Origin: a virus
Taxonomy: Duplodnaviria > Caudoviricetes
Virus record (IMG/VR): IMGVR_UViG_3300023048_000001
Location: 96,001 to 160,000 of that record
Length of the DNA stretch: 64,000 nt
Direction: 5' to 3' (one strand)
In this document: piece by piece, positions 1 to 64,000 of the stretch
How the letters are laid out: every line of letters begins with the position of its first letter
Position numbering within the stretch: position 1 is the first letter of the stretch
Translations under genes and position numbers: made by a program
The notes under the pieces: generated by a model
Database searches by the model: none
Told to the model about the DNA's origin: nothing
Seen by the model: the letters and a program-made list of their open reading frames with translations, nothing else

Positions 1-668
1 GCATCAAAAGAATTACGATCCACAACGCCGATGACATCTACCCTCTCTTCGCCATTGCATACAGGGCAAATGATGTATGGGGCTTTAGCATTGGACATGA
101 TGGAATCCTCTGTGGTGTACTTACATTATAGAGGAATACATTCAAAAAGAAAAGCCCCTGTGAGGGGCTTAGTCTAATATCTTGTCTGTATGAAAATAGT
201 CAGGAACGCGTGACACCCACACCTCAAGATTGGGGTATTGATTCTTAGCCCATGCTTCTACCTTGAGTCTACCGTCACGATCATTGGGAGCATTCACTTG
301 AACCGTTTCACGTTCGCGCCAGCTAAACCCTTCAGTGTTCGGTTTGGTTTCAACCCGAAATTTCATGGCTATTCCTTGTGTGTACTTACATTATACAGGA
401 AGGTCGAGCTTGATTGCAACACGATCAAAGAGACGGTTAGCTACCGCATTCTCTTTTGCCACGTATTCACCTGCCTTCTCTTGGGTCATGAGGGTGGCTT
501 GATAGTCCACATCCCAATTGCGATGATAGATACCATCCCAAGCGGCAGGGGTGACACGCTTGAGGATAACGTGATCTTTGGCATCGGTCATCATGATTCC
601 TCTGTGGGTAGATGCATTATATACAATCATTGAGCATCACGCAACACTTTTTTATAATGAAATAGTGC

Positions 669-714
669 TTGTATCAATTCGATTTCTATTATAAAATAGG
701 ATGGAGGTTGGAGA
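669..714 (+). promoter_or_regulatory. Repeat A copy 1 (divergent sigma70-like promoter plus conserved G-rich element)
   Basis: TTGTAT-N17-TAAAAT-AGGATGGAGGTTGGAGA; spacer contains the conserved TTCGATTTCT. Confidence 0.75.
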
Positions 715-1231
715 TAAGGAGAGGCTAAAAAACAAAGGCCACCCCTTGACAGGATGGCCTTTGTGTGTATGTTCAGTTAGAAGCTACGATCATAGAAGGG
801 GTTGGCACGGCCAATGAAGGCATCACGAACGGTACCCTTGAGCTTGCCACGGACGATTACCTCATGCAGAGACGGTTCGCCAAGCGGTGTGGAATCGTTC
901 TCCCAACCCTTGACAGCGTAGCCTTCGGATTCGAAGTCCACCTTCCACGACATTTCCTGCAACATGTAACCCTTGATCTTGCCATTCTTGCCGTAGACAA
1001 TTTCGGTCACCTTGGCAGGCTTACGATCACGACCATAGAGGATAGTAGCCCAATCACCCACCTTTGCGTCAGGCTTGGCCGTGGTATCAGCCATCATGCC
1101 GCTGTAGAGGTTGCCGTACTTCATGGTGTTGTTGCTCATGGGTCTATCTCCGTGTGGTGTGATGCTATTCTACTAAAGGAATGTGTATCACGCAACCCCT
1201 TTTGAGTAATTATTTTAAATTAAATTAGCAC

Positions 1232-1276
1232 TTGCACCAATTCGATTTCTGTTATAAAATAGGGTTGTGGCTGGGA
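1232..1276 (+). promoter_or_regulatory. Repeat A copy 2
   Basis: TTGCAC-N17-TAAAAT-AGGGTTGTGGCTGGGA. Confidence 0.75.
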
Positions 1277-1378
1277 GAGCAAGTGATTGGGTAAAAAGAA
1301 ACCCTCTCCACACCACATAGAGAGGGTTCCGACTTGCTCAGTTGCTACATGCTACCGTGTCACACTCACCCGTATACT

Positions 1379-1921
1379 TTAGCGAATCTTGATGACCTTG
1401 ACAATCTCAGTCTTATCACCAATGCTTTCGGCAATATCCATTGCCATTTGCTGAATTTCAGCTTGGATACATTCAGTGGCGTATGATTCAATACCCCACC
1501 GGGATTCTTCAGGGCCTTCAACGGGATTCCCGTTTACATCCAGTAGCTTGACAGTGACACCAACATAGTGCCACTCACTCGCGAGCCAGCCCCGCAAGTG
1601 TTTCATATCTTCATTCACGGCAAGCTCAAGCGCCTTACCCGGATGCATATCCGGCTTCACACCATCTGCTACCCAACCTTGAGCTTTCGCTTTCTTCATA
1701 GCGCCAGCAAAGTCATAGAGCCAGATGTCATAACCATCAACATGGATGACACGCTCACCGGGAGCCTTGAACGAACGGTATCCATTGTTACGTGTGTTCA
1801 CATGGCGAACCGTACCGTGTGCATCCGAACGGTCCCACGGACATTCATTGTCAAGATCAACCTCAATGAAATACTGAAAGCTAAGACCATTGATAGAGAA
1901 GATGGTTTCATGAATGCGCAT
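1379..1921 (-). CDS. hypothetical phage protein (180 aa)
   Basis: ORF with promoter and CACAGGGA SD. Confidence 0.8.
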   Translation of the reverse strand: MRIHETIFSINGLSFQYFIEVDLDNECPWDRSDAHGTVRHVNTRNNGYRSFKAPGERVIHVDGYDIWLYDFAGAMKKAKAQGWVADGVKPDMHPGKALELAVNEDMKHLRGWLASEWHYVGVTVKLLDVNGNPVEGPEESRWGIESYATECIQAEIQQMAMDIAESIGDKTEIVKVIKIR

Positions 1922-3377
1922 GGTGGTTCCCTGTGGTGTGGAAGCATTATAACGTAATTGGTCTAACTGTGCAACACCTTATTCAATATTGGTGCGCAGA
2001 TAGAGCCAGCCACGGGAAGATTCAGCTTCAATGTACCACTTGCGGAAGTCGTCACGCAATGGCTTGGAAATGGCATCACCCAAGCCATTGTCTTCCAACT
2101 CTTTACGATCCCAAAAGCCTACACCATGACCACGGGCAGTCAGGTACAGATCGTGGCCGAATGCCGCTTCAGGGCTTCCAGAGTCAGGATGGGAACCATA
2201 ACCCTCAACCGCCAGCACTTGACGGGAAAGCTTTGGATATGCTTTGACGAATGCTTCAGCATACTTGCGAGCGGACGCCAGAGCCTTTTTGGTAACCTGT
2301 GGGTTCTTATCCTCACAATCGGCCCATACTGCGACAATGCACATATGCTTGGCGATGATGTCGAAGTCGATCATGAGGTTATCTCCCGTGGTGTGGAGCT
2401 ATTATAAAACAAATGGAAAGGGGTTGCAAGGGTTTTGTGTAAAATAAAAGTGCCGGGGGTTATCGTCCGGCGTCCCATTTCGTATTGTCTCATATGGAAG
2501 CGTTATAATGGCAAAGGGTCCGCTACACCCACCGTTCAGCCTAAGTCGTTACTAACCGCTACGGCTGACACGTCCGTAACATAGCGGTCTTCAGGGTTAG
2601 CTCTTACTCGTTGGGCTTGAGGAATTCAGGCCAGAGGAAGGCATGCATTTCGTTTTCCGAATTGAGCAGCCAATTGTGGATGCTATTGGGGATACGGTCG
2701 GATTCGTCACCGATTTCACCCGTGTCAACTGCGCAGTTATACGTTGCGCTGTCACCGTTGGGAGCGTAGACCATGGCGGGAGTACCAGCACCCGGATCGT
2801 CAGGAATGATTTCACTCTTATCGAGTACCAGCTTCCAGCCGTCTTTGGTAAGGGTCTTCACGTTATCGCTCATGGTGTATCTCCTGTGGTGTGATTCCAT
2901 TATACTGGAACCATGGCAGAATGCAATACTTTTGTTGAATAATTAAGGGCTAAAGTATTCTTTGATAACCCTTGACGCTTCAGCAATATTATGGGTTAGC
3001 ATTTCATCAGAGATAGGACCAATCAATTCCCTGATATCTTTCTCATTGTCAAGGGTTATCAACCTATCACCGTAACCACCCATGGCGTCTACCATATTGG
3101 TTCCGTTAATGTCAAATGCCCTGTCATCATCGAGCAATACCCAAGCGTGACCGATGTAGGGATCGATTTCCTCGCACAGTTCTACCACCATTGTCAAGCC
3201 ATAGGCCCGATGCATGGCCAGTGCCAGATACATGCATTTGCCGCACATATAAGCATCGATGATTGACTCAGGTACGGGCTTGATGGCATGCATTAATATC
3301 TACCAGATGTCTTATGTGTGGTTACATTATACACAATCCATTACATAACACAACTCTTTTTTATAATGAAATAGGTG

Positions 3378-3421
3378 TTGACTGATTTCGATTTCTATTA
3401 TAAAATAGGTTGTGGCTGGGA
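3378..3421 (+). promoter_or_regulatory. Repeat A copy 3
   Basis: TTGACT-N17-TAAAAT-AGGTTGTGGCTGGGA. Confidence 0.75.
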
Positions 3422-4900
3422 GACTGTGCATAATGGAACTAAGCACACCACGCAACTACTTTGTTATACAGAAATCGTAATCAGGGTGACGTGCCAAGTA
3501 GTTCTTAAGAAATTCCTTAGCTTCGTCCATGCTGGCAAAATCATGCTGAAACGTTCCCCAACCCCACTGACCGTTTCCCTTGGGTACACGAATCATCAAC
3601 CTGATAGGTGCATGGTCACCAGTGCGAACACGATAGGGTGTATATTCATCTTTACAAGCCAGCATGGCTATGGTATCACCATCAGGCGTCTCGGCGCTGG
3701 GCCATCCTCGCCGTTCGAATGAACGATAACGACCAGTGGGTGCAGACTGGACTTTCCATGCATATTTAATCACGATGGTTCACCAGTTGTTCATTCAGCA
3801 CTGCACACCTTGCATCAGCCTGACGCTTATGTTCGTGCAAGGGTACGGAACCATAGCAGTCCCATGGATATGCTGAATCGACTATGTATGATCCACGGCT
3901 ACCGTATCGAATAACACGGTAGCCAGTAAGGATGCCAGAGATGTACCACGGCAGGACTTCCCACATGTTACACCACCTTGCGCGGATCGCGCGATTCAAT
4001 GATGTCACCCGTGGCGTAGTTCGTGGTGCGGTAATACATGGGACGGCCATCAACCATCTTGATACCGATGGAAGGATTGGCATTCAGGAAATCTTCAATG
4101 ACCATCTTCTGGATAGCAGCCTGACGAGTAGCGGCTTCGGTGTTGAAGACGTTGGGGGCGGTTGCGAGGGTCATTGTGTATCTCCTGTGGTGTGGAATCA
4201 TTATAACGTAATTGACCAGAGCCGTCAACAACTTTATATAAAAAAAGTCCCCTATTCGGGGACTTTGTTGATGAAGACGTGGAGTTCATCGAAGGCCGAT
4301 TCGTACAGTGCAGCCTTACAGTCTTGAGGCGTTCCGGTTTCCAGTGTCGAATCGATCTTACCATTTTCGAAAATGTCAATAGCGGACTTACCGTTACGGA
4401 CAGAGGCGATGTATCGATAACCTACATTCTCACCCTTGGCCTTGTCTAGCACGTTATTGACCATTTCGCAACGAGAGCGCAGACTTTCGTGAGTGAATCG
4501 CATGGTGCTATCTCCGGTGGTTAATTCCATTATACATGAAGCTCAACCATCGTACAAGGGTTAGCTATTCACTCCATAGAGCGCCAGCACGGCCTTCAGA
4601 TGGTGTTTGTTTGCGAATTCCAAGCGCTGAATCAGCATGATTTCTTCCACTGCGGATTCACACTTGACACCGAGATATGCCAGACCGATTGCCTTCAGGC
4701 CATTGTCCAACTGGTCCAGATTCGAACCCGGAATCATCTTAATGAATTCGACCACCATCTTACTGAAACCGTCGAAGTCGGTGGTGATGGTAAGAGCGGC
4801 GAGAGTATCAATGTTATCGGTCATGGTAGTTCCCTGTGGTGTGATTACATTATACACAATCAATCCGGATATGCAACTCTTTTTTATAATGAAATAGGTG

Positions 4901-4945
4901 TTGACTGATTTCGATTTCTGTTATAAAATAGGTTGTGGCTGGGGA
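4901..4945 (+). promoter_or_regulatory. Repeat A copy 4
   Basis: TTGACT-N17-TAAAAT-AGGTTGTGGCTGGGGA. Confidence 0.75.
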
Positions 4946-5475
4946 ACCAGCATCAATTAAAATAAAACCCACCCTTGACAGGTGGGTTTCGTTATGATGG
5001 ATCAGCCGTATACGACGCTACCGAAGAGCATGTATTGCATGATGATATCAGCATCTTCACCATCGTAATTTTCATTCATCACGTTCATGATGCGGGAGAC
5101 AGGGATGGTATCCCAATTCTTCTTAATCAGTTCCAACGTGAGGATATGCTTATCTTCGCTCTCCATATCCGTGAAGGTGAGACCCTTACCCTTGCGGAGC
5201 ATTTGAGCCTGCACGTCTTCGATACAGATGGAACCTTTGATGGGCATGTCATCAGCATTGAGTTCAGCCTTGGCATCTTCGTACTCGTCATCATCATAAG
5301 ACAGTTCGAAACCGTAGTCCACAAAGAAGGGAAGGCCAGTGGTCAGAGCATGATAAGCAATGTTGATCATTTCTTCGTTCGTGGCGATCAGCTTCATGGT
5401 GTATCTCCTGTGGTGTGGAATCAGTATAACGTAATTCCAGATAGAGTCAACAATTATTTTAAATTAAATTGGCAC

Positions 5476-5520
5476 TTGCACCAATTCGATTTCTATTATA
5501 AAATAGGTTGTGGCTGGGGA
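5476..5520 (+). promoter_or_regulatory. Repeat A copy 5
   Basis: TTGCAC-N17-TAAAAT-AGGTTGTGGCTGGGGA. Confidence 0.75.
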
Positions 5521-6264
5521 ACTGACCGAAATGAAACCCGAATTTACTCGGGCTTGCACGCTTGATCAAGGTTGAGGTGCCAGCTATCACGGGCACCATT
5601 GTGGTACAGGTAAGAGCCATCATTGAATCTGACGTTGGAAATCATGGTTCCACGCTGATCATCAATGACATACACTCCCGTAGCCTTGCCTTCACGCTGT
5701 AGCTTGGATATGACAGCCAGCACGAAATCAGGGCCACCATTGCGGGAATTGTCAAGGATTTCCTTCGCAATGGTCATGAATTCGGAACATCTTTAATCGT
5801 TACCTTTTTGGTCCACACGTCTTCCAGACCCGTGAGGTATGAATAGGCCGTCTGATAGGTCTCACGCGCAGGCTTATAGCCCAACCCTAGCACGCCACGG
5901 ACACCACCACTGGCATTTGTAACCTGCACCAGCTTGACACCACCATATGCACGGTCGAAATGGAAGTTACCCACTTCGTTAAAGGATTGCGGTGTGCCTG
6001 CTACACGATTGAGCATGGTTGCGAGGTTGTCAAAATCTTGTTTAGTGATACGGTCGGCCATGTCTATCTCCTGTGGTGTGGAAACATTATAATGGAATTC
6101 ACAATGTAGTGCAACCCTTTTATAAAGAAAACCCCGCAATTAGCGGGGTTTGTGTCTGGCGTTGAACCGTGCGATACGCGCGTCACGGTGTTTGCTGCGG
6201 GGTTTGGTTGGGTTCCAATGGTCCCAACCCCATGATGGACGATAGTGGTAGTTCATGGTTATCC

Positions 6265-6657
6265 TTATTCGTGGCGGTCGTGAACAGAGAGGGGAGCGCC
6301 ATAGGTTTCGGCAAAGCGGCTGTCACTGGTATATGCCCAATTTCCGCCAGCCATGGGAGCATTCATATCACCTTCCACCTTGAGACGGTAGGGACAACCT
6401 TCCATTGCAGGTGGCAACACTTCGAAGATGACAGCACGCTTCCGGTAATCTTCAGTCATATCTTCCAATTTCCAATTACCACGCTCACATGGTACGAAAA
6501 AGCTTTTTGCATTGACTCCGAACGTATCCAGTGCCGTGACACCACCGTTTGTGCAGTCGGTTCCCATGCGCAGGATATCCACTAACAGGTAACGTCCACA
6601 TTCATTCAAGGCCTGAGCGCCAGCAAAGGTATGGGTAGTGAAGTGATTGAAGCGCAT
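6265..6657 (-). CDS. hypothetical phage protein (130 aa)
   Basis: ORF with promoter and CACAGGAG SD. Confidence 0.8.
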   Translation of the reverse strand: MRFNHFTTHTFAGAQALNECGRYLLVDILRMGTDCTNGGVTALDTFGVNAKSFFVPCERGNWKLEDMTEDYRKRAVIFEVLPPAMEGCPYRLKVEGDMNAPMAGGNWAYTSDSRFAETYGAPLSVHDRHE

Positions 6658-6735
6658 GGTGAAACTCCTGTGGTGTGGAATCATTATAATTGAATATACG
6701 CCAGTGTCAAGCATGATATTCAATTAAATTAGTTG

Positions 6736-6780
6736 TTGACTGATTTCGATTTCTGTTATAAAATAGGTTGTGGCTGGGGA
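6736..6780 (+). promoter_or_regulatory. Repeat A copy 6
   Basis: TTGACT-N17-TAAAAT-AGGTTGTGGCTGGGGA. Confidence 0.75.
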
Positions 6781-8248
6781 ACTATCATCACGGGAGAAGA
6801 AACCCCTCCACACCACATAGAGGGGTTCCGTGTTACACTTTAAGCGCGGAGCGAAAGAACCATGGCAACACCCGGCACGTCCTGCACTTCCAGAGCGCTG
6901 TAAATCTTCACGCCAGCATCCGAAACCATGAATGCACGGGCCGTATCATCGCTGGGGTTGATATTGTGGGTTTTGAGATATTCACGGAAGGCTTCCACAC
7001 CCTTGTCAGCGGCTTCGCCTATGGTGACCACGTTGATGACTTTGCGGCTCATTTTGGTTCCCTTGGAAGTGAATTAGATTATATCAGGAATTGTTGCAAG
7101 CGGCAAGCGCTTTGGCACGGCGTGCATCACGTTCAGTGATGGAATGCTTGGAATATTCTTTCTTGTAATGCTTGTTCAAAAACCCGTTGATGCTGCGCAG
7201 GTACTTGAACGAATTGTCGAATGCTGCCTTGTCGGCCTGATATTCGCGACTCAACCGGATATGTTCGGGAGTCAAACCCATCGGACCCTTCTCAGGATAC
7301 TTGTCATTCAGGATAGCTGACATACGGTCAACTTGAGCGTTGAACTCTTTTTGAACATCGAGGGCTTCTTGAAATGACATCATGGCTTTGGTTTCCTGTG
7401 GTGTGATTCCATTATACATGAACCACACTATGGGTCAAGCATTTCTTTTAAATAAAATGCTATTGGTTAATGACAGCCTTGATTGAACCCGGTGCCCAGC
7501 CAGTGTCAGTTTTGTTCAACTGTACGGCGGCACTCATGTTAACCACATTCGTCCGAGGGCTCTTCACAAGCCCTAGGAGCTTGATGGCAAACTCTACGGC
7601 TTCATTGGGATTGTCGAAAATCACCAATGGTACACGCGGATCGGTGTTATCAATTTGCACGATCAGCCTCCAATTTCTTGCGGTAGGTGATTTCTTCCTC
7701 GACCTTGGCGCGCATCGTTGCGATGAACGTTTCACCCAATGCCACCCATTCCGCATCGGTATTGTCTTTATAGTAGCAGACATATACCGATTCAGTTTCG
7801 TAAAAGCTGGCGGTGTCATCAGTAAAGGAAAAGTACAGGTAGCCATCACGGTTATTGATCAGTTCGCAACGGCTGTCAATCTTTGCCAGTTTACGATTAA
7901 CGTCACGAATTGCCATGTTAGTTCCCTGTGGTGTGGAATCATTATAATGGAAAGGTGCGATGTGGTCAACACCTTTCCACCATTATTTTATCAGGAATCG
8001 CGACGCTTGAACTCAGCGTCAATCGCATCCATTTCAGCATCAATTACATTTGCTTCGCGAAGGTCTTCCGTGGTGTTCTGCATGGCTTCATTGAGAGCTT
8101 CATAGCGGAGGATGAGCCAGTTATTCGTCTTATCAGCGAAGTCATACATGGTAACAGTTCCTTATGTGGTGTGGTTCCATTATACACAATCCATTATATA
8201 CCGCAAGGGATTTCTTTAAAATAATTGGATCTTTTTGCGAGGCTAGTC

Positions 8249-8293
8249 TTCCAGCCTCCATCCTATTTTATAACACAAATCGAAAAGGTGCAA
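8249..8293 (-). promoter_or_regulatory. Repeat A copy 7 (reverse)
   Basis: Minus strand TTGCAC-N17-TAAAAT-AGGATGGAGGCTGGAA. Confidence 0.75.
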
Positions 8294-8559
8294 GAAGTAT
8301 TTTCATTATATCCTCAACGAATTATTAAGCTGATACAGGCGACCACGACAAGGGTTGCGGCCAATACGATAAACGTGATCCAGAGTGCAGCCTCAAGCTT
8401 GCTCATACGATACCTCTTACCCATGTGGTGATCCCCTTGTGGGTTCCATTATACACAGTCCATTCTAAAATACAATACATTTATTTTCAAAATAATGCTT
8501 GACAGGTGCCTAGGGTTAGCTTATAGTGGATCACCTAACACCACATCGGAGGTCAACAC

Positions 8560-8847
8560 ATGTCCGTAACCAAACAGGACGTGGCGCGCTATGCTGCGGA
8601 GAAAGGGATAGAGATTGAGGATGAAGGTAGTGGTCGAGACCGTCACATCCATGGATACTCGCCCGATGGGTTCATCTTTAAAGCCACTGAAACCCATAAC
8701 ATCGGGTGCTATGATGGTGGTCATTGGGATGGTAAGCCGGTAGACTGGACGCATGTAATGGGTCAGCTTAAACTGATTCCTTGCCCCAACTATCCCAACT
8801 GCGAAATCTGCAATGAAGAGACGTATGTCGGCCCTTCCCAACTGTAG
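8560..8847 (+). CDS. hypothetical protein with C-terminal CxxxxxCxxC motif
   Basis: TTGACA-N17-TATAGT promoter at 8499, GGAGG SD, TAG stop. Confidence 0.8.
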   Translation: MSVTKQDVARYAAEKGIEIEDEGSGRDRHIHGYSPDGFIFKATETHNIGCYDGGHWDGKPVDWTHVMGQLKLIPCPNYPNCEICNEETYVGPSQL

Positions 8848-8941
8848 GCAATGGTGGTTCATCCACTATAAGCCTGAACCATGGACGACCTATGCCATGG
8901 TGCTACGTTGGAGTACACAACGCCGTGATCTGTTCAATCTA

Positions 8942-8967
8942 AATTAAGTCCTTACGCAAGCGTAACC
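8942..8967 (+). repeat. Repeat B copy 1 (palindromic)
   Basis: AATTAAGTCC-TTACGC-AA-GCGTAA-CC. Confidence 0.8.
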
Positions 8968-9034
8968 CTAGGGACATATAGCACAAGGCCTGAAGATATC
9001 TTCAGGCCTTTATCGTTTAAACTGTGCGGTTAGA

Positions 9035-11075
9035 TCAGTCGAACAAACTGTTGACGTTGTAGTTCAACACTTCCTCGGCTTCCTGACGGGAGCAACCATT
9101 CTCCACCATGGAGGCAATGAGTTCAGGCTTGTGTGGAGACATACTGGCATGCTCGGCACCACCCAGCACATCGTAGGCTGTCTTGTTGTGCTGGATCATC
9201 TGCTGACCCACTGCGATCAACATAGCACCGAACACATGTTTTTGATGCTCGATCTTGATATGCATCCCATTCTCCTAGGGTTCTTTTAAAACAGTAGCAC
9301 CATCATGCAACACGTCAGCTTCCACAATGAGAGGATGGCTCTCATTGTTGTTCTCGCGTTCGATCCAGTATGCAGGACCACCATTGTACGTGCTGAAAGC
9401 TCGCACAAGCCAATTCTTTCCCTGATAGGCAATCAGGGTACCGTTCTCATAGATCGTCTTCATTACCACTGTCCTCGATCAGTTGCCACGTAAACATGGA
9501 CATCATCATGGTCATAGTGATAGCTGATCCGCAATACCTCTCCACGCATCCGTGGATTCTCACCATAGACGCATTCACCGACACGAGGAACGGGAACACC
9601 ATGGACAGTGTTACCCGCAGTCTCAGAATCCAGAATGCCTGTTTCATCGTAAAGAATAACTCGCATAGTTTGCTCCGTGGTGTCTATGGTTTAAATATAA
9701 TGGAACGAAGTCACTATGTCAACACTTATGGAGTCGGATAGTCTCGATCAACACCCAACTCTTCGAAGTCACTGAGCAACATGGTTTTGAGCTTGTCTTT
9801 GGGAATGTCTGCGATGATCTTTGCATTATCGAAGTGGACAGACATATGGGACATTGGCGCACCCAACTGCAATGCCGTGAAGACATGCCAGTGAGGGTAT
9901 TCATTCTTATCGTAATTGTTGACATCGGGTGGAATCTTCATATTGGCCTGTTTTGCAGCAGGGACAAGCATTTCAGCGAAAGCAAACATGATTAGGCTCC
10001 GATAGTGAAGTGGATATTGTACAGCTTAAAGAATGCGATAATACCGATGATGAAAAGGATCAGGAACACAAGGGTTCCAAAGAACTGAATCACGACCCCT
10101 TCAAGCCCGTCACCACTGAACAAACACTTGAACATCATGCAGAACGCTACAGCGATGTAGAACACTAGGCAGAACGTAATCATTTCGCAATCTCCAACAC
10201 GTCTTCAACGCGTTCCATTTCAACAGTGAAGTTACCGAGTTGCATATCACCGTATTCTCCCGGCTGCAATCCGACCAGATAAGAAGCGCCAGCATACTCA
10301 TGGTGAGCATGACCAAACAGGAACCGCATCTTGACAGGGAAGACAGATTCGACTTGAACGCTGAACGTGTCGGGCCCTATGGAGTCAGTGATGACTGTGG
10401 ATGCAGTGCCATCTAGGTTTACATTAACAGTAATCGCCTTGTATGGCTTACCCTTATAGTAGGCCATGACGTGGTACGTCTTGTGGAAGCCCACCTGTTC
10501 CTCAGCATGGACCACGGTACTGAAGAGCATGGTGAAGATCAGAATGAGCTTGTACATGACTGGCCTCAGATGTAGATGATTTCGATTTTGTCAACCACGT
10601 CACCATCCAGCGTTGCACGGATAGCACCCTTGGTGGGATCGCGGTCATAATACTTGAGGTGTTGCGTAGTCTGACCACCACCGAGCTTTTCAAACGATTC
10701 ATAGCTAATCGGTGTTGGAACTGAACTGAAATAGAGGTTGCTATCATCATTGTCTAAGAATCCAGACATACCAAACTTCGTGTATGCCTTGATGACGACT
10801 TTCAATGCATCACGAGTATGGAAGTCATCTTCCTCCAACGTCTGGATGTAGTCAGCAGCCTCCCGCATGGATATACGATGGTGTGACCACGGCTGAATCT
10901 GCAAACCCTTGTGGGTGAAGATACGCCAGTTGGCATTGTCATACTGATTGGTGAGAAACCCAACCGCAGCATTCGACTCGCCACGATTGGCGGAAGGAAT
11001 GATCTGGAAGATTTTCACTCCCTTGCGCTTCATGATATCAGACAGTTCGATTTGCACGAGGTTGAAGGTACTCAT
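9035..11075 (-). other. Cluster of small hypothetical genes: 9035-9265, 9275-9469, 9463-9666, 9726-9989, 9992-10183 (membrane), 10180-10557 (signal peptide), 10566-11075
   Basis: Abutting or overlapping ORFs with SD sites. Confidence 0.75.
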
Positions 11076-11152
11076 GGATCACATCCTCTGGTTGATGGTT
11101 TCAATATAACGTAATCACCTAATACCGTCAAGCATTATATTCAAAGAATTTC

Positions 11153-11201
11153 ATTCAGCTTAGGTTCAGGTATAGTGTTATAAAATAGGTGAGGGATGGG
11201 A
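11153..11201 (+). promoter_or_regulatory. Repeat A copy 8, PhoP-box-like variant
   Basis: ATTCAG-N5-GTTCAG in place of the -35, then TAAAAT-AGGTGAGGGATGGGA. Confidence 0.65.
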
Positions 11202-11373
11202 GAACGGGAAGTTCCTGTGATCGAGGCGTGAAGAAAAGGCTTGACCCCATCACCCGTTAAGCTAAGATGATGGAACCAAGCCTTCGTTGTTAAGACGCTT
11301 GAGCGTGCCCTCTACCTTTGTGAAGTCGGCCAGTACGTCTACCACTTCCCCTTCAGGATCGAAGATCAACCAT

Positions 11374-11598
11374 TCAGGCGCATCGCTGTTGGTTCGTTCT
11401 TGACAGGTGTACATGATTGCCAGTCACCTTTAGGGGTTCCAAGCTAGCATCGTCCCAGCCACACATCCACTGATAGAAGTGAGGGGAAAGCGCCATGTGT
11501 GCATATGGGCTGTCTTGCCATGTCTTCCCATCACGGAAGGCCTTCTGGCCTTCCTTATACGGATCAATGCTGAAAACGTTGTTTACTTGAGTGCCCAT
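11374..11598 (-). CDS. hypothetical protein (74 aa)
   Basis: ORF with GAGGA SD. Confidence 0.7.
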   Translation of the reverse strand: MGTQVNNVFSIDPYKEGQKAFRDGKTWQDSPYAHMALSPHFYQWMCGWDDASLEPLKVTGNHVHLSRTNQQRCA

Positions 11599-11689
11599 GG
11601 GCCTTGTCCTCTTGAGACGATCTTAAGGATGGTAAGGAGTCTCTAGGATACCTGAATTTCGGCAGATATCCTAGAGGTCACCCGGCGAG

Positions 11690-12145
11690 TCATGCGGCCT
11701 GCTGGCTATCCAGCACATTGACGATGGCGCTGGCGATCTGCTGAGCGAGGGCACCGTTACTGCGCTTGCCATTGCTGGCGGTAACCTTGGGAGCCGTTTC
11801 AGCCTTCGCGGGACGACCCGGACGACGCTTCGGTGCAGCTTCAGCGACCGGTGCAGCTTCAGCCTTGGGCGCACGCTTACCGGTATTCTGCTTGCGTGCA
11901 AGCTGTTCGATCTGGAAGCTGATTTTCTTCGCGTCGAATTCCCAGATGGTGGACGGCTTACCGCCGCGACCTTCCGTTTTCTTCTTTTCGGTACCGACTG
12001 CCGTTGCCATGCCCATGCGGGTAAGGAACGAAATGTCCGGCTGCTGCAACACGGTCGTCTGGCCGTTGATGGTGAGAGCGATACGACCGGCAAGCTGCTT
12101 CGGGGTACCAATGAACTTACCGTCGTTCGCGTTGAGGTTCTTCAT
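11690..12145 (-). CDS. putative DNA-binding protein: winged-helix-like domain plus Ala/Lys/Pro-rich tail with AT-hook
   Basis: GRGGKPSTIWE wing-like motif; KRRPGRPAK AT-hook; GGAG SD. Confidence 0.6.
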   Translation of the reverse strand: MKNLNANDGKFIGTPKQLAGRIALTINGQTTVLQQPDISFLTRMGMATAVGTEKKKTEGRGGKPSTIWEFDAKKISFQIEQLARKQNTGKRAPKAEAAPVAEAAPKRRPGRPAKAETAPKVTASNGKRSNGALAQQIASAIVNVLDSQQAA

Positions 12146-12398
12146 GATCGTTTCTCCGAGTAGTTGTTGTTTAACCGAGGGCTTATTTGCTGTCGGTGGA
12201 AGTAGACTACTCAAACATTGAAACGAATGCAATACCCTGTATAACGAAATTCAGGGTATAGACAGTTTGGTATAGATGATATTCTTTAAATAAACGCACT
12301 TTTGACGGGTTGTTCACGTTAAAGTGGTTTTTCGTGAGATTGGTGTGAAGGCCTAGTGCTTTTGATGTATACAAGTCTACGGCCTTCACACATGTTAA

Positions 12399-13040
12399 TC
12401 AAGCTTTTACAACACTCGCATTGAGCGAAACGGTATCAAAGGTGATCTTGAGCAGGTCACCATGGGCTCCCATCACGTTTGTAACGGCATCAGTGATACG
12501 GTTGAACAGGTTACATATAGCCTGAGGGGTGTGGCCCTTCCAACGTACAAGGGAACGGTCATAGCCTACAGACATCCAATGACAGGCTTGCTCAAAGGCA
12601 AGGATGGCTTTCACCATGTCAGGATGGCTGTTGTTGATCCCGTGACGCTTCTCAAGCCATTCCAGATAGAACGGGAAGGCTTTCATCTGAAAATTGTCCA
12701 GACGGTTGGAGTGACGGGTTTCGCAGGTCTTAATGGTGAAGTTGGTTTCAAAAGAGAACCGAGCCATGTCCCATGCGAGCATCTTGCATGCTGCAACTGA
12801 ACCATGGGCTTTCCACCATCCACCACGAATGCGAATGTGGTAGATCGAACCAAAGGCCTGCATCTCTTGCTCAATGCCTGCATCGTCCGCTTCGAAATGT
12901 TCCAGTACATCGTGGGTGACGCCATAGGCTACGGGCATCGGATCGAACGTGGTTGCTTCCTGTAAGCGCCATCCAGTGGAACGGACGGAATGGTTGATGG
13001 ACTGGTCTATATATTCGAATACGCGAACTGTGTTCGTCAT
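12399..13040 (-). CDS. hypothetical protein with HDxxEH...E metal-binding motif (paralog of 17214-18059)
   Basis: GWRL..FDP..HDVLEH..EMQAFG shared with the paralog. Confidence 0.7.
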   Translation of the reverse strand: MTNTVRVFEYIDQSINHSVRSTGWRLQEATTFDPMPVAYGVTHDVLEHFEADDAGIEQEMQAFGSIYHIRIRGGWWKAHGSVAACKMLAWDMARFSFETNFTIKTCETRHSNRLDNFQMKAFPFYLEWLEKRHGINNSHPDMVKAILAFEQACHWMSVGYDRSLVRWKGHTPQAICNLFNRITDAVTNVMGAHGDLLKITFDTVSLNASVVKA

Positions 13041-13424
13041 TGTTTTTGTCTCCCCACCGAGTGAGACAACTGTATAGATGTCGTCAGTATTAATCAACTG
13101 ACTTTTCACGACACTTTCACGAGTCAGATAGTGACCATTCACGTCACAATATGCCCTAAGCCATTGTGCCCCAACGCATGAGGGCAGGCTTTGCAATATC
13201 CTTAAGAATATGCTAGGCCTGCCCTCTATTCATGCTGGTGTTAAGCTTTCGTTATGTGTTACTGGTAGTGCCCGTCATAGGGATCGCTACGGTTCCATGC
13301 GTTGGCCGGACACTGGCCGTGGTAACGTGAGACAGGGTTATGCCAGAACACATTCCCATCCTCGACGCGTTCCAGAACGTAGGTGGAACCTCTCCACTTG
13401 ACCTCAGTGGGCAGCGGATGCTTG

Positions 13425-13679
13425 TCAGTCGTCATTGCGGTTATCCTTATGGGCATCGGCACGGTAGACGGTAGAACCATAGGACTCACCCACCACTTCC
13501 CAATTGTAACCCACGTCAGGAAGTTTCTTACCCGGACCCGGTGCACAATAGTAGCTGTCACCGATTGCGTAGACTGCAACCGTGTAACGAGTGGACTGGT
13601 AACGGTAGTCACTCATTTCAGCTAGATCATAGCCAATGAGGAAGGCGATCCGTTCAGCAGCAGTGTGGCGCTTAGCCAT
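13425..13679 (-). CDS. hypothetical protein
   Basis: Promoter and AGGAG SD. Confidence 0.75.
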   Translation of the reverse strand: MAKRHTAAERIAFLIGYDLAEMSDYRYQSTRYTVAVYAIGDSYYCAPGPGKKLPDVGYNWEVVGESYGSTVYRADAHKDNRNDD

Positions 13680-13752
13680 GGTGTCTCCTTAGGTTGATTC
13701 ACTATAACGTAATCGGTTCTATAACGCAATAGTTTTATAATAAAAATACCTC

Positions 13753-13796
13753 TTGTGCTAATTCGATTTCTGTTATAAAATAGGATGGAGGCTGGA
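13753..13796 (+). promoter_or_regulatory. Repeat A copy 9
   Basis: TTGTGC-N17-TAAAAT-AGGATGGAGGCTGGA. Confidence 0.75.
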
Positions 13797-13844
13797 AAGC
13801 TAGCAATTGATTAAAGAAAACCCAGCGCAAGGCCGGGTTTGGTG

Positions 13845-14060
13845 TTAGAACGCCTTGGGAGCTTTCAAGCGTTCACAGAGAGATTCGATCACACCCACGA
13901 GGGCAATAGCCACGTCTTCCGCAGTGGAGTTCCGTACACGTTCCACGCCATTGATCTTGATGACATAGAACGGTTTGGTGAAGTCATGCGGCATACGCTT
14001 GACAACCTCCAATTTGAAATCTTCGGACCTCGATGCCACTACCGTGGATTCGGTATACAT
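13845..14060 (-). CDS. hypothetical protein
   Basis: Promoter, SD and terminator. Confidence 0.75.
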   Translation of the reverse strand: MYTESTVVASRSEDFKLEVVKRMPHDFTKPFYVIKINGVERVRNSTAEDVAIALVGVIESLCERLKAPKAF

Positions 14061-14176
14061 GATGGTTCCCTCTTGTGTGTATTACATTATACAGAAATCC
14101 TAAAAGAATGCAAGCGTACAAATGTACGTATTTCAAATAAAACAAAACCCCATGGATTTCTCCACAGGGTTGTATG

Positions 14177-14253
14177 TGGTGGGTGCACTTGGATTCGAAC
14201 CAAGGATAGCCCGATTATGAGTCGGGGGCTTTAGGCCTCTAAGCTATACACCC
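14177..14253 (-). tRNA. tRNA with CAT anticodon (Ile2/Met type)
   Basis: Cloverleaf GGGTGTA...TGCACCC-A-CCA; anticodon arm CCCGA-CTCATAA-TCGGG. Confidence 0.9.
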
Positions 14254-14260
14254 TTTTTTG

Positions 14261-14614
14261 TTACTTGACTGGAACGGCCTTGACCCGAATGGCATTGTAG
14301 CCTTCGCCATCATCACGTTCGAATCGTTTCCACTTGCGGTCATCTGTCTGGCTAATCTCTTCACTGAGATAGCCACCTATTGGCCGTTCGTCAGATGTCT
14401 CGATGTATCCTAGAACGGGTTCGCCTTCGTCTTCAGCATCCTTGTAGGAATTGCTGACAGCATCACCATCCTTTGCCGTGGTGAATTCGTAATTGAACGG
14501 ATCGGTCCATTCGTCCAGAATCCAGAACAGGCCATTCACGCTTGATGCGACTGCGATGCCGATTTCCGGGACTTCAGCATCAGCGAGACGATACACGTAA
14601 GCTTTCAGAGCCAT
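14261..14614 (-). CDS. hypothetical protein
   Basis: ORF with AAGGA SD. Confidence 0.75.
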   Translation of the reverse strand: MALKAYVYRLADAEVPEIGIAVASSVNGLFWILDEWTDPFNYEFTTAKDGDAVSNSYKDAEDEGEPVLGYIETSDERPIGGYLSEEISQTDDRKWKRFERDDGEGYNAIRVKAVPVK

Positions 14615-14685
14615 CTGGTTTCCTTAAGTTAAAAAACGATGATACGCCATGGTCGATTACTCGTTATCACATTGTATCATCAAAC

Positions 14686-14838
14686 AGGCGGAGATAGAGG
14701 GAGTCGAACCCCCAAAACAATGCTTCATCTATTAGGCATGTACTTAGCCATTTTATCACTGGTTGTCTGCGCAAACTTCCAGAGGATTACACATTGCACT
14801 GACACGCATGTCAGCAGCTACCAATTGCTTTTATCTCC
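14686..14838 (-). ncRNA. tRNA-like RNA (153 nt) with Ser-like acceptor and giant variable region
   Basis: GGAGATA/TATCTCC acceptor, G73, D-arm AGC-AATTGGTA-GCT, T-arm GGGGG-TTCGACT-CCCTC; no 7-nt anticodon loop. Confidence 0.7.
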
Positions 14839-14909
14839 ATAAAACTAAGTTCAGGGAATCGAACACCTGAAGTACGTGACACTGTACTCAGCAGCCATGC
14901 TAACAAAGA

Positions 14910-14985
14910 TGGTGGGTTGTGCGGGATTCGAACCCGCGACCACGGGATTAAAAGTCCCATGCTCTACCAACTGAGCTAACAACCC
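14910..14985 (-). tRNA. tRNA-Lys(TTT)
   Basis: Canonical 76-nt cloverleaf with CCA. Confidence 0.95.
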
Positions 14986-15259
14986 GAAACTATTACTACA
15001 CTAATCGCGGTAGCAGCGGGACATTCTTTCCTGTCCTAAGTCAAATGGATTCTCACCATTATAGTCAGTTTTAACTCAACTGGCAAACTTTTTTATATTA
15101 TTCGGTTTCGTAATCAACGGTCGGGTACCGTAGGTGTAGTCGCCATCACCCCAATCTATCAATTACCACTAGCTCTAAGACTACTTTTCCGGCCCAGCGA
15201 TCCACCGAAAGTTTGCTGGGTGAATTACATTATACAGATTTGGAGTAGGTTGTCAACAC

Positions 15260-15454
15260 TTACCAGAAGAACAAACCCATCACGACGCCCAGCGGTGCAA
15301 CAACGATGCCGATGGCACGCAGAGCCAGTTCACCACCGATATCCGACAGTTGAGCCAGTGCAATGATACCCGTGATTGCCTTGACGGCGTTGATCCCCCA
15401 ACCAAGCGCGGCGACGATCCAGAGGATGAAGTAGAGAATTCCGATTTTGAACAT
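15260..15454 (-). CDS. small membrane protein
   Basis: Two hydrophobic segments; own promoter. Confidence 0.75.
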   Translation of the reverse strand: MFKIGILYFILWIVAALGWGINAVKAITGIIALAQLSDIGGELALRAIGIVVAPLGVVMGLFFW

Positions 15455-15514
15455 GTTGGTGAATCCTTGTTGGTATAATGCAATTATACAGACTTTAAAA
15501 CAGGTTGTAAAGCT

Positions 15515-16399
15515 TTACATCTTGCCATAGTTACTCGTTTTGAACTTGTCGCGAAGCTCAATAATCTCCACATAACGACTGTATCGACGCCACGGCAGTT
15601 TCAACATACGAATGAGATTTTCGAAATTCCTGTTATGGTCTTTCACCTTGCGGGAATTGACTTCGTTACTGGAAATCAGGTCACGGCGAGCTACCGGATT
15701 CTTAATAGCATGTTCCACAAAACTCTGTGCGAATGCCATATGTTCTTCCTGCATTTCCCATGTCTGAGCAATGTCAAACATGCGGAATTCCACTGTCTCA
15801 TAGCAACGGCGATAAGCAATGGGACCAGCCTTCATGCTTTCAGCCTGCGACGATGTATATACGTCACTGGATTTTTGTCGGGTGTTTAGTAGCCCATGAT
15901 ACGAGTCAGATGGGCTACAGAATGCAAACATGGCTTCAGGATGATTGAGCATCAGTTGGCGAACCTTCTGCGCTTCGGATGAATCCTTGATGCCGATGTG
16001 TACGTGACCACCACTGCCGCACTGTTCTTCCACCCAGCGGATAAGGCCTAGGTCTTCACAGAGGCCATCGACCTTGTGATAGAACTCGTTGAGCTGATCC
16101 CAGCCAGTCAGGATAGCACTGGACACTTCCACACATCCGGGATCATACCCGAAGGCATTGAGAATATGCATGTTGTCCCGTTCGAACTTAGGCAGTAAAG
16201 CTTCCCGCACGGCTTCGTAGTGAGCTTCAGCAGGCTCACGAAACTGCGAAATAATGTAACGCCTGTTATCGTACTTGTCATGCGGAAAATACTTGTCCGC
16301 AGTTGCCTTGATATGCGGTGGCACCGTTTCGTCAAATTCCCACGGACGCAGACGGGTAAGCTCAACGCCAGCGGTGCGGTGCCATTCGATATTCTTCAC
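15515..16399 (-). CDS. putative amidoligase (COOH-NH2 ligase family)
   Basis: GVEL, CGSGGHVHIG and TVEFRMF motifs. Confidence 0.7.
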   Translation of the reverse strand: MKNIEWHRTAGVELTRLRPWEFDETVPPHIKATADKYFPHDKYDNRRYIISQFREPAEAHYEAVREALLPKFERDNMHILNAFGYDPGCVEVSSAILTGWDQLNEFYHKVDGLCEDLGLIRWVEEQCGSGGHVHIGIKDSSEAQKVRQLMLNHPEAMFAFCSPSDSYHGLLNTRQKSSDVYTSSQAESMKAGPIAYRRCYETVEFRMFDIAQTWEMQEEHMAFAQSFVEHAIKNPVARRDLISSNEVNSRKVKDHNRNFENLIRMLKLPWRRYSRYVEIIELRDKFKTSNYGKM

Positions 16400-16520
16400 G
16401 GGAAGTTACCTGTTTGTTGATGATTTACATTATACAGAAACGAGAATTGGTGTCAACACTTTTCTATAAAAGAAAAGCCCTCACTAGGAGGGCTTTCGTT
16501 TGTTCAGCCGATGATTCGAC

Positions 16521-16739
16521 TTAGAGCGTGATGTGACGCATCTGGCCGTTCGGACCTTCGACAACCACGAAATTCTTGCCGTCCTTTTCCTTGACCACTG
16601 CCGGGACGCCGTACTTGATGGCATTTGCCATGCTGGTGTAATTCTTCGCGGCGGACACGTCGAGCGGACTACGGCCGGTCATGCGATTGGTGTCATTGAA
16701 ACGGGCAGCGGACAGGATGCGGAAGTTGGCGGTGGACAT
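16521..16739 (-). CDS. hypothetical protein
   Basis: Promoter, SD and terminator. Confidence 0.75.
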   Translation of the reverse strand: MSTANFRILSAARFNDTNRMTGRSPLDVSAAKNYTSMANAIKYGVPAVVKEKDGKNFVVVEGPNGQMRHITL

Positions 16740-16815
16740 GTGGTGTGTTCCTTGTTGGTTGGTGTGTAAGTAATTCTAAAAGAATTGAACTAGGCTGTCA
16801 ACACTTTTCTTGAAA

Positions 16816-17166
16816 TTAATTTAGAGCTTTCACCAGCAGGTGCAGACTCTTGAGATACGTGACGGCATCGCCTTCACTGTATGCATGGACCAGATCGTTA
16901 CGTTTAGTAACGTTATCCTCGGTGACGATGCCACGGACCTTGCAGGCCGTCCAATCGATTTCGATAACACGCTTGCGCCAGCCGATGGTGATGATACCGA
17001 AGTCAGTCACCGCAGCGAACCACGGGCTTTCAACTAGATCGGTGTAATAGCGCGGATCACGAGGCCAATACTGGTTGATCATTTCGAACATGTGACTGAC
17101 CTTGATGTCAGCCAGCATGAACAGTGCAGCAGCTTTGTGATGGTCAAACGGACGCAGTGCTGGCAT
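16816..17166 (-). CDS. hypothetical phage protein
   Basis: ORF with AGGAG SD. Confidence 0.75.
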   Translation of the reverse strand: MPALRPFDHHKAAALFMLADIKVSHMFEMINQYWPRDPRYYTDLVESPWFAAVTDFGIITIGWRKRVIEIDWTACKVRGIVTEDNVTKRNDLVHAYSEGDAVTYLKSLHLLVKALN

Positions 17167-17213
17167 GTGTTGCTCCTGAATATGTTTATAGCTTACTGAA
17201 TTCTTTTAAGATG

Positions 17214-18059
17214 TCAAGCAACTTGTGCAAGCATTTCCACTTTCAAAGGGACGAAGTTAACCGTTTCGTCAAGCATATCGAATTCGCTGGGGTAGATGGG
17301 ATTGCGACCGATGCGCATGGTGCGGACACGACCATCCGCGTCACCGTAATAGTTGTCAACCTTGGCAACGGTAGAGGTAATGATAGCTTCCAGCTTGTCC
17401 GTATCAAACGTGATGGACAGTGTGTCACCAAAGTCAACATGACGACTATGGCTCTTAATGGCGATCATATTCATTTCCATGAACTGGATAAGGTCACTAT
17501 TGGAATGCTTGCCATAACGAGCCTGCGCACGATTCCAGCCACGGAATGACCAGATAAGTGCAGACTGAATAGCACCCATCTTCTTTTCGAATTCTTCCTG
17601 CTTACTCACGTCGAACGTCCACGTATCGGTACGCCAGTCATGCTTGGACAGGGCACGACGAATGGTCGTATAGCAATACCTATGGAAGTCACGCACCAGT
17701 GCACGCAGGATAGGATCATCCGGGAGTGGTTCATCGCACGGCTCGACCTTCCATTCACGTTGTTCAAGAAAGTTGTAGAAATCCGTATAGATGGTTTCCA
17801 GCATGTAATCACGGGAATGGTACTGATTCCACATACGCTTACCACAGCGAAACAGGAATGCGGCTCCAAAGGCCATCATTTCATCTTCAATGCTGTCCTT
17901 GTCATCTTCATGATGTTCGTACACATCATGGCACACCACATGCGGAGAATGGCACGGATCGAAGTGCGGACGATTCTCTATGCGCCAGCCACCGCTAGGA
18001 CCAAAGAAATGACCATTGGTGATTTCAGCATAAACAAACTTGCGGGTCTGGATCGTCAT
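17214..18059 (-). CDS. hypothetical protein with HDxxEH...E motif (paralog of 12399-13040)
   Basis: GWRI..FDP..HDVYEH..EMMAFG. Confidence 0.7.
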   Translation of the reverse strand: MTIQTRKFVYAEITNGHFFGPSGGWRIENRPHFDPCHSPHVVCHDVYEHHEDDKDSIEDEMMAFGAAFLFRCGKRMWNQYHSRDYMLETIYTDFYNFLEQREWKVEPCDEPLPDDPILRALVRDFHRYCYTTIRRALSKHDWRTDTWTFDVSKQEEFEKKMGAIQSALIWSFRGWNRAQARYGKHSNSDLIQFMEMNMIAIKSHSRHVDFGDTLSITFDTDKLEAIITSTVAKVDNYYGDADGRVRTMRIGRNPIYPSEFDMLDETVNFVPLKVEMLAQVA

Positions 18060-18164
18060 AGGATTCATTCCTGTGGTGTGTTGATGGATTTAATTATACA
18101 CACCACCATCACTGATGCAAGTCCTTTTAAGAATGAAATTGAGGTTTTATTTTACACAAACGTA

Positions 18165-18220
18165 TTGACTGATTTCGATTTCTATTATAAAATAGGATGG
18201 AGGCTGGAAGACTAGCCTCC
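18165..18220 (+). promoter_or_regulatory. Repeat A copy 10
   Basis: TTGACT-N17-TAAAAT-AGGAT followed by hairpin GGAGGCTGG-AAGA-CTAGCCTCC. Confidence 0.75.
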
Positions 18221-18494
18221 CGAAACTGAACAAATAAAAAGCCCCGACCAACGTGGCCGAGGCTTTGTGTATCATTCAAGTTTGTATCATCTAAGTGTTA
18301 ATCAATTCTCAATATGGTTGTGAGCGGATTACATATAGATACCCTCGTTCATGATTTGATGTTACTGACAATGTTGCGTCTGAGGTTACATCTTACGGCA
18401 CCACCAACACTTTGTAAAGCTTTTATTACGTCTTGTTCTTGTGACGCATGTACAGGATGAACGCCACCGTTAGCACGAGCAGAATGACCACGAC

Positions 18495-18860
18495 TTACTC
18501 CTTCAGGTTGGAAACGCCAGTCCACGGAATTACACTGGCATCGGTCAGGTTGAACACGTTACCACGAGCGAAGTTCTTGGCCGGAGCCGACCAGCTTGAC
18601 GCCTTGAGGATGTCACCACGCTTGAAGTAGACACCCTTATCCGACTTGACGGTATTGTCTTCCTTCACGATGAAACCGAAAGCCGAACCCGTCTTCTCGA
18701 CAAGCACACCATTGCGGGTATCCATGGAGACGAGACGCACCAGCTTATCACCTTCAAGATACATGATGCACTTTCCGAAGCCATGCTCATTGCCACCGAA
18801 CTTATTGAAGTCACGGGTGACGAGGGTGTTGATCAGAGGAAGGGTATCTTCGATATTCAA
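18495..18860 (-). CDS. conserved phage hypothetical protein
   Basis: GDILKASSWSAPAK..ARGN motif common in large phages. Confidence 0.7.
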   Translation of the reverse strand: MNIEDTLPLINTLVTRDFNKFGGNEHGFGKCIMYLEGDKLVRLVSMDTRNGVLVEKTGSAFGFIVKEDNTVKSDKGVYFKRGDILKASSWSAPAKNFARGNVFNLTDASVIPWTGVSNLKE

Positions 18861-19342
18861 TGTGGTGTATCCCTTGAGTTGATGGAAGAATTATATAACG
18901 TAATTCAGATGGTGTCAACATGTTTCGGCATATTTCTACATGCTTCTAGTGCTTCTACCATCTGACGCAAAATATGGGCTACCTGTGTACCAGTGTACTC
19001 GTTTTTACCACTCTCAATCGACTGTGCAATGGTTTCAACATTGACAGCCCTTCCACCTTCACGAATGATCATAATGATTCCTCTATGTGAAGGTAGTGTA
19101 TGCAATCTCACATCTTTAAAACAAGATGCGGTGCAACAATCATTAGTGGGAACGGATGTAAGGAATAGCCACAATGCCCACTACAACGATGATGTACAGG
19201 ACAGCGCTAAAGAAGTTCGAAAGTGACATGAGTCTATCTCCGTGGTGTGGAATCATTATATTTAAGATGATCCAGCATGTCAACACTTTGAGCATAAAAA
19301 AAGCCCCCAATGTGGGGGCTTTTGAGTATTACATGACTTGGA

Positions 19343-19729
19343 TCAGGCCAGCGAGGCGGACACCGAACGCGTGAACTTGAGGGCATCATTCGAATGAAGC
19401 TCGATGATATTCGCGGCCTTGCCACGGCTACCCGGATTCGCCTTGAGTTCACCGACCTTCTTGACGATGCCGTATTTGAGCATCATGGAAAGGTGCGGAC
19501 CTTCCAGCGGGACGCCATTGAGCAGGACACCGGCGATCAGTTCACCCGTGGTACCGCTGATGACTTCATTCTGCGCCGTGGCGGCAGCAGCCTTGGGAGC
19601 CTTCGGTGCGGACTTCTTGGCAGCAGGTGCAGCAGCTTTCTTCTCGACGGGCTTCTTTGCCGGAGCAGCCTTGACATTCTTGACGGTGGACTTGGGAGCG
19701 GCAGCGGCGGTCTTCGTGGACTTCGACAT
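19343..19729 (-). CDS. putative DNA-binding protein: histone-H1-like N-terminal tail plus winged-helix-like domain
   Basis: AAPAKK repeats; GSRGKAANIIE wing-like motif similar to 11690-12145. Confidence 0.6.
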   Translation of the reverse strand: MSKSTKTAAAAPKSTVKNVKAAPAKKPVEKKAAAPAAKKSAPKAPKAAAATAQNEVISGTTGELIAGVLLNGVPLEGPHLSMMLKYGIVKKVGELKANPGSRGKAANIIELHSNDALKFTRSVSASLA

Positions 19730-19839
19730 GGTGTGATCCTCAGGTTTGTTGTTGGTGGACTGGTTTGCTTCCCAGTGATTAAAAGTATACTCCACTCTAA
19801 AAGATTGTCAACACTTTTTTAGAATGGAATGAACTTTTT

Positions 19840-20553
19840 TTACAACCCCTTGAATTCTTTGGGCATAAGCTTGACATTGCCAATGCTCAGGGATTCAAAG
19901 TTATTCTCATTGAACGCTAAGTTCTTGATTTGCGTGGTCTTTGGTAGCTTTTCCTTGATGGCATTGCTGATGATGACAGGAATACCACTGTTTACAGGCT
20001 TGACTTGAGCCGCTTCGATCACGTTACGGGATACTTCAATGATGTTGAGCATGATAGAGCCAACCATGGGCAGACCCGTTTCCTTATCTAGTACAGGATA
20101 GCTCTGCTTGTCATCCTTGTTGACTTCGGTAACAAAATTGATCTTGACACCGTTGGTCAGTGTGAGGTAGTTACGATCATTGCTGGCACGACGATTGTCG
20201 TCACGATCACCATCCAAGGTTTTCTTGAGTGAGGCAATCTCAACCGACTTTCGATCTTCGAAGGCCTTGTTCAGATCAGCCACGCTCAAACCCTTGATCT
20301 TTTCAGATTCTTTGAGGATATCCATGATATCGCCCAACGTGAGGGCTTCGATTGCCTCAATCCTGCGCTCATAGAGCTTCGCAGTAGAGAATCGTGAAAT
20401 GAAGTTGATATCGGCCTTATAGCCGGAACTAGCCACATATCCCTTGACAGTAGCGAATCCGCCACCGTTGGAATCCATGAGGCTTTCCAGTGCAGCGGCC
20501 TGACGTGCTGCCGCAATGAACTTTTGACCGTTATTTTCGATGATGACGCGCAT
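19840..20553 (-). CDS. hypothetical protein (237 aa)
   Basis: Long ORF with promoter and SD. Confidence 0.8.
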   Translation of the reverse strand: MRVIIENNGQKFIAAARQAAALESLMDSNGGGFATVKGYVASSGYKADINFISRFSTAKLYERRIEAIEALTLGDIMDILKESEKIKGLSVADLNKAFEDRKSVEIASLKKTLDGDRDDNRRASNDRNYLTLTNGVKINFVTEVNKDDKQSYPVLDKETGLPMVGSIMLNIIEVSRNVIEAAQVKPVNSGIPVIISNAIKEKLPKTTQIKNLAFNENNFESLSIGNVKLMPKEFKGL

Positions 20554-20716
20554 ACGGGTGTTCCTTATTATAGTTTCATTCTAAAGGGAAATGGATCAAG
20601 TGTCAAGAGGTTTGTGTATGAAGGTCATACACGAAAATTTGATTATCTGTTTGGTACCTTATCAACATAGCAAAAAGGGCAGCGGTTTCCCGCCACCCTT
20701 CATACTTGATCGGAGC

Positions 20717-21322
20717 TTAGTTCTTTTCGTGCTTATACTTGCTGTAATACACGTTTGCAGTCTGCAACGGCATACCCAATTCCTTTTCCATGCGCGCCAG
20801 CGTATGGGCACGTACACGACCAGCGTTCACGTCTTCCGTATAGATGGCCTTGCCAAGCTGGTAATTGCTGCCGGACGAAGGGGAACGGGTGGCCTTCGGC
20901 TTGCGCTCGACAGAAGCGATGATTTCACCATCTTCACCGATGACCGGAGTTTCGTCTTCCTCTTCGTCACCTTCAGCCACAATTTCAATGGGACGATACT
21001 TGAGAGCTTCCGGGTAGACATCGCTATCGCTGTTCTGCCATTCCTGCCAGATGATGGCCTCGGCTTTCATCTTTTCGAAATGCTCAGCGCCGAACGTTGC
21101 GTTGAGGTCGAACTTCTGGTCAGCGTGGGTCAGGTGGGTAATGGCACGCTGTAGGGTCAGTACGGACAGGTGATCGTTCCCCAGCACGTCATGGGACACG
21201 TCCGGGAACATACGGCGAAGCTGATTGATGGCAGCAGTGTGTGCAGCGTCCTGCGGGGTGTTGGCGTAGGTGTAGCCTTCGAAGTCGGAATCATTGAGGG
21301 CAAATGCGAGAGCAGAATTCAT
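20717..21322 (-). CDS. hypothetical protein, possible C-terminal helix-turn-helix
   Basis: MEKELGMPLQTANVYYSK pattern after an acidic linker. Confidence 0.65.
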   Translation of the reverse strand: MNSALAFALNDSDFEGYTYANTPQDAAHTAAINQLRRMFPDVSHDVLGNDHLSVLTLQRAITHLTHADQKFDLNATFGAEHFEKMKAEAIIWQEWQNSDSDVYPEALKYRPIEIVAEGDEEEDETPVIGEDGEIIASVERKPKATRSPSSGSNYQLGKAIYTEDVNAGRVRAHTLARMEKELGMPLQTANVYYSKYKHEKN

Positions 21323-21403
21323 TATTATGTAATCCGTTTAGTTATGTGGTGTTGGTGTGAAGAGAACTGTAATGGGCGTGTTACACCCTGTCAACAACTT
21401 TTT

Positions 21404-21898
21404 CTACTTTTCTTCACTTTCGTTAGTAATGGTGTTGGAACACAGATCACGAATCCCGTCAAGCGCCAGCGAATCCCGGAAGTTCGCCAGATTGATGTCA
21501 CGAGCGCATTCATTACAATAGTGGGCACGGGTGCTTCGGTTGAACCAATAGGCTCCCGGAGCCAGACAGGCAGAACGGTTGCACAAGCCACCACGTTCAC
21601 CTTTAACCTTTGAAAGCTGGGTAAGGGTGTTGATGTGTTCGCGTTCGAACTGGCGGTGTTGCTTGTTGATCAGAAATGCATGATCGATCACGCTGGGGAA
21701 GTTGTTAGGGGAGTAGTTATGTTGCGTGAGCCAGTTTTCGATAAGTGCAGAGCACTTTTGATTATTCGTTTCGTAGAACAGTTCAGGCCAAGGTTTGGCA
21801 ATGTACATATTCACGAAACGCTGCCCCATGCGTTGCTTATCGTGTGCTTCTTTGCGGTAGTGATAATCGTAGAACTCGATAAGTAAGCTGATGGTCAT
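21404..21898 (-). CDS. hypothetical protein with C-terminal Cys cluster
   Basis: CNRSAC...YCNEC. Confidence 0.7.
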   Translation of the reverse strand: MTISLLIEFYDYHYRKEAHDKQRMGQRFVNMYIAKPWPELFYETNNQKCSALIENWLTQHNYSPNNFPSVIDHAFLINKQHRQFEREHINTLTQLSKVKGERGGLCNRSACLAPGAYWFNRSTRAHYCNECARDINLANFRDSLALDGIRDLCSNTITNESEEK

Positions 21899-22035
21899 TT
21901 GCCCTATCCCTCGTTTGAGTATGTGAAGAGTGTAAAGGGTGATTCACACATGTCAATAGGCTGTGTAACATTTGTGATGCTCTTTTTCGGTGGGGGTTTT
22001 GTTTCATTGATACCTTCAAAGATTGTGAGGGTAGT

Positions 22036-22085
22036 TCTCCAGCCACAACCTATTTTACCATATGGAACCTGAATGTAGCCTGAAC
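22036..22085 (-). promoter_or_regulatory. Repeat A copy 11 (reverse), PhoP-box-like variant
   Basis: GTTCAG-N5-ATTCAG...TGG-TAAAAT-AGGTTGTGGCTGGAGA. Confidence 0.7.
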
Positions 22086-22172
22086 AATCAATTGAATATA
22101 ATGGTTGACAGGTGGGTTACGTTTTAGTAGTCTGGATGGATGTGATATCGACCAAGGGAGGTCCGAACCTGA

Positions 22173-22571
22173 ATGGTTTGTAAAGTTATCGTTAAGCCAT
22201 TGTTAGCTGTTGAGCAACCGGTCATTGACCAGTTTCGTCTACACAATCATGGCTATGAAGAAGGTAGGATGCTGGAAGCCATTGACTTTGCTTACAATGA
22301 AAGGAACCTTGGCGAGGATGACAATAGAGTATACCGGGCAGTGACCGCTGGTTACATTCTGGATGATGGTGAGTTACATTCATGGGGTCTGATATACGAG
22401 TTGTATGAGTCCCGTGGGGTGTATTCCTATCACATGGATGTATACACGGTACCCAAGGCCAGAGGGATGGGTTACGGTACACTGATAGTGAAGACCCTCA
22501 AGCAATTACATGATGGCTACATCTATACGTACAAGGCACATTCTTCGATCTACACCAGACTAGGGATGTAA
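22173..22571 (+). CDS. GNAT-family acetyltransferase
   Basis: VYTVPKARGMGYG acetyl-CoA binding motif. Confidence 0.75.
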   Translation: MVCKVIVKPLLAVEQPVIDQFRLHNHGYEEGRMLEAIDFAYNERNLGEDDNRVYRAVTAGYILDDGELHSWGLIYELYESRGVYSYHMDVYTVPKARGMGYGTLIVKTLKQLHDGYIYTYKAHSSIYTRLGM

Positions 22572-22595
22572 TTAAGTCCTTACGCTTGCGTAACC
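22570..22595 (+). repeat. Repeat B copy 2
   Basis: AATTAAGTCC-TTACGC-TT-GCGTAA-CC overlapping the GNAT stop codon. Confidence 0.8.
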
Positions 22596-22622
22596 ATAAA
22601 GGCCCCTACAGGGGCCTTTGTT

Positions 22623-22982
22623 TTATGCGAGGATTGAGAGTGGATGAGTCTCGACTTCTACCGCATTGTTGAATTTAAATGCCACTTGTCCAATGGACAC
22701 TGGTTCAACTATCTTAATCTTAAAGATTTTAACAACATAGCCATACTTCTGCAACAGTTCAATCATCCCCTGATTGAACCATGTACGTAATGCTTCCATG
22801 CTATCACATCCAAAGTGATATTCAGGAGCAATCAACCTATGTGGTGGTGCTGGATGAGAGTCAGCCTTAAGGTGTTCATGGATGATATCGCAATACGCTG
22901 CATCATCACTATAACTCATATCTAGGCCCTTCATGGAGAACGGACCCACACCGGACGGAGTTTCAACACGGTAGACAAGCAT
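22623..22982 (-). CDS. hypothetical protein, YRVE..GPF family (paralog of 40131-40451 and 40742-41107)
   Basis: Shared YR(V/L/I)E..SG.GPF and Q(V/I)AF motifs. Confidence 0.7.
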   Translation of the reverse strand: MLVYRVETPSGVGPFSMKGLDMSYSDDAAYCDIIHEHLKADSHPAPPHRLIAPEYHFGCDSMEALRTWFNQGMIELLQKYGYVVKIFKIKIVEPVSIGQVAFKFNNAVEVETHPLSILA

Positions 22983-22996
22983 GGGTCCAATAATCC

Positions 22997-23293
22997 TTAA
23001 GCAGCCGTGGCAACAGTCTTGGCAGCAATCTTACGGGCAGTAGCCTCGTTGGTGCGACGGATGGCACGGTTCAGTGCATCACGCAGAGCGGTGGCACGCT
23101 TGACGTTGGTGACCAGCGTCAGCGGACCCGTACCCTGACTATAAGCATTGATTCCGGCTTCTGCAAGAATCTGTGCAACTTCGTTACGCGACTGGATGGT
23201 GCCCTCGTAGGTACGAGCCTCAGCCTGCGAATCGAACAGCTTGCCGTCAGAGGTTTCGAACTTGGTAACAGCCTTGATGGAGGTAATAGCCAT
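22997..23293 (-). CDS. hypothetical protein
   Basis: FETSDGKLF motif; AGGA SD. Confidence 0.75.
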   Translation of the reverse strand: MAITSIKAVTKFETSDGKLFDSQAEARTYEGTIQSRNEVAQILAEAGINAYSQGTGPLTLVTNVKRATALRDALNRAIRRTNEATARKIAAKTVATAA

Positions 23294-23483
23294 GGTGTTA
23301 TGTCCTGTTAAATAGTGTGTTTGATGATGTAGAAAATGGCAAAACCTTGGAAAATCAGGTAAATAACCATTAAAAATTGATAAAAACGCTTAAAAATCAA
23401 CGATTTAGGGTCATTTTCAGCGTATTTTGGCATCGAAAAGGCCAAAAACAACCCCAAAAACCCGAAAATTATGATCAATGTGG

Positions 23484-24485
23484 TCATGTGTGTAGGAGTT
23501 CGTGTGCCTGACGATGGAGATAATTTACGTCATCTTCACTGAGGTTGTCAACTAATTTAATTGTTCCATTGAGGATATTTTCAGAAACTTTGTGTATGAA
23601 GGTCAAATCTGCCTTGGATACGACCTCACGGTAATTATTTAAAGCAAAATCTCTGAACCATCCTGAGGTGAGAGTGGTACAAACACGTTCCAGTGCCTTG
23701 TGGAAGGCCTTTGAGACGTCTCTCTCACCATTTAAAAGATATCTCTCAGTGGCTATCACGTAACTCTCTTCTAGTACGCAACAGATTTGCTGATGGTGAG
23801 TCAGGTCATCCCACTTTCTCTTTAAACATAATGCCATTTCAAGATCATCCTTCATCTTTTCATAGATGGGACGGTCCTCATGCTTCACGGCTTCATGGAT
23901 ATCATCGTGAATGACGAAATATCTCACGCTGTAGTGCTTGTCACTGAAGAATTCAGAATTGGTCATGTTCAGCTTGGGAGTAGACTTACGTCTCACACGG
24001 TTGGTCGTCTCCTTCTTACGTAGCTGGGCATACCTCAGGTCCATCTTTAACTTATTCTCAGACACGTATGCCTGTAGGTCTAGGTAGTCCTGTACATTCT
24101 TAGCAAAATGGATAGGGTGATTGATGTGGGCTCGCTTAGTAGCGAACAGGTCAGCGATGGGGAGGGCTTCAAAGGTGTTGTTGAAATCATCATCCACCAA
24201 AGGACCAAGCATCGTTCCACGGTTGTAGATGTATTCTACCGAGGGAAGGAGGTTGTTTTCAATTTCATAGTGAACCTTGCGCTCACCATAGAGGTCTAGT
24301 ATTACACTGACCTTGTACTCAGACTTACTTTTAAACTTAATGACATGGGAGCTAACACGCTCATACCATGCATCATATTCATCGGTAGACATAAAAACGT
24401 CAAAGTCCGCTCGTGCTAGACGGGCAGACTCGACTTTAATCTTATTGTGTGCAGCTAATGCACGAGAGCCAATAATGTACATCAC
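23484..24485 (-). CDS. putative nucleotidyltransferase-fold protein
   Basis: N-terminal IIGSRA...DFDV Pol-beta-type motif; C-terminal HDDIH / TSGWFRDFA phage domain. Confidence 0.6.
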   Translation of the reverse strand: MMYIIGSRALAAHNKIKVESARLARADFDVFMSTDEYDAWYERVSSHVIKFKSKSEYKVSVILDLYGERKVHYEIENNLLPSVEYIYNRGTMLGPLVDDDFNNTFEALPIADLFATKRAHINHPIHFAKNVQDYLDLQAYVSENKLKMDLRYAQLRKKETTNRVRRKSTPKLNMTNSEFFSDKHYSVRYFVIHDDIHEAVKHEDRPIYEKMKDDLEMALCLKRKWDDLTHHQQICCVLEESYVIATERYLLNGERDVSKAFHKALERVCTTLTSGWFRDFALNNYREVVSKADLTFIHKVSENILNGTIKLVDNLSEDDVNYLHRQAHELLHT

Positions 24486-24530
24486 AAATCCTAAATGATG
24501 TACACATTCTATTGACTAGCTGTGTTTAAA

Positions 24531-24857
24531 TCAAACTGGCGGGTTGAAATGGATATCCGGCCAGATGACGTAGGTCTTGTCTTCATTGATGATGATACCA
24601 CCCATGAGGCCATGACGTGCGGCAATCTCAAGGATTTGTGCCGGGGAACCTTCCATTGCCCAGCAACGCGGCTGCGCCATGTGGAAGCTGAAACCCTTCT
24701 TGACAACCGTAGCACAAACTGTCTGCTCTTCGATATGATCGAACAGAGCCTTCAGGTCTTCATGCGAATCACCACGGCTATAAGACGCCAGATTCACTGA
24801 CAACTCACGATTCGATCCGTTGTAGGATTGAATCATCTTTTCGATAAGGGGATGCAT
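24531..24857 (-). CDS. hypothetical protein
   Basis: ORF with GAGGA SD. Confidence 0.75.
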   Translation of the reverse strand: MHPLIEKMIQSYNGSNRELSVNLASYSRGDSHEDLKALFDHIEEQTVCATVVKKGFSFHMAQPRCWAMEGSPAQILEIAARHGLMGGIIINEDKTYVIWPDIHFNPPV

Positions 24858-24866
24858 GATGGTTCC

Positions 24867-25502
24867 TCAGAGTGATGCAACGTTGAGTTTGGGAAGCATT
24901 GCCTTTGACCAACGATAGAACATGTGCCGTCCTACCCGAGCGATGAGCTTGTAATTCTTGTCCTTAGCCCAATAAGGTTTAACATATTCAGCATGGTAGT
25001 GCGTCATGCCATCGATGTCAATCTTCTTGGAAGGCTTTAACGCACCAAGCATGACCAGCTTTGCGATAGTATATGACTGTTCCCATTCCGCTGCAACAGC
25101 ATCGTTCGTGAAATCAATATCATGGTTCTCACCATCGCATACCCATGAGAATGAACACTTGGCCTTGATGAGGTTACCATGACTGTCTGTGTTGGCCTGA
25201 TTGACCACACCACAGATGGTGGAAGGGAAGTGGGGAGACATGGTGCGTTCCAGTACAACGGTGGCAACCATCACCTTTCCATTTGCATCCTCACCACGCG
25301 ATTCAAAGAATACGTTTTGAGCCATGCAATCCAATTGCACCATATCCAACATCTGAATAGGTTTAACAGTGTTGGGTGGAATCGCAACGGCTATATGTGA
25401 CCGTGGCCGAACGATTGCGTATTCCCACAATGCTGCAATCATTAGTGAAGCAAATAACCCGAAGCTTACCCAAGCCATGAAAGAACACAGGCGAGTTCGC
25501 AT
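24867..25502 (-). CDS. cell wall hydrolase (SleB / Hydrolase_2 family) with N-terminal TM segment
   Basis: CMAQNVFFESRGE, FPSTICGVV, FSW, THYHA..V.PYW and GRHMFY motifs. Confidence 0.85.
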   Translation of the reverse strand: MRTRLCSFMAWVSFGLFASLMIAALWEYAIVRPRSHIAVAIPPNTVKPIQMLDMVQLDCMAQNVFFESRGEDANGKVMVATVVLERTMSPHFPSTICGVVNQANTDSHGNLIKAKCSFSWVCDGENHDIDFTNDAVAAEWEQSYTIAKLVMLGALKPSKKIDIDGMTHYHAEYVKPYWAKDKNYKLIARVGRHMFYRWSKAMLPKLNVASL

Positions 25503-25548
25503 CTCTACTCCTTGTTGAGTCAGTGGGGTAATGATACGGTTATATAAT

Positions 25549-25902
25549 TTAAATGTCAATAGCTGGGAAGCGAGCCATAGCAGTAGGGACACCACCCAAT
25601 GCACGAGTGGCTTCCTTCCATTCTTTACCATGGATGTATCGTGCATAAGGGAACATGATCCCCTGAACGATATGTGCTATTTCGTGAGGAATGATTTCCT
25701 GTATCACGTAATCCCGGTTCATACGTGCATAGGCTGGATTGATGTAGACGACATTGATGTTCTGGTCAGCCAGACCTACATAGTCATCACCAATATCTTC
25801 AATTCTGAGCTTGATGTTATACATGTCAAGATCAGGCCACAGAAGCTTCGCCTTGGCTAGGCAACGATTGAATGCAATATGCAGTGCGGGATAGAGTTCC
25901 AT
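25549..25902 (-). CDS. SprT-like zinc metalloprotease
   Basis: HEIAH and HGKEWK motifs. Confidence 0.8.
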   Translation of the reverse strand: MELYPALHIAFNRCLAKAKLLWPDLDMYNIKLRIEDIGDDYVGLADQNINVVYINPAYARMNRDYVIQEIIPHEIAHIVQGIMFPYARYIHGKEWKEATRALGGVPTAMARFPAIDI

Positions 25903-25973
25903 GGTAAAAGAATATCCGATTTAAATTATACGGTCAAGCCTTTCACCAAAATCTTCAAAGTCGAGAAGGCATA

Positions 25974-26024
25974 TCCCCCAGCCACAACCTATTTTATCAT
26001 ATCTATTCTGAACGTAGGCTGAAC
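25974..26024 (-). promoter_or_regulatory. Repeat A copy 12 (reverse), PhoP-box-like variant
   Basis: GTTCAG-N5-GTTCAG...TGA-TAAAAT-AGGTTGTGGCTGGGGGA. Confidence 0.7.
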
Positions 26025-26122
26025 AGATCAATATCGTTTAGATTCGGTTCATATGTTAACGGCATAATGACTTCTGTGAATTTGGCATCAACGTTTGAGC
26101 ATCATATAACAGGTTGTTAAGA

Positions 26123-26509
26123 ATGAGTTACGTAATCGTCTATAGTGAACCACTTGAGTCAATTAGTTCGGAAATGCGCAAAGAGCTTTACACACTGAAC
26201 TCTGGTACCAATGGAAGGATGCAATGCAACCTTGCATATTACGGTACACAGAATGCTCGCATGCAAAATGCTACAGTGTTCTATATCCTCAAAAGGAATA
26301 AAGTCGTTTCATGGGCAGTTGTGTATAATCCAACTCTTTACCCAAATCGATTCTCCAAGAAATTTGAAATGGATATCTTCACCCGTAAGTCAGCCCGTGG
26401 TAATGGCTATGGAACTGCTGTTGCGGAAACAGTGAGAGATGCATTTAAAGGTAAACTCATTCATGCGTGTAAGGGCATGACATCAGTCTATAGACGTGCT
26501 GGTATTTAA
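26123..26509 (+). CDS. GNAT-family acetyltransferase
   Basis: IFTRKSARGNGYG motif; paralog of 22173-22571. Confidence 0.75.
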   Translation: MSYVIVYSEPLESISSEMRKELYTLNSGTNGRMQCNLAYYGTQNARMQNATVFYILKRNKVVSWAVVYNPTLYPNRFSKKFEMDIFTRKSARGNGYGTAVAETVRDAFKGKLIHACKGMTSVYRRAGI

Positions 26510-26527
26510 GTCCTTACGCTTGCGTAA
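26504..26527 (+). repeat. Repeat B copy 3
   Basis: ATTTAAGTCC-TTACGC-TT-GCGTAA overlapping the GNAT stop codon. Confidence 0.8.
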
Positions 26528-26554
26528 TGTAGAGGTGTATGGTACAGTCCTAGC

Positions 26555-27058
26555 ATGGACACTATTATCTTCTTTGATCTTGAAAATACTCTCATATGGG
26601 ATTGGACGGATAACCGCGATCCCATGTGGCTAAAGCACCCTGAAATCACCGAGTGGATTTTCGCTCAAGGTGATTTCCGTGCTGGTCTCTTTTCATGGGC
26701 TATCTGGAATCCTAAAGATATAGCCGAGTTCAGTGAAGAGGGTGGAGTCCGTGAAGCCATCGAAACAACCCACCAGTTTCAATTTGAGGATGATCTAATC
26801 ATCACTCGTGGAATGCTGGGTGACCGCTTCAGGAAATGGTTTAAAACTATGCCTTGGGTCTCTGACGATGATTGGTTTGAGTTCTTCAAGAAGCGCCAGA
26901 CCATCCAAGAGCTATGGCTCCATGAATTCAATCAGCCGAACACTCGTGTTGTTCTATTGGATGACACTGTAGAGAACGTGACTATGATTAATAATAGTGT
27001 CGAGAACAACCGTCTAGAGTTGATCGACCCATGGACCTTTAAGGGAATGTTTAAATGA
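26555..27058 (+). CDS. HAD-superfamily phosphatase-like protein
   Basis: N-terminal FFDLENT (DxE variant of DxD) and C-terminal LLDD. Confidence 0.6.
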   Translation: MDTIIFFDLENTLIWDWTDNRDPMWLKHPEITEWIFAQGDFRAGLFSWAIWNPKDIAEFSEEGGVREAIETTHQFQFEDDLIITRGMLGDRFRKWFKTMPWVSDDDWFEFFKKRQTIQELWLHEFNQPNTRVVLLDDTVENVTMINNSVENNRLELIDPWTFKGMFK

Positions 27059-27378
27059 CAATGCGTTTCTTCGCTATCCAATGCACTGCTTGCAATGATG
27101 TGCTAATCAGCCGTGCAGGCCATGACTTCAACCGCTGCTCATGTGAGGACATGCTATTCATCGATGGAAACAGTTCCCTGTCAGGTGATGGCTACTATCG
27201 TGTGGGTTACAACATCACTGAAGCTCGTCCTAGTGTCAATGTCATGTATGTCGATCTTCCCATTACACCAAGGGAAGCTTACGATGACTGGAACAAAAGA
27301 ATTGATAAGTGGAAGAAAATCGATATTACTAAGTATCCACCTATCGAAATTCCCAAAGAATCTGACAAGAATAAATAG
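27055..27378 (+). CDS. zinc-binding phage protein
   Basis: CTAC...HDF..CSC..IDG motif. Confidence 0.7.
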   Translation: MTMRFFAIQCTACNDVLISRAGHDFNRCSCEDMLFIDGNSSLSGDGYYRVGYNITEARPSVNVMYVDLPITPREAYDDWNKRIDKWKKIDITKYPPIEIPKESDKNK

Positions 27379-27398
27379 ATCAAACATTAGGTAATAAC

Positions 27399-27731
27399 AT
27401 GACAGCACACGTTTCAAGTACTCAAATCCTCGATCATATTAAAACTGCTACCTCTATCTCTGTAGAAGGTAAGGTCTTTGATAAGATCACTGTAACAGAT
27501 ACAAAGGTATCAATCGGTCCTTATACCTTCCTCATTGATCATTTTGATATTGGTGGTCTGTCTCCACAGACTATCGTACTCATGGATACTGATGGTGAGT
27601 ATAGACATCTTATGCTCCTAGGTGAGGATGATACCCGTCTCGATCATCCTGATTGGTCCATTGAACAATATAACCCTGAAAAGATTCGCAATCATCACCT
27701 CCTACCAAAGGGTGACAAGAAGACCAAATAA
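27399..27731 (+). CDS. hypothetical protein
   Basis: ORF in plus-strand operon. Confidence 0.7.
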   Translation: MTAHVSSTQILDHIKTATSISVEGKVFDKITVTDTKVSIGPYTFLIDHFDIGGLSPQTIVLMDTDGEYRHLMLLGEDDTRLDHPDWSIEQYNPEKIRNHHLLPKGDKKTK

Positions 27732-27770
27732 GGTTTGACAGGAAGTTATAAAACATCTAATATTTGTCTC

Positions 27771-27899
27771 GTGGTCAACAACATGTAACTCACCGCTAGG
27801 GCGGATATATTCACCAGTAATATATGAAGGTGCGATCCCTTGAGACAGCGTTAGACGTTCTATATGAGGGTGCGATTCCTTCCTGTTGTTGTGAAGCCA
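27771..27899 (+). ncRNA. candidate structured RNA with two T-arm-like hairpins
   Basis: Follows TTGACA-N17-TAATAT (27735); closing stem CAACAACA/TGTTGTTG; two TATATGARGGTGCGATYCCTT units. Confidence 0.55.
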
Positions 27900-28008
27900 A
27901 AGTTACGGTGAAAAGTGATGCATAAGCCAAGCGTGCGTGTGCAAACATCTGATCCATTTTTCTAGAGAATGAAATCTAGCCGTAGCGGTACTAAATTTAG
28001 AATAATAT

Positions 28009-28093
28009 GCCACTATGGCGGAATAGGTAGACGCAGCAGACTTAAAATCTGCCGCCCTTGGGCGTCCGGGTTCGATTCCCGGTGGTGGTACCA
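28009..28093 (+). tRNA. tRNA-Leu(TAA)
   Basis: Class II cloverleaf, GCAGA-CTTAAAA-TCTGC, CCA. Confidence 0.95.
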
Positions 28094-28110
28094 TATTATT
28101 CAAACAGTTT

Positions 28111-28238
28111 GATCCCTTAGCTCAGTGGTCTGATGGAAGAACAATCATTCTTAGTGTAATCAGAATGACCTTCGGAAGTCTTAGAGCGGAGAACTCTAAA
28201 TCCTCGCGTCGTGGGTTCGAATCCCACAGGGATCGCCA
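28111..28238 (+). tRNA. amber suppressor tRNA (CTA) with ~50-nt D-loop insertion
   Basis: GATCCCT/AGGGATC acceptor, GCTC/GAGC D-stem, anticodon loop CTCTAAA, T-arm GTGGG-TTCGAAT-CCCAC, G-CCA. Confidence 0.8.
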
Positions 28239-28372
28239 AATTGATGTAGTTGCAGTGAGACACACTCCTGTAATTTAAGTAGGCAAGAATGCAGTGACTT
28301 AATACTTCTTTTTAGTGTGTATAACACAAAAGCCCTTGACGATTGTTAAGGGCTTTCTTTTTGGAAAATATA

Positions 28373-29582
28373 ATGGAACTTCTAATCAACATCTTATTCG
28401 TCCTCCACTTCGGCTATCATGCCGCTGCTACCATTGGTGGAGTCTGGTCCCTTCTACATAGCCACAATGCTCACAAACGTAGCTGGTGGAAGATTGCCCT
28501 AGCTTTTGTATGGCTCGCTTTGAGTATCTTGCTACTCGTTGTCAGCCATGATAAACTCCATCATCACGAGGACGAATGCAATCATGTTCAAACTATTCAA
28601 GAAAAAGCCTGAACCTTTCATCCATCACGATCTGTACAAAAACGCAATCAAAGCTATTGATGAGCTTTTCAAGGATATGCTCAATGATGATGCCAAGATG
28701 CGTAAGCTTTACCTATTCCATTATGGTGAAGCGCCAGCCACAGAACTTCATGCCACCTTCGCAGCTACCCTAGTCCATAACCTCTACAATAGGGTTAGCC
28801 TAGAGCTTCCAACTAAGTTTAAAGAGAAACACGATACCTTTACATCCACTCTGGAATTCTGTTATACTCCTTATCTTGAAACAGGTGCAGTACTGGTCGA
28901 ACTCAAGATCGCCACACTGTTACTCTGGAAAGCAACAGAACATCATCATAAAGATTGGACTACCTATGAAGAAGCAAACCCACAAACCTAAAATTAATAA
29001 CCTTGTGGCGAAACATGCCATGAAGGTGAACAAGGCTGCGGTCATGCGTGATCGTAAGAATGACTATAACCGTACCGACAAACATAAGAAGGGAGAAGGT
29101 GATGAGTAATTTCTTTAATTGGTACTTCGTTATCGGTGGTACTCTCTCACTTGCTCTCGTAATTGCATATATGTTCAATCCGGGAATGATCGATCCTCGA
29201 CTACTCATCGTGACCAACTCATTTGCTGTTGCTGGTCTCGGATTCCGTATAGCTTATGATCATTATCACCCTGAAGCGTCAAAGCATTGACATTTGTGAT
29301 TTTAAAGCATATTATACTTGCACCTAATATAAACATCGAAGGATGCAATAAAAACCAATGAGTAATGCGAAAAATCTTCAGGCTCAAATTCAGAAGCTCA
29401 GTAAGGATTTGGTTGAAGCAGAACATAACCTGAATCAGGCTGAATCCAATCCTGATACCGATGAAGCTACTATGCTGGAACTTGAAGATATCGTACAAGA
29501 TGTTCAGGATGCCCTCTATGATGCTCAGGAAGAACTCGATAGACTCTATGCTCCCGATGCCTACTACGATGATAACTATTAA
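28373..29582 (+). other. Plus-strand small genes: 28373-28612 (membrane), 28584-28991, 28966-29109 (basic), 29102-29290 (membrane), 29358-29582 (acidic coiled coil)
   Basis: Overlapping ORFs with SD sites; terminator at ~29608-29632. Confidence 0.75.
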
Positions 29583-29703
29583 TCAATAACTCATCTAGTA
29601 ATGAATAGACCCGCTTCGGCGGGTTTTCTTTTGCCCATCATTTGAACATACAAAGAAAAAGGCCACCCGAAGATGACCTTTCATTATAACTTAACCTAAT
29701 ACC

Positions 29704-29955
29704 TTAGACTTCAGATTCTTGCTCTGCCTTCTCACTCAAAGCTTTCTGATCCTCACGGCCTTCCCACATAGAAAAGACACCATAAACCATGACTGCAAAC
29801 ATCAAAATCCAGAAATCCAATAAATCAACAGTGACACCATGACGATGCATTACGTTAAACATCAATGACAGACCCACATACTGCAAGACCTGATAGAACT
29901 TAATGTTCTCCTTCACCCAATCCTTAATCTTTGTCCACATGTATATACACTCCAA
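29704..29955 (-). CDS. small membrane protein
   Basis: Two hydrophobic segments. Confidence 0.65.
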   Translation of the reverse strand: MECIYMWTKIKDWVKENIKFYQVLQYVGLSLMFNVMHRHGVTVDLLDFWILMFAVMVYGVFSMWEGREDQKALSEKAEQESEV

Positions 29956-30028
29956 AAGTAATGTATATATTGTATCCTCTTAACAAACAAAAAGAAAGGG
30001 TCGTTTTCACGACCCTTTCATGGGTAAT

Positions 30029-30481
30029 TCAATATTCTGTTCCTTCGCACACTAACCCCCACTTATAACGTAACCCTCTCAGGTTCTTACCCAAATCCTC
30101 AAGGAAGTATCTCTTCTCCTGCCGTATACTGTCATGCACCATCTGCAAATCTTGAAGAAATTCACACCTCATCTTCAAAAACTTCGCATCAATGTCATCC
30201 CGTACATCCAAATGATCCATGTAATGCTGCACCAGATAACACACCGATGTATGGTTACCCCTGTCCATTTCCGGTAAATATAAAGGGTCAGGCATGATCA
30301 TCCCTATCGTATCCCTACACCCTCCCTCTCCCCTGTAACTACATCTGATTATCTGTAATTGATGATCGAAGGTCGTACTCTTCCTACCCTGCTCAACCAT
30401 CCGTATCTCAACATATTCTAAAACTATCTCTTCATTGATATAACCATTAAGATATTCTGATATACCTATCGTTGACATCAT
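30029..30481 (-). CDS. hypothetical protein (family of 43927-44382 and 44392-44841)
   Basis: YVE...VEQG, C.Y, Q..HD shared motifs. Confidence 0.7.
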   Translation of the reverse strand: MMSTIGISEYLNGYINEEIVLEYVEIRMVEQGRKSTTFDHQLQIIRCSYRGEGGCRDTIGMIMPDPLYLPEMDRGNHTSVCYLVQHYMDHLDVRDDIDAKFLKMRCEFLQDLQMVHDSIRQEKRYFLEDLGKNLRGLRYKWGLVCEGTEY

Positions 30482-30569
30482 TCCTCTCCCTAAAGATTAG
30501 ACTCCTGCCATCCTCAATATAACCCATCCATACCACAAGTGTCAATCAACACAAAAATGTGACTGCCAT

Positions 30570-30621
30570 TCTCCCCGCCTCCATCCTATTTTATCATATC
30601 CAACCTGAACCTAACCTGAAC
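30570..30621 (-). promoter_or_regulatory. Repeat A copy 13 (reverse), PhoP-box-like variant
   Basis: GTTCAG-N5-GTTCAG...TGA-TAAAAT-AGGATGGAGGCGGGGAGA. Confidence 0.7.
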
Positions 30622-31140
30622 AAAATTTATTTTCTCGATCACCCGTTTAACACCCCGAATCTGCGTATCATAGGCCTCCACCAACAAGGTATCCCATCTA
30701 ACACACCTTACCTGAACGGTTACTGAACCAATTGTTAAGAATGTTAAAACTTCGTTATCTTTAAAATGAATGGAACCTGAACCGTGGCTGAACGATGCCA
30801 GAACCGGTTTCATCTTAAAGATATACACAATCATCTTTAAAGTATTCGATGAATGCAACGTTCATCTTAAAACATAAGTGTAGTTTTTCCCCTTGCGAGC
30901 AAAGAATCATCCTAATAGTGATGTATCGCATAGGGCAGAATGACACCAATCACTTACTCAATCATACCAATCCCTATAAAACAGTGGGATATCGTGGACT
31001 GCAACGGTCTATACGATAGGGTTAAGTGTGTTTTATCCCCTTACAAGCAAAGAATCTATACAATCATTCATCATAAAAATGATGTATCGCATAGGGGAAA
31101 AGTACACTAAGTCTCTTTAAACATAAACAAACCCTGACCA

Positions 31141-31166
31141 AATTAAGTCCTTACGCTTGCGTAACC
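31141..31166 (+). repeat. Repeat B copy 4
   Basis: AATTAAGTCC-TTACGC-TT-GCGTAA-CC. Confidence 0.8.
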
Positions 31167-31582
31167 ATAGGACATGTGTTAGTATATACATACTGAAACC
31201 GTTGGGAGACAACGACTGTAGATATTTTTAAATGAAAAATTAGCCAAAAGGTTATAAATTTTCAGAAAAAATGTAATCGCGATGCACGGGAAGTACCCTT
31301 GAAAGTAATCATCATATAACACAATTACTTACCCGTTTCCGCACCCTTCTGCACCACCCATTCCCACTATTTTCCACCTATTCCCATTAATATTCTATTG
31401 AATTATTTCTTCAATAGAATCAATGACTTATAACTGTACAAATGTATGGTCTGTAAGTGCTTGTAAACACTACAAAATATTAGTGTTTCTAATTACCTTT
31501 TGAGTGCACGTAACCTCGTTCCTATGGGAACGAGGAATCATGGCGTTGAGCCTTGTAACCTCGTACCTAACCTATGTCTAGA

Positions 31583-34500
31583 TTAACTCCAAGCTAATAC
31601 CTGATCTACAGTAGTAGCATGTTTAGTAATGAACTTAAAAGGGAATCTAGCATCAGGGCTATTGTCTTCTACCTTCTGTTTAGTCCATAGGAGTTTAACA
31701 CGTCCTAGGTTAGGCATGGCATAACTAAGTTCACTGGTGGAATATACACGTACTTCATCACTAGGGAATGCATTAGCGAAATCTAATCTGAACTTAGGAT
31801 CATTGAGTTCTTCTTTGGTAATATCTTCCATCCCATTGAAGTCTTGTGGCTTCATGAGTGACCAAGGGAATTCCATCTTCTCGTGTTTATGATTAGCTTT
31901 GACGGTAGCTTTACGTACTGCGATATAGTGAGTGTTCATAGGTTATCCGTTCTTAGATTTAGCTATGGATTTAAATTGTTCAGGATTGAACAGGGTGATG
32001 TATCGTGGGTAGTGAATAGGATACTCGCTATTACGGATTATCTTATTCCATGCTTTGGTGTATTCATCTTTAGTCATGTTAGGCTCCCCATTGGGTATCT
32101 TTCCATTCATCTAGTTTCCTTGCATCATAGGCATTATTGAGTAGTTTCTTATAACGTCTAGCCATACTCTCATGGGTGATGACAAGCATGAGAGGTTCGA
32201 TATCTCTTACTTCATCGGGTTCCATACCGAGTTCTAGTTCATCTTTAGTGAGTGCTAGTTTATATCCGAATGTTCCATCAGGATACTGGATAGTCCAGAG
32301 GTAAGCAATAGGTTGGATGTTACTCATAGGGAAAGGATGCCTCTGTATATTAGAAAACCCATAACGAGTATGAGTATTAATGGGAAGATGGTTCTTAGTA
32401 CATCCCATAGGAAGTTGATTACTACCAACAGGGATAGGTATGTTATGAGCAGGATTTGATCAAAGAGGGATAGTTTCTTACTCATAGGATTATCTTAGTG
32501 GAATAGGTGTATGTACTTTATGTTCATCGGGAATAAGTAGGATATGTCTGCCTTTAGCATCATCCATCTTATGTAACAGATGTGTTCCTTGGTATCCCAT
32601 CTTGATCAGTTCAGCCTTCATGTATTCATACTCATAGGAGAATATGCCATAGGGATGATCATACAGGCGATTATTGATAAATGCATCATCTTGCTCTTTG
32701 GAGTAGCTAACCTCTACGGTATTCACTTGAACATGCCTATGTCTTCAAGCTTCTCTACATATAGATTAAAGATGTTCCCATAGATGCGTTCTAGCCATTT
32801 GAAGAGGCTGCTTAACATAGGGATAGGAAGACAGAAGGCAAGGATGATGATCAATGCAATGATCTGTAGGAGTTTTAATGTCTTATTCATTAGTATATCT
32901 CGGGAGATGTTCCTGTTTCATCTTCATAGTGAAGTTTGGCTCTGGCTGAGTAGTATTGAATTTCACCGCATTTTGTACATTTCATTCTATGCAGGTCTAT
33001 GTCCTCAAGGGTTGACCTGACACCATACTCAGTTGAGGTATATGTCTCACCCGTGTAGAAATTCTCATGGGTCACTTCCTTAGTGAATGAGGTCTGATGT
33101 GTGCAGTTATTCATAGACCGCTCTTAGTGAATAGATCAAGAATGTCATCTAGTGCTTCATCACTCAGGCGTTCGGCTTGATACTTCTCCTTCCAGTATTT
33201 CTTAAGGAATTCCTTTTCAGCTACAAGGAATTTCAGCGTGCTGACGACATCTGCATGATCTTCATAGGATACATAAGGTCCATTCTTGGTTTCATGTCTC
33301 TCTATTGCCTCACAACCACACTGACATGTCTCAAAGGTGTAACGTTTAATATCAGTCATGACTTCTTCCTGTTTCTGGTGGATAGACGCTTGAGCATAGC
33401 AATTTCATCGTCATCATCTTCACAGGTGATAGGTGGTATGCGTTGGGTTGTATCTTCCTCTTCATCCCACATGATGTTCTTGAAGTCATCCTCATAAACC
33501 TTGGGTGCGAGTTCTCTTGTGCTAAACAACTTCTCAAGGTAGTTATCTACCATTGAGTTTAGACTATAGGTTACTACAGTTTCAATTCGCACTACCTTGA
33601 CTTCATAGCCCTTGACTATGAATTCTTTAATTTTTTTCTTGAAGTTTTCTGGTGATATACCATTAGGTGGCACTGACTCGACTGTCCAATTGGCAGAACT
33701 ATTATGTCTGTACCAGATAGATAGCTTGTTCATGTCTATTTTTGTTTTATTCATAGGAATCTCTTAATGTATTAGGTTACACATGGCTACTACAATCATG
33801 ATGAAGATGAACGTAGCTACCAGTACCATAAAGCCATAGGCTGCAATGACGAACATAAACTCAAGGGCCATCATAAGCAGCAGTAACGGTGATAGTAATA
33901 AACGTAGAAAGGTCTGGAAGATCATTTGTAATCCAAGATGATGAAGCATGCAACGATAATGACTAGCATGAGGACAGGTAGCCATTCCTCTAGTTTAAGG
34001 ATGAATCTTAATAGGTAATTCATAGGAAGAAAGATAGAATCTGAATGGTTAGGTCAACTAATAAGACAACCACATCAAAGTAATTATCAATGAAACGTCT
34101 TAGTCTTTGCATGGCTTTTTATTTCTTTTTAATCCAACGGGTAGACTCATCAGCAATGGTCAACAGGACTGCCATGAGTGCCATGAATACCTCATCTACT
34201 ACTGCAAAGACGATTGCGATAGCTTTGAAGATCAACCACAAAGGAGTCACCATCAAAAGAAATGGTGTGATGAAGATAAGGACAATGATGTCCACGAAAT
34301 AACTGAGCAATTTAAGTGTGATTTCCATAATTATTCTCCGATCTTATATTCATGGGTCAGCTTCGACTCATGTTTAACAGGAATAATTTCGTATTTAATT
34401 AATATTTCACCATCACCGAACTTATAATCGACGCTATTGATTGCCTGAATATAGGCAATTACATCTTCAATTTTTGAATCCCAAAAACCATTAACATCCT

Positions 34501-36214
34501 CCCAAGCTTTGGTAGTTAAGATGTTTAAACCATTAGACTTTGTACTGTATTTTCCCGACTTAACAATAGCGTAACGGACAACTCCATTTGAATTAAGATC
34601 GATGTTTTCAGTATGTTCTACTAATTCATTATGTTCTACTGATTCAATGGCTTTTGTTCTAGATTTAATTCCAAGCATAATTAATTTTCCGTTGTAATGG
34701 TGATGTATGGGTATGGCTTTTCAGCATAAACTTTGTCTGTAGACACGAAAATACTAAGAACATATCCACTAGCATACATGTGAATATTGTAACCTTCATC
34801 CTCTAATTTTTGATAAAGATATTGAAAGAAATACCATGAATATCTGGTGTACACGAAATTGAAACCTACATATCCATAAGGCTGTATGTTCTCCATGGCC
34901 TGCTTGTATGGTGGTGTCATTCCATCATCAATGAAGCGAAAATCTTCCCAATCCAAGTTATTATCGATATCAACCCCACCAAAAGGCGTTATAAGCGCTC
35001 CACGGAGCCCTGTAGGGCCATGGGTGACCACTGATGTCAGATAGGTTCGGATCGCTTTAGAAAAGCCCTCAAGAGCTTTCTGTGAGCGAGAGCTTCGCTT
35101 ATACCAAGCGAAGAAAATATCTCTAATGTAGTTCCTCATCTGCGTCTCCTATTTTTACGACTGTTGAGTTTATTGATAAGTTCGATTTGCTTCTTACGAA
35201 GCGCCTCTACTTCAATAATTAAATCTAGAATTTGCTTCTTGTGGCGTAGACGTGTTAATGGTTTTAGAAATATACAAGTAATTCCTAAAATTATTGTAAT
35301 AATTGAAATAATTGTCATCATAATTATCGATATACCGGAGTATCACCGTTAAATAACTTAGGAGCTTTAACCAAAATCATCTTAGTTGGTGCAAATATAA
35401 CTGGTTTGGCACGATATCCTTTATGTTTAATCGACCCAATAAGTCCACGCAGATGATCACTCTTGATATCTTTGTAATTAAATATAAATTGATACACCCC
35501 TTTAACATAAGAAACTTCAAATGCTATATTATTAATCGTTTGAACTGACCATACCGGACCAGTATTAGTGCCAGCCTTGATGGCACCATCAATAATATCA
35601 ACAATTTGAATACTGTTAAAAGAATTAAATATAATTTCTTCTGATCGTTCAATAACTTTATTAATAAATTTTTCGACTTTATCAAAAAACTCATTAAAAT
35701 TAAAATTATTCCAGTTATTGTAACAAAATAAGTCCTTTAATCCCTTGTATTCTACATTAAATAGATATGGTAAAGCCTCATATTCAGAATAACTACCATG
35801 TGACGATTCAGGTAGGTTAAATACAGTATTGTTATACCAACTAATAATAGAATGTTTAGCGTAATTAACAACTTCGATAGGAGGATGGTATCCATGGTGA
35901 TGTGAAGAATCAATAGAAAATCTATTGGAGCCATTTTTACCATGACCACTAGAAATAGCGATCTGAAAATCACCAATATTACCCGCATTAATTACATCTT
36001 CAAGAAAAGATTCTCTGATAGTGGAAAATAACCCTGAGTATGTACTACCTGTTGGGCTGGGTATCGCGTGTCTGCCGGGAATACAATTCAAGGCCTGCAT
36101 TTCTTTAATCTTACTATCTGCAATGGCAGAGCCATGGACACGTAAAACATCGAGGACCATCCTCAGGTTATTTTGCTGATATGGGCTTAAAACATTTCTA
36201 ATGTATGGATGCAT
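31583..36214 (-). other. Array of hypothetical genes: 31583-31939, 32079-32327, 32490-32726, 32890-33114, 33111-33359, 33356-33754, 34119-34328, 34331-34678, 34681-35139, 35136-35321, 35324-36214
   Basis: Contiguous, often overlapping minus-strand ORFs. Confidence 0.7.
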
Positions 36215-36266
36215 ATTGATCCTCCTATAAAAGACACATGGTCTATTTTTTAATTCTTTTAGTCAA

Positions 36267-36608
36267 CTAGGGGATAATGTCCAACTCATCTGAGTCTGAC
36301 AAAGAATCGTAAAGGTCTGGATCAATGTTGATGCACCCATTAGTGACATGCCTACGCTGTTCTGGATCATCTGAAAACAGACGCTCTAGCCTCTTCTCAC
36401 TTGGCTTCAAGAGCCACACTCGGTGGATAGCTAGAATTGTTTTAGCATTTTCCGAGAACATTAAAACATCACCACCGTAACCCGGTAGGTCTGTATCTGC
36501 TCTAGTAACTTTAAAAGTACCTACGGGTGTCGCATCACCGACCAGTGCCGGAAAGCATTGGCTAGCAACACATAGAAGAGCTTTAGATAGAAACACAGTA
36601 ATTGTCAT
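36267..36608 (-). CDS. L,D-transpeptidase catalytic domain protein (YkuD-like)
   Basis: ALVG..TP.G.F, AIHRVW and TNGCIN catalytic His/Cys motifs. Confidence 0.8.
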   Translation of the reverse strand: MTITVFLSKALLCVASQCFPALVGDATPVGTFKVTRADTDLPGYGGDVLMFSENAKTILAIHRVWLLKPSEKRLERLFSDDPEQRRHVTNGCINIDPDLYDSLSDSDELDIIP

Positions 36609-36669
36609 GACCTAGACCCTGAAATAAGAAGCCCGCCAATTGGCGGGCTTCTGTTTAGATTAAAATGTA

Positions 36670-38049
36670 TTACTGGCCGATACGCTTGCGGATAACTGTC
36701 TTGGGACCATTGTCCACTATGACATGTACCGTTTCACGCTGAAGGGGACCAAGATCGCAGTCATGAAGCTGGATGCTGGTGACAAGCTGGTTCATCGATG
36801 CGGAAGCACCACCGCCAAGCTGTCCAGATGCGCCACCATTGCCATTTCCACCCATGGCGAAGTTGCGAGCGCCAGACACGCTAACCACTGTGGAGGTAAG
36901 TACAGGCTGAGTACCGATCAGATGATAGCTGCCATCAGGAAGAAGGAACTTCTTATAGAAGACCTGTTCACCATGGCTATCAATTTCAGGTGCCAGAGTA
37001 TCCGTGGTTCCCTGCTCGATACGCTTAGTCTTAAAGAAGCCGAAGTAGGTACCCTGAATCGGGGTCTTCACTACAACCTGACGTGGACCGCATGCCAAGG
37101 TTTCCTTGATGATCTGACCTGCGAAAGTCTGCGACGCTGGGGTCTGCGGAACGATGGCAGGAATGAAGATGGTCTTGTCGCTGTAGCTATTGCTAGAACG
37201 ATCCGAAGCATCGACACTTACATCCGATCCCGAGCGAGTGTTTGCACTCTGACCATTCGTGCTGCTGGTCGTGCTTGACTGGCCCTGACCAACGGTGTTT
37301 GCAGAACTCTGTCCATTGGACTGGTTTCCACCTTTAACCGTATTAGCTGAGGACTGACCATTCGCATTGGTGGAAGACTGGCCGTTGGTGTTCGCATTAC
37401 CGTTGGTATTAGCGGACGACTGACCCTGACCTTGGCCCTGACCCTGTGCAGCAGTGGAAGTGCCACCAGTTGCGTTACCACCGGCACCGCCAGCACCACC
37501 GTTTGCCGATGTGTTACCAACTGAGCCACCAGTACCACCATTAGCGGTATTGGTTGCAGTATTCGAACCGTTGGTCAGTGTATTACCACCGCTGGTTGAA
37601 CCGCCGAGAATGTTACCACCACTATTCGAACCGCTGGTAGTGGTATTGCCGCCATTGCTGGCAGATGTATTACCTACCGATGACTTGTTGTCGTTGTTGG
37701 AGAGGTTACCCGTTGCAGATGTATTGCCAACAGAACCACCTGTAGCACCGCTGGTGGTGTTTCCACCACTGATGGTACCCGTTGTTGTATTGGTGGCGTT
37801 CTGCGTCGTCTGCGTCTTGTTATCGAAAGACGGATCGATGGTTGTACCCGAGGCAATCGAGTTGGATGAGTTACCAGCCTGACTTGCATTGCTCTGTGAG
37901 CCATCTGCTGTCGATCCGTTACTCACATCACCCATGCTCTGAGTGCTGGTAGTGCAACTGGTGGTTCCCGCAGGACATGGAGGAACGGTCTGTGCCTGTA
38001 CGGACATCATGCCCGTGGAAAGCAATAGTGCTGCCAAAAACTTATTCAT
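36670..38049 (-). CDS. secreted Gly/Ser/Asn/Thr-rich low-complexity protein
   Basis: Signal peptide MNKFLAALLL..QA; ~250-aa GGN/TS/NGQSS repeats; globular C-terminus. Confidence 0.75.
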   Translation of the reverse strand: MNKFLAALLLSTGMMSVQAQTVPPCPAGTTSCTTSTQSMGDVSNGSTADGSQSNASQAGNSSNSIASGTTIDPSFDNKTQTTQNATNTTTGTISGGNTTSGATGGSVGNTSATGNLSNNDNKSSVGNTSASNGGNTTTSGSNSGGNILGGSTSGGNTLTNGSNTATNTANGGTGGSVGNTSANGGAGGAGGNATGGTSTAAQGQGQGQGQSSANTNGNANTNGQSSTNANGQSSANTVKGGNQSNGQSSANTVGQGQSSTTSSTNGQSANTRSGSDVSVDASDRSSNSYSDKTIFIPAIVPQTPASQTFAGQIIKETLACGPRQVVVKTPIQGTYFGFFKTKRIEQGTTDTLAPEIDSHGEQVFYKKFLLPDGSYHLIGTQPVLTSTVVSVSGARNFAMGGNGNGGASGQLGGGASASMNQLVTSIQLHDCDLGPLQRETVHVIVDNGPKTVIRKRIGQ

Positions 38050-38261
38050 TTAAAATTCCCTGTTTTGTTGTGAGTGGTAACAGGTGCGGATGTTAGGGTT
38101 GTTAATACCTTCTGTCAAGCCTTTTCGGCCAGCATATTCATTATCGGAAATAATAAAAGAAAACCCGCCGAAGCGGGTTATTCTTAATATATACGGTAGT
38201 TGCCAAATATGGGTCGCAGACTTATTCCTCTCATCCTTGCGGTGTGAGACTACCGCAATTT

Positions 38262-39280
38262 TTAATGCTTAACTGAATTGTAGTAATCTTTAGAAAAACT
38301 GGATTCAATTGATGCTGGAACATAAACTTGTGTGCATGATTCCTTCCAGAAACCTTCACATGCCTTTGATGCGCGATAGTGTTGGACACCATTAAGGACA
38401 TCACTGGCAATAGTGATAAGAAGAATGATAATAATAAAATTATACAGGCTCTTGCGCATCGGGAAAGTCTTTGACTTCTCTGGTACAACTTCTGGTTCTG
38501 GTGTTGACATTTAAAATATTCCTTGTTGAAATTCTTATTGAAATTCTTATTGAAATTCTTATTGAATGAAGGCCGTCACTAGGACGGCCTTTCATCAATC
38601 TATTACGTGTCGCGAACCTCTGATTTCATCCACATATCCTACAGTGAGCTTATATATTCCTTGCTCTACAACTACCTGTCCAAAGGGACTCCGGTCGTTC
38701 TTCTTGTATAACGTAACGTGACTATCATATAGAAACTCTTCGGTATCAAGATCAAGTGCATTAAGAATGCGGTGGCTCAACTGCATATTAACTCCGATTG
38801 TGAAATGGTGTTCTATTTATTACTTCTTCTTTTTTGAACCCTTTCGCCAATCAACTCGGACATGACTGACCGGCTTGCTGGACTTAACAATAATGTTGCC
38901 CTTCTCATCGCAGATATAGCAATCCGTGCGATCTGCGTCCTTCACCAGTTCGGTGTGGAACTCAAGTGCCGTAAGCTTACGGCCACCTTCGCGAACGTCA
39001 TATACTGGACGCTTTGGGTTGAATGAATAAACATTGCCAGCATTATAAAAATCGTACTTCATATTTCAATATTTCCTTAACGGATAACGGTTTGGGTAAT
39101 GTGACTTTCTTTGTTGAAAGTCGCTGCTAAATCGAACTGATGGCATTGAAAGCCAGCATTTGTTTTCAGTTCGATAAACTTTTGCATTCCTTCGGAATCA
39201 TTCTCTCCGAAGGTTTGCGTTGTATTTAAAAGGCCGGACTTAGTGTTGCTACGTGTTACTAAGATTAGATACTTATCCAT
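38262..39280 (-). other. Small hypothetical genes: 38262-38510, 38595-38786, 38820-39062, 39077-39280
   Basis: ORFs with SD sites. Confidence 0.7.
38526..38566. repeat. 12-bp tandem repeat (TTGAAATTCTTA) x3.4
   Basis: Read directly from the sequence. Confidence 0.9.
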
Positions 39281-39856
39281 TTAAGTTTCCCTGTAGAATA
39301 CATGTCTTCCAATATGAGCTACTTCTTGTAAGCCCCTTTTGGTCCACCCGGCATTGACACCGGACAAGTGGAATGATACGGCTTGTGGAATCCAGTTGTC
39401 AATCTTTTTATTCAAAATTGATTCTGCAATCCTCAATGACTCAGCGTAATTTTCATTACTTATTTGAGCATTTAATTTCTTATCACCACCAGAACAATAC
39501 CATGAGAATTGGCAAAACTTCTTGCCATCCTTCATCGTCTGCTGCTTTATAACTTTGCAGATAGATGATGGGTATTTCTTATTAGTAGTTCGGTTTAAAA
39601 TAACGAAGCCAACTGCTTCTTTACCTCTTACCGATTCACTTCCAGCTTCATAATAGATGCCTTTAGCCAAACAATTTACGTCTTGAGGTAGAAGTATATG
39701 CTCTTGACGAAATAATACAACAGGGTCATTGTGTATAATGAATTTGGCATCCAACACTATGATTGGCTTAGTTGATACTTCGGTTTTAATTGGTTGAACG
39801 CTACAACTACTTATCAATAAGCAGACTGCAACGATTACTGCGATACACTGTCTCAT
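39281..39856 (-). CDS. cell wall hydrolase (SleB family), probable lipoprotein
   Basis: LLISSC lipobox; CLAKGIYYEAGSE, YPSSICKV, CQFSW and GRHVFY motifs. Confidence 0.85.
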   Translation of the reverse strand: MRQCIAVIVAVCLLISSCSVQPIKTEVSTKPIIVLDAKFIIHNDPVVLFRQEHILLPQDVNCLAKGIYYEAGSESVRGKEAVGFVILNRTTNKKYPSSICKVIKQQTMKDGKKFCQFSWYCSGGDKKLNAQISNENYAESLRIAESILNKKIDNWIPQAVSFHLSGVNAGWTKRGLQEVAHIGRHVFYRET

Positions 39857-40116
39857 CGTTATGATCCTATATTTAATTTTGGTTGTGTGACTTTCGTTTT
39901 GATGTTGTGAATTTTAAACAAAAAAAGGCCGATCTAAGCGTTAACCTAGATCGGCCTAACTTGTGCTATTTCATTACCCGATAGTAGCTTCTACGTGATA
40001 GTGGAATTAGATATCCTTCCATTTCTCAAGCCATTAAACACAATGGCTGGCACTTAATTGTTACAGATTTATATCATGATCCTTATATTTAGGTCAAGAA
40101 ATTAACCGTGCAATAG

Positions 40117-40124
40117 TATTTATA
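40117..40124 (-). promoter_or_regulatory. T4-type late promoter motif TATAAATA
   Basis: Exact match in an intergenic position upstream of the hydrolase unit. Confidence 0.55.
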
Positions 40125-40130
40125 ATTAAA

Positions 40131-40451
40131 TTATATTTTATTAAAGGCTACCTGACCATCAGCAAAGACTCTGCATTGAGATTCTTCTAAATTATAAATT
40201 TTTAGTATAAAACCTATTTTATTAAATTCTTTCAATAATTCAGGATTACAAAACCTGTTGAAGTCCATCATAGAGTACCAACCCCACATCTTATTCTTAA
40301 TGAATAAGGAGTTAGCCATTCCTGCGAACCCTCTCCCGTGATCAATATGAAAGCCTAACTGCTGGCGTAACTCAACATCCGTATCGTCAGAATTTATGTG
40401 CATGAACGGACCCAGCCCCGAGTCTATATGCTCTAATCTATAAATGTTCAT
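40131..40451 (-). CDS. YRxE..GPF family hypothetical protein
   Basis: IYRLEH..SGLGPF...QVAF. Confidence 0.7.
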   Translation of the reverse strand: MNIYRLEHIDSGLGPFMHINSDDTDVELRQQLGFHIDHGRGFAGMANSLFIKNKMWGWYSMMDFNRFCNPELLKEFNKIGFILKIYNLEESQCRVFADGQVAFNKI

Positions 40452-40732
40452 TAGAATTCTTTAGGATAATGGAATGTCTTACAGTTCTTATAAGAATCCT
40501 GTGGTGTATCGCCACCATACCATTTATCGTTAAACCTTGTGTACCACTTGTCAGTTGGCTTGCCATCCCATTTGGTCTTGCTGATACGTGGCTTCTCATC
40601 AGTCGTGAATGGCACTAGACGTGATTCATCAGGCATCATGGGGATGATATGATCATCATTGACGGTCATTGGAATGACCTTAGTATCAGTAATGGCATCA
40701 GCCCATTTGTTTAAGAAGTCTTTGATACTCAT
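40451..40732 (-). CDS. hypothetical protein
   Basis: ORF translationally coupled to neighbour. Confidence 0.7.
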   Translation of the reverse strand: MSIKDFLNKWADAITDTKVIPMTVNDDHIIPMMPDESRLVPFTTDEKPRISKTKWDGKPTDKWYTRFNDKWYGGDTPQDSYKNCKTFHYPKEF

Positions 40733-40741
40733 ACTCGCACC

Positions 40742-41107
40742 TTATAGTAAACGTACACTTTTCAGAGTTCTAAAACTATTCGTTCGTTCGAAAGCTATCT
40801 GGTTATCAATAAAAATATAACAGTTGGTTTTTACGTTATATCGCTTAATGACAAATCCTAAATCAATTAGTTTTCTTTTTAATTTATTTGAACAAAATTT
40901 ATCAAATAGTTTTCGTGATGTCCAACCATATATCCATTGCTGCTTACACATTTTTCTAAAGGTCTTGGCATCAATCATATCTGAGGGGTCTTTGTGGTAT
41001 GCCAACTGCATACATTCAGATAATTGATCACCATTGTGACGATGTTCAAATGGACCCATACCAGATTTTTTATGTTCAATTCTATAAGCGAACATGATTA
41101 TAGCCAA
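40742..41107 (-). CDS. YRxE..GPF family hypothetical protein
   Basis: AYRIEH..SGMGPF...QIAF. Confidence 0.7.
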   Translation of the reverse strand: MAIIMFAYRIEHKKSGMGPFEHRHNGDQLSECMQLAYHKDPSDMIDAKTFRKMCKQQWIYGWTSRKLFDKFCSNKLKRKLIDLGFVIKRYNVKTNCYIFIDNQIAFERTNSFRTLKSVRLL

Positions 41108-41533
41108 ATTATTATGGATGAGAAATATTATCAGTTATTACTAGAAATATCAACCCGACCTTAACATTATTTTGAATTCCAGAAATGAAAAAAGGTGGAG
41201 CAATGCTCACACCTTTTCAAGTTCAATTAACTTTTCTACTGCTTGAACAAGTCGCTGCTTGTCCTCTTCTGTCCAACGCCATAACTCTTCGTTACCGGGT
41301 CTACAGTAACACTTATCACCCATACAAGCATGAAGTTTTGATGTAATTTCTTCCATGATATTCCTGTTTTCTCTATTCACATATTTATTATGGTTTAACC
41401 TGTAGCCAACAACGACATAAGCTAAAAACCTGTCTCTGAAATTGCATTCTAACATCATGAGTGATGTCTATAGTTCCTCGGCTCTCTATTCCGCTGCGTA
41501 ATCGCACTGCTTGAATAGCGCTGTAAACCTATT

Positions 41534-41610
41534 TGGTATCGCTGACGGGATTCGAACCCGCATTATCTAGAATGAGAATCTAGTGTCCTGACCAGTTAGA
41601 CGACATCGAT
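41534..41610 (-). tRNA. tRNA-Glu(CTC)
   Basis: Cloverleaf, CTAGA-TTCTCAT-TCTAG, CCA; one acceptor mismatch. Confidence 0.85.
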
Positions 41611-41614
41611 ATAA

Positions 41615-41923
41615 TTATTTATTTAACAAACGATCAATGAATTTATTTGCTAGTAGCTCATGAATCTCTTCATAAGGATGAAAGACAACGGCTACAACCC
41701 AACGCTCATTTAGATTTGTTTTCTTGTTGTAAACTACAGCCTGTATGTAACAGGAATCATGTTTACGATATATGTTATCTACTTCACATGCTTCAAGGAG
41801 GTAATTGTCACTCCAACGCTTAATAAATTCGATTTCAAGAATATCTTCAATCTTTTCCACTGAAATATCAATGGGATCACCATCGACAAAACCGGGTATA
41901 TGCTGTAGTACGCGAATGCTCAT
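41615..41923 (-). CDS. hypothetical protein
   Basis: ORF with AGGA SD. Confidence 0.7.
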   Translation of the reverse strand: MSIRVLQHIPGFVDGDPIDISVEKIEDILEIEFIKRWSDNYLLEACEVDNIYRKHDSCYIQAVVYNKKTNLNERWVVAVVFHPYEEIHELLANKFIDRLLNK

Positions 41924-41948
41924 ACACTTCCTATTGATTTAAATTTAT

Positions 41949-42796
41949 CGGGCTGAGAATAGACCCTGACACGTTGATACTTTAGTTTGGATTATGGCAT
42001 CTTGCGGATGCTTTCCCACTTTTCCACTACAACCATCCTTCCGAATGCATCATAGTATATCAACATAGCAGCCTTATTTAAGTGGTGGCATTTCCACTGT
42101 CACCGTAACCTATTCGGCATGTCCTATTCAGTCTGCCTTGCGAGCAGCAAAGGGTTCGACCCCATCCTTGCAATTCTTTACCAACATTCATCGGCCTTGC
42201 GAGCTTCCGAATGACTCTATTGTCTTACGACTAGAGCATTATGCTATTTTCAGTTACGACCGAATCCGTCTTTGCGTTTTTTCAAGGTTGGATTTGAACC
42301 AACGTATGATCGTTTAAGAGACGATTGCTTATCCACTAAGCTACTAGTTATCCCACTAAGGTCGAGCGGATTCATAGGTCCATACCCTTTTGGGGTACAA
42401 AATTCTATCCGACCTCATCTGCTTCTCACCCGCTAAGGTTACACTCGCAGTTCGTTTCACGACTCTTTCAAGCCATTAACAATGTATAAACGCATTCGTC
42501 CGCTAAGACTCACACCCTCATACTACCAATTCATCATCCACTGGTTCAACGTTAGACCGGCTAGAGGTTTCTATTCCTCTCATCACTCACCGATTGGCCT
42601 GTGATGGTTTTAACCGCATTGAATTCCAATATATCTCCGAAAGCTTCCGAAGCCAGAGCGTTCCACTCTGTGATATGTTGGCTTTTATAAACGAGTCCAT
42701 TTTCATGGTGGGACGCTGGTAGGCGCATTCCCGTTTGACACCTCACGGTATCTTATCTCTCCCTCATAACCCTTTCGAATTATGAGGTACTACACA
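41949..42796 (-). ncRNA. large (~850 nt) structured RNA, GOLLD-like, with nested tRNA-Lys(CTT) module
   Basis: No credible ORF; many hairpins with GCAA tetraloops; long-range pairings to the 3' end; sits in a tRNA region. Confidence 0.65.
42280..42350 (-). tRNA. tRNA-Lys(CTT)-like module lacking a proper acceptor stem, nested in the large RNA
   Basis: D-arm GCTT-AGTGGAT-AAGC, ATCGT-CTCTTAA-ACGAT, T-arm GTTGG-TTCAAAT-CCAAC. Confidence 0.65.
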
Positions 42797-42848
42797 TACG
42801 TTATTCCTTTAACGTTTCGTTCCTCTAAGTGGGAACTCATCAGTGTGT
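42792..42848 (-). ncRNA. hammerhead ribozyme, type I
   Basis: ACACA-CTGATGA-GTTCC..GGAAC-GAAA-CGTTA..TAACG-TA-TGTGT: full core, GUA cleavage triplet. Confidence 0.9.
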
Positions 42849-42903
42849 GACTTGATGTAGAACATATTAAAGTGTTTAACTATTCCTGTCAACACTTAAA
42901 TTG

Positions 42904-43055
42904 GATGTTTCATTCGGGAAGGTGATCAAACCTTCCTAGCTTATCTTCCTAACACTCCTTTGGAGGTTCTAGTCTTTGCTCATATAGAAGATTTTTGAGT
43001 CTACGGTAGCCTGTATCCGCGATATTGATCCGAATGAAACGTTTGCCTTTCGGCC
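42904..43055 (-). ncRNA. candidate ~150-nt structured RNA
   Basis: 11-bp closing stem GTTTCATTCGG/CCGAATGAAAC (3' C shared with the adjacent hairpin); T-arm-like hairpin; own TTGACA promoter. Confidence 0.5.
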
Positions 43056-43117
43056 AACAAATATAGTGTATATGTTAATCTCTTTATGTCAAGAGCATAA
43101 ACACTAGGATTACAATT

Positions 43118-43192
43118 TGGTACTCTGTACGGGTATCGATCCCGTTTCTGCTGGGTGAAAACCAACTATCCTAGCCACTAGACGAACAGAGC
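43118..43192 (-). tRNA. tRNA-Glu(TTC)
   Basis: 75-nt cloverleaf, GTTGG-TTTTCAC-CCAGC, CCA. Confidence 0.9.
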
Positions 43193-43196
43193 ATAT

Positions 43197-43391
43197 TTAA
43201 TAATTACATCTTATCCAAACATACCCACGATAATTACCGGGAGTTGTTGGCATCGTATCCTCAAATATAGGCAGAGGATCATTGATATAGACTTTACTGC
43301 TACCACGTTCAAACGTGTATGCCGTATCATAATGTACTGTTGAACATGAAGTCAAGAAGATAATTATGAAAGGTGACAAATATTTGATCAT
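43197..43391 (-). CDS. small lipoprotein
   Basis: FLTSC lipobox. Confidence 0.6.
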   Translation of the reverse strand: MIKYLSPFIIIFLTSCSTVHYDTAYTFERGSSKVYINDPLPIFEDTMPTTPGNYRGYVWIRCNY

Positions 43392-43402
43392 AGTTTTAAA
43401 AT

Positions 43403-43489
43403 TGGTATACCAGACGGGATTCGAACCCGCAATGCATCACTGCAACTGAGTGAAAGTCAGTCCACTTTGTCCAATTTGTATACTGGTAT
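43403..43489 (-). tRNA. tRNA with TTC (Glu) anticodon on a class II long-variable-arm body
   Basis: ATACCAG/CTGGTAT acceptor, ACTGA-CTTTCAC-TCAGT, V-arm TGCA-GTGA-TGCA, A73-CCA. Confidence 0.8.
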
Positions 43490-43926
43490 ATAAACTGTTG
43501 CTTTATTTATTATTACGGTAAGCAAATGCAATAATTATGCATTTGCGATTACACAATAAGCCATACCATGATCAATACGACACTCACGATATGAATCCAT
43601 CTGTGAATAAATGCTGATACCAGCAATCAATAAGATGAATAAGGCTATGAGTGTAGCCATGATTTTGTCTGTGACTGTCTTCATAGAGCGTATCTTACCT
43701 TATATTATAACTTTGTCAAATGATTTATTTGATCACTCATCATATCAGAACTCAACTTACTATATGAGCTTGGAATTCTGTAGTCATATTTTTCAAAATC
43801 CCAAGTGGGATCGAGAACTTCAAACCAATGATTTTGATCTTTAATACTGCATTCAATAAATTTTAGTTTACTGAATGCTAATTTAATTTCTAATTCTGTT
43901 GCCATAAAATAATCCTTTCGGATTAT

Positions 43927-44382
43927 TTATAAAGTGTTGATTGCAGTAGGATGAACGTTACGAATTGTGCGCATTCTTTCCTTAAAGGATTCCACGAAAT
44001 TATCACGAATATTTAATGAATCGTGTGCATTCTGCACCTCTGTCAAAACATCCAATAATTTTGTCAGACGAATGTCCTCTGGTACACCAAGGGTACGCTT
44101 CATACCAAAGGTTCTGTCATTGACATCAAAATATTCTGCATTACTACTTAGAACAGAATATACATTACCACCCATTCCGCGACTAAGGTAAGCATGATCT
44201 TCAGCCGAAAGTAAATGGCCAACAGCACATTTACTACCATCATTTGTAAGATACACGCAATGACCCGCCGCGTTGAGTGCAGGATGTCCCTGCTCTACAA
44301 CTTTGGCTTCTACGTAGTCAAGTGTGTCCTTAAGGCTGACTTTACCAGCGATCAATTTCTTAAGAGTAGGTACATTAGACAT
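43927..44382 (-). CDS. hypothetical protein (tandem paralog)
   Basis: MSNVPTLKKL..LDYVEAKVVEQGHPAL shared with the neighbour. Confidence 0.8.
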   Translation of the reverse strand: MSNVPTLKKLIAGKVSLKDTLDYVEAKVVEQGHPALNAAGHCVYLTNDGSKCAVGHLLSAEDHAYLSRGMGGNVYSVLSSNAEYFDVNDRTFGMKRTLGVPEDIRLTKLLDVLTEVQNAHDSLNIRDNFVESFKERMRTIRNVHPTAINTL

Positions 44383-44391
44383 AGTTATTCC

Positions 44392-44841
44392 TTAATATTT
44401 TGCAATAATATCAGCATTATCTTCACGAATGAATGCCATTTCTGCCTTGAATTTATTTACGAAGTCATCATGATTACTCTGCTCATCATGTGCACACTGA
44501 ACAGCATGTAGAGTTTTATAAATACCGACAAGTGAAGTGTCTTCATTATTAGTACGATGATAGAAAGGCTGTGTCATATCAATTTCAAAATATTCTTTAT
44601 TGAGTGAAATAATACCAAGCAAGCTTTTATCCAATCCCTTAAGACCATGTAAGTGATCTTCTTCAGTAAGAAGATGACCAATAGCGCATTTTTCACCTGT
44701 TTCAGTGAGATATACACAACTTCCACGGTAATCAAGCGCAGGATGACCTTGTTCGACCACCTTGGCTTCGACATAATCAAGAGTCGCGGCAAGAGTTACT
44801 TCACCAGCCAAAAGCTTCTTTAATGTAGGTACATTAGACAT
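44392..44841 (-). CDS. hypothetical protein (tandem paralog)
   Basis: MSNVPTLKKL..LDYVEAKVVEQGHPAL shared with 43927-44382. Confidence 0.8.
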   Translation of the reverse strand: MSNVPTLKKLLAGEVTLAATLDYVEAKVVEQGHPALDYRGSCVYLTETGEKCAIGHLLTEEDHLHGLKGLDKSLLGIISLNKEYFEIDMTQPFYHRTNNEDTSLVGIYKTLHAVQCAHDEQSNHDDFVNKFKAEMAFIREDNADIIAKY

Positions 44842-45503
44842 GGTTATTCCTTGATATCAAACGAGTTGAGGACGCGAGCAATTTCTGCTGCTATCTGGTT
44901 ATAGGATGCCGGTTCTTCACCGTAGAAAATACCCTTGATTTCGATATCAAGCATACCATACTTCTCGCGAAGAATCCCATTGATAATTTCTTTGCTCTGA
45001 GCATCACCGATTACAAAAATCGGTGAGTTCTTCAGGCCGGTTACATAATTGAGTTCGGTCATATTCGTTATTAGGTTGATTCTGAAGGTACAGTGTACCT
45101 TTTATCATTCGATAAAGGAAGTTATTTGTTGGAATACTGTTAAGCACATCCTCAAAGAACTTTTCACCCATTAGTTCAACGACCATAATCTTCCTTCGGA
45201 ATCATACCTTCCTTACCGGGAATCAACTGAAACTTATCATCAATGGAATTGAAGTACTCGGAACGGTTGCAATTGAGGCAATTACGTTCCTTACGATAAA
45301 CCGATCCCGGCTGATTGCCGCCCATGGTTCTCTCACCCGGAAGCGTTTCAGCGGTATTACCTTTGTATAGGAATCGACCAGTCATCCCACCATACCAATC
45401 ATGGAATCCGATTGAACAAAGGAATCCCTGATCATGTGAGAAATGGACCAGAAGAAAGAAGCCAATGATGAGGACTAAAGCAATGATAATGGACATATGG
45501 GTC

Positions 45504-45812
45504 TCAGTATTTGAGTGTGATTTCAGTGTAGGGATTAATATCTGTCAAAGCTTCGAAGATAAAGAATCTACCAAAGCTACATACTGTAATGATTTTGAAG
45601 TTGGGTTCATCGGAGTGATTACAGTAGGTAAACTCACTCAGGACGACACATAAAGGCTTCGGACCATTCTTAAGAGGAAAGACATGGTGATCTAACTCGT
45701 TGGTGTCTACAGGCAGAATGGGAACCGTAAAGGTCTGTCCTGCCTTTATATTTGCACGGGTGAAACATCCAAAACCATGAATGGATGAATCATCTATGAA
45801 GAAATCTTTCAT
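45504..45812 (-). CDS. SET-domain protein (putative methyltransferase)
   Basis: SSIHGFGCF, YCNHSDEPN and EITLKY SET motifs. Confidence 0.8.
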   Translation of the reverse strand: MKDFFIDDSSIHGFGCFTRANIKAGQTFTVPILPVDTNELDHHVFPLKNGPKPLCVVLSEFTYCNHSDEPNFKIITVCSFGRFFIFEALTDINPYTEITLKY

Positions 45813-46155
45813 TTCGGCTTACGACCCATGAAGACAACATTTCGCGATCCACGATCACCAATTTCGATCAGACCAGCAATACCAAAACCCCAGCGGAACG
45901 GAAGAAGCCTTCCCGGAACCTTGGGATTACAATGATGGTTGGTAAAAGTATAAAATATACCATGCAATTTCAAACATACACGCCAATTCTTCCACCTGTG
46001 CTTAGGAGCAATATGGATAGGATTATGATAGGTACCATCCGGCTTCAGCGTGGTAATGCCGATACGAACCAGAGGACTAAGCAGTTTTTCTTTGGTGATC
46101 ATGGTTATCTCCTGTTGACTATAGTTTAGTGAATTTAATTCTTATCGTCAATAAG

Positions 46156-46406
46156 AAAAAAGCTCGCCAAAGCGAGCTTTTTATCTAATAAAAGAAGGAT
46201 TAATTTTTAATAGCAACCATATCCTAGTAAAGTATCTTTGCTATCCGATAGAACAGTTTCTATTCCATCCTGCCCACTGTGATGTAGGGTGTGCTTTTTG
46301 GGAGGTCGTACAGTTTCGGAACGCACTCCATTCCTCACCATTTTGCTATCTCTCGACAGTCTTTGAGTTGATTGGGTAGAAAAAAGGATTAACCTACCGG
46401 CTCAAC
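46156..46406 (-). ncRNA. candidate ~250-nt small RNA
   Basis: TTGACA-N17-TATTCT promoter (46413-46441); no ORF; hairpin+U terminator at 46156-46182. Confidence 0.55.
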
Positions 46407-46993
46407 AATTATAGAATATAACTTTTAAAACTTTATGTCAATACTTAGTAAGTAGGACCAGTGTGATGATTGAAAGTCAGCATTGCATCATGGCTCACCG
46501 GCCACAGCGGACAAGCACCTTCATGGCCGAAACCTGCACTACAAAACCAACCCTTGGGATGGTCATGCTTGCATGGACCATTCTTCTCTTCAGCACGATA
46601 GCTCTGAAGATCAGTAAACATCTGTTCCATAATCTTCCATGGCTCGTAGATGTCCTTCAGAAGTGGAAAGCCTTCAGCAGTCTTCTTTGCCCATTCAATG
46701 AACTGGGCAAGCTGTTCGTCAGTGTAATTGAATTTAACTTCAGTCGTCATAACTTTGCTCGGTGTTGGTGAGATTGAATTCTACCGGATTTAAAAGTTAA
46801 ATCCAAGTACTCATGACATAGAGTGGAAATGTTCCAATAAGAAGCAAGACAATACTGATCACAAAGTCAATTACCTCAAAGCCATATCCTTTCTTCCAAC
46901 GTAAGATGGTTATAAACCCACCATAGAAGCCAAATCCAAACAATAGACCAAGCAAGATAGGTATAAAAATGTAACTCATAATATTTCCTAATA

Positions 46994-47070
46994 AGGGAAC
47001 TGTGATGGGATTCGAACCCACGATACCTTCCCTTCCGGGTGAGTCGCTTAACCATCAGCGTTCACAGTTC
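46994..47070 (-). ncRNA. tRNA-like RNA with His-type acceptor and no anticodon loop
   Basis: GAACTGTG/CACAGTTC stem, normal D and T arms, CCC-GGAA-GGG hairpin in the anticodon position. Confidence 0.65.
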
Positions 47071-49759
47071 AGATTTTTTTAATCTTTACGTGTCAATAAA
47101 GCACGTTTGTACCAAGCTGATTTTGCAAATTCCCAAAAGCCATCATAGGGTTTACCCTGTTCACCCATAAACCATTTGGTGAATTCCTTCTCTTCGTCAA
47201 TAGAAGATGAAACGTGATTATGGTCGGGTAAGCCGAATAGATTATCTGAAATCCAAGTATCAGCCTTACCCTTGGTATCAACACGCCATACACCCATTGT
47301 GGATACATCAGCAGGACGCCAGATGGTTCCACATTTTAAACAAGTATGACTACGATGCGGTGGATTGGTCCACTCAGCCTCATATGCCTCCATAGCCTTT
47401 CTAAGAGACTCTAGGTCTTCAACTGACTCAGTGCCCATAGGAGCATCGAACTTATCAGACCAATGGTTTGGTCTATCTAGATGCTGAAACCCGCATACGG
47501 GACAGTGTAGAACCATTTTGATGGGCGTTTGATCCGTCATATCAATCTCTTTTATTTTCATATCAATCTCTTTTATTTGTATATTAATAATTAACTCTAT
47601 GATACTAGTTTATGAGCATAATCAATAATGTTATTTAAGTATTGGTCTTCTATAGGACGTACTATATCACCAAACGCAGCGATTAAATTGTCTTTGAATT
47701 TGGGATTATAGTCCATACCACCACGCATGTAATTATACAAGTATTCAAAGTCACCAGCTACTACACCCTTACTAAGACAAATATCACAGATATTCGATAC
47801 GTGTGGAAACTTAGCTGGATCATTTACAACAAACACTGCGCCATCAAAGTCTGATCCATATCCAGTTGAGACTACGTGCATATCAATCTTATCGTAATAG
47901 CTTAGATCGGCTGCACAGCCATTACCTTGGAAGTATGAACCTTCTCTTTCAGCGTCATGCCACCACACAGGAAAGCGTGCAACACAAATATCGCAGGTTC
48001 CTACCTTAAGAAGTCGCAGATTCCTTAACGTATTTCTACGAGCCCTCCATGAGTTCTTTAATAGCCAATTCCGGGTCAGCTTTAATGATCTTGGCCCTTC
48101 AGGCTCATACGGTATTTCAAACCAATCAGATAATGAACTAATAGTGGTCATGGGTTAATCCTTTATAAAACTTCATTGCATCAGAAAATTCTGTATCAGA
48201 CAATGGATTATCCATGGTGTAAACTTTGTTCTGATAAGCTTCCAGATTGACTAGCTGAATCTCAAATGTATTAGTATCTAAATACCAGTCAATTAGTTCT
48301 TTGATCTGTTCATCCGTAACATGATCACCGATGTCATCCACCCTCCACTCACCATGAGCATATGATTTATGTTGTCGATACAGAATAGCTCTCATCCCTA
48401 ATCCTTATGTAAGTATTACCATTTAAAATCTTCGCCATAAATGCTCTTCATATGGGTCGTAATAATTGAGCTAACTGTTGATTGTGTCCTTGGTCTAACT
48501 TTACCACTTTTAACCGCGTCAGGTTTTACACCCTCAGAATCTTCATGGTTTAAAACACAGTTGGGATTACCACAAGGGCATGCGACGTATTCATATTCTT
48601 CACGGGAAAACAGTCTATTTCCAGAAGGTGCATAGCCTTCGCTGTCAGCATAACCAGCTTCATCACCATAATCATTCTTTTCAGATGGCTTTGAATAGAA
48701 ACTCTCAACCACTCCTAAGCTGACTTCTGATAGCATGCTATCAATAGTATACGTATTATCATTATGAATATCATAATCAATCAACTGAGTTTCATTCCCA
48801 GCCTTTACAGATTCTTCAAGAAGATAACGAACCTGTGTCTGGTCAGCATCTTCACTGATAACTCTGATTAACCATCCACTATTTGGATTGCTACGGTTAA
48901 TATTTTTATTTAAATTCTTTCGGTATAAAATTGCTTTCATTTATTATTCTCTTATATGATGTTAAATCTATTGGCTTGATGGATAGCGTGGAGTCATATC
49001 AATAACCCTACGGCGCAGTCCAATGGGAATGTCAGCACCGTTAATATCATTCCAAGTCTCGCAACATGGGCACTGAAACGTAATATAATCTTCACTGCTT
49101 TGATCTATAAACGTGTTGTGCGTGTGGAATAGATCAGCACTAGAAACCTCTAGGAGAGCGCCACAGCCATGATTGCCATTACCCCTACCATCGCAGGCGT
49201 ATTGCTTCGACCATGAACCACCCTCAGTACCTTTTTTAATGATCTTCATGATTTAGTTTCTTTTAGTAATTTCTGTGATCGGTAGAGACATGATCTTATC
49301 CCATAGCATGGATGGTATTACAAGTTTACTTATTTCATTAAGCTCTTGACATGATAGACATCTAAACACAGCCATATTAGCATTATAAAATGTTATACCA
49401 CCAAATTCACCAACGTAGTAATGCCTACTATCCATTTTTACATGAAACATGTCTGGCACCGATACTTCAAGCAGCGCTCCACATCCATCTTTATTTAAAC
49501 CACGACATTTGGCTCGCATATTCCAAATATCATTGTTTCTTCCTTCTTTAATGATTTTCATAGATTCTCACTTGACGTAAACACAATATGCGTCACGAGT
49601 GCTGCTACGTGTCTTAAGCCAATCGATCTGCGCAGTACAAGCTTCCTTGGTTGTGAAACCGGGAATCATCTGACTCGCCACCGCTGAATCATAACCGTTG
49701 TAATTGTTCAAAAGAATGATCAATACCCAATGCATAAGAAATCCTCTGAGAAGATTGGA

Positions 49760-50461
49760 TTATAACTCTTGAGTGGTTATAAAGCTACCATCGACTGCAC
49801 GCTTCTTACCTTGGACATTGCGTCCTGCATAGGTTGAGGTCTGTGAATGACAGTTAGGACAAAGGAAGCAAAGGTTATCCAATCGGTTATCATTACCAAC
49901 ACCATTGATATGCTCAAGATGTAACACAATTGGCTGACCATTCCATGTATCTGTGATAGTACATTGTGGACCGGAACATTTGTAAGGAATGAGGTTGAGT
50001 GACAGGATTCTGCTTTTTACTGTAGGACGAAGTGCTGTAGAGTTTTCACAAAATATATCGTCGTATGACCTCGTACCACTGTTATTTTGTGCAGCAGCTT
50101 TTCTTGCATCAAAATGTGATACATCAGTCTTGTAATGTTTAATCAACTTTCTAACTGTTTGAATATTATTACCAGAGAACCTAATATCCATATGCTTCAT
50201 AAGATCAGTCCAACATATAGACTCATTTGCAAGCTGTTGGATAGTTTCTTTTGAATATCTCTTATGTAACGGGTTTCCCATACAATGATGGGAAATATTA
50301 ATTTCATGACTTGCAATGAAATTTATTAAGTATTTAAGTGCTTGAGCATTCTTTATGTTGATACCAAGCCTGCGTAGTATCTCTTGTTTTGATGTGCATT
50401 CTGATATAAGCAAAGTGAGTTCACTTACTGGCTTCATTCTAATTTTATCTATTTCTGTCAT
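49760..50461 (-). CDS. HNH homing endonuclease
   Basis: LEHINGVGNDNRLDNLCFLCPNCHSQT. Confidence 0.9.
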   Translation of the reverse strand: MTEIDKIRMKPVSELTLLISECTSKQEILRRLGINIKNAQALKYLINFIASHEINISHHCMGNPLHKRYSKETIQQLANESICWTDLMKHMDIRFSGNNIQTVRKLIKHYKTDVSHFDARKAAAQNNSGTRSYDDIFCENSTALRPTVKSRILSLNLIPYKCSGPQCTITDTWNGQPIVLHLEHINGVGNDNRLDNLCFLCPNCHSQTSTYAGRNVQGKKRAVDGSFITTQEL

Positions 50462-50573
50462 ACAATATCTCAGTTAATGAGATATTTATCAAACGTAGAG
50501 CAGTGTGTCACGACGCAGTGTATGGTCATAAACATTAGATATTAAAAAACCCGCCGAAGCGGGTTTTTATAAC

Positions 50574-50650
50574 TGGTCCGAGTTGCAGGATTCGAACCTG
50601 CGACCTTCGCGTCCCAAACGCGACGCACTGCCAGACTGTGCAAAACTCGG
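50574..50650 (-). tRNA. tRNA-Pro(TGG)
   Basis: Cloverleaf, TCGCG-TTTGGGA-CGCGA, CCA. Confidence 0.9.
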
Positions 50651-50659
50651 ATTTTAAAT

Positions 50660-50736
50660 TGGTCTCCACGGTTCGACTCGAACGAACAACCTCAAGCTTC
50701 CAAAGCTCGCCATCTACCTATTGATATTACGCGGAG
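50660..50736 (-). tRNA. tRNA-Pro(TGG), second divergent copy
   Basis: Cloverleaf, CGAGC-TTTGGAA-GCTTG, CCA. Confidence 0.85.
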
Positions 50737-51030
50737 AGATTATGTTACGTATTATACATCTATTTATAACTGTTGTCAAGCATTTAATATTCTCTACCAT
50801 TTTCCACTCTATTGGGTGGTGAGCAATATTGTAATTATTTAGGACGCCATACAAGAGTGATGCACTTATTACCTTGTTCTTTAAGAACTTGCATTTGGTT
50901 CATCGCATCTTGCAATGATTCACCACTCCAAACTTGAGCATTTCCCCAGCCATCGTATCCATCATTACGTTCGATGCCAGTATATTTCCAAACAAGAATT
51001 GTGTATTCTGTGCCCATGTTATCTCTTAAA

Positions 51031-51108
51031 TGGTGGCCAGAGGTGGATTCGACCCACCATCTACCGGTTAAAATACCGGTGATTTTGAACCGCTTAAACT
51101 ATCCGGCC
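51031..51108 (-). tRNA. atypical tRNA with 8-nt anticodon loop (TATTTTAA)
   Basis: GGCCGGA/TCTGGCC acceptor, ACCGG..CCGGT stem, A-CCA. Confidence 0.65.
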
Positions 51109-53847
51109 ATTAACTTGTGAAACTATTTATGTATATTAAACTAGTTGTGAAATTAAAGCAAGGGATTCTTTCGATCAATTACTTGAAGTTCAATTTCATC
51201 AAACTTTGAGCCCCATCCACTAAAGATGGCATCTGGTTCTTCACCAGTTAGCTCAATATAAGCCTTACGAATGGCTTGACGCATTGATAAATCTGCACCG
51301 GGAGGAACTTCAACACCATCTACGGAGCCGATCTTGCATTCCCATACGAAACGTGTACTATCTAATACTGTATCAGTCATACATTATCCAGTTTAATATT
51401 CTTTGAAGCTTCAAATAATTCATCTTCGGTATTATAAAAATTACCTGTTTTAATTAGAAGTGCTTGTAGCTCACGTTCATTGTACGTTTCGGCAACGAAT
51501 CCACCATAATAGAAGATGGTTCCGATGAGGTGTGCAATTTTCTTATGATCAGGCTGGGTGATCATGGAAGCTAGTGAGCGAATGTATGTTGAGGTATGAG
51601 GGCCAAGTGTTGTCCCAAGATCGATACCATCTTTCTTGAGTGCATCGGCCAATTCTGTTGCGATAATTGTAGCTGATAATCCTTCGGCGCTCATGCTTAA
51701 TCTTCCTTTAAAAATTCTGGTGCAGTTTTCATAGATCATTTAACCTTTTGACTTCAGTAATTGCGTTGTTCCAGCCTTCACGATAACCTCTACGTTCTGC
51801 CATCCATTCAAGACTGATTGGTGCACAAACTTCAAGACCGATAGGCTTTGGTAGTTCGATGATTTCGTAATTAGCAGCCATGTAATCGAGTGTATCTCTT
51901 ACCAAGGTGATAAGAGCATCACGATCAGCTTTCGATCCTTGAATTTTTGCTAGAGTGAGGCTTTCACTCATACTCATTAGTTGAAGTTTACTCATAATTA
52001 TCCATTAATAGCAAGATTGTTTCCTACCTATGAAGCATACCAAGTGTATACCCTTCATACGTTCATTATAACATTGAAGTTATGAGTAGCGGAAACACTC
52101 TCTACAGTAGACCTTCTCAGGTCGTCGCTGAGGCTCGTTACCGTTCCGACTCCCTCAACCTATCTAACGCATTCTACTTTATGCGCTTCGGTTTACTTTA
52201 ATATGTGATACCAAGCTTTTCTATTTGATCTTTACCATGAACTGTAAATTCTTTTCCATTATGCATGGTAATAATATACTCATGATAAACAGCAGTTGAT
52301 CTTAATTCAATACTAGAAATGCTATTAGGATTAATCCAAATCTGCATATCTTTACCGCCATAATTTGCTAGAAATCTTGATGTCAATCTAATAAGCTCAG
52401 TCATGTTACGAAATCGTCTTAATGAAATTGGTGCAGTCTTCGACCGTATCAAAGCCGAGAGTTACATATGCTTGATTCTTGTGTGTACGATCGATGGAGA
52501 ATGGAATATGCTTGGCCTGATGTTCTCGCCAGAATCGCTTGAGGACTGCGGTTTCAGTTGGGCAACCATCATCTTCAACGCATACCTTATCAGATGCTTC
52601 GAATTCTTCAATTTGATTATGTAGAGCCTGACAAGCTTCGAATCCTGTTGCGAATGTATTGCCATGGTTATTGTCAATGGCATTGGCAATCAGAATCATT
52701 TTATGTGCATGATCCTCATAGCCATTACCTGAAAAGTATTGGGCATGGTCACGCAGATATTTTTCAGCTTCATCAAGTTTCATATTAGCTCCACAATGGT
52801 TTCAAGGATTTTAACTATTATTTGAAACGCTCAGGCATCACTAGCACAGTCATAACGAATACCTAGTGATGCAAGCGTGCACTCATCAGGAACAGTGAGT
52901 TCATCGTAATGAAAACCATCACCATCACAACCGAGCGAATCATAATCAAACTCACCGTTATGATATGCCGCTTCCTTCTTCTTAATCCACTCTGCATTGA
53001 AAGTGTATTGTGCGCTGGATGAGCCATCACCATTGTTGCTGATTAGAACGAAAAGCTTCTTTGCCATTGTATTATCCAGTTGTTGATTAAATGTAAATCA
53101 TGTTGGTAATGACTTCCAACTCTACGGGGATTGATCCCGTTACCCGTCCATTTTCATGAAGCGCGGAGATAGAGGCACGACAGTCCGTGCATTAATGATT
53201 TACTTTATAAACTTCACGATCATTTAAAGCTTCTTCACGATCAGCTTTGGTATGTTGCTTTCCCCAAGCATTTAAGCCACCGAAGTGAGCATTATAATCT
53301 TGAGAACTCTTCTTTAATTTACGTAAGGAAGTCATTCTAACTAAACGCTTGGTATCTCTATCGACATAGCCTTTATAATCATTAGCTATATCAAGATCAT
53401 TTTCATGATAAATTCTTACATTCTTTCCAGAATCTACAACCTGAACATGATGGTCATCAATGATTCGCCAAACTCGTCCAAACATACCTCCATCACGAAC
53501 ACCATCTTTGTTCAATGGGAAGGTGATATCATTACGTTTAAATTTCATTTGAATGCCTTAGGATATTTTAGCTTGGTGTTCTCGCCAGAATCGTTTAAGG
53601 ACTGCGGTTTCAGTTGGACAACCATCGTCTTCAACACATACCTTGTCAGCAACTTCAGGTGTTAACTCATTTAATGCCTGATATGTACGGGCTACTAGCC
53701 AACCTTGAAATCCAGCTTCGATTGCAAGATTAATATATGCACCATCAGCATTAACATTAAAATAATGTGCTTTATGTGCTGTATCAGCTTGATCTTGCAT
53801 TGCTGCTTCAAACAGCTTACGTTCGTTGGACATATAAATCCTGATAT

Positions 53848-53943
53848 TGATGCTAGGAAGAAGGGATTCGAACCCTTGGTTTGATGTTATCGCACATCCG
53901 CTCTTTAAGGCGGAACACTTTAATCCTCTCGGTCACTTCCCGC
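53848..53943 (-). tRNA. atypical Leu-like class II tRNA (8-nt anticodon loop, bulged acceptor)
   Basis: TCCGC-CTTAAAGA-GCGGA, long V-arm, AAGGG-TTCGAAT-CCCTT; ends A-TCA. Confidence 0.55.
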
Positions 53944-53951
53944 ATATTAAC

Positions 53952-54026
53952 TGGTGCCCTGACGTGGTTATCCTCCACGGTTGCTTCCCTAAGCGGGAAG
54001 TGTTCTTATATCTAAACTATCAGGAC
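53952..54026 (-). ncRNA. tRNA-like RNA with non-canonical T-loop AGGATAA (CTT in anticodon position)
   Basis: Four paired stems, A-CCA end. Confidence 0.75.
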
Positions 54027-54032
54027 TGAATT

Positions 54033-54107
54033 TGGTGGCTTGCCATGGTTATTCTCCACGGTCGTTCCTCTGAGTGAGGGTGCTTTAATTCATTAAGCTA
54101 GCAAGCC
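54033..54107 (-). ncRNA. tRNA-like RNA with non-canonical T-loop AGAATAA
   Basis: GGCTTGC/GCAAGCC acceptor, A-CCA end, short anticodon hairpin. Confidence 0.75.
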
Positions 54108-56489
54108 ATAATATAGTACAATTTTTAAATCGTTAAATCAAGCGTCTGATTCGTTGTCGGTTGTTTCGGTTGTGTTATCGGTCTCATAGAAACCAAGATC
54201 ATCTAAGTAAACCAATGTTTCAGTCACTCCACGCTCTGTGGCTGGTGTAACGTCTGTTGTGTTTTCTTCTTCGGATTCAGGAATTGAGAAGATAATTTTA
54301 ATACATTCTTGTAGTAGATCGACATCAGTTGCACCGCATACTACTGCACCAGCTAATTGGGTAGCAATCTCATCGCGAACTTTCTTCTTAAACTTCAAAC
54401 CGTTTACTTTTTCAATATTGTTAATAGATGCTTCAATTACAGTAGGAATAGCGTTCATTTGTAACCTTGATTATGAATTAATGATACCAATCAACACCAT
54501 TATTGTCAACAATATCTTCAGCTTTCTGCTTACTAATACGTTTGACACTTACATCTACAATGCTTTTAATCTCTTCGGCACGATGCTTTGCATACTGCAA
54601 TGCTTCTTTAGCATTCTTGGATGACAGCACGATATCGGTCTGCAAGAAGCCATCATCAAACTTAAAAGTGACCTGAAAAGCCAGCATTAGTTTATCTCCG
54701 AAATGGTTTATGTGTCATCGCCATCACGCTTAAGGCGAACACCCTGACCAAGAAGAATATACTCCATGATAGCGAGCCTTACAACACTTTTCATGGAATG
54801 ATAGAAAAGACTTCCACATCCCTTGGTCATATAATTCAGTGCTTCATCACTTGCATACTGTTCCTGTTCAGGCGTAGCAATAGGAAGACTTTTGTAAGCG
54901 GTGTAATTAGGGTTCATTACTATTCCTTAGGTAGGTTTTTGCTGCTATCTAATAGGTCTTGGACACTAAGTAACACTGTTGCATCATTTACAAGGCTACT
55001 GTCCATGTTGGCACATAGTATCATTTCAGCTAGTTCTAATGCAATAGAATGACGAAGATTTTCATCCAGCTTCATCTTAACTCTGGACTCAATTTGATCA
55101 AGCGAGAAGATGAAGACTTCTGGATATGCTCTATCCATTACCAGTATCTCGTAATTGTATCAATAGCATCAAATATACTGATTTCATGGATTAAACCAAC
55201 CTGTTGGAATGATGAATAGCTTCATAAGCTCATCATGTTTTCTGGCCTTTTCAGCCTTCTCTTCATCAAGACGAGCTTTCAGATCAGTATATGTGATACT
55301 GAAAGGTAAATCAAGTTCACTTTTGAAATCCATTAAGAAATTATAGGGGCCATGATATCGATAATTACCAAAATACCTACCACCATACAGGATTGATTCA
55401 TTATCTATAAGATGCATGATTAGACCTTGATAGAGAATTTCTTTATTTTACCGCACTTGGAACATTCCTTGATCCACCAATGTGAATCATAGAAATCCCA
55501 TCCCATCTTACGGTCTTTCCCCTGCTTGAGTGTTTCACTATAACTGTGATCGCAGAGGCCTAGAATGTACTTCAAAAATAGCAACATAAATTACCTAAAT
55601 TGATTTATATGTCAAAATTTTATGTTATTAACGTGTTTCTTGACTTATAAGTCATCTGCCATAGCCATGGCTTGTTCAATACTCAATAACACATCACTAT
55701 TGATTAATTCTTTTATATATGCGATTGCATCCTCATGCCCAAACACTTCACCGTATGGTGTATGAGTAGAAACAATCTTGCATGGGTCTTGATCCATCTT
55801 ATCGTTGTTAACTAAATTTGTCCAGTCCATTATCTTTCCTGAATTAAAGAAAGGAGCCTAAAGGCTCCTTTCCATTACTTCTTTTTGCCCTTGGATTCGG
55901 ACTTGTCCTTCTTCGGCTTTTCAGCCTTGGACTTGTTGAACTCAGGACCATTCAGCATGTCGCGCCAAACCTTCTTTTCGGCTGGCGAAGTTGCAGTGCG
56001 CAGATAGTGACGAACCTGCTTGATGGAAAGCTGTGCATCAAGTGGACCACGATAGTTCATATCAGAAAAAGCCATTTTGTATCCTTAGTTGTTTAGTGTT
56101 GTTGAAGATGATTAGTATATCGAATTTAAAGTAGATGTCAAACGTACTTATAAAACCCATCACTGGTACAGAAGTTAACGCCAGCACGGATCAATTCAAG
56201 AACATCATTAGTTGAAAGGGTTGCAAACTTGAATTTGTCAACTTCGAAATAGATTTGATCATGTTCGGCAGCAGCAATGACATCTGCATTAGGACTCACT
56301 TTAACCTTGTCCAGAATAATTAATGCATTAATAAATGCATGCGGATAATAGGTAAAGATATAATCTTCATCTTTACCATGAAGACTTTCGTTATTTTCAA
56401 AGAATTCTCCAATATAGACATCAATGGATTCTTCCTTGTCCCACTTATCACCTTCAAGCGTTTCAATATCAAGTAACATGTTAGTTCCG

Positions 56490-57626
56490 TTATTCGGTTT
56501 CTGTTAGTTCGGGATCGTCGCCAATTCCGAACTCCTTATAATGCTTGATCATCCATGTCTTGTAGTCGTTCTCCTTCCCAAGGTAAAGGTTCATCGCAAG
56601 GCTGAAATACAGACGGTCTAGCTCTTTCTGTCCAGCAATCGCATAATCCTTTCTCTCTAGATCACTATTTGAATTATAGAACCCAACAACATACTTGTCA
56701 ATATTGCGATAAATTGCCTTGACCTTGAGTTCCATTTCGTCAATGAGTTTGAGCATATATTCATCATACGAGAAGTTAGCACGGGCATCATCGTGGCCTT
56801 CGTTCACTACCACAATGAAGCGCTTCTTAGGTGAGTTAATATCATCCTTAAGATTGTGTAGTGAACAATACCAGTCAGTCTTGTGCTTCGTTAGAACACC
56901 CTCAACACCAATGATGTAGCCCTCTACTCCCGTCTTTGCTGGAATTGAATCAACAAATGCTGGAACATCATCAACCTTATAGCTCTTTACCAAATAATCA
57001 AGAACAAGTGGATCAAATGAGACCATTGTCATTACGACTTCATTATATGCCAGTACTTTACCATCATCACGATCACGAACATGGAGAACAGTCAGCTTAT
57101 CTTCCTGATAAGGAAGAACAATACGGTGTACCGGCGAAGTCCATTCCAAAGAAACAGAGAATTTAGCCTGTTCCATGTATTCTAAATATTTTAGCAATCT
57201 ATCATTTTCGCCATTGAACAAAAATTCCATGGCAGCATTTGCCTGCTCTGAAGCTAGCGATGTTTTGCTCTTCAGATATGTGTTTCCATGGATCATGTAA
57301 GTGGTCATAATGCTACCATCCATCTTATCCATGACAATATCTGCCTTGGAGAAGTCGATGTCCATAACCAAAGGATTTTCCTTAAAATTAAAGAATTTTC
57401 GGGGTGGCAGGGAAGCCAGACGCTTCATACGTCCATCTTCCATTTCAAACATGATACCACGAGCCTCAAGAGCCGAAGGCTTCAGGAAGTCGCTATAGGA
57501 AGCTAGACGATAGTTGAACACACGGAAGGTAACACCTTCCATCTGATGTTCTACGATATAAAATGGTGAGTCAGGAGCATGAATAAGCTCCATCAACTCA
57601 TCATATAGAGTTGATTCATAATGCAT
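56490..57626 (-). CDS. rnlA: RNA ligase 1 (T4 Rnl1/gp63 family)
   Basis: FNYRLASYSDF, EARGIMFE, KFFN, motif I KMDGS, EGY and KTDWYCSLH; 378 aa. Confidence 0.9.
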   Translation of the reverse strand: MHYESTLYDELMELIHAPDSPFYIVEHQMEGVTFRVFNYRLASYSDFLKPSALEARGIMFEMEDGRMKRLASLPPRKFFNFKENPLVMDIDFSKADIVMDKMDGSIMTTYMIHGNTYLKSKTSLASEQANAAMEFLFNGENDRLLKYLEYMEQAKFSVSLEWTSPVHRIVLPYQEDKLTVLHVRDRDDGKVLAYNEVVMTMVSFDPLVLDYLVKSYKVDDVPAFVDSIPAKTGVEGYIIGVEGVLTKHKTDWYCSLHNLKDDINSPKKRFIVVVNEGHDDARANFSYDEYMLKLIDEMELKVKAIYRNIDKYVVGFYNSNSDLERKDYAIAGQKELDRLYFSLAMNLYLGKENDYKTWMIKHYKEFGIGDDPELTETE

Positions 57627-59371
57627 GATTTGATTCCTTTCAGGAATTTTAATTAAAGGGTTGGGGTAGTGATCGGCGGTGGCGGTACGAGATTAATCCA
57701 TGACTTACCGAAATCTTCAAGTGGATTAACGCCAAAGCTCAGATGGCGATTGGAAGTTCCAACATTTGAGAATGTTGCCTTATGGCTTTCAGCGCTTACA
57801 CAGAAAGCATTCAAGCGCATAAGATGCGCGAGCTTCTTGGTAAGTTTCTCAAATTTGGGCTTGGGAACAAACTTGGTGTTGCTCAGGTAAGTAGTAATTT
57901 CCTGATGCTTCTTGACCACATAGCGGTTCAGATCGATAACGTTAGACATATGAGATATAGCCTTGATAGAAAGTAATAAAAGGGACCACCAAACCCAAAT
58001 ACAGTTAATGACATCATCACTGCAAATAGGAACCAAAGAACAGAATCAATTTTCTTCATGGGGGTATCCCGGCTATGCTAATATTTAGCAAGAATACTCA
58101 GTAAAGATCGTCATCCTTAGGATATTTTTCCTCATGTTCGACGCCAACATTTACAATAAATGTCGGAATAGCTACAAATAGGATGAAAGCTCCTAGGTAC
58201 CACAGAAAGAATGTAAGCATAATGTATTATCATCCGTAATGCAATCGTTGTCTTTGTAGATGCAGCACAAACCTATTACAATAAATTCCATAGAATTACA
58301 TTATAATAATCAGACCAATCCTTAGCTTGATCTGGAATTTGAGGGAATTTATTTGAACGTTTTATTTCATCGCCCTTTTCCAAAGCTTTATAAGCCTTCT
58401 TAATTAACTTATACATCTTCTTGCATTTTTCTTGATCATAATAATCATTGAGGTTCATCAGGCCGCTACTGGCGATGGATTTAGCACTAGTTAATCCGGT
58501 ACTGTATGATGCGGTAACAACAATAAATTCATCGAATTCTTTCATAACTTTAACTGAAAGATTTTCATTAATATCTACTATATAATAATTTAAATGACTA
58601 GAATAGGAAATCCAACGCCATGAACCACTCATGACTTTGTAGTAGAGCATATCTATTCCAGAATTTTCAGTGATCATATCCAAATTTTTCCATCTTTGAG
58701 TTTTACATTTTTAGATTCATGAACAGGACTTCCCGTGTTCACATCGATGAATGTGTCACCGTGATAAGGATTATAGCGAACTTGAGTGTTAAATACATCC
58801 TTGTAGATGTTTCTAAATGCATCAGTATCGATGGGTTTGATATATCTGTCACATACCACATAGGCATGAACATTTTTATGTTTGGTTCTCAACACCTTCT
58901 GGCGGCCAACTTCATACACTTTAAATGAAACATTATGAGCATATAGTTCGTCCAGATGTGCAATCACCTTCCCGCGATATTTCACAGAGAAGGTGTTTTT
59001 ATGCAGGTTTCTATAAATGTAGAATTTAGCGGACATCAATTCAATTTCTTTACCTGACCGCAATGGGTGCAGTAAATACGTGCCAGACGGATGTTATATG
59101 GATAAATGTATTCAAGTGTTGATTTTCACTCGTTTAGTGAAATCCTGATCAACATGCTTTACAAATTCATGTTTGCAGAACCAGCTTCTAATAAGATTGA
59201 TCATAAAATTCTCAAATTGGTGGAGCATTAACGATTCGAACGTCATCAGCCCTACCACCTCTGATACGTCATGGACAGTAGTACTCCTGACACCATCATC
59301 TTTATCAGTCAGTTTCAAGGGCGGCGGTTTAATGTCGCTGGGTTTTCCAATTCCCTATTACTCCAAAACTT

Positions 59372-59496
59372 TGCTTTCGGAAGGATTCGAACCTTCTTGT
59401 CCATTCCTCAGGATAAGCTCAGCCTTAACAATTATGTTCCACGGAATCGAACCGTGAGCCTTATCTTTTCGGGTCGGTCCCCTAGAGTTTCGAAAG
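59372..59496 (-). ncRNA. tRNA-like RNA with two T-arms
   Basis: GCTTTCG/CGAAAGC stem; CACGG-TTCGATT-CCGTG and GAAGG-TTCGAAT-CCTTC. Confidence 0.7.
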
Positions 59497-59503
59497 CATA
59501 AAT

Positions 59504-59622
59504 TGGCAGATGTGGATGGATTCGAACCACCGACAGCTATGTCATATTGTCCATTCCTATACGGGAGGACTCAACATTATGCACCTCTCCACGAGGCCAC
59601 TCTTCCACTGAGTTACACATCT
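59504..59622 (-). ncRNA. tRNA-like RNA (119 nt) with 5-nt anticodon loop and ~50-nt variable arm
   Basis: AGATGTG/CACATCT acceptor, ACTC-AGTGGAA-GAGT D-arm, T-arm, G-CCA. Confidence 0.75.
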
Positions 59623-60791
59623 AAAACTTATTGTGGCATATCCTTTACCACGTTATCCCAAGAATCTCCGTCCGGGTAAACGATATTATCATCTATATCG
59701 TCATCATTAATCAAGCCCAACTTTTGTTTTAATTCAGTAGGATCGATTTCAGGATTATGGTCAATGATAAATTCTTTAATCATTTCTTCATGGTTGTCTC
59801 CACCTAACTGTAACAGAAAGGCGAGGAAACTTACATCTACATAAACTATTTGCATCATTATTTCTCTGGATAAATTAATTCACCAATCCAATCATCACCG
59901 GGACTTGAAAATGATCCACCCATACCTTTAGGTCCATTCCACTTCCAGAAGCCGCTTTCCATCTTATACCAGTAACCATCCTTAGTTGGTGCTTTAGTCC
60001 CTACTGGTGCAGCTTGAAGAAGGCTCCATGTCACCATGTTATTCATCCAGCTTTGCACCCACATATACATTACGGTCTGCAATTTTAAATCCACGGACAT
60101 CGCTGTTTTCAAGGCCAATGTCAATGTTTATCATAAATCTAAGACCAGCGGGGAGAAATCTTTCGCCCATAGCGTAAGCTAGGTCGTTGTGATTAACAAC
60201 AAAATGCTTTCTTGGGTCCAACGCCGAAATAACGATATATGCCTTTCCACTATCAACATAATCTAGTCGTGCAACAGTCCTGTAGATATGCGATTGTGTA
60301 GCGTGATTCATAGCTGCAACGTAACCGGTTGCATAGGCTAGCTGGGACTCAAGATCATCTGGATAGAGGGCCTTACCATAGGTAATAGAACGCTTGATGA
60401 TATCTTCCGCTTCAAAAGTCTTATCCGACATTTATTTTATCCTTATTCAGAACCATGTACGTATGTGCAGAATTCCAATATCTTGAAATACTATTTGTTC
60501 GTTTAAGAATCAAATAGCCTTCCTTAACCATCTTACACAGATGCTTATACCTAGGCTCATTTGTATTTGTTTTAGGAAATCCTTCACTATTAACACGCAT
60601 GTTTCCATACGTGCCTTCAAGGATTTGTTTAATCAAATTATCACGATAGTCTGCGTATGAGACTCTAGGCTCTATAGGGTCATCAAATCTATACTGATAC
60701 ACAGCAATCTTGCCGCTTTCCCTTCGCTTAGGCATACGAAGATTGATCTTTTGAATTTGGGTCAGGTATCTACTTCTTGACATGTTATTCC

Positions 60792-61985
60792 TTAATAATT
60801 ACTCATTCTAGTAACAATATTATACTGGAATGCCCACTTGTCAACCATATTACTCTCATGGTTAGTAGCTGCACGATTAGCACGACCGCGAACCTGTGTG
60901 ATTCGACGCGATACGTTATTCATTTGAATTGTCAGGTGACGCTTCTCAACACCAGTTGCATTATATGACTTAACGGACCAGATGGAAGTGGTTCCGCTCT
61001 TGCACATATCACGATAAGAATAAACACAATGACGCATAGATGTACCTTCAGCCGCAAGTACTTTGGCAGTCTTGATCTGTGTGAATGTCCACCTACGAAC
61101 GTTCTTCTGATCATCCTTGAATTCGAATTCATAGTCAGGCAAATCAATACCTTCCCAAGAATGATCACCCATCACCTTGACACGAGCAAGCTCATAGTGC
61201 CAATCCTTCATTTTGTTATGAAGAGTCTTGATGGTGTAGTTCTTACCCAATGGTGTGAAGTTCAAGATACGGTTAAATTCAGCCCAAAGATAATCGAGAA
61301 GATCATTAGTCTTTTCGATGCTATCAGGTGCATGCATGGAGAAGAATTGAATAACTTCACGCCAGAACTTACCAGAAAGCTCTACGTTGAGCTTCTTCTG
61401 ATTGAGCTTAGACTTAGCCAGTCTTAGTGCAACACCGATGCTAGCGCCATAGGAGAGTGCCACAGAGTAGATAACAGCTTCTTCGGGTGTTATGTCATGT
61501 GGACAAGTACTGAAAACATGGATTTCCTTCTTTGTCAGGAAATCCTTGCAGTATTCCCTGTACAGCGAACCACCGCTGGCGAGACAAATCCACCAAGCCC
61601 TGAAGTTGTAGAGCGTCTGCTCTTTACGCAAAGCAACTTCATTGACAGCGTTACGGCGGCGACGATGGTTTTCATTGTAAGTATGTACTTTTGTAGCAGG
61701 AGGATGCTGGTACCATGCAAAATCAAGGAAGCTAGGAACACGGAACTTCCCGAAGGTGTACTTCAGGAATTCCATCTTCAGCTTTTGGACATCCGAAGAC
61801 TTCGACTTGGTAGTGAAGAGGTTCGGATTATTGACAATCTTGTCTTCGAAACCGGCAGGCACGATTTTCCCATAATCAGGAACATACTTGGTCTTGACTG
61901 ATCTGATAGCAGTATCAGTCAAGCGCTGGCGGAACTTGGCTTCGTCTTCTGCGGAATATTCAATTTTCTTTAGTTGCTTAGCCAT
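60792..61985 (-). CDS. PcfJ-like domain protein
   Basis: L..EGTSMRHCVYSY and QVRGRANR motifs. Confidence 0.75.
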   Translation of the reverse strand: MAKQLKKIEYSAEDEAKFRQRLTDTAIRSVKTKYVPDYGKIVPAGFEDKIVNNPNLFTTKSKSSDVQKLKMEFLKYTFGKFRVPSFLDFAWYQHPPATKVHTYNENHRRRRNAVNEVALRKEQTLYNFRAWWICLASGGSLYREYCKDFLTKKEIHVFSTCPHDITPEEAVIYSVALSYGASIGVALRLAKSKLNQKKLNVELSGKFWREVIQFFSMHAPDSIEKTNDLLDYLWAEFNRILNFTPLGKNYTIKTLHNKMKDWHYELARVKVMGDHSWEGIDLPDYEFEFKDDQKNVRRWTFTQIKTAKVLAAEGTSMRHCVYSYRDMCKSGTTSIWSVKSYNATGVEKRHLTIQMNNVSRRITQVRGRANRAATNHESNMVDKWAFQYNIVTRMSNY

Positions 61986-62001
61986 ATCATTCCTATAAAA
62001 T

Positions 62002-63697
62002 TTACTGTGCAGCCGCCATTGCCGCTGCTAGAACACGACGCCATGATGTGAAGTTGATACCATAAAAACTAGCATCAATTGCTCCACGTTCTGCGGCCTC
62101 TTCCTCGCCTCGCTGCCAACGCTGTAGAGCGTAGGTTATGACCATGATGGTGCATTCATCCTCATAACCACAAACCTTCAATTCCTCAAGGCCTGCTGCG
62201 ATATCGACATTATCCAGATTCACACCCGGAGTACCATGATGACTATCAGTAAACTGTGCGCGCATGATGATTAACCCGGAAAGACGTAGTGACCAGCGGA
62301 ATAGCAAATATTTGAGTCGAAATCAGGACGATCTTCATCATGTTCCATGGTCTGTTCATACTCGTCTCCCTGAATGAAATAAAGGTCAGGAAGATCACCA
62401 CCAAAATCTGTAGTTGCACTGTAGTTACCTTCATAAAGTTGATCATTGAACAAAGCAGTAATCTCTTCGCGTTTGCTGCTATAGTCAACGCCAATAGCAT
62501 CCTTGATATCAGTGATAACTTGGTCAGCTTCGTAGTGGCAGTCAGATACAGACATGATAATTTCCAGTTAATTTGGTTTAGATGATTTAGACGATTTAAT
62601 ACGATAGAAAATGTCGATGGGGACAATGATAAACCAAACAAATGAATTAAACATCATAGTAGCTGTCATTATCTTTAAACACAGCTTATCAATATCTTCG
62701 ATTGACATGTTTTGGGTCAACATATTACTTTTAAAAGTAATATAACTATTGTTATTAATTCGAAGAGCCATGATTTCTTCTTTACAGATGAGGAAGAGCA
62801 TAAAATAAACAAATGCTCCGCCAAAATAAATCATTAATAGAGTACTCATATTATTACCTTTGATGGGAAGCTATTATAGTAATTTAATTACTTAACATCA
62901 AGCCCAATTTATGAAAAGATCAAGCTGTTTGACACCTTCAACATTACACAGAACAATAGTAGGTGGCTGATTCGGATCACGAAAATGATATTGAATCCAC
63001 ATATCAGTTACGAGGGTATATTTGTTCCTTTTTTCTTCAGAAAAAGTAACTTCAATATCACCAGATAGTTCCTGACATTGTTTGAGTTCTTCAATCAGTT
63101 TTGAGATTTTCATAATCTACCTGTTAGATTTTAGGCTTCTTAACTGGAACTAGTGGAATGTCAAGTGCCTTTTCAGCAGCACGCTTGATGTCTCTTGCGA
63201 GATATCCTAACTTATAAAGAGCCGAACCGATATTGATAAACGGAAGGACTGCAATGATTGCACGACCTACCAGAGTACCAATCTTGATCTTAGGTGTGTA
63301 ACCCTTAGACAGACCATTGAGGTAATCAGTACGAGCTTCAATATCCAGCTTATATTCTGTGATAGACGTTGCAAGGAACGCTAGTGCAGAGATAAAAAGT
63401 GGAACAAAGTAAAAATATAGAACGTTGTTCTGTGCAAAAGAAAATAGGGTTTCTAGATATATATTCATTTTATTCCTTAATTATTTGGTTAAGTCTTGCT
63501 GGCATCCAGAATGGTACTTCAGGAATTACAGTTGTAAAACCACCACCAACACGAACTACACAATCTCCATCGGCATGGTACTTACCAATGTGAAGCTGTC
63601 TGAATGGTTCAAACAAATATACAATCATTTGCTGATCTTCAGGACGAGTTTCGATAGGAATCCAACGTGGCATGTCTTGAACTGTAAGCTCGTTCAT
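62002..63697 (-). other. Hypothetical genes: 62002-62265, 62271-62555, 62568-62849, 62898-63113, 63124-63468, 63470-63697 (DUF551-like WIPIETRP..WMP)
   Basis: ORF track. Confidence 0.7.
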
Positions 63698-64000
63698 AAT
63701 TATCCTAAATGCATGATGGGTGGATGAAGTGATGTTATGGTGTGCTGTTACGCCAAATGCTCTAAGGGTCTTACTGTATATCTTGCCTTATCATATCCCT
63801 TACTTTCCGGCAATTTCTTTAAGGTCTAGGGCTTCGCCCCCAAACCAAATTCAGTAAACAGTGCTTGTTCTTCCCCTGAAGTTATACGTCCCCATGCTGG
63901 GATTGCTAGGGTATCGGTTCCTTCTTGCAACTCATTATAGGAATCAATCAACTTAGTTGATTGACCGAACTTACGTTCTGGCTGCCTCTAAGCCAACCTC

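Follow-up and report, generated by a model that had tools for sequence, protein, structure and literature searches.

Conserved candidate non-decoding tRNA mimics within a heterogeneous set of tRNA-like elements in a soil jumbo phage

Bacteriophage T4, which carries RNA ligase 1 (Rnl1), encodes the stable RNAs C and D (species 1 and 2), small RNAs of unknown function that lie among the T4 tRNAs and are co-processed with them. The tRNA-like domains of the bacterial YrlA RNA and of tmRNA retain canonical T-loops. Among the jumbo phages, XacN1 provides an example of a tRNA array with suppressor tRNAs, including amber suppressors without recoding (PMC5852040), the Y-RNA-like YrlA with Ro/Rsr has been mentioned (PMC7824862), and tRNAs within GOLLD RNAs are already documented (bioRxiv 10.1101/2024.12.08.627333; PMC6582537).

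The locus analyzed here is a stretch of 64,000 nucleotides (the window) within a 175-kb IMG/VR record. The phage is a ~346-kb soil jumbo phage and the window is best assigned to a clade of ~350-kb soil jumbo phages. The phage sequences L002, L003, L006, L168, L178, L186, L189, L190, and G001 were compared as relatives. Seven ordinary tRNAs were found in the window by ARAGORN and Rfam, in agreement with the approximately seven claimed in an earlier sequence-only reading:

14177: tRNA-Met
14910: tRNA-Lys
28009: tRNA-Leu
41534: tRNA-Glu-CUC
43118: tRNA-Glu-UUC
50574: tRNA-Pro
50660: tRNA-Pro

No tmRNA was found in the whole 175-kb record (ARAGORN in tmRNA mode), and a search for stop-codon reassignment was likewise negative.

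The same reading had listed 12 aberrant tRNA-like sites, and a tRNA-derived structure was confirmed at all 12 (Rfam, direct reading, and folds). One further, unlisted tRNA-like element was identified at 59218-59364. The elements, hereafter named by their start positions, are:

14686-14838, minus strand: tRNA-like RNA of 153 nt, identified by direct reading, fold, and scan; the acceptor stem has 7 bp, a D arm is present, and the T arm is canonical (TTCGACT)
27773-27891, plus strand (element 27771): ~120-nt RNA with an 8-bp closing stem and two T-loop-like hairpins (loops UGCGAUC and UGCGAUU)
28111-28238, plus strand: predicted CUA amber suppressor tRNA with a canonical CUCUAAA loop, intact arms, and a GCCA end
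41950-42900, minus strand: GOLLD RNA (RF02032 model at 41950-42417, ORF-free region to ~42900), containing element 42280
43403-43489, minus strand: tRNA-Glu(UUC)-like RNA of 87 nt that ends in ACCA and keeps a canonical anticodon loop (ARAGORN; Rfam, 48.3 bits)
46994-47069, minus strand: tRNA-like RNA of 76 nt (Rfam 32.5 bits and fold), no CCA encoded
51031-51108, minus strand: tRNA-like RNA of 78 nt (Rfam 49.3 bits, ARAGORN "??") ending in ACCA; the "anticodon" loop has 6 nt
53848-53942, minus strand: degenerate class-II-shaped tRNA copy (ARAGORN anticodon "taaa"; Rfam 27.8 bits at 53853-53942, under the cut-off)
53952-54026, minus strand: member of family A, a 75-nt cloverleaf ending in ACCA; its T-loop is AGGAUAA and its D-loop, without GG, is AGAUAUAA
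54033-54107, minus strand: member of family A, a 75-nt cloverleaf ending in ACCA; its T-loop is AGAAUAA and its D-loop is AAUGAAUUA
59218-59364, minus strand: tRNA-like RNA of 147 nt ending in ACCA; acceptor GGAGUA/UGCUCC, D arm, and canonical T arm, with a long internal domain
59369-59497, minus strand: 129-nt RNA with a 7-bp closing stem (GCUUUCG/CGAAAGC), two canonical T-arm hairpins, and no CCA
59504-59622, minus strand: tRNA-like RNA of 119 nt (Rfam 38.9 bits and fold) with intact acceptor, D, and T arms and a GCCA end

Matches to the Rfam tRNA model (RF00005) at or above its gathering cut-off of 29 bits were obtained at 42279-42350, 43406-43489, 46997-47069, 51034-51108, and 59507-59622 (32.5-49.3 bits). 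Elements 14686, 27771, 28111, 53952, 54033, and 59369 had no RF00005 match even at E <= 1; in each of them, direct reading and minimum-free-energy folding show a T-type hairpin (5 bp, 7-nt loop) and a closing or acceptor stem of 7 bp. When the 175-kb record was scanned strictly for an acceptor stem of 7 bp, an adjacent hairpin of 5 bp with a 7-nt loop, and an NCCA tail, 22 matches were obtained (mean of 2.2 in 20 shuffles), 18 of them in the tRNA-bearing part of the record; the relative G001 gave 48 matches (0-5 expected). The scan recovered 28111, 43403, 51031, 53952, 54033, and 59504; NCCA is encoded by these elements and by 59218, and is not encoded by 14686, 27771, 42280, 46994, 53848, and 59369. 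The RNA part of the earlier reading was confirmed, with NCCA at six of the 12 listed sites; 42280 lacks an acceptor stem. Only 28111, 43403, and 42280 have an anticodon loop of 7 nt that carries U33 and a purine at 37, and the canonical elbow (G18G19 with T54-Psi55-C56) is kept in 28111, 46994, 51031, and 59504. The elements are spaced 6-10 nt from one another or from same-strand tRNAs. Strong sigma-70-like sites precede arrays (e.g., 50779-50751 and 54509-54481); promoter-like sites as a class were not enriched (62 vs. 64.9 in shuffles).

Family A, to which 53952 and 54033 belong, comprises 16 members across six phage lineages. Its stems are paired in 95.2% of cells (34-50% in slid controls), and both-sided changes were found in 17 out of 21 pairs, a value matched in none of 500 shuffles. 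Both the T-loop (AGRRUAA) and the D-loop, which lacks GG, are conserved in sequence. The anticodon loop ranges from 5 to 10 nt with no conserved base (11 members checked); it is CGCUUAG, without U33, in 53952 and only 5-6 nt long in 54033. Family C has the T-loop UGAAAGU and a D-loop without GG. The order family A, tRNA-Arg, family C, tRNA-Ser is common to the window phage and L003, and the mimics in this array diverge faster than the flanking tRNAs while retaining their pairing. The D-loop GG is present in 72 out of 73 elements with a canonical T-loop and missing in 13 out of 14 elements with an NGAA-type T-loop, showing that the D-loop GG and the T-loop U-Psi-C were replaced jointly (Fisher p = 2e-13). 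A suppressor tRNA in G001 carries a canonical CUA loop yet a non-canonical elbow, so a rebuilt elbow alone is no proof of lost decoding, and the conserved elbow loops could reflect a folding constraint rather than a binding partner. The paired stems, the compensation, and the unconserved anticodon loop together argue that family A consists of selected tRNA mimics and not of decay products, and a non-decoding role is the best explanation of the sequences. For families A and C, the alignments show that selection keeps a specific alternative elbow in the predicted structures.

In the comparison with relatives, which had been named as a check, compensatory changes were observed in the stems of 53952/54033, 51031, 46994, 27771, 59504, and 43403. 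The 51031 type has orthologues in L002 (8750-8827) and L189 (5188-5265), with five compensated stem pairs between the window and L002; the loop is 6 nt in all and varies in sequence (ATTTTA, ATCTTA, TTCGAC). In 46994 the anticodon loop is sealed as a tetraloop (CCC-GGAA-GGG), and the orthologue in L189 (10960-11033, 90% identical) carries an acceptor change from C:G to U:A and a loop change from GGAA to AAAGC. Element 27771 heads a unit that consists of a promoter-like site, the RNA, tRNA-Leu, tRNA-CUA, and a terminator-like hairpin. Its orthologue in L003 (8658-8814, 81% mean column identity) contains a 24-nt insert, and one hairpin is compensated (ATATAT/ATATAT changed to GCAT/ATGC). Element 59504 has a 5-nt "anticodon" loop and two additional hairpins in the variable region; acceptor pair 1 is compensated in its orthologue in L186 (9550-9664, 90.5% identical), and the orthologue in L189 consists only of an acceptor plus T-arm minihelix, which suggests the acceptor/T core as the constant part. 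Element 59218, with one acceptor mismatch, has an orthologue of ~151 nt in L186 with a different "anticodon" hairpin. The non-decoding group is best explained as families A and C, the 51031 and 46994 types, and the larger RNAs 27771, 59504, and 59218. Within this group the comparisons show that selection keeps a predicted acceptor stem stacked on the T stem, usually with an encoded NCCA, and leaves the anticodon loop free in length and sequence.

The constancy of the acceptor/T minihelix, which is the minimal RNase P substrate, also speaks for the decidedly unlikely alternative that the folds merely act as processing punctuation, that is, as RNase P and RNase Z signals that cut polycistronic transcripts and set or stabilize the ends of neighboring RNAs, with no further role for the RNAs themselves. 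Plant mitochondrial t-elements and mascRNA are tRNA-like processing signals of this kind. The bare minihelix of the 59504 orthologue in L189 fits such a role, as do the absence of CCA from 59369 and 27771 and the features of 46994, which has no CCA and a sealed anticodon arm and is placed between ORFs, 9 nt downstream of one and ahead of the next. However, families A and C lie between genuine tRNAs that already supply RNase P sites, and they encode CCA and conserve their D- and T-loop sequences, neither of which a cleavage signal needs.

Two elements probably still decode, as far as their sequences indicate. Element 43403 has a 14-nt extra (variable) arm, and it is probably a working variant tRNA; in L189 (14773-14858) and L006 (19142-19225), the acceptor, anticodon, variable, and T stems of the orthologous genes have all undergone compensatory changes. 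Element 28111 is probably a decoder with a D-loop add-on, a 50-nt hairpin inserted right after GG; the insert is missing in the orthologues of L006 (8025-8101) and G001 (26899-26975), and no second copy of it was found. The canonical anticodon loops and the full set of identity-bearing stems of these two elements favor a role in translation, in which some elements would be special-purpose decoders or intron-bearing tRNAs that read unusual codons or act after removal of an insert (an amber suppressor, frameshift tRNAs with 6-nt or 8-nt loops, and insert-bearing tRNAs spliced by a phage endonuclease and Rnl1). Relatives carry a tRNA-Leu(UAA) whose anticodon loop holds a 43-nt insert and a His(GUG)-like tRNA interrupted at 37/38 by a ~52-nt insert, both otherwise intact, all relatives encode Rnl1, and suppressor tRNAs without a code change are known in jumbo phages (PMC5852040). 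As an explanation of the whole set this is nevertheless very unlikely. The code shows no stop-codon reassignment, no bulge-helix-bulge motif is evident, and no splicing endonuclease was found. The inserts (43-122 nt) match no intron or ribozyme family in Rfam, either in the window (E <= 1) or in L003, L168, and L178 (E <= 0.1), and are too short for group I introns (criterion: a covariance-model match and a size of at least ~200 nt). The loops of family A and the 51031 type vary freely among orthologues, so no fixed codon could be read.

Element 42280 is tRNA-derived, as proposed, but it is not a separate gene, since it forms a tRNA-like module (42279-42350, CUU loop) inside the GOLLD RNA. The GOLLD match, to the conserved 3' domain (201.8 bits, model positions 1-416), exceeds the 150-bit gathering score, and L189 shares the region at 92.6% identity over 964 nt. 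The tRNA-Glu genes at 41534 and 43118 flank the GOLLD RNA, and an HNH gene lies nearby. In G001, GOLLD is absent and family A is present.

The remaining elements supply the evidence for neutral decay, in which dying duplicates would accumulate in a tRNA region of fast turnover. Element 53848 lacks CCA; C1 and A72 are mismatched, the D arm is weak, and the loop has 8 nt (CUUAAAGA). In L189 (3679-3769) and L190 (7457-7548) the orthologous gene is an intact tRNA-Gly(UCC) that encodes CCA and combines a Gly-type acceptor stem with a long variable arm. Element 59369 is absent at the syntenic site of the close relative L186 and no other copy was found; both this element and the 28111 insert are confined to one lineage and could be recent, neutral additions. 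For 14686, no orthologue was found and G001 holds only a positional analogue. In this element a 6-bp hairpin capped by a UGCG tetraloop takes the place of the anticodon arm, an extra domain of ~75 nt comes next, and the tail reads GCC-T without a full CCA. Against decay stand the compensatory changes in every family that has orthologues, the joint replacement of both elbow partners, and the synteny retained among phages whose Rnl1 is only 54-83% identical. Neutral decay is refuted for families A and C, 51031, 43403, 46994, and 27771 and is highly improbable for the set as a whole. The view that random decay would not produce the pattern is supported by the compensated orthologues and the jointly replaced elbow; the degenerate 53848 and the lineage-specific 59369 form a minority.

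Three protein genes in the window are relevant to a proposed link with RNA repair:

22173-22571, plus strand: possible GNAT acetyltransferase, borderline PF00583 (Acetyltransf_1)
26114-26509, plus strand: possible GNAT acetyltransferase, borderline PF00583 (Acetyltransf_1)
56490-57626, minus strand: Rnl1 (T4-type RNA ligase 1), Pfam RNA_lig_T4_1 (PF09511) and T4_Rnl1_C (PF20819)

Rnl1, with 353 homologues at E <= 1e-10, was confirmed by Pfam, and the two claimed GNATs remain borderline (19.7 and 20.1 bits against a cut-off of 20.7 bits). The claimed HAD-like phosphatase and nucleotidyltransferase have no match in the window: HAD_2 is matched nowhere in the 175-kb record, and its sole NTP_transf_2 match lies ~20 kb before the window. 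No further RNA-repair enzyme was found among the 50 window ORFs (Pfam; 10 also with PHROGs). By the HAD_2 and NTP_transf_2 searches, a T4-type repair set (Rnl1, a Pnkp/HAD phosphatase, and a nucleotidyltransferase) is not supported. The link to such a gene set falls back on Rnl1, which is common among jumbo phages (PMC7824862). The relative G001 has Pth2 directly upstream of a mixed tRNA/mimic array and also a CCA-adding enzyme; no Pth2 adjoins the arrays in the window.

These genes have been counted in favor of counter-defense, as the earlier reading suggested, in which the mimics would be decoys that soak up host immune enzymes attacking tRNAs, either anticodon nucleases or CCA-end modifiers (toxSAS/CapRel-type pyrophosphokinases, MenT/AbiEii nucleotidyltransferases, and GNAT toxins). 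Defenses that target tRNAs exist and phage tRNAs escape them. The retention of acceptor stem, T stem, and NCCA with loss of decoding, the many copies (16 in family A), and the Rnl1 and G001 genes described above would agree with decoys. The suggestion of bait for anticodon nucleases fits poorly, because in the conserved families conservation is lowest in the anticodon loop, which is often not loop-like, the opposite of what bait needs, and highest in the elbow loops. As for enzymes of the acceptor end, the acceptor sequences vary freely. The conserved feature is an odd elbow that is missing from host tRNAs, and no defense or anti-defense gene is linked to the elements in the window. Counter-defense by decoys is regarded as doubtful.

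The explanation favored here, with moderate confidence, is a heterogeneous set made up of a GOLLD module, decoders with add-ons, conserved families of non-decoding mimics, and a degenerate or lineage-specific minority, in which the mimics would act through the acceptor end and the elbow. A single toolkit, as originally envisaged, is not supported: the set includes two elements that probably decode, a degenerate copy, an insertion specific to one lineage, and a portion of a GOLLD RNA. The conserved families are clearly tRNA-shaped, with the acceptor end kept and a readable anticodon lost or the elbow rebuilt, and their sequence conservation indicates maintenance by selection. The mimic genes, interleaved among many tRNA genes, may have arisen by tRNA duplication and subsequent remodeling. 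They would be transcribed together with the adjacent tRNAs, and the tRNA pathway of the host would process them, with RNase P at the 5' end and CCA at the 3' end, into stable tRNA-shaped molecules. By way of the acceptor end and the elbow, these products may engage tRNA-binding factors or evade them, and they would not serve as ribosomal adaptors.

Families A and C match no Rfam family, and for the other elements none besides tRNA fits. The searched literature and Rfam hold no description of these conserved mimic families, which supports the term "undescribed" for them; 42280 falls within the known GOLLD arrangement. The tRNA-in-linker arrangement of GOLLD RNAs in phage tRNA islands is the same as that of 42280, whereas the remaining elements lie outside the GOLLD RNA as small genes of their own. 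With canonical phage tRNAs (RF00005) the elements share the 7-bp acceptor stem, the 5-bp T stem, the encoded CCA, and tandem placement, but most lack a 7-nt anticodon loop with U33, some contain hairpin insertions (24-120 nt), and families A and C lack G18G19 and T-Psi-C and score below every Rfam threshold. YrlA, tmRNA, mascRNA, and the t-elements likewise use tRNA mimicry for processing or protein binding and not for decoding, but in contrast to YrlA and tmRNA, families A and C replace the canonical T-loop. The T4 RNAs C and D, compared by description only, resemble the window elements as small RNAs among phage tRNAs in a phage with Rnl1, but the elbow variants and the number of families found here go well beyond two RNAs.

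Seven ordinary tRNAs were identified in the window by ARAGORN and Rfam, together with above-threshold tRNA matches at 42279, 43406, 46997, 51034 and 59507 and a sub-threshold match at 53853. Rfam was blind to the sites at 14686, 27771, 28111, 53952, 54033 and 59369 (elements are named by their window start), where reading and folding revealed in each case a 7–8-bp closing stem beside a hairpin with a 5-bp stem and a 7-nt loop. A strict scan for an acceptor stem, a T hairpin and NCCA returned 22 matches in the record versus 2.2 in shuffles, and the same pattern returned 48 matches versus 0–5 in a complete related genome (G001). Two looser searches were uninformative: dropping the CCA requirement made the minihelix scan too noisy (178 matches versus about 105 in shuffles), and ARAGORN in relaxed mode with introns allowed made 144 calls, mostly noise, which were set aside. 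The excess in the strict scan and the folds at the individual sites indicate that the dispersed tRNA-like elements described in the sequence-only reading are real and not a chance pattern; as an observation, that reading is largely right. Standard annotation tools overlook such RNAs or label them as pseudo or undetermined tRNAs. One tRNA-like RNA was added within the window, and four non-canonical CCA-ended elements lie just past its end in the same record (L159 is the stretch of the record that runs past the window):

59218–59364, (-) strand: 147-nt, CCA-ended tRNA-like RNA, kept in the relative L186 with a different "anticodon" hairpin
L159:664–757 (64664 on the window scale): Ser-UGA-like tRNA with T-loop AGCGUGA
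L159:2490–2594 (window-scale 66490): family C element
L159:2681–2756 (window-scale 66681): family A member
L159:9936–10062 (window-scale 73936–74062): 127-nt tRNA-like RNA

The source of the window is a 174.6-kb IMG/VR virus record with a CheckV completeness of about 50%, and the protein encoded by its gene for Rnl1 (T4-type RNA ligase 1, window 56490–57626, (-) strand) is known from a 346-kb contig as well, which makes the window part of a jumbo phage of about 350 kb. A full-length DNA match to window 53800–54200 was found in only one leaf-litter metagenome, probably the source sample. Megablast and blastn searches with window pieces identified no close phage in GenBank (the sole match was an 89-nt stretch of Rnl1), a related-locus search with Rnl1 in IMG/VR returned no relative, and no RNA dataset was listed as containing the 53800–54200 stretch. 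Relatives were gathered through Rnl1 and two other ORFs, and through DNA patterns:

L002 and L186: loci of one phage, Rnl1 83% identical
L003 and L189: Rnl1 67% identical
L006 and L190: Rnl1 58% identical
L008 and L071: two further relatives
G001: complete 350-kb IMG/VR genome, whole sequence examined, Rnl1 54% identical

Of the new results the firmest is family A, a group of tRNA-shaped RNAs with a rebuilt elbow that is well supported and apparently has not been described before. It comprises 16 members in six lineages, including 53952 and 54033 in the window and 66681 just outside. In a model-guided alignment 95.2% of cells are paired and changes on both sides were found in 17 out of 21 pairs; no shuffle paired as highly and slid partners reduced pairing to 34–50%. 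A MAFFT alignment, which is not fitted to structure, already gave 94% pairing and 12 compensated pairs. The "anticodon" loop of the 11 members checked varies from 5 to 10 nt, with no U33 and no conserved base, and it is the other two loops that are conserved (D-loop AGAUAUWA or AAUGAAUUA, T-loop AGRRUAA). The exact T-arm pattern had no match in IMG/VR. A pattern of this kind occurred in at least 119 stretches of JGI metagenomes; among the 80 listed, only L071 is a genuine member and the rest are chance matches.

A second family of mimics (tRNA-shaped, non-decoding RNAs), family C, carries the T-loop UGAAAGU and a D-loop without GG. L186, L003 and G001 all keep its representative at 66490, with compensation in the "anticodon" hairpin, and the T arm and ACCA tail also occur in several unrelated IMG/VR contigs. 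Among all minihelix elements collected, the D-loop GG is present in 72 of 73 elements with a canonical T-loop and absent from 13 of the 14 whose T-loop is of the NGAA type (P = 2e-13), an association which indicates that both elbow halves changed together. This phage and L003 share the gene order family A, tRNA-Arg, family C, tRNA-Ser; between the two the true tRNAs are nearly identical and the mimics are more diverged, yet still paired. Neither Rfam nor the searchable literature was found to describe CCA-ended cloverleaves whose T-loops read AGRRUAA or UGAAAGU, or hairpin inserts in phage tRNA D-loops. Two G001 elements (26819–26892 and 61581–61660) show a third type of elbow, which combines T-loop CGCAAAY with a D-loop that lacks GG. 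One of these two carriers has a canonical CUA suppressor loop, and rebuilt elbows are therefore not confined to non-decoders.

Compensated changes extend to further elements. The 6-nt loop of 51031 is present in three lineages, with a shifting loop sequence and co-varying stems; in 46994 a sealed hairpin takes the place of an anticodon loop, with compensation of one acceptor pair in L189; and 27771 is kept in L003 with a compensated hairpin. At 43403 lies a Glu-UUC tRNA whose loop is canonical and which has an extra arm of 14 nt; L189 and L006 keep it, and four of its stems show compensatory changes there. Element 59504 is 90% identical in L186 and has shrunk in L189 to a bare acceptor/T minihelix. 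Covariation in relatives thus bears out, for most elements including families A and C, the earlier claim that the pattern is not pseudogene decay. The claim fails for 53848, which is, judging by its orthologues, a degenerate copy: at L189:3679–3769 and L190:7457–7548 the gene is an intact tRNA-Gly(UCC) of class-II shape, complete with Gly-type acceptor pairs, U73 and CCA, whereas in the window the loop has 8 nt, C1 and A72 are mismatched and CCA is missing. Long variable arms on normally class I tRNAs were observed in the clade for both Gly-UCC (at the same two loci) and Glu-UUC (window 43403–43489). The element at 59369 consists of a closing stem and two T arms and has no counterpart at the corresponding site of L186, a close relative. 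A motif of about 40 nt (ACAAT..GATAACGAG.AATCGACC.TGGCGTATCA) is common to window 14640–14680 (-) and G001 at about 61110–61150, where it lies downstream of the elements linked to tRNA-Lys and precedes a small ORF.

The element at 42280 is a tRNA-like module within a GOLLD RNA, a large phage RNA (Rfam RF02032, 201.8 bits). D, anticodon and T arms are present and the acceptor stem is absent. The GOLLD region of about 960 nt is 92.6% identical in L189, and no GOLLD was found in the relatives G001, G002 and G003. The literature documents both tRNAs in the GOLLD linker and GOLLD within tRNA islands that have an HNH gene (bioRxiv 10.1101/2024.12.08.627333; PMC6582537). At window 42792–42865 (-), upstream of the GOLLD RNA, lies a hammerhead-like core (CUGAUGAG, stem II, CGAAAC, stem III, GUA), directly preceded by a TTGACA-N17-TAATAT site at 42892–42864; the core scores 17–18 bits in Rfam (Hammerhead_3, RAGATH-1), far below threshold.

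Inserts were found in tRNA genes that are otherwise intact. The gene at 28111 encodes a complete amber-suppressor tRNA interrupted in the D-loop by a 50-nt hairpin, an insert that is absent from the L006 and G001 orthologues. Stop-codon reassignment was rejected as the reason for the suppressor: reading TAG as sense barely lengthens ORFs, TAG is simply the rarest stop (20/215) and the genetic code of the phage is standard. Jumbo phages with suppressor tRNAs but without recoding are known (PMC5852040). In place of the amber suppressor of this phage, relatives carry ochre (UUA, L190:8848–8922) and opal (UCA, L003:9290–9365) suppressor-type tRNAs, and the ochre-type gene adjoins a family A member. 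Otherwise intact insert-bearing tRNAs of relatives are located at:

L003:9142–9269
G001:129–322
G001:7990–8129
G001:204985–205113

Their inserts are hairpins of 43–122 nt in the anticodon loop (34/35, 37/38) or the D-loop; examples are a 43-nt hairpin in the anticodon loop of tRNA-Leu(UAA) in L003 and, in G001, about 120 nt in the D-loop of one tRNA and about 52 nt at position 37/38 of a His-like tRNA. Two of these tRNAs still score as tRNA in Rfam (41.9 and 48.7 bits). Every insert is unique, which rules out repeated mobile mini-elements; no intron or ribozyme model in Rfam matched, and bulge-helix-bulge splicing motifs were not evident in the folds.

The proposed link to RNA-repair enzymes fared less well. 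Fifty window ORFs were scanned with Pfam and ten of those also with PHROGs. The identification of Rnl1 is certain and two ORFs gave borderline GNAT scores, but no HAD match was found in the record and no nucleotidyltransferase within the window. The scans otherwise yielded two cell-wall hydrolases, a sub-threshold HNH, PcfJ, DUF7275/DUF7277 and an L5 gp82-like protein, with PHROGs also matching some families of unknown function. Jumbo phages commonly combine Rnl1 and tRNAs (PMC7824862), and the presence of the ligase is therefore no link between the mimics and RNA repair. Neither the single-system nor the RNA-repair framing is supported. No Pth2 was found beside the arrays of the window, and the record as a whole has only a weak PTH2-like match (38254–38502 of the record). 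In G001, a Pth2-type peptidyl-tRNA hydrolase (200989–201393) lies directly upstream of a tRNA array (201675–205525) that includes anticodon-less and insert-bearing members, and a CCA-adding enzyme is encoded at 299744–300106.

Judged by their conservation, these tRNA-derived genes are under selection for the acceptor/T minihelix and a usually encoded CCA, and in two families also for a specific alternative elbow. The conserved mimic families are unable to read codons because the anticodon loop is unconstrained. This same pattern makes it less likely that they act as baits for anticodon nucleases or imitate any single acceptor identity; it suggests a partner able to recognise the unusual elbow, or else escape from host factors that read the normal one. 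Mimics share a strand with genuine tRNAs, only a few bases away, and are therefore probably co-transcribed with them. RNase P and the 3'-end machinery would trim them to stable tRNA-sized RNAs, which would act through the acceptor end and the elbow. Possible roles include putative decoys for enzymes that attack the CCA end, putative RNase P punctuation, and a connection with the Pth2 and CCA-adding enzymes of the clade. A tentative and rather unlikely synthesis would see families A and C as a new class of phage RNA with an "orthogonal" elbow, in which the G19:C56-type tertiary contact is replaced by an A/U-based one. Such RNAs would be processed by the host, hidden from the ribosome and from elbow-reading host factors, and would serve a dedicated phage partner or as bait in a contest for the ends of tRNAs, possibly in concert with Pth2 and the CCA-adding enzyme; the insert-bearing tRNAs of the clade might mature by protein-dependent splicing that uses Rnl1.

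Variant phage tRNAs, suppressors and tRNA-like modules in other RNAs are already known kinds of element, and the GOLLD-embedded module at 42280 represents a known arrangement. The T4 tRNA cluster encodes two stable RNAs of unknown role, and large phages carry dozens of tRNAs that are read mainly as codon-usage aids or as an escape from host tRNA nucleases. Here, a whole clade also keeps non-decoding tRNA look-alikes under clear selection, with both halves of the elbow rebuilt in coordination. If their products are stable, they would represent an unrecognised layer of phage RNA biology beside the GOLLD-type giant RNAs, and would amount to a natural experiment that separates the parts of the tRNA fold required in processing from those required in translation.

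Follow-up and report, generated by a model that had tools for sequence, protein, structure and literature searches.

The stretch of DNA analyzed here, referred to as the window, is 64,000 nucleotides long and corresponds to bases 96001-160000 of a 174,626-bp IMG/VR record, with a G+C content of 40.7%. The record is judged to be about 50% complete, and proteins identical to the neighbors of the gene under study sit on a single 346-kb contig, which makes a jumbo phage with a genome of about 350 kb probable. In addition to a GOLLD RNA, the window carries about 12 tRNAs and several tRNA-like genes. A short plus-strand island of RNA genes holds the candidate described here, a tRNA gene with the anticodon CUA and an enlarged D-loop (Table 1). 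The candidate's own phage is called lineage A, and the same operon is carried by contigs of two sister lineages, B (loci L144 and L145) and C (loci L146-L154), which were recovered by searching the upstream 110-aa protein against a collection of 5.8 billion proteins. The identity of the neighbor protein to that of lineage A is 87% in lineage B and 75% in lineage C.

Table 1. Features of the candidate tRNA(CUA) and of the RNA genes around it, in window coordinates
Feature	Position	Strand	Basis
Sigma-70-like promoter, TTGACA-17 nt-TAATAT	27735..27763	+	Consensus scan; -35 box and spacing conserved in lineages B and C
Leader tRNA-like RNA with two T-loop-like motifs	27771..27990	+	Conserved in A, B, and C; modules of ~40 nt gained or lost
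Canonical tRNA-Leu(UAA), 17 nt upstream of the candidate	28009..28093	+	ARAGORN; Rfam tRNA, 57.1 bits; orthologs in B and C
5' part of tRNA(CUA): 5' acceptor strand, U8-A9, 5' D-stem strand, A14-G19 plus 2 nt	28111..28130	+	Sequence; ARAGORN on the insert-deleted form; covariation
Acceptor stem, 7 bp	28111-28117 with 28228-28234	+	Sequence
D-stem GCTC/GAGC, 4 bp	28120-28123 with 28184-28187	+	Sequence; preceded by U8-A9
Insertion, 50-52 nt, imperfect hairpin of ~14 bp	28131..28180	+	Missing from the orthologs in B and C; no Rfam family
3' part of tRNA(CUA): A21, 3' D-stem strand, anticodon arm, variable loop, T-arm, 3' acceptor strand, G73, CCA	28181..28238	+	Sequence; Rfam; ARAGORN on the insert-deleted form; covariation
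Anticodon stem, 5 bp	28189-28193 with 28201-28205	+	Single A30.C40 mismatch
T-arm GTGGG/TTCGAAT/CCCAC	28211-28227	+	Sequence
Discriminator G73 and encoded CCA	28235-28238	+	Sequence
Trailer RNA, ~90 nt, two hairpins, between tRNA and terminator	28239..28328	+	Conserved in A, B, and C; some compensatory changes
Strong intrinsic terminator, 12-bp stem and T run	28329..28356	+	Compensatory changes in lineage C

Orthologs were also sought by other routes. Neither a DNA pattern nor three neighbor-protein queries recovered any from the IMG/VR viral contigs, and in a BLAST of the region against GenBank phages, the tRNA-Leu was the sole match. An anchor pattern built on the tRNA-Leu was discarded as a probe for orthologs, being too generic, with more than 119 matches. 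A DNA pattern run against metagenomes returned only unrelated tRNAs with the same 5' 18-mer as the candidate. These tRNAs (L021:280-367, L022:969-1055, and L023:6474-6558) have odd, enlarged anticodon or variable regions, and ARAGORN gives 4-base anticodons for two of them.

Several tRNA-like genes lie elsewhere in these genomes. On the minus strand of the window, at 14687-14838, there is a 152-nt gene in which a large domain replaces the anticodon arm, and a diverged ortholog of it is present in lineage B (L155:19030-19270). Another minus-strand gene, of 116-119 nt at 59504-59622, has a normal D-arm, T-arm, acceptor stem, and CCA (Rfam tRNA, 38.9 bits), with additional sequence following the anticodon region. 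Beside its tRNA-Lys, lineage A has an additional stand-alone T-arm module, which lineage B does not carry.

By inspection of the sequence, positions 28111-28238 on the plus strand make up a complete tRNA(CUA) whose D-loop is extended, between G19 and A21, by 50-52 nt. The D-loop opens with A-G-U-G-G, continues with the roughly 50 additional nucleotides, and closes with U-U-A21. The 7-nt anticodon loop reads C-U-CUA-A-A, with U33, a purine at position 37, and the CUA at 28196-28198, and the variable loop is the 5-nt GCGTC. The standard tertiary positions are all there (U8, A14, G15/C48, G18, G19, A21, G53, T54, T55, C56, A58, and C61). A sequence-only reading of this DNA had already described a complete tRNA with a 7-bp acceptor stem, D-stem, T-arm, G-CCA end, C-U-CUA-A-A loop, and A-C mismatch, and every one of these parts can be seen in the sequence.

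Gene finders respond to the candidate only partially or not at all. When intact, it is not called by ARAGORN, even with the intron option (-i), and with the insert in place it has no Rfam match at the gathering score; in E-value mode, Rfam returns a local tRNA (RF00005) match of 24.4 bits against a cut-off of 29. Deletion of 28131-28180 leads ARAGORN to call a 78-nt tRNA(cta), the size that had been predicted for the form without the insert, and the junction expected after this deletion is …CAGTGGTC joined to TTAGAGC…. The candidate body can be aligned to the annotated amber tRNAs of jumbo phages. In lineage B, the corresponding slot holds an uninterrupted 77-nt tRNA(CUA) with the D-loop AGTGGCCTA, and both the tRNA-Leu(UAA) and an identical 17-nt spacer are kept. 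To judge from these features, the candidate is a genuine amber-type (CUA) tRNA gene, orthologous to an uninterrupted tRNA(CUA). The suppressor slot of lineage C is filled by a canonical, uninterrupted tRNA(UCA) of the opal type (L146:4996-5071, 74.8 bits), so the CUA anticodon is common to lineages A and B and is UCA in C.

The three orthologs were aligned and tested for covariation over 21 pairs, with 500 shuffles as the control. Of the cells, 95.2% were paired, 9 of the 21 pairs had changed on both sides, and none of the shuffles reached as high a value. When lineage C is taken as the outgroup, compensated changes at pairs 2:71 and 4:69 fall on the branch of the candidate itself. The pairs of the acceptor, D, and T stems are all standard in each of the three orthologs, and in the candidate, these stems have zero uncompensated changes despite a regional DNA identity between lineages A and B of only 76-80%. 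The decay of stems among homologs, which the sequence-only reading had named as a sign against its proposal, is not seen in these three stems; compensatory changes are found instead. The anticodon stem contains exactly one odd pair in every ortholog, and because this includes those that lack the insert, the A30.C40 mismatch is not a sign of decay. On the evidence of this alignment, the cloverleaf is under selection and far from what chance would produce. The discriminator base is less constant: position 73 is G in lineage A (window 28235), A in B (L144:4766), and U in C (L146:5068). Because it differs in all three lineages, the amino acid identity of the tRNA is perhaps not fixed, which suggests either that the identity of the suppressor is shifting or that its charging is independent of position 73.

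The insert itself has a different history from the tRNA around it. It is missing from the orthologs in both B and C and is by this comparison lineage-specific and young; because the same tRNA in the closest relative lacks it, it is not a conserved regulatory design. A GTC direct repeat at its edges makes the borders ambiguous. The 50-nt D-loop insert bounded by such a repeat that had been reported is real, and against the insert-free orthologs, it measures 50-52 nt. The fold proposed for it holds in part. The inner stem TCATTCT/AGAATGA (28145-28151/28162-28168) stands, while the outer GAAG/CTTC pairing gives way to UCUGA/UCGGA in the minimum-energy fold. In the predicted structure, the duplex of about 14 bp comes in three segments and is broken by an 8-nt internal loop; at its base, a symmetric 3x3 internal loop leads into a 5-bp helix. 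Compared with shuffled sequence, the hairpin is not more stable (z = -0.49). With the insert present, the predicted ensemble nevertheless retains the acceptor stem at 0.87-1.0, the D-stem at 0.83, and the T-arm at 0.99.

The 10-nt loop of the hairpin (28152-28161) starts with UAG, the codon for the tRNA's own CUA anticodon, and has a UAA inside as well; given a chance of about 10% for the triplet, the UAG is probably a coincidence. No second copy of the insert was found in the genome record or among the roughly 270 loci compared. The idea of a mobile element was dropped, as the insert and a second one found in lineage C (described below) are each single-copy in the genome and the compared loci and are dissimilar to one another.

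One could also ask whether the 50 nt are part of the real genome at all. The insert is known from one assembly, in one assembly lineage only, and the identical neighbor proteins map to the single 346-kb contig, all of which would fit an assembly artifact. However, the insert is clean, unique, and non-repetitive and lies in a well-assembled single-copy region, and assemblers do not usually create insertions of this kind. An artifact is extremely unlikely.

What had been suggested for this locus was a switch: a protein endonuclease would excise the intron-like insert and Rnl1 would join the halves, so that a suppressor is available only when the pathway is active. The ligase named for this purpose, at 56490-57626, is a genuine Rnl1 with the tRNA-specific C-terminal domain, matching PF09511 (2.5e-14) and PF20819 (4e-12). 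Its gene lies 28 kb from the candidate on the opposite strand. The presence of such a ligase counts in favor of excision, as does the fact that a precise deletion of the insert gives a canonical tRNA. Several results point the other way. The bulge-helix-bulge motif (3-nt bulge, 4 bp, 3-nt bulge) is absent at the insert borders from the predicted minimum-energy fold, where the symmetric 3x3 internal loop is found instead. The candidate matches no ribozyme, group I, or other intron family in Rfam at E <= 10, and at 50-52 nt, the insert falls far short of a group I core in length. Across the 175-kb record, which is about 50% complete, there was no match to the EndA-family splicing endonuclease (PF01974), RNase III and RtcB were not found, and no Pnkp scored over the family cut-off, the only sign of one being a sub-threshold P-loop match of 16.6 bits. 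Nor is the insert conserved even in the closest relative. With nothing to indicate that the insert is removed, the excision switch goes unsupported, and we regard it as improbable.

A further argument for excision comes from the same operon in lineage C. There, the tRNA-Leu(UAA) (L146:4848-4975, and likewise in L147-L154) carries a clean hairpin of about 43-46 nt in its anticodon loop, at or near position 34/35, and removal of the hairpin restores the anticodon loop of lineage A. The exons are intact; compared with lineage A, they show a single compensated pair in the acceptor, and Rfam still scores the gene at 41.9 bits. A tRNA of this kind cannot decode unless the hairpin is removed, so that both a removal pathway and the death of the gene are on the table. 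The operon is followed 0.6 kb downstream by an Rnl1 gene (L146:5707-6834), and about 4 kb upstream there is a second RNA ligase (PF09414); two clean hairpin insertions in six orthologous tRNA genes are more than would be expected from random damage. Against this, the inserts of lineages A and C have no sequence or junction motif in common. The lineage-C hairpin has no ribozyme or intron family match and no other copy in the compared loci, and Pfam finds neither an end-healing enzyme nor a nuclease among the lineage-C genes around Rnl1. One could imagine a phage clade with a protein-dependent tRNA mini-intron system, in which hairpins of about 45-50 nt are excised and Rnl1 rejoins the tRNA halves. 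Its examples would be the D-loop insert of the suppressor in lineage A and the anticodon-loop insert of the tRNA-Leu(UAA) beside Rnl1 in lineage C, and the supply of particular tRNAs, the stop-codon reader included, would then hinge on RNA processing controlled by the phage. The likelihood of such a system is low.

Cutting without resealing, as in the intervening sequences of bacterial rRNA, is very unlikely. By analogy with these, a double-strand RNase would cleave the hairpin and leave a two-piece tRNA held by its acceptor and D stems; 7 + 4 bp would be left to anchor the 5' piece. Hairpins that occur sporadically in the loops of structural RNAs of close relatives are typical of rRNA intervening sequences. 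However, an intervening sequence excised by RNase III would be expected to form a continuous duplex of about two helical turns, and the hairpin, at about 14 bp and with an 8-nt internal loop, falls short of this; an RNase III of the phage was not found in the 175-kb record. Nor is a two-piece tRNA known to us from bacteria.

As far as can be read from the genome, the phage uses the standard code and does not need an amber reader. Table 11 gives a coding density of 84%, and the stops of 229 open reading frames (ORFs) are TAA in 128, TGA in 87, and TAG, the rarest, in 14. ORFs are lengthened less if TAG is read as sense than if TGA or TAA is, and the in-frame extensions past TAG are an unremarkable 1-50 codons. 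Recoding of TAG was rejected on the coding density under table 11, the rarity of TAG, and the shortness of these extensions. Three ORFs had been put forward as targets of timed read-through (3456-3773, 8560-8847, and 36267-36608), and all three do end in TAG. The read-through itself finds no backing: the extensions are short and unremarkable, TAG is not recoded, and no target is apparent. Because TAG is a rare, ordinary stop, the candidate would be accessory and an insertion in it would be tolerated.

The explanation we favor, tentatively and at somewhat short of an even chance, is a suppressor tRNA with a retained extra arm, its decoding uncertain and probably weakened. The gene, a phage amber-suppressor tRNA, would have gained a hairpin-forming expansion segment of 50-52 nt between G19 and A21 in this lineage alone. 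It would be co-transcribed with the tRNA-Leu, and its ends would be trimmed by host tRNA-processing enzymes, because neither the acceptor/T-arm half nor the encoded CCA departs from the norm. As the insert would be retained, the mature tRNA would measure about 128 nt and have a fifth arm that projects close to the elbow. This RNA would still fold as a tRNA and probably be useful, either as a weakened reader of UAG or in a tRNA-like role without decoding. A retained arm is favored because the insert lies in a permissive segment of the D-loop, the predicted fold is kept, no signal for removal was found, and expanded tRNAs occur elsewhere. Positions 20-20b, past the elbow contacts made by G18-G19, are the naturally length-variable part of the D-loop. 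RNase P and the ribosome both touch the tRNA at its elbow, and an arm placed there may block decoding. Of what the sequence-only reading had offered, its alternative of an unspliced RNA with an appended domain would be closer to this explanation than excision is.

The gene may also have been disabled recently by an accidental insertion that is neutral or mildly harmful, with an unstable or inert 128-nt RNA and a body that is intact because little time has elapsed. This is doubtful taken by itself but nearly as likely as a retained arm, and the present data do not separate the two. A disabled gene would agree with the absence of the insert from both sister lineages, with a hairpin that is not significantly stable (z = -0.49), with a TAG codon that is not recoded and has no apparent read-through target, and with the frequent gain and loss of small RNA modules in this region between lineages. 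An engineered D-loop fusion was, moreover, unstable in Escherichia coli (PMC5397188). Set against this are the location of the insert in the one D-loop segment that naturally tolerates length, the acceptor, D, and T stems without an uncompensated change, the two compensated pairs on the candidate's own branch, and the persistence of D-loop-expanded tRNAs elsewhere, one of them as a conserved cassette (L007/L016). In addition, phage genomes usually delete dead sequence.

The expanded tRNAs elsewhere were found by searching with a pattern for tRNAs with 30-60 extra nt at the same place in the D-loop, after G18-G19. Most other matches turned out to be a 5' fragment of a tRNA followed by a complete tRNA and were set aside. 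On inspection, only L006, L007/L016, and L217 survived, all of them otherwise canonical tRNAs with structured inserts of 35-52 nt, on contigs unrelated to the candidate's. The first (L006:3856-3943, minus strand) has the anticodon UCG and lies on a 238-kb phage contig; no orthologs of it were found. The second is one near-identical cassette of about 250 nt that occurs at two loci (L007:4972-5072 on the minus strand and L016:2091-2191 on the plus strand) with mosaic, otherwise unrelated flanks. The third (L217, around 4312-4440) is on a contig of a Terriglobales metagenome-assembled genome. D-loop-expanded tRNAs exist, and they are rare and sporadic. Engineered tRNAs speak against such an arm being easily tolerated. 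In E. coli tRNA-Tyr, an aptamer fused in the D-loop between positions 16 and 18 was undetectable in cells, and a fusion in the variable loop was charged and used in translation (PMC5397188).

Taken together, the candidate is better described as an apparent rare natural expansion of a tRNA than as a demonstrated genetic switch. Phage suppressor tRNAs are already known, and what appears new is a D-loop helix on an otherwise canonical one; in the literature, we found no described natural bacterial-type tRNA that combines all canonical features with a 50-nt D-loop helix. The three lineages amount to a natural experiment, in which one operon has hairpins in different tRNAs and at different positions. 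Such an operon can reveal the amount of additional structure that a tRNA will bear or else a kind of tRNA processing in phages that is not yet described, and it makes the question of whether the hairpins are retained or removed experimentally sharp. There is a practical side as well: because standard tRNA finders miss genes that bear such inserts, the inventories of phage tRNAs and suppressors are undercounted.

The candidate can be compared with several known systems. The amber tRNAs of four jumbo phages with the standard code, Xanthomonas phage XacN1, Pectobacterium phage CBB, Sinorhizobium phage Phosso, and Rhizobium phage RHph_I1_18, resemble it in the CUA anticodon, the GCTCAG...AGAGC D-arm, the GTCGTGGGTTCGAATCCCAC variable/T region, and the location in a phage tRNA cluster. 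They differ in being 73-78 nt long, with no insert in the D-loop. In XacN1, as in the candidate's phage, no read-through targets of the amber tRNA could be found (PMC5852040). The noncanonical tRNA introns of archaea, which are recognized by their bulge-helix-bulge and removed by EndA, are likewise short inserts outside the anticodon loop whose exact removal restores the tRNA (PMC4033280). In contrast, the candidate belongs to a phage of bacteria, its predicted fold has no bulge-helix-bulge, the 175-kb record has no EndA match, and the insert is missing from the sister lineage. For bacteria, a review lists only self-splicing group I introns as interruptions of tRNA genes (PMC4033280). The group I introns in tRNA genes of bacteria, plastids, and phages also interrupt the gene and hide it from gene finders, but they lie in the anticodon loop and, with their catalytic core, reach about 200 nt or more, whereas the insert of the candidate is 50 nt long, sits in the D-loop, and matches no intron in Rfam.

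Other parallels come from rRNA, from tRNA repair, and from engineering. The intervening sequences and expansion segments of rRNA are hairpins at surface loops that vary in presence among close relatives and leave the core fold untouched. The insert of the candidate is likewise a hairpin in a surface loop that varies between lineages, with a helix shorter than typical RNase III substrates. To our knowledge, no intervening sequences or expansion segments of the rRNA kind have been described for tRNA. In phage T4, Rnl1 and Pnkp reseal the nick that a host anticodon nuclease inflicts in tRNA-Lys, and they remove nothing. An Rnl1 with the tRNA-binding C-terminal domain is common to T4 and the candidate's phage, and no Pnkp over the family cut-off was found in the 175-kb record of the latter, about half the genome. 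The engineered Spinach-tRNA fusions of Masuda et al. (PMC5397188) are, like the candidate, tRNAs with a large extra structured domain, and they include an amber suppressor form. The D-loop fusion in that work is artificial and was placed between positions 16 and 18, while the insert of the candidate is natural and lies on the other side of G18-G19.

Follow-up and report, generated by a model that had tools for sequence, protein, structure and literature searches.

Our analysis argues for a model, one that we consider likely to be right, in which a giant phage RNA of the GOLLD family is led by a self-cleaving ribozyme: cleavage would set an exact 5'-hydroxyl end, free one strand of the first long-range helix of the RNA and let its 5' domain close. 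The window from which this model was drawn is a 64,000-nt stretch of a 174.6-kb IMG/VR viral record that is about half complete and carries many tRNA genes. The locus is read on the minus strand, to which all of its features belong, and consists of a promoter (42892-42864), a type I hammerhead ribozyme (42848-42792) and an RNA of 847 nt (42796-41950), in that order. The predicted 5'-hydroxyl of the mature RNA is at U42796, as judged from hammerhead geometry, and its 3' end is placed where the Rfam match to GOLLD stops. A preliminary description of this DNA had proposed that promoter, hammerhead and giant RNA form a single unit, a proposal strengthened by our finding that the hammerhead-first layout recurs, with covariation, in ten other phage lineages.

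The RNA is a true member of the GOLLD family, which takes it beyond the GOLLD-like label that it first carried. The Rfam model RF02032 matches 41950-42417 over its full length (model positions 1-416 of 416), scoring 201.8 bits where the gathering threshold is 150, with an E-value of 1.8e-55, and this segment is the conserved 3' domain. In the general layout of GOLLD RNAs (Kretsch et al., bioRxiv 10.1101/2024.12.08.627333), a linker that varies joins a 5' domain of lower conservation to a 3' domain that is conserved. Since the Rfam model spans only the conserved 3' half, the approximately 380 nt that follow the hammerhead (42418-42796) are the variable 5' domain of GOLLD and not a separate element, and an nhmmer profile of this region found homologous 5' domains at other GOLLD loci, ahead of a 3' domain of the Rfam type. 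The region of about 850 nt had been called free of open reading frames, and the longest that an ORF scan finds inside it is 61 aa.

Several internal features of the RNA can be placed within this architecture. The linker contains a tRNA-like module (42279-42350; Rfam tRNA, 47.5 bits) with the triplet CUU in its anticodon loop. When fitted to the Rfam tRNA model its acceptor stem is mismatched and has unpaired positions, and ARAGORN did not call it. Such a module is also present in Sinorhizobium phage Phosso and in the loci L314 and L323, and tRNAs in the GOLLD linker have already been described (Kretsch et al., bioRxiv 10.1101/2024.12.08.627333). The three C-GCAA-G loops noticed earlier (42201-42196, 42142-42137 and 42006-42001) are all present, two of them belonging to hairpins that are conserved in GOLLD. 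The long-range pairings that had been suggested fared unequally when judged on 39 distinct GOLLD 3' domains. The pairing of GUUGAUAU with GUAUCAAC is an Rfam helix and covaries at seven of its eight pairs. Of the pairing between GAAUAGGUU and GGUCUAUUC, the GAAUA/UAUUC part holds up, with conserved complementarity at four invariant pairs and no covariation, and possibly corresponds to the loop L27 contacts of Kretsch et al. (bioRxiv 10.1101/2024.12.08.627333); the rest clashes with Rfam helices, and its GGUU/GGUC extension was rejected on the same sequences. The proposed GGCUG/CAGCC helix was abandoned, being paired in 52% of the 3' domains and clashing with a covarying terminal hairpin.

A promoter scan recovered the TTGACA-N17-TAATAT element that had been reported upstream of the ribozyme. 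This sigma-70-type promoter has its -35 hexamer at 42892-42887 and its -10 hexamer at 42869-42864, separated by a 17-nt spacer, and 10 of the 12 hexamer positions match the consensus. It belongs to a family that is enriched in the window, where TTGACA-N17-TANNNT occurs 18 times against 1.05 expected, a number reached by none of 100 shuffles, with 14 of the 18 members on the minus strand. Fifteen nucleotides separate the promoter from stem I of the hammerhead, and Xanthomonas phage XacN1 has an identical TTGACA-17-TAATAT 16 nt ahead of its own hammerhead. Judged from this spacing only, transcription would start near 42858-42856. Scanning the window for terminators yielded none 3' of GOLLD and none between the upstream RNA gene and the promoter. 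An ORF of 102 aa (41615-41923, from the ORF list) starts 27 nt past the 3' end of GOLLD and is followed by a tRNA-Glu gene found by tRNA scan (41610-41534), and these two are probably the co-transcribed context of the RNA. The ORF has a sub-threshold Pfam match only, and a protein-anchored search with it returned one weak relative. In the window as a whole there are 12 Rfam tRNA matches and 10 tRNA genes called by ARAGORN.

The ribozyme itself was delimited by a descriptor scan for the hammerhead core and three stems, which returned a 57-nt type I motif with its predicted cut after A42797, that is between 42797 and 42796, the same site that had been proposed beforehand. The motif consists of an open stem I of 5 bp (42848-42844/42796-42792), the core segment CUGAUGA (42843-42837), a stem II of 5 bp (42836-42832/42823-42819), the GAA (42818-42816) and a stem III of 6 bp (42815-42810/42803-42798). 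The catalytic core is complete: C3 U4 G5 A6 N7 G8 A9, G12 A13 A14, the pair A15.1-U16.1 and, at H17, an A and not a G. With both strands of the 174.6-kb record scanned, no other such motif was found, and an equally good one appeared in one of 300 dinucleotide shuffles of that record. An Rfam search of the window, which had been advised as a check, gave no hammerhead match at the gathering score; the best within the clan was Hammerhead_3, at 16.9 bits against a threshold of 48.5 and in the wrong register. We read this score as lowering database membership and not the match to the motif, given that the training sequences of the Rfam models came from other lineages. Stems II and III are also predicted by RNAfold, whose minimum free energy structure lacks the short stem I and contains a competing pairing between leader and core (z-score -0.88). 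With Rfam below threshold and RNAfold unremarkable, the case for the hammerhead therefore rests on comparison with relatives.

BLAST identified GOLLD in the Xanthomonas phages X1, BUDD and XacN1 and in phage Phosso, and pattern scans of IMG/VR brought together about 190 GOLLD loci; of the loci scanned for hammerheads, about 150 had enough upstream sequence. The scan was made with a flexible descriptor scanner in place of a single-sequence covariance model. A model of that kind built from the window hammerhead alone (R1) was too insensitive: it recovered only a copy 3' of GOLLD in L042 (E 1.5e-4) and missed the hammerheads of X1, XacN1, L141 and L179. Type I hammerheads lie 555-593 nt ahead of the paired CGCAAG hairpins in X1, XacN1, L042 and L141, as they do in the window, and the flexible scanner added a further copy in L179. 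A pattern that combined the hammerhead with the conserved 5' tail had 21 matches, namely L042, four new GOLLD loci (L311, L314, L318 and L323) and 16 others, the latter being chance matches in coding DNA. The hammerhead directly adjoins a homologous 5' domain in L179, L311, L314, L318 and L323, and the nearest relative of the window, L011/L330, also has one in its upstream DNA. Rfam confirms GOLLD in X1, XacN1, L042, L141, L314, L318 and L323. At least eleven lineages, the window included, thus carry a hammerhead 5' of GOLLD, and the phages X1, BUDD and XacN1 among them are cultured.

Controls set the background against which these numbers should be read. Stray hammerhead matches amounted to four in 1.77 Mb. 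A CTTAGCGG-repeat pattern intended to fetch the hammerhead subclass returned viral DNA without GOLLD, and this 1.04 Mb served as a negative control in which there was no hammerhead. Type II and type III hammerheads were sought in 1.8 Mb of GOLLD loci and only type I was found. Covariation was assessed on 11 hammerheads, comprising ten 5' copies and the 3' copy of L042, while the copy of L330 was read by eye; MAFFT misaligned those with long stem III insertions, and only the eight compact copies aligned well. Across the 11, the core does not vary, a single U-U is the only mispairing in the stems, and each position shows two to five pair types apart from the invariant A15.1-U16.1. The preliminary description had listed a lack of covariation among homologs with the findings that would refute its proposal, and covariation is present in all three stems of the hammerhead. 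XacN1 and L179 have an irregular junction between A9 and stem II. From this comparison of sequences we conclude that the hammerhead does not stand at the front of GOLLD by chance.

The ribozyme is a property of a subclass. In this sample, nearly all of the roughly 150 GOLLD loci with enough upstream sequence have no detectable hammerhead, and it is therefore dispensable for GOLLD as a class. In a tree of 3' domains, built without L179, L311, L314, L318 and L323, the window, L011, L042, X1/BUDD and XacN1 form one supported clade (95/85), all of whose members have the hammerhead. L141 falls outside this clade, beside loci that have none. A single origin of the hammerhead was for this reason not upheld, and at least two gains or losses are needed.

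What ties the ribozyme to the fold of its cargo is the position of the predicted cut. Nucleotides +3 to +7 of the predicted mature RNA (UGUAG, 42790-42794) are complementary to UUAUA at 42686-42690 and have 3 nt in common with the 3' strand of stem I. In the window this 5'-terminal helix is weak, with three Watson-Crick and two G-U pairs. Complementarity between +3 to +8 and +102 to +108 is found in 10 of the 11 lineages, at four to six base pairs each, and both strands covary, with six sequence versions; the covarying pairs are in L042, X1, XacN1, L179, L311, L314, L318, L323 and L330, and the +3 to +8 segment of L141 has no clear partner. In GOLLDs that lack the hammerhead, both this 6-mer and its partner, some 100 nt further on, are also present, but there a conserved leader comes first and the 6-mer lies in a small hairpin loop behind it. 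The predicted cut falls 2-3 nt ahead of this conserved helix strand, and stem I uses one to three of its nucleotides. Because these nucleotides are shared, stem I and the 5'-terminal helix are mutually exclusive. The overlap of the 6-mer with stem I further leads us to conclude that cleavage most likely defines the mature 5'-hydroxyl end and frees it to close the GOLLD 5' domain.

Hammerheads depend for fast cleavage on a tertiary contact between stems I and II, made by loops or by a pseudoknot, and a predicted contact of this kind may steady the ribozyme. The leader strand AAGU (42850-42853) can pair with ACUU in loop II (42830-42827). A leader/loop II pseudoknot of 4-6 bp, in register and with differing sequences, can be drawn in 8 of the 11 lineages, and its leader strand lies 0-2 nt from stem I. 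Among mismatched control combinations, about one in three also matched over 4 bp or more, and given how frequent chance 4-mers are we regard the support for this putative pseudoknot as moderate. Pseudoknots are the usual tertiary contact in bacterial and phage hammerheads (PMC3088659).

We envision the following sequence of events. Host RNA polymerase would start at the strong sigma-70-type promoter, about 10 nt ahead of the ribozyme (near 42857). The first 60 nt or so would fold as a type I hammerhead, probably steadied by the leader/loop II pseudoknot, and would cut itself between A42797 and U42796; leader and ribozyme could fold and cut before the partner strand at +105 has been transcribed. 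A small 5' fragment of about 60 nt, with a triphosphate at its start and a 2',3'-cyclic phosphate at its end, would drop off the 5-bp stem I, and the 847-nt GOLLD body would begin at one defined nucleotide with a 5'-hydroxyl. Freed from stem I, which had held them in part, nucleotides +3 to +7 would then pair with the segment about 105 nt further along, closing the first helix of the 5' domain. The ribozyme would in this way order the folding, in that cleavage would come before the cap-forming domain of the nanocage closes.

The structural work on GOLLD offers a rationale for such a role. Cryo-EM has revealed a 14-subunit, RNA-only GOLLD cage in which the 5' domains of each half-cage are tightly packed into a sevenfold cap (Kretsch et al., bioRxiv 10.1101/2024.12.08.627333). 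It is plausible that extensions at the 5' end would do harm in so tight a cap. The DNA upstream of the ribozyme varies, with a promoter in the window and XacN1 and tRNAs in X1 and L314, and the common denominator is therefore the exact 5' end. We also entertain, though tentatively and with rather more doubt than belief, a stronger version in which self-cleavage is a licensing step: stem I would lock three nucleotides of the 6-mer, the first long-range helix of the 5' domain could not close as long as the hammerhead is intact, and the cut would trigger folding and assembly of the nanocage. If this were true, a ribozyme would act as timer or gate in the formation of a natural compartment made only of RNA.

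A different reading puts the purpose of the ribozyme in the chemistry of the new end and not in its position. Hammerheads leave a 5'-hydroxyl and a 2',3'-cyclic phosphate, and exchanging the 5'-triphosphate for a 5'-hydroxyl could guard the RNA against decay of the RppH/RNase E type or pass it to phage end-healing and ligase enzymes for ligation or circularization. There are RNA ligases at hand: a T4 Rnl1-like enzyme in the window (56490-57626, Pfam), an Rnl2-family ligase elsewhere in the phage, and Rnl2-family ligases in X1, XacN1, L179 and L042, the last of these adjoining GOLLD. In L042, moreover, another hammerhead lies immediately past the 3' end of GOLLD and would complete the pair of ends required for ligation, and an excised RNA with hammerheads on both sides, as in L042, might be circularized. 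However, ligases are also encoded by three of five hammerhead-less GOLLD jumbo phages, and we rejected the association of RNA ligase with hammerhead as non-specific on these grounds. RtcB, which joins such ends directly, was not found in any of six records; the 3' hammerhead occurs in one of the 11 lineages, and the window has no 3' ribozyme. The suggestion that the ribozyme feeds a phage ligase pathway was thus left without specific support. End chemistry alone leaves unexplained the exact placement of the predicted cut, 2-3 nt ahead of a covarying helix, and we consider this reading unlikely as the main purpose of the ribozyme.

Less probable still is that the hammerhead serves mainly to separate transcripts, freeing GOLLD from upstream tRNAs or read-through with no role in folding. 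Processing of long phage transcripts in this manner was proposed by Perreault et al. (PMC3088659) for gene-flanking hammerheads of prophages, and parts of the comparative data would suit it. The X1 and L314 units follow tRNA genes with no room for a promoter of the window type, the ribozyme beginning right after the tRNA in L314 and 66 nt after it in X1; L311 has two tandem hammerheads between a tRNA and GOLLD; and in the window the upstream RNA gene and the promoter have no terminator between them. Yet with a consensus promoter 15-16 nt before stem I, as in the window and XacN1, there would be little or nothing to separate, and in all lineages the 3' strand of stem I overlaps the strand of a conserved GOLLD helix. 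Separation of transcripts overlaps with the folding model that we prefer and does not exclude it. That the motif is inactive, a chance match or a relic, with the GOLLD 5' end coming from initiation or a host RNase, is in our view highly improbable: the sub-threshold Rfam scores, the unremarkable fold z-score and the irregular A9-stem II junctions of XacN1 and L179 would fit it, but they are set against an invariant core, three covarying stems, eleven lineages with the motif in the same place relative to GOLLD and a genome-wide chance rate of about 1 in 300.

GOLLD RNAs are among the largest non-coding RNAs of bacteria and phages, and the model offers a first concrete statement on their maturation, predicting where the mature RNA starts and with which end chemistry. 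It suggests that an exact 5' end, without extensions, matters for folding or assembly. For natural hammerheads it would define a job, the 5'-end maturation of a structured RNA directly behind its promoter. The same arrangement in the cultured Xanthomonas phages X1, BUDD and XacN1 makes these predictions directly testable.

Two other kinds of ribozyme-processed RNA are instructive for comparison. Engineered transcripts are often led by a hammerhead so that the RNA behind it acquires a defined 5'-hydroxyl end, in vitro or in vivo. As in those constructs, an upstream type I hammerhead is predicted here to remove itself and to leave an exact 5'-hydroxyl whatever the start site, but the arrangement is natural and conserved, and stem I is built from functional nucleotides of the cargo itself. 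Kienbeck and colleagues are said to have found, in 2024, HDV-like 'theta' ribozymes beside tRNAs in gut phages. These share with the GOLLD hammerheads the theme of a small self-cleaving phage ribozyme that matures a non-coding RNA in a tRNA-rich region; they belong to another class, however, and act on the opposite side of the RNA, at tRNA trailers, and their cargo is tRNA and not GOLLD.

Each half of the unit has close counterparts in its own literature. The RNA is a GOLLD in the sense of RF02032 (Weinberg et al. 2009), with a full-length 3' domain, CGCAAG hairpins, a homologous variable 5' domain and a tRNA-like insert in the linker, all in a tRNA-rich region of a phage. Unlike the GOLLDs of the published descriptions that we consulted, where no ribozyme is mentioned at the 5' end, it has one there, and whereas other GOLLDs hold the 6-mer in a hairpin loop, the hammerhead subclass has it at a predicted free 5' end. 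The ribozyme resembles the type I hammerheads of bacteria and phages (Perreault et al. 2011, PMC3088659; clan CL00010) in its core, its three-way junction, its open stem I, its phage setting and, if the putative pseudoknot forms, a contact able to keep stems I and II parallel. It differs from known phage hammerheads, which flank protein genes or lie near integrases, in being fused to a giant non-coding RNA right after a promoter, in sharing nucleotides with the first long-range helix of GOLLD, in missing the Rfam thresholds and in forming its putative pseudoknot through the 5' leader and not the loop of stem I. Neither the 2011 survey (PMC3088659) nor the cryo-EM paper (bioRxiv 10.1101/2024.12.08.627333) mentions a link between GOLLD and hammerheads. 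Our full-text literature search, by which an earlier mention is not fully excluded, likewise returned no paper joining GOLLD with hammerheads or self-cleaving ribozymes, in agreement with the initial impression that the pairing of ribozyme and giant RNA had not been described. Both parts are of known kinds; what is new is their conserved fusion and the tie of that fusion to the GOLLD fold.

Among the relatives compared, one locus, L042, carries a type I hammerhead at the 3' end of GOLLD in addition to the one at its 5' end. This second hammerhead (L042:3336-3389, plus strand) begins at the base directly following the GOLLD 3' end (GOLLD at L042:2888-3335). With cuts predicted on both sides, the L042 GOLLD RNA would bear a 5'-OH at one end and a 2',3'-cyclic phosphate at the other. 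Two genes downstream, a gene for an Rnl2-family RNA ligase starts at L042:4069. The unit is bordered on each side by a short similar element (around UUGAAACAUUG). At another hammerhead-led locus, L311, the stretch separating GOLLD from a tRNA gene holds two tandem type I hammerheads (L311:1432-1508 and 1635-1686, both plus strand), and together they would set free an RNA of ~175 nt with both ends made by ribozymes.

The 5' ends of hammerhead-less GOLLDs (L075, L077, L127, L133, L153, L169 and L178) have in common a conserved leader, around AAGAUUUAAGGG, immediately 5' of the hairpin that presents the conserved 6-mer. This leader may comprise a -10 region and start site, or it may be a different processing signal.

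Perfect TTGACA-N17-TANNNT promoters occur at 18 sites in the window, a ~17-fold over-representation, and 14 of them lie on the minus strand (for example 50751-50779, 46413-46441 and 56673-56701). Both the excess and the strand bias suggest that the region is driven by the host polymerase and is dense in small RNA genes. One such small RNA gene (42902-43051, minus strand) adjoins the GOLLD promoter on its upstream side and has its own TTGACA promoter at 43092-43065; we found no minus-strand terminator between this gene and the GOLLD unit. Permuted, two-piece tmRNA genes share the RNA-gene region with GOLLD in the cultured Xanthomonas phage XacN1 (L002:984-1403) and in the L042 contig (L042:10134-10572).

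Two odd minus-strand tRNAs called by ARAGORN in the window, at 51031-51108 and 53852-53942, were assigned a 2-nt anticodon in one case and a 4-nt anticodon (UAAA) in the other, and could be frameshift-suppressor-like or decoy tRNAs. The phage encodes a T4 Rnl1-like RNA ligase of 378 aa (56490-57626, minus strand; PF09511 at 54 bits, plus a T4_Rnl1_C domain), which is absent from the results of the whole-genome family search, and, outside the window, an Rnl2-family ligase (G000:C1:166454-166999). Within the GOLLD linker itself lies a tRNA-like module (42279-42350, minus strand) whose acceptor stem is mismatched but whose D, anticodon (CUU) and T arms are intact; similar inserts are present in the Sinorhizobium phage Phosso, L314 and L323. 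This module and the Rnl1-like ligase might be related to anticodon-nuclease defence.
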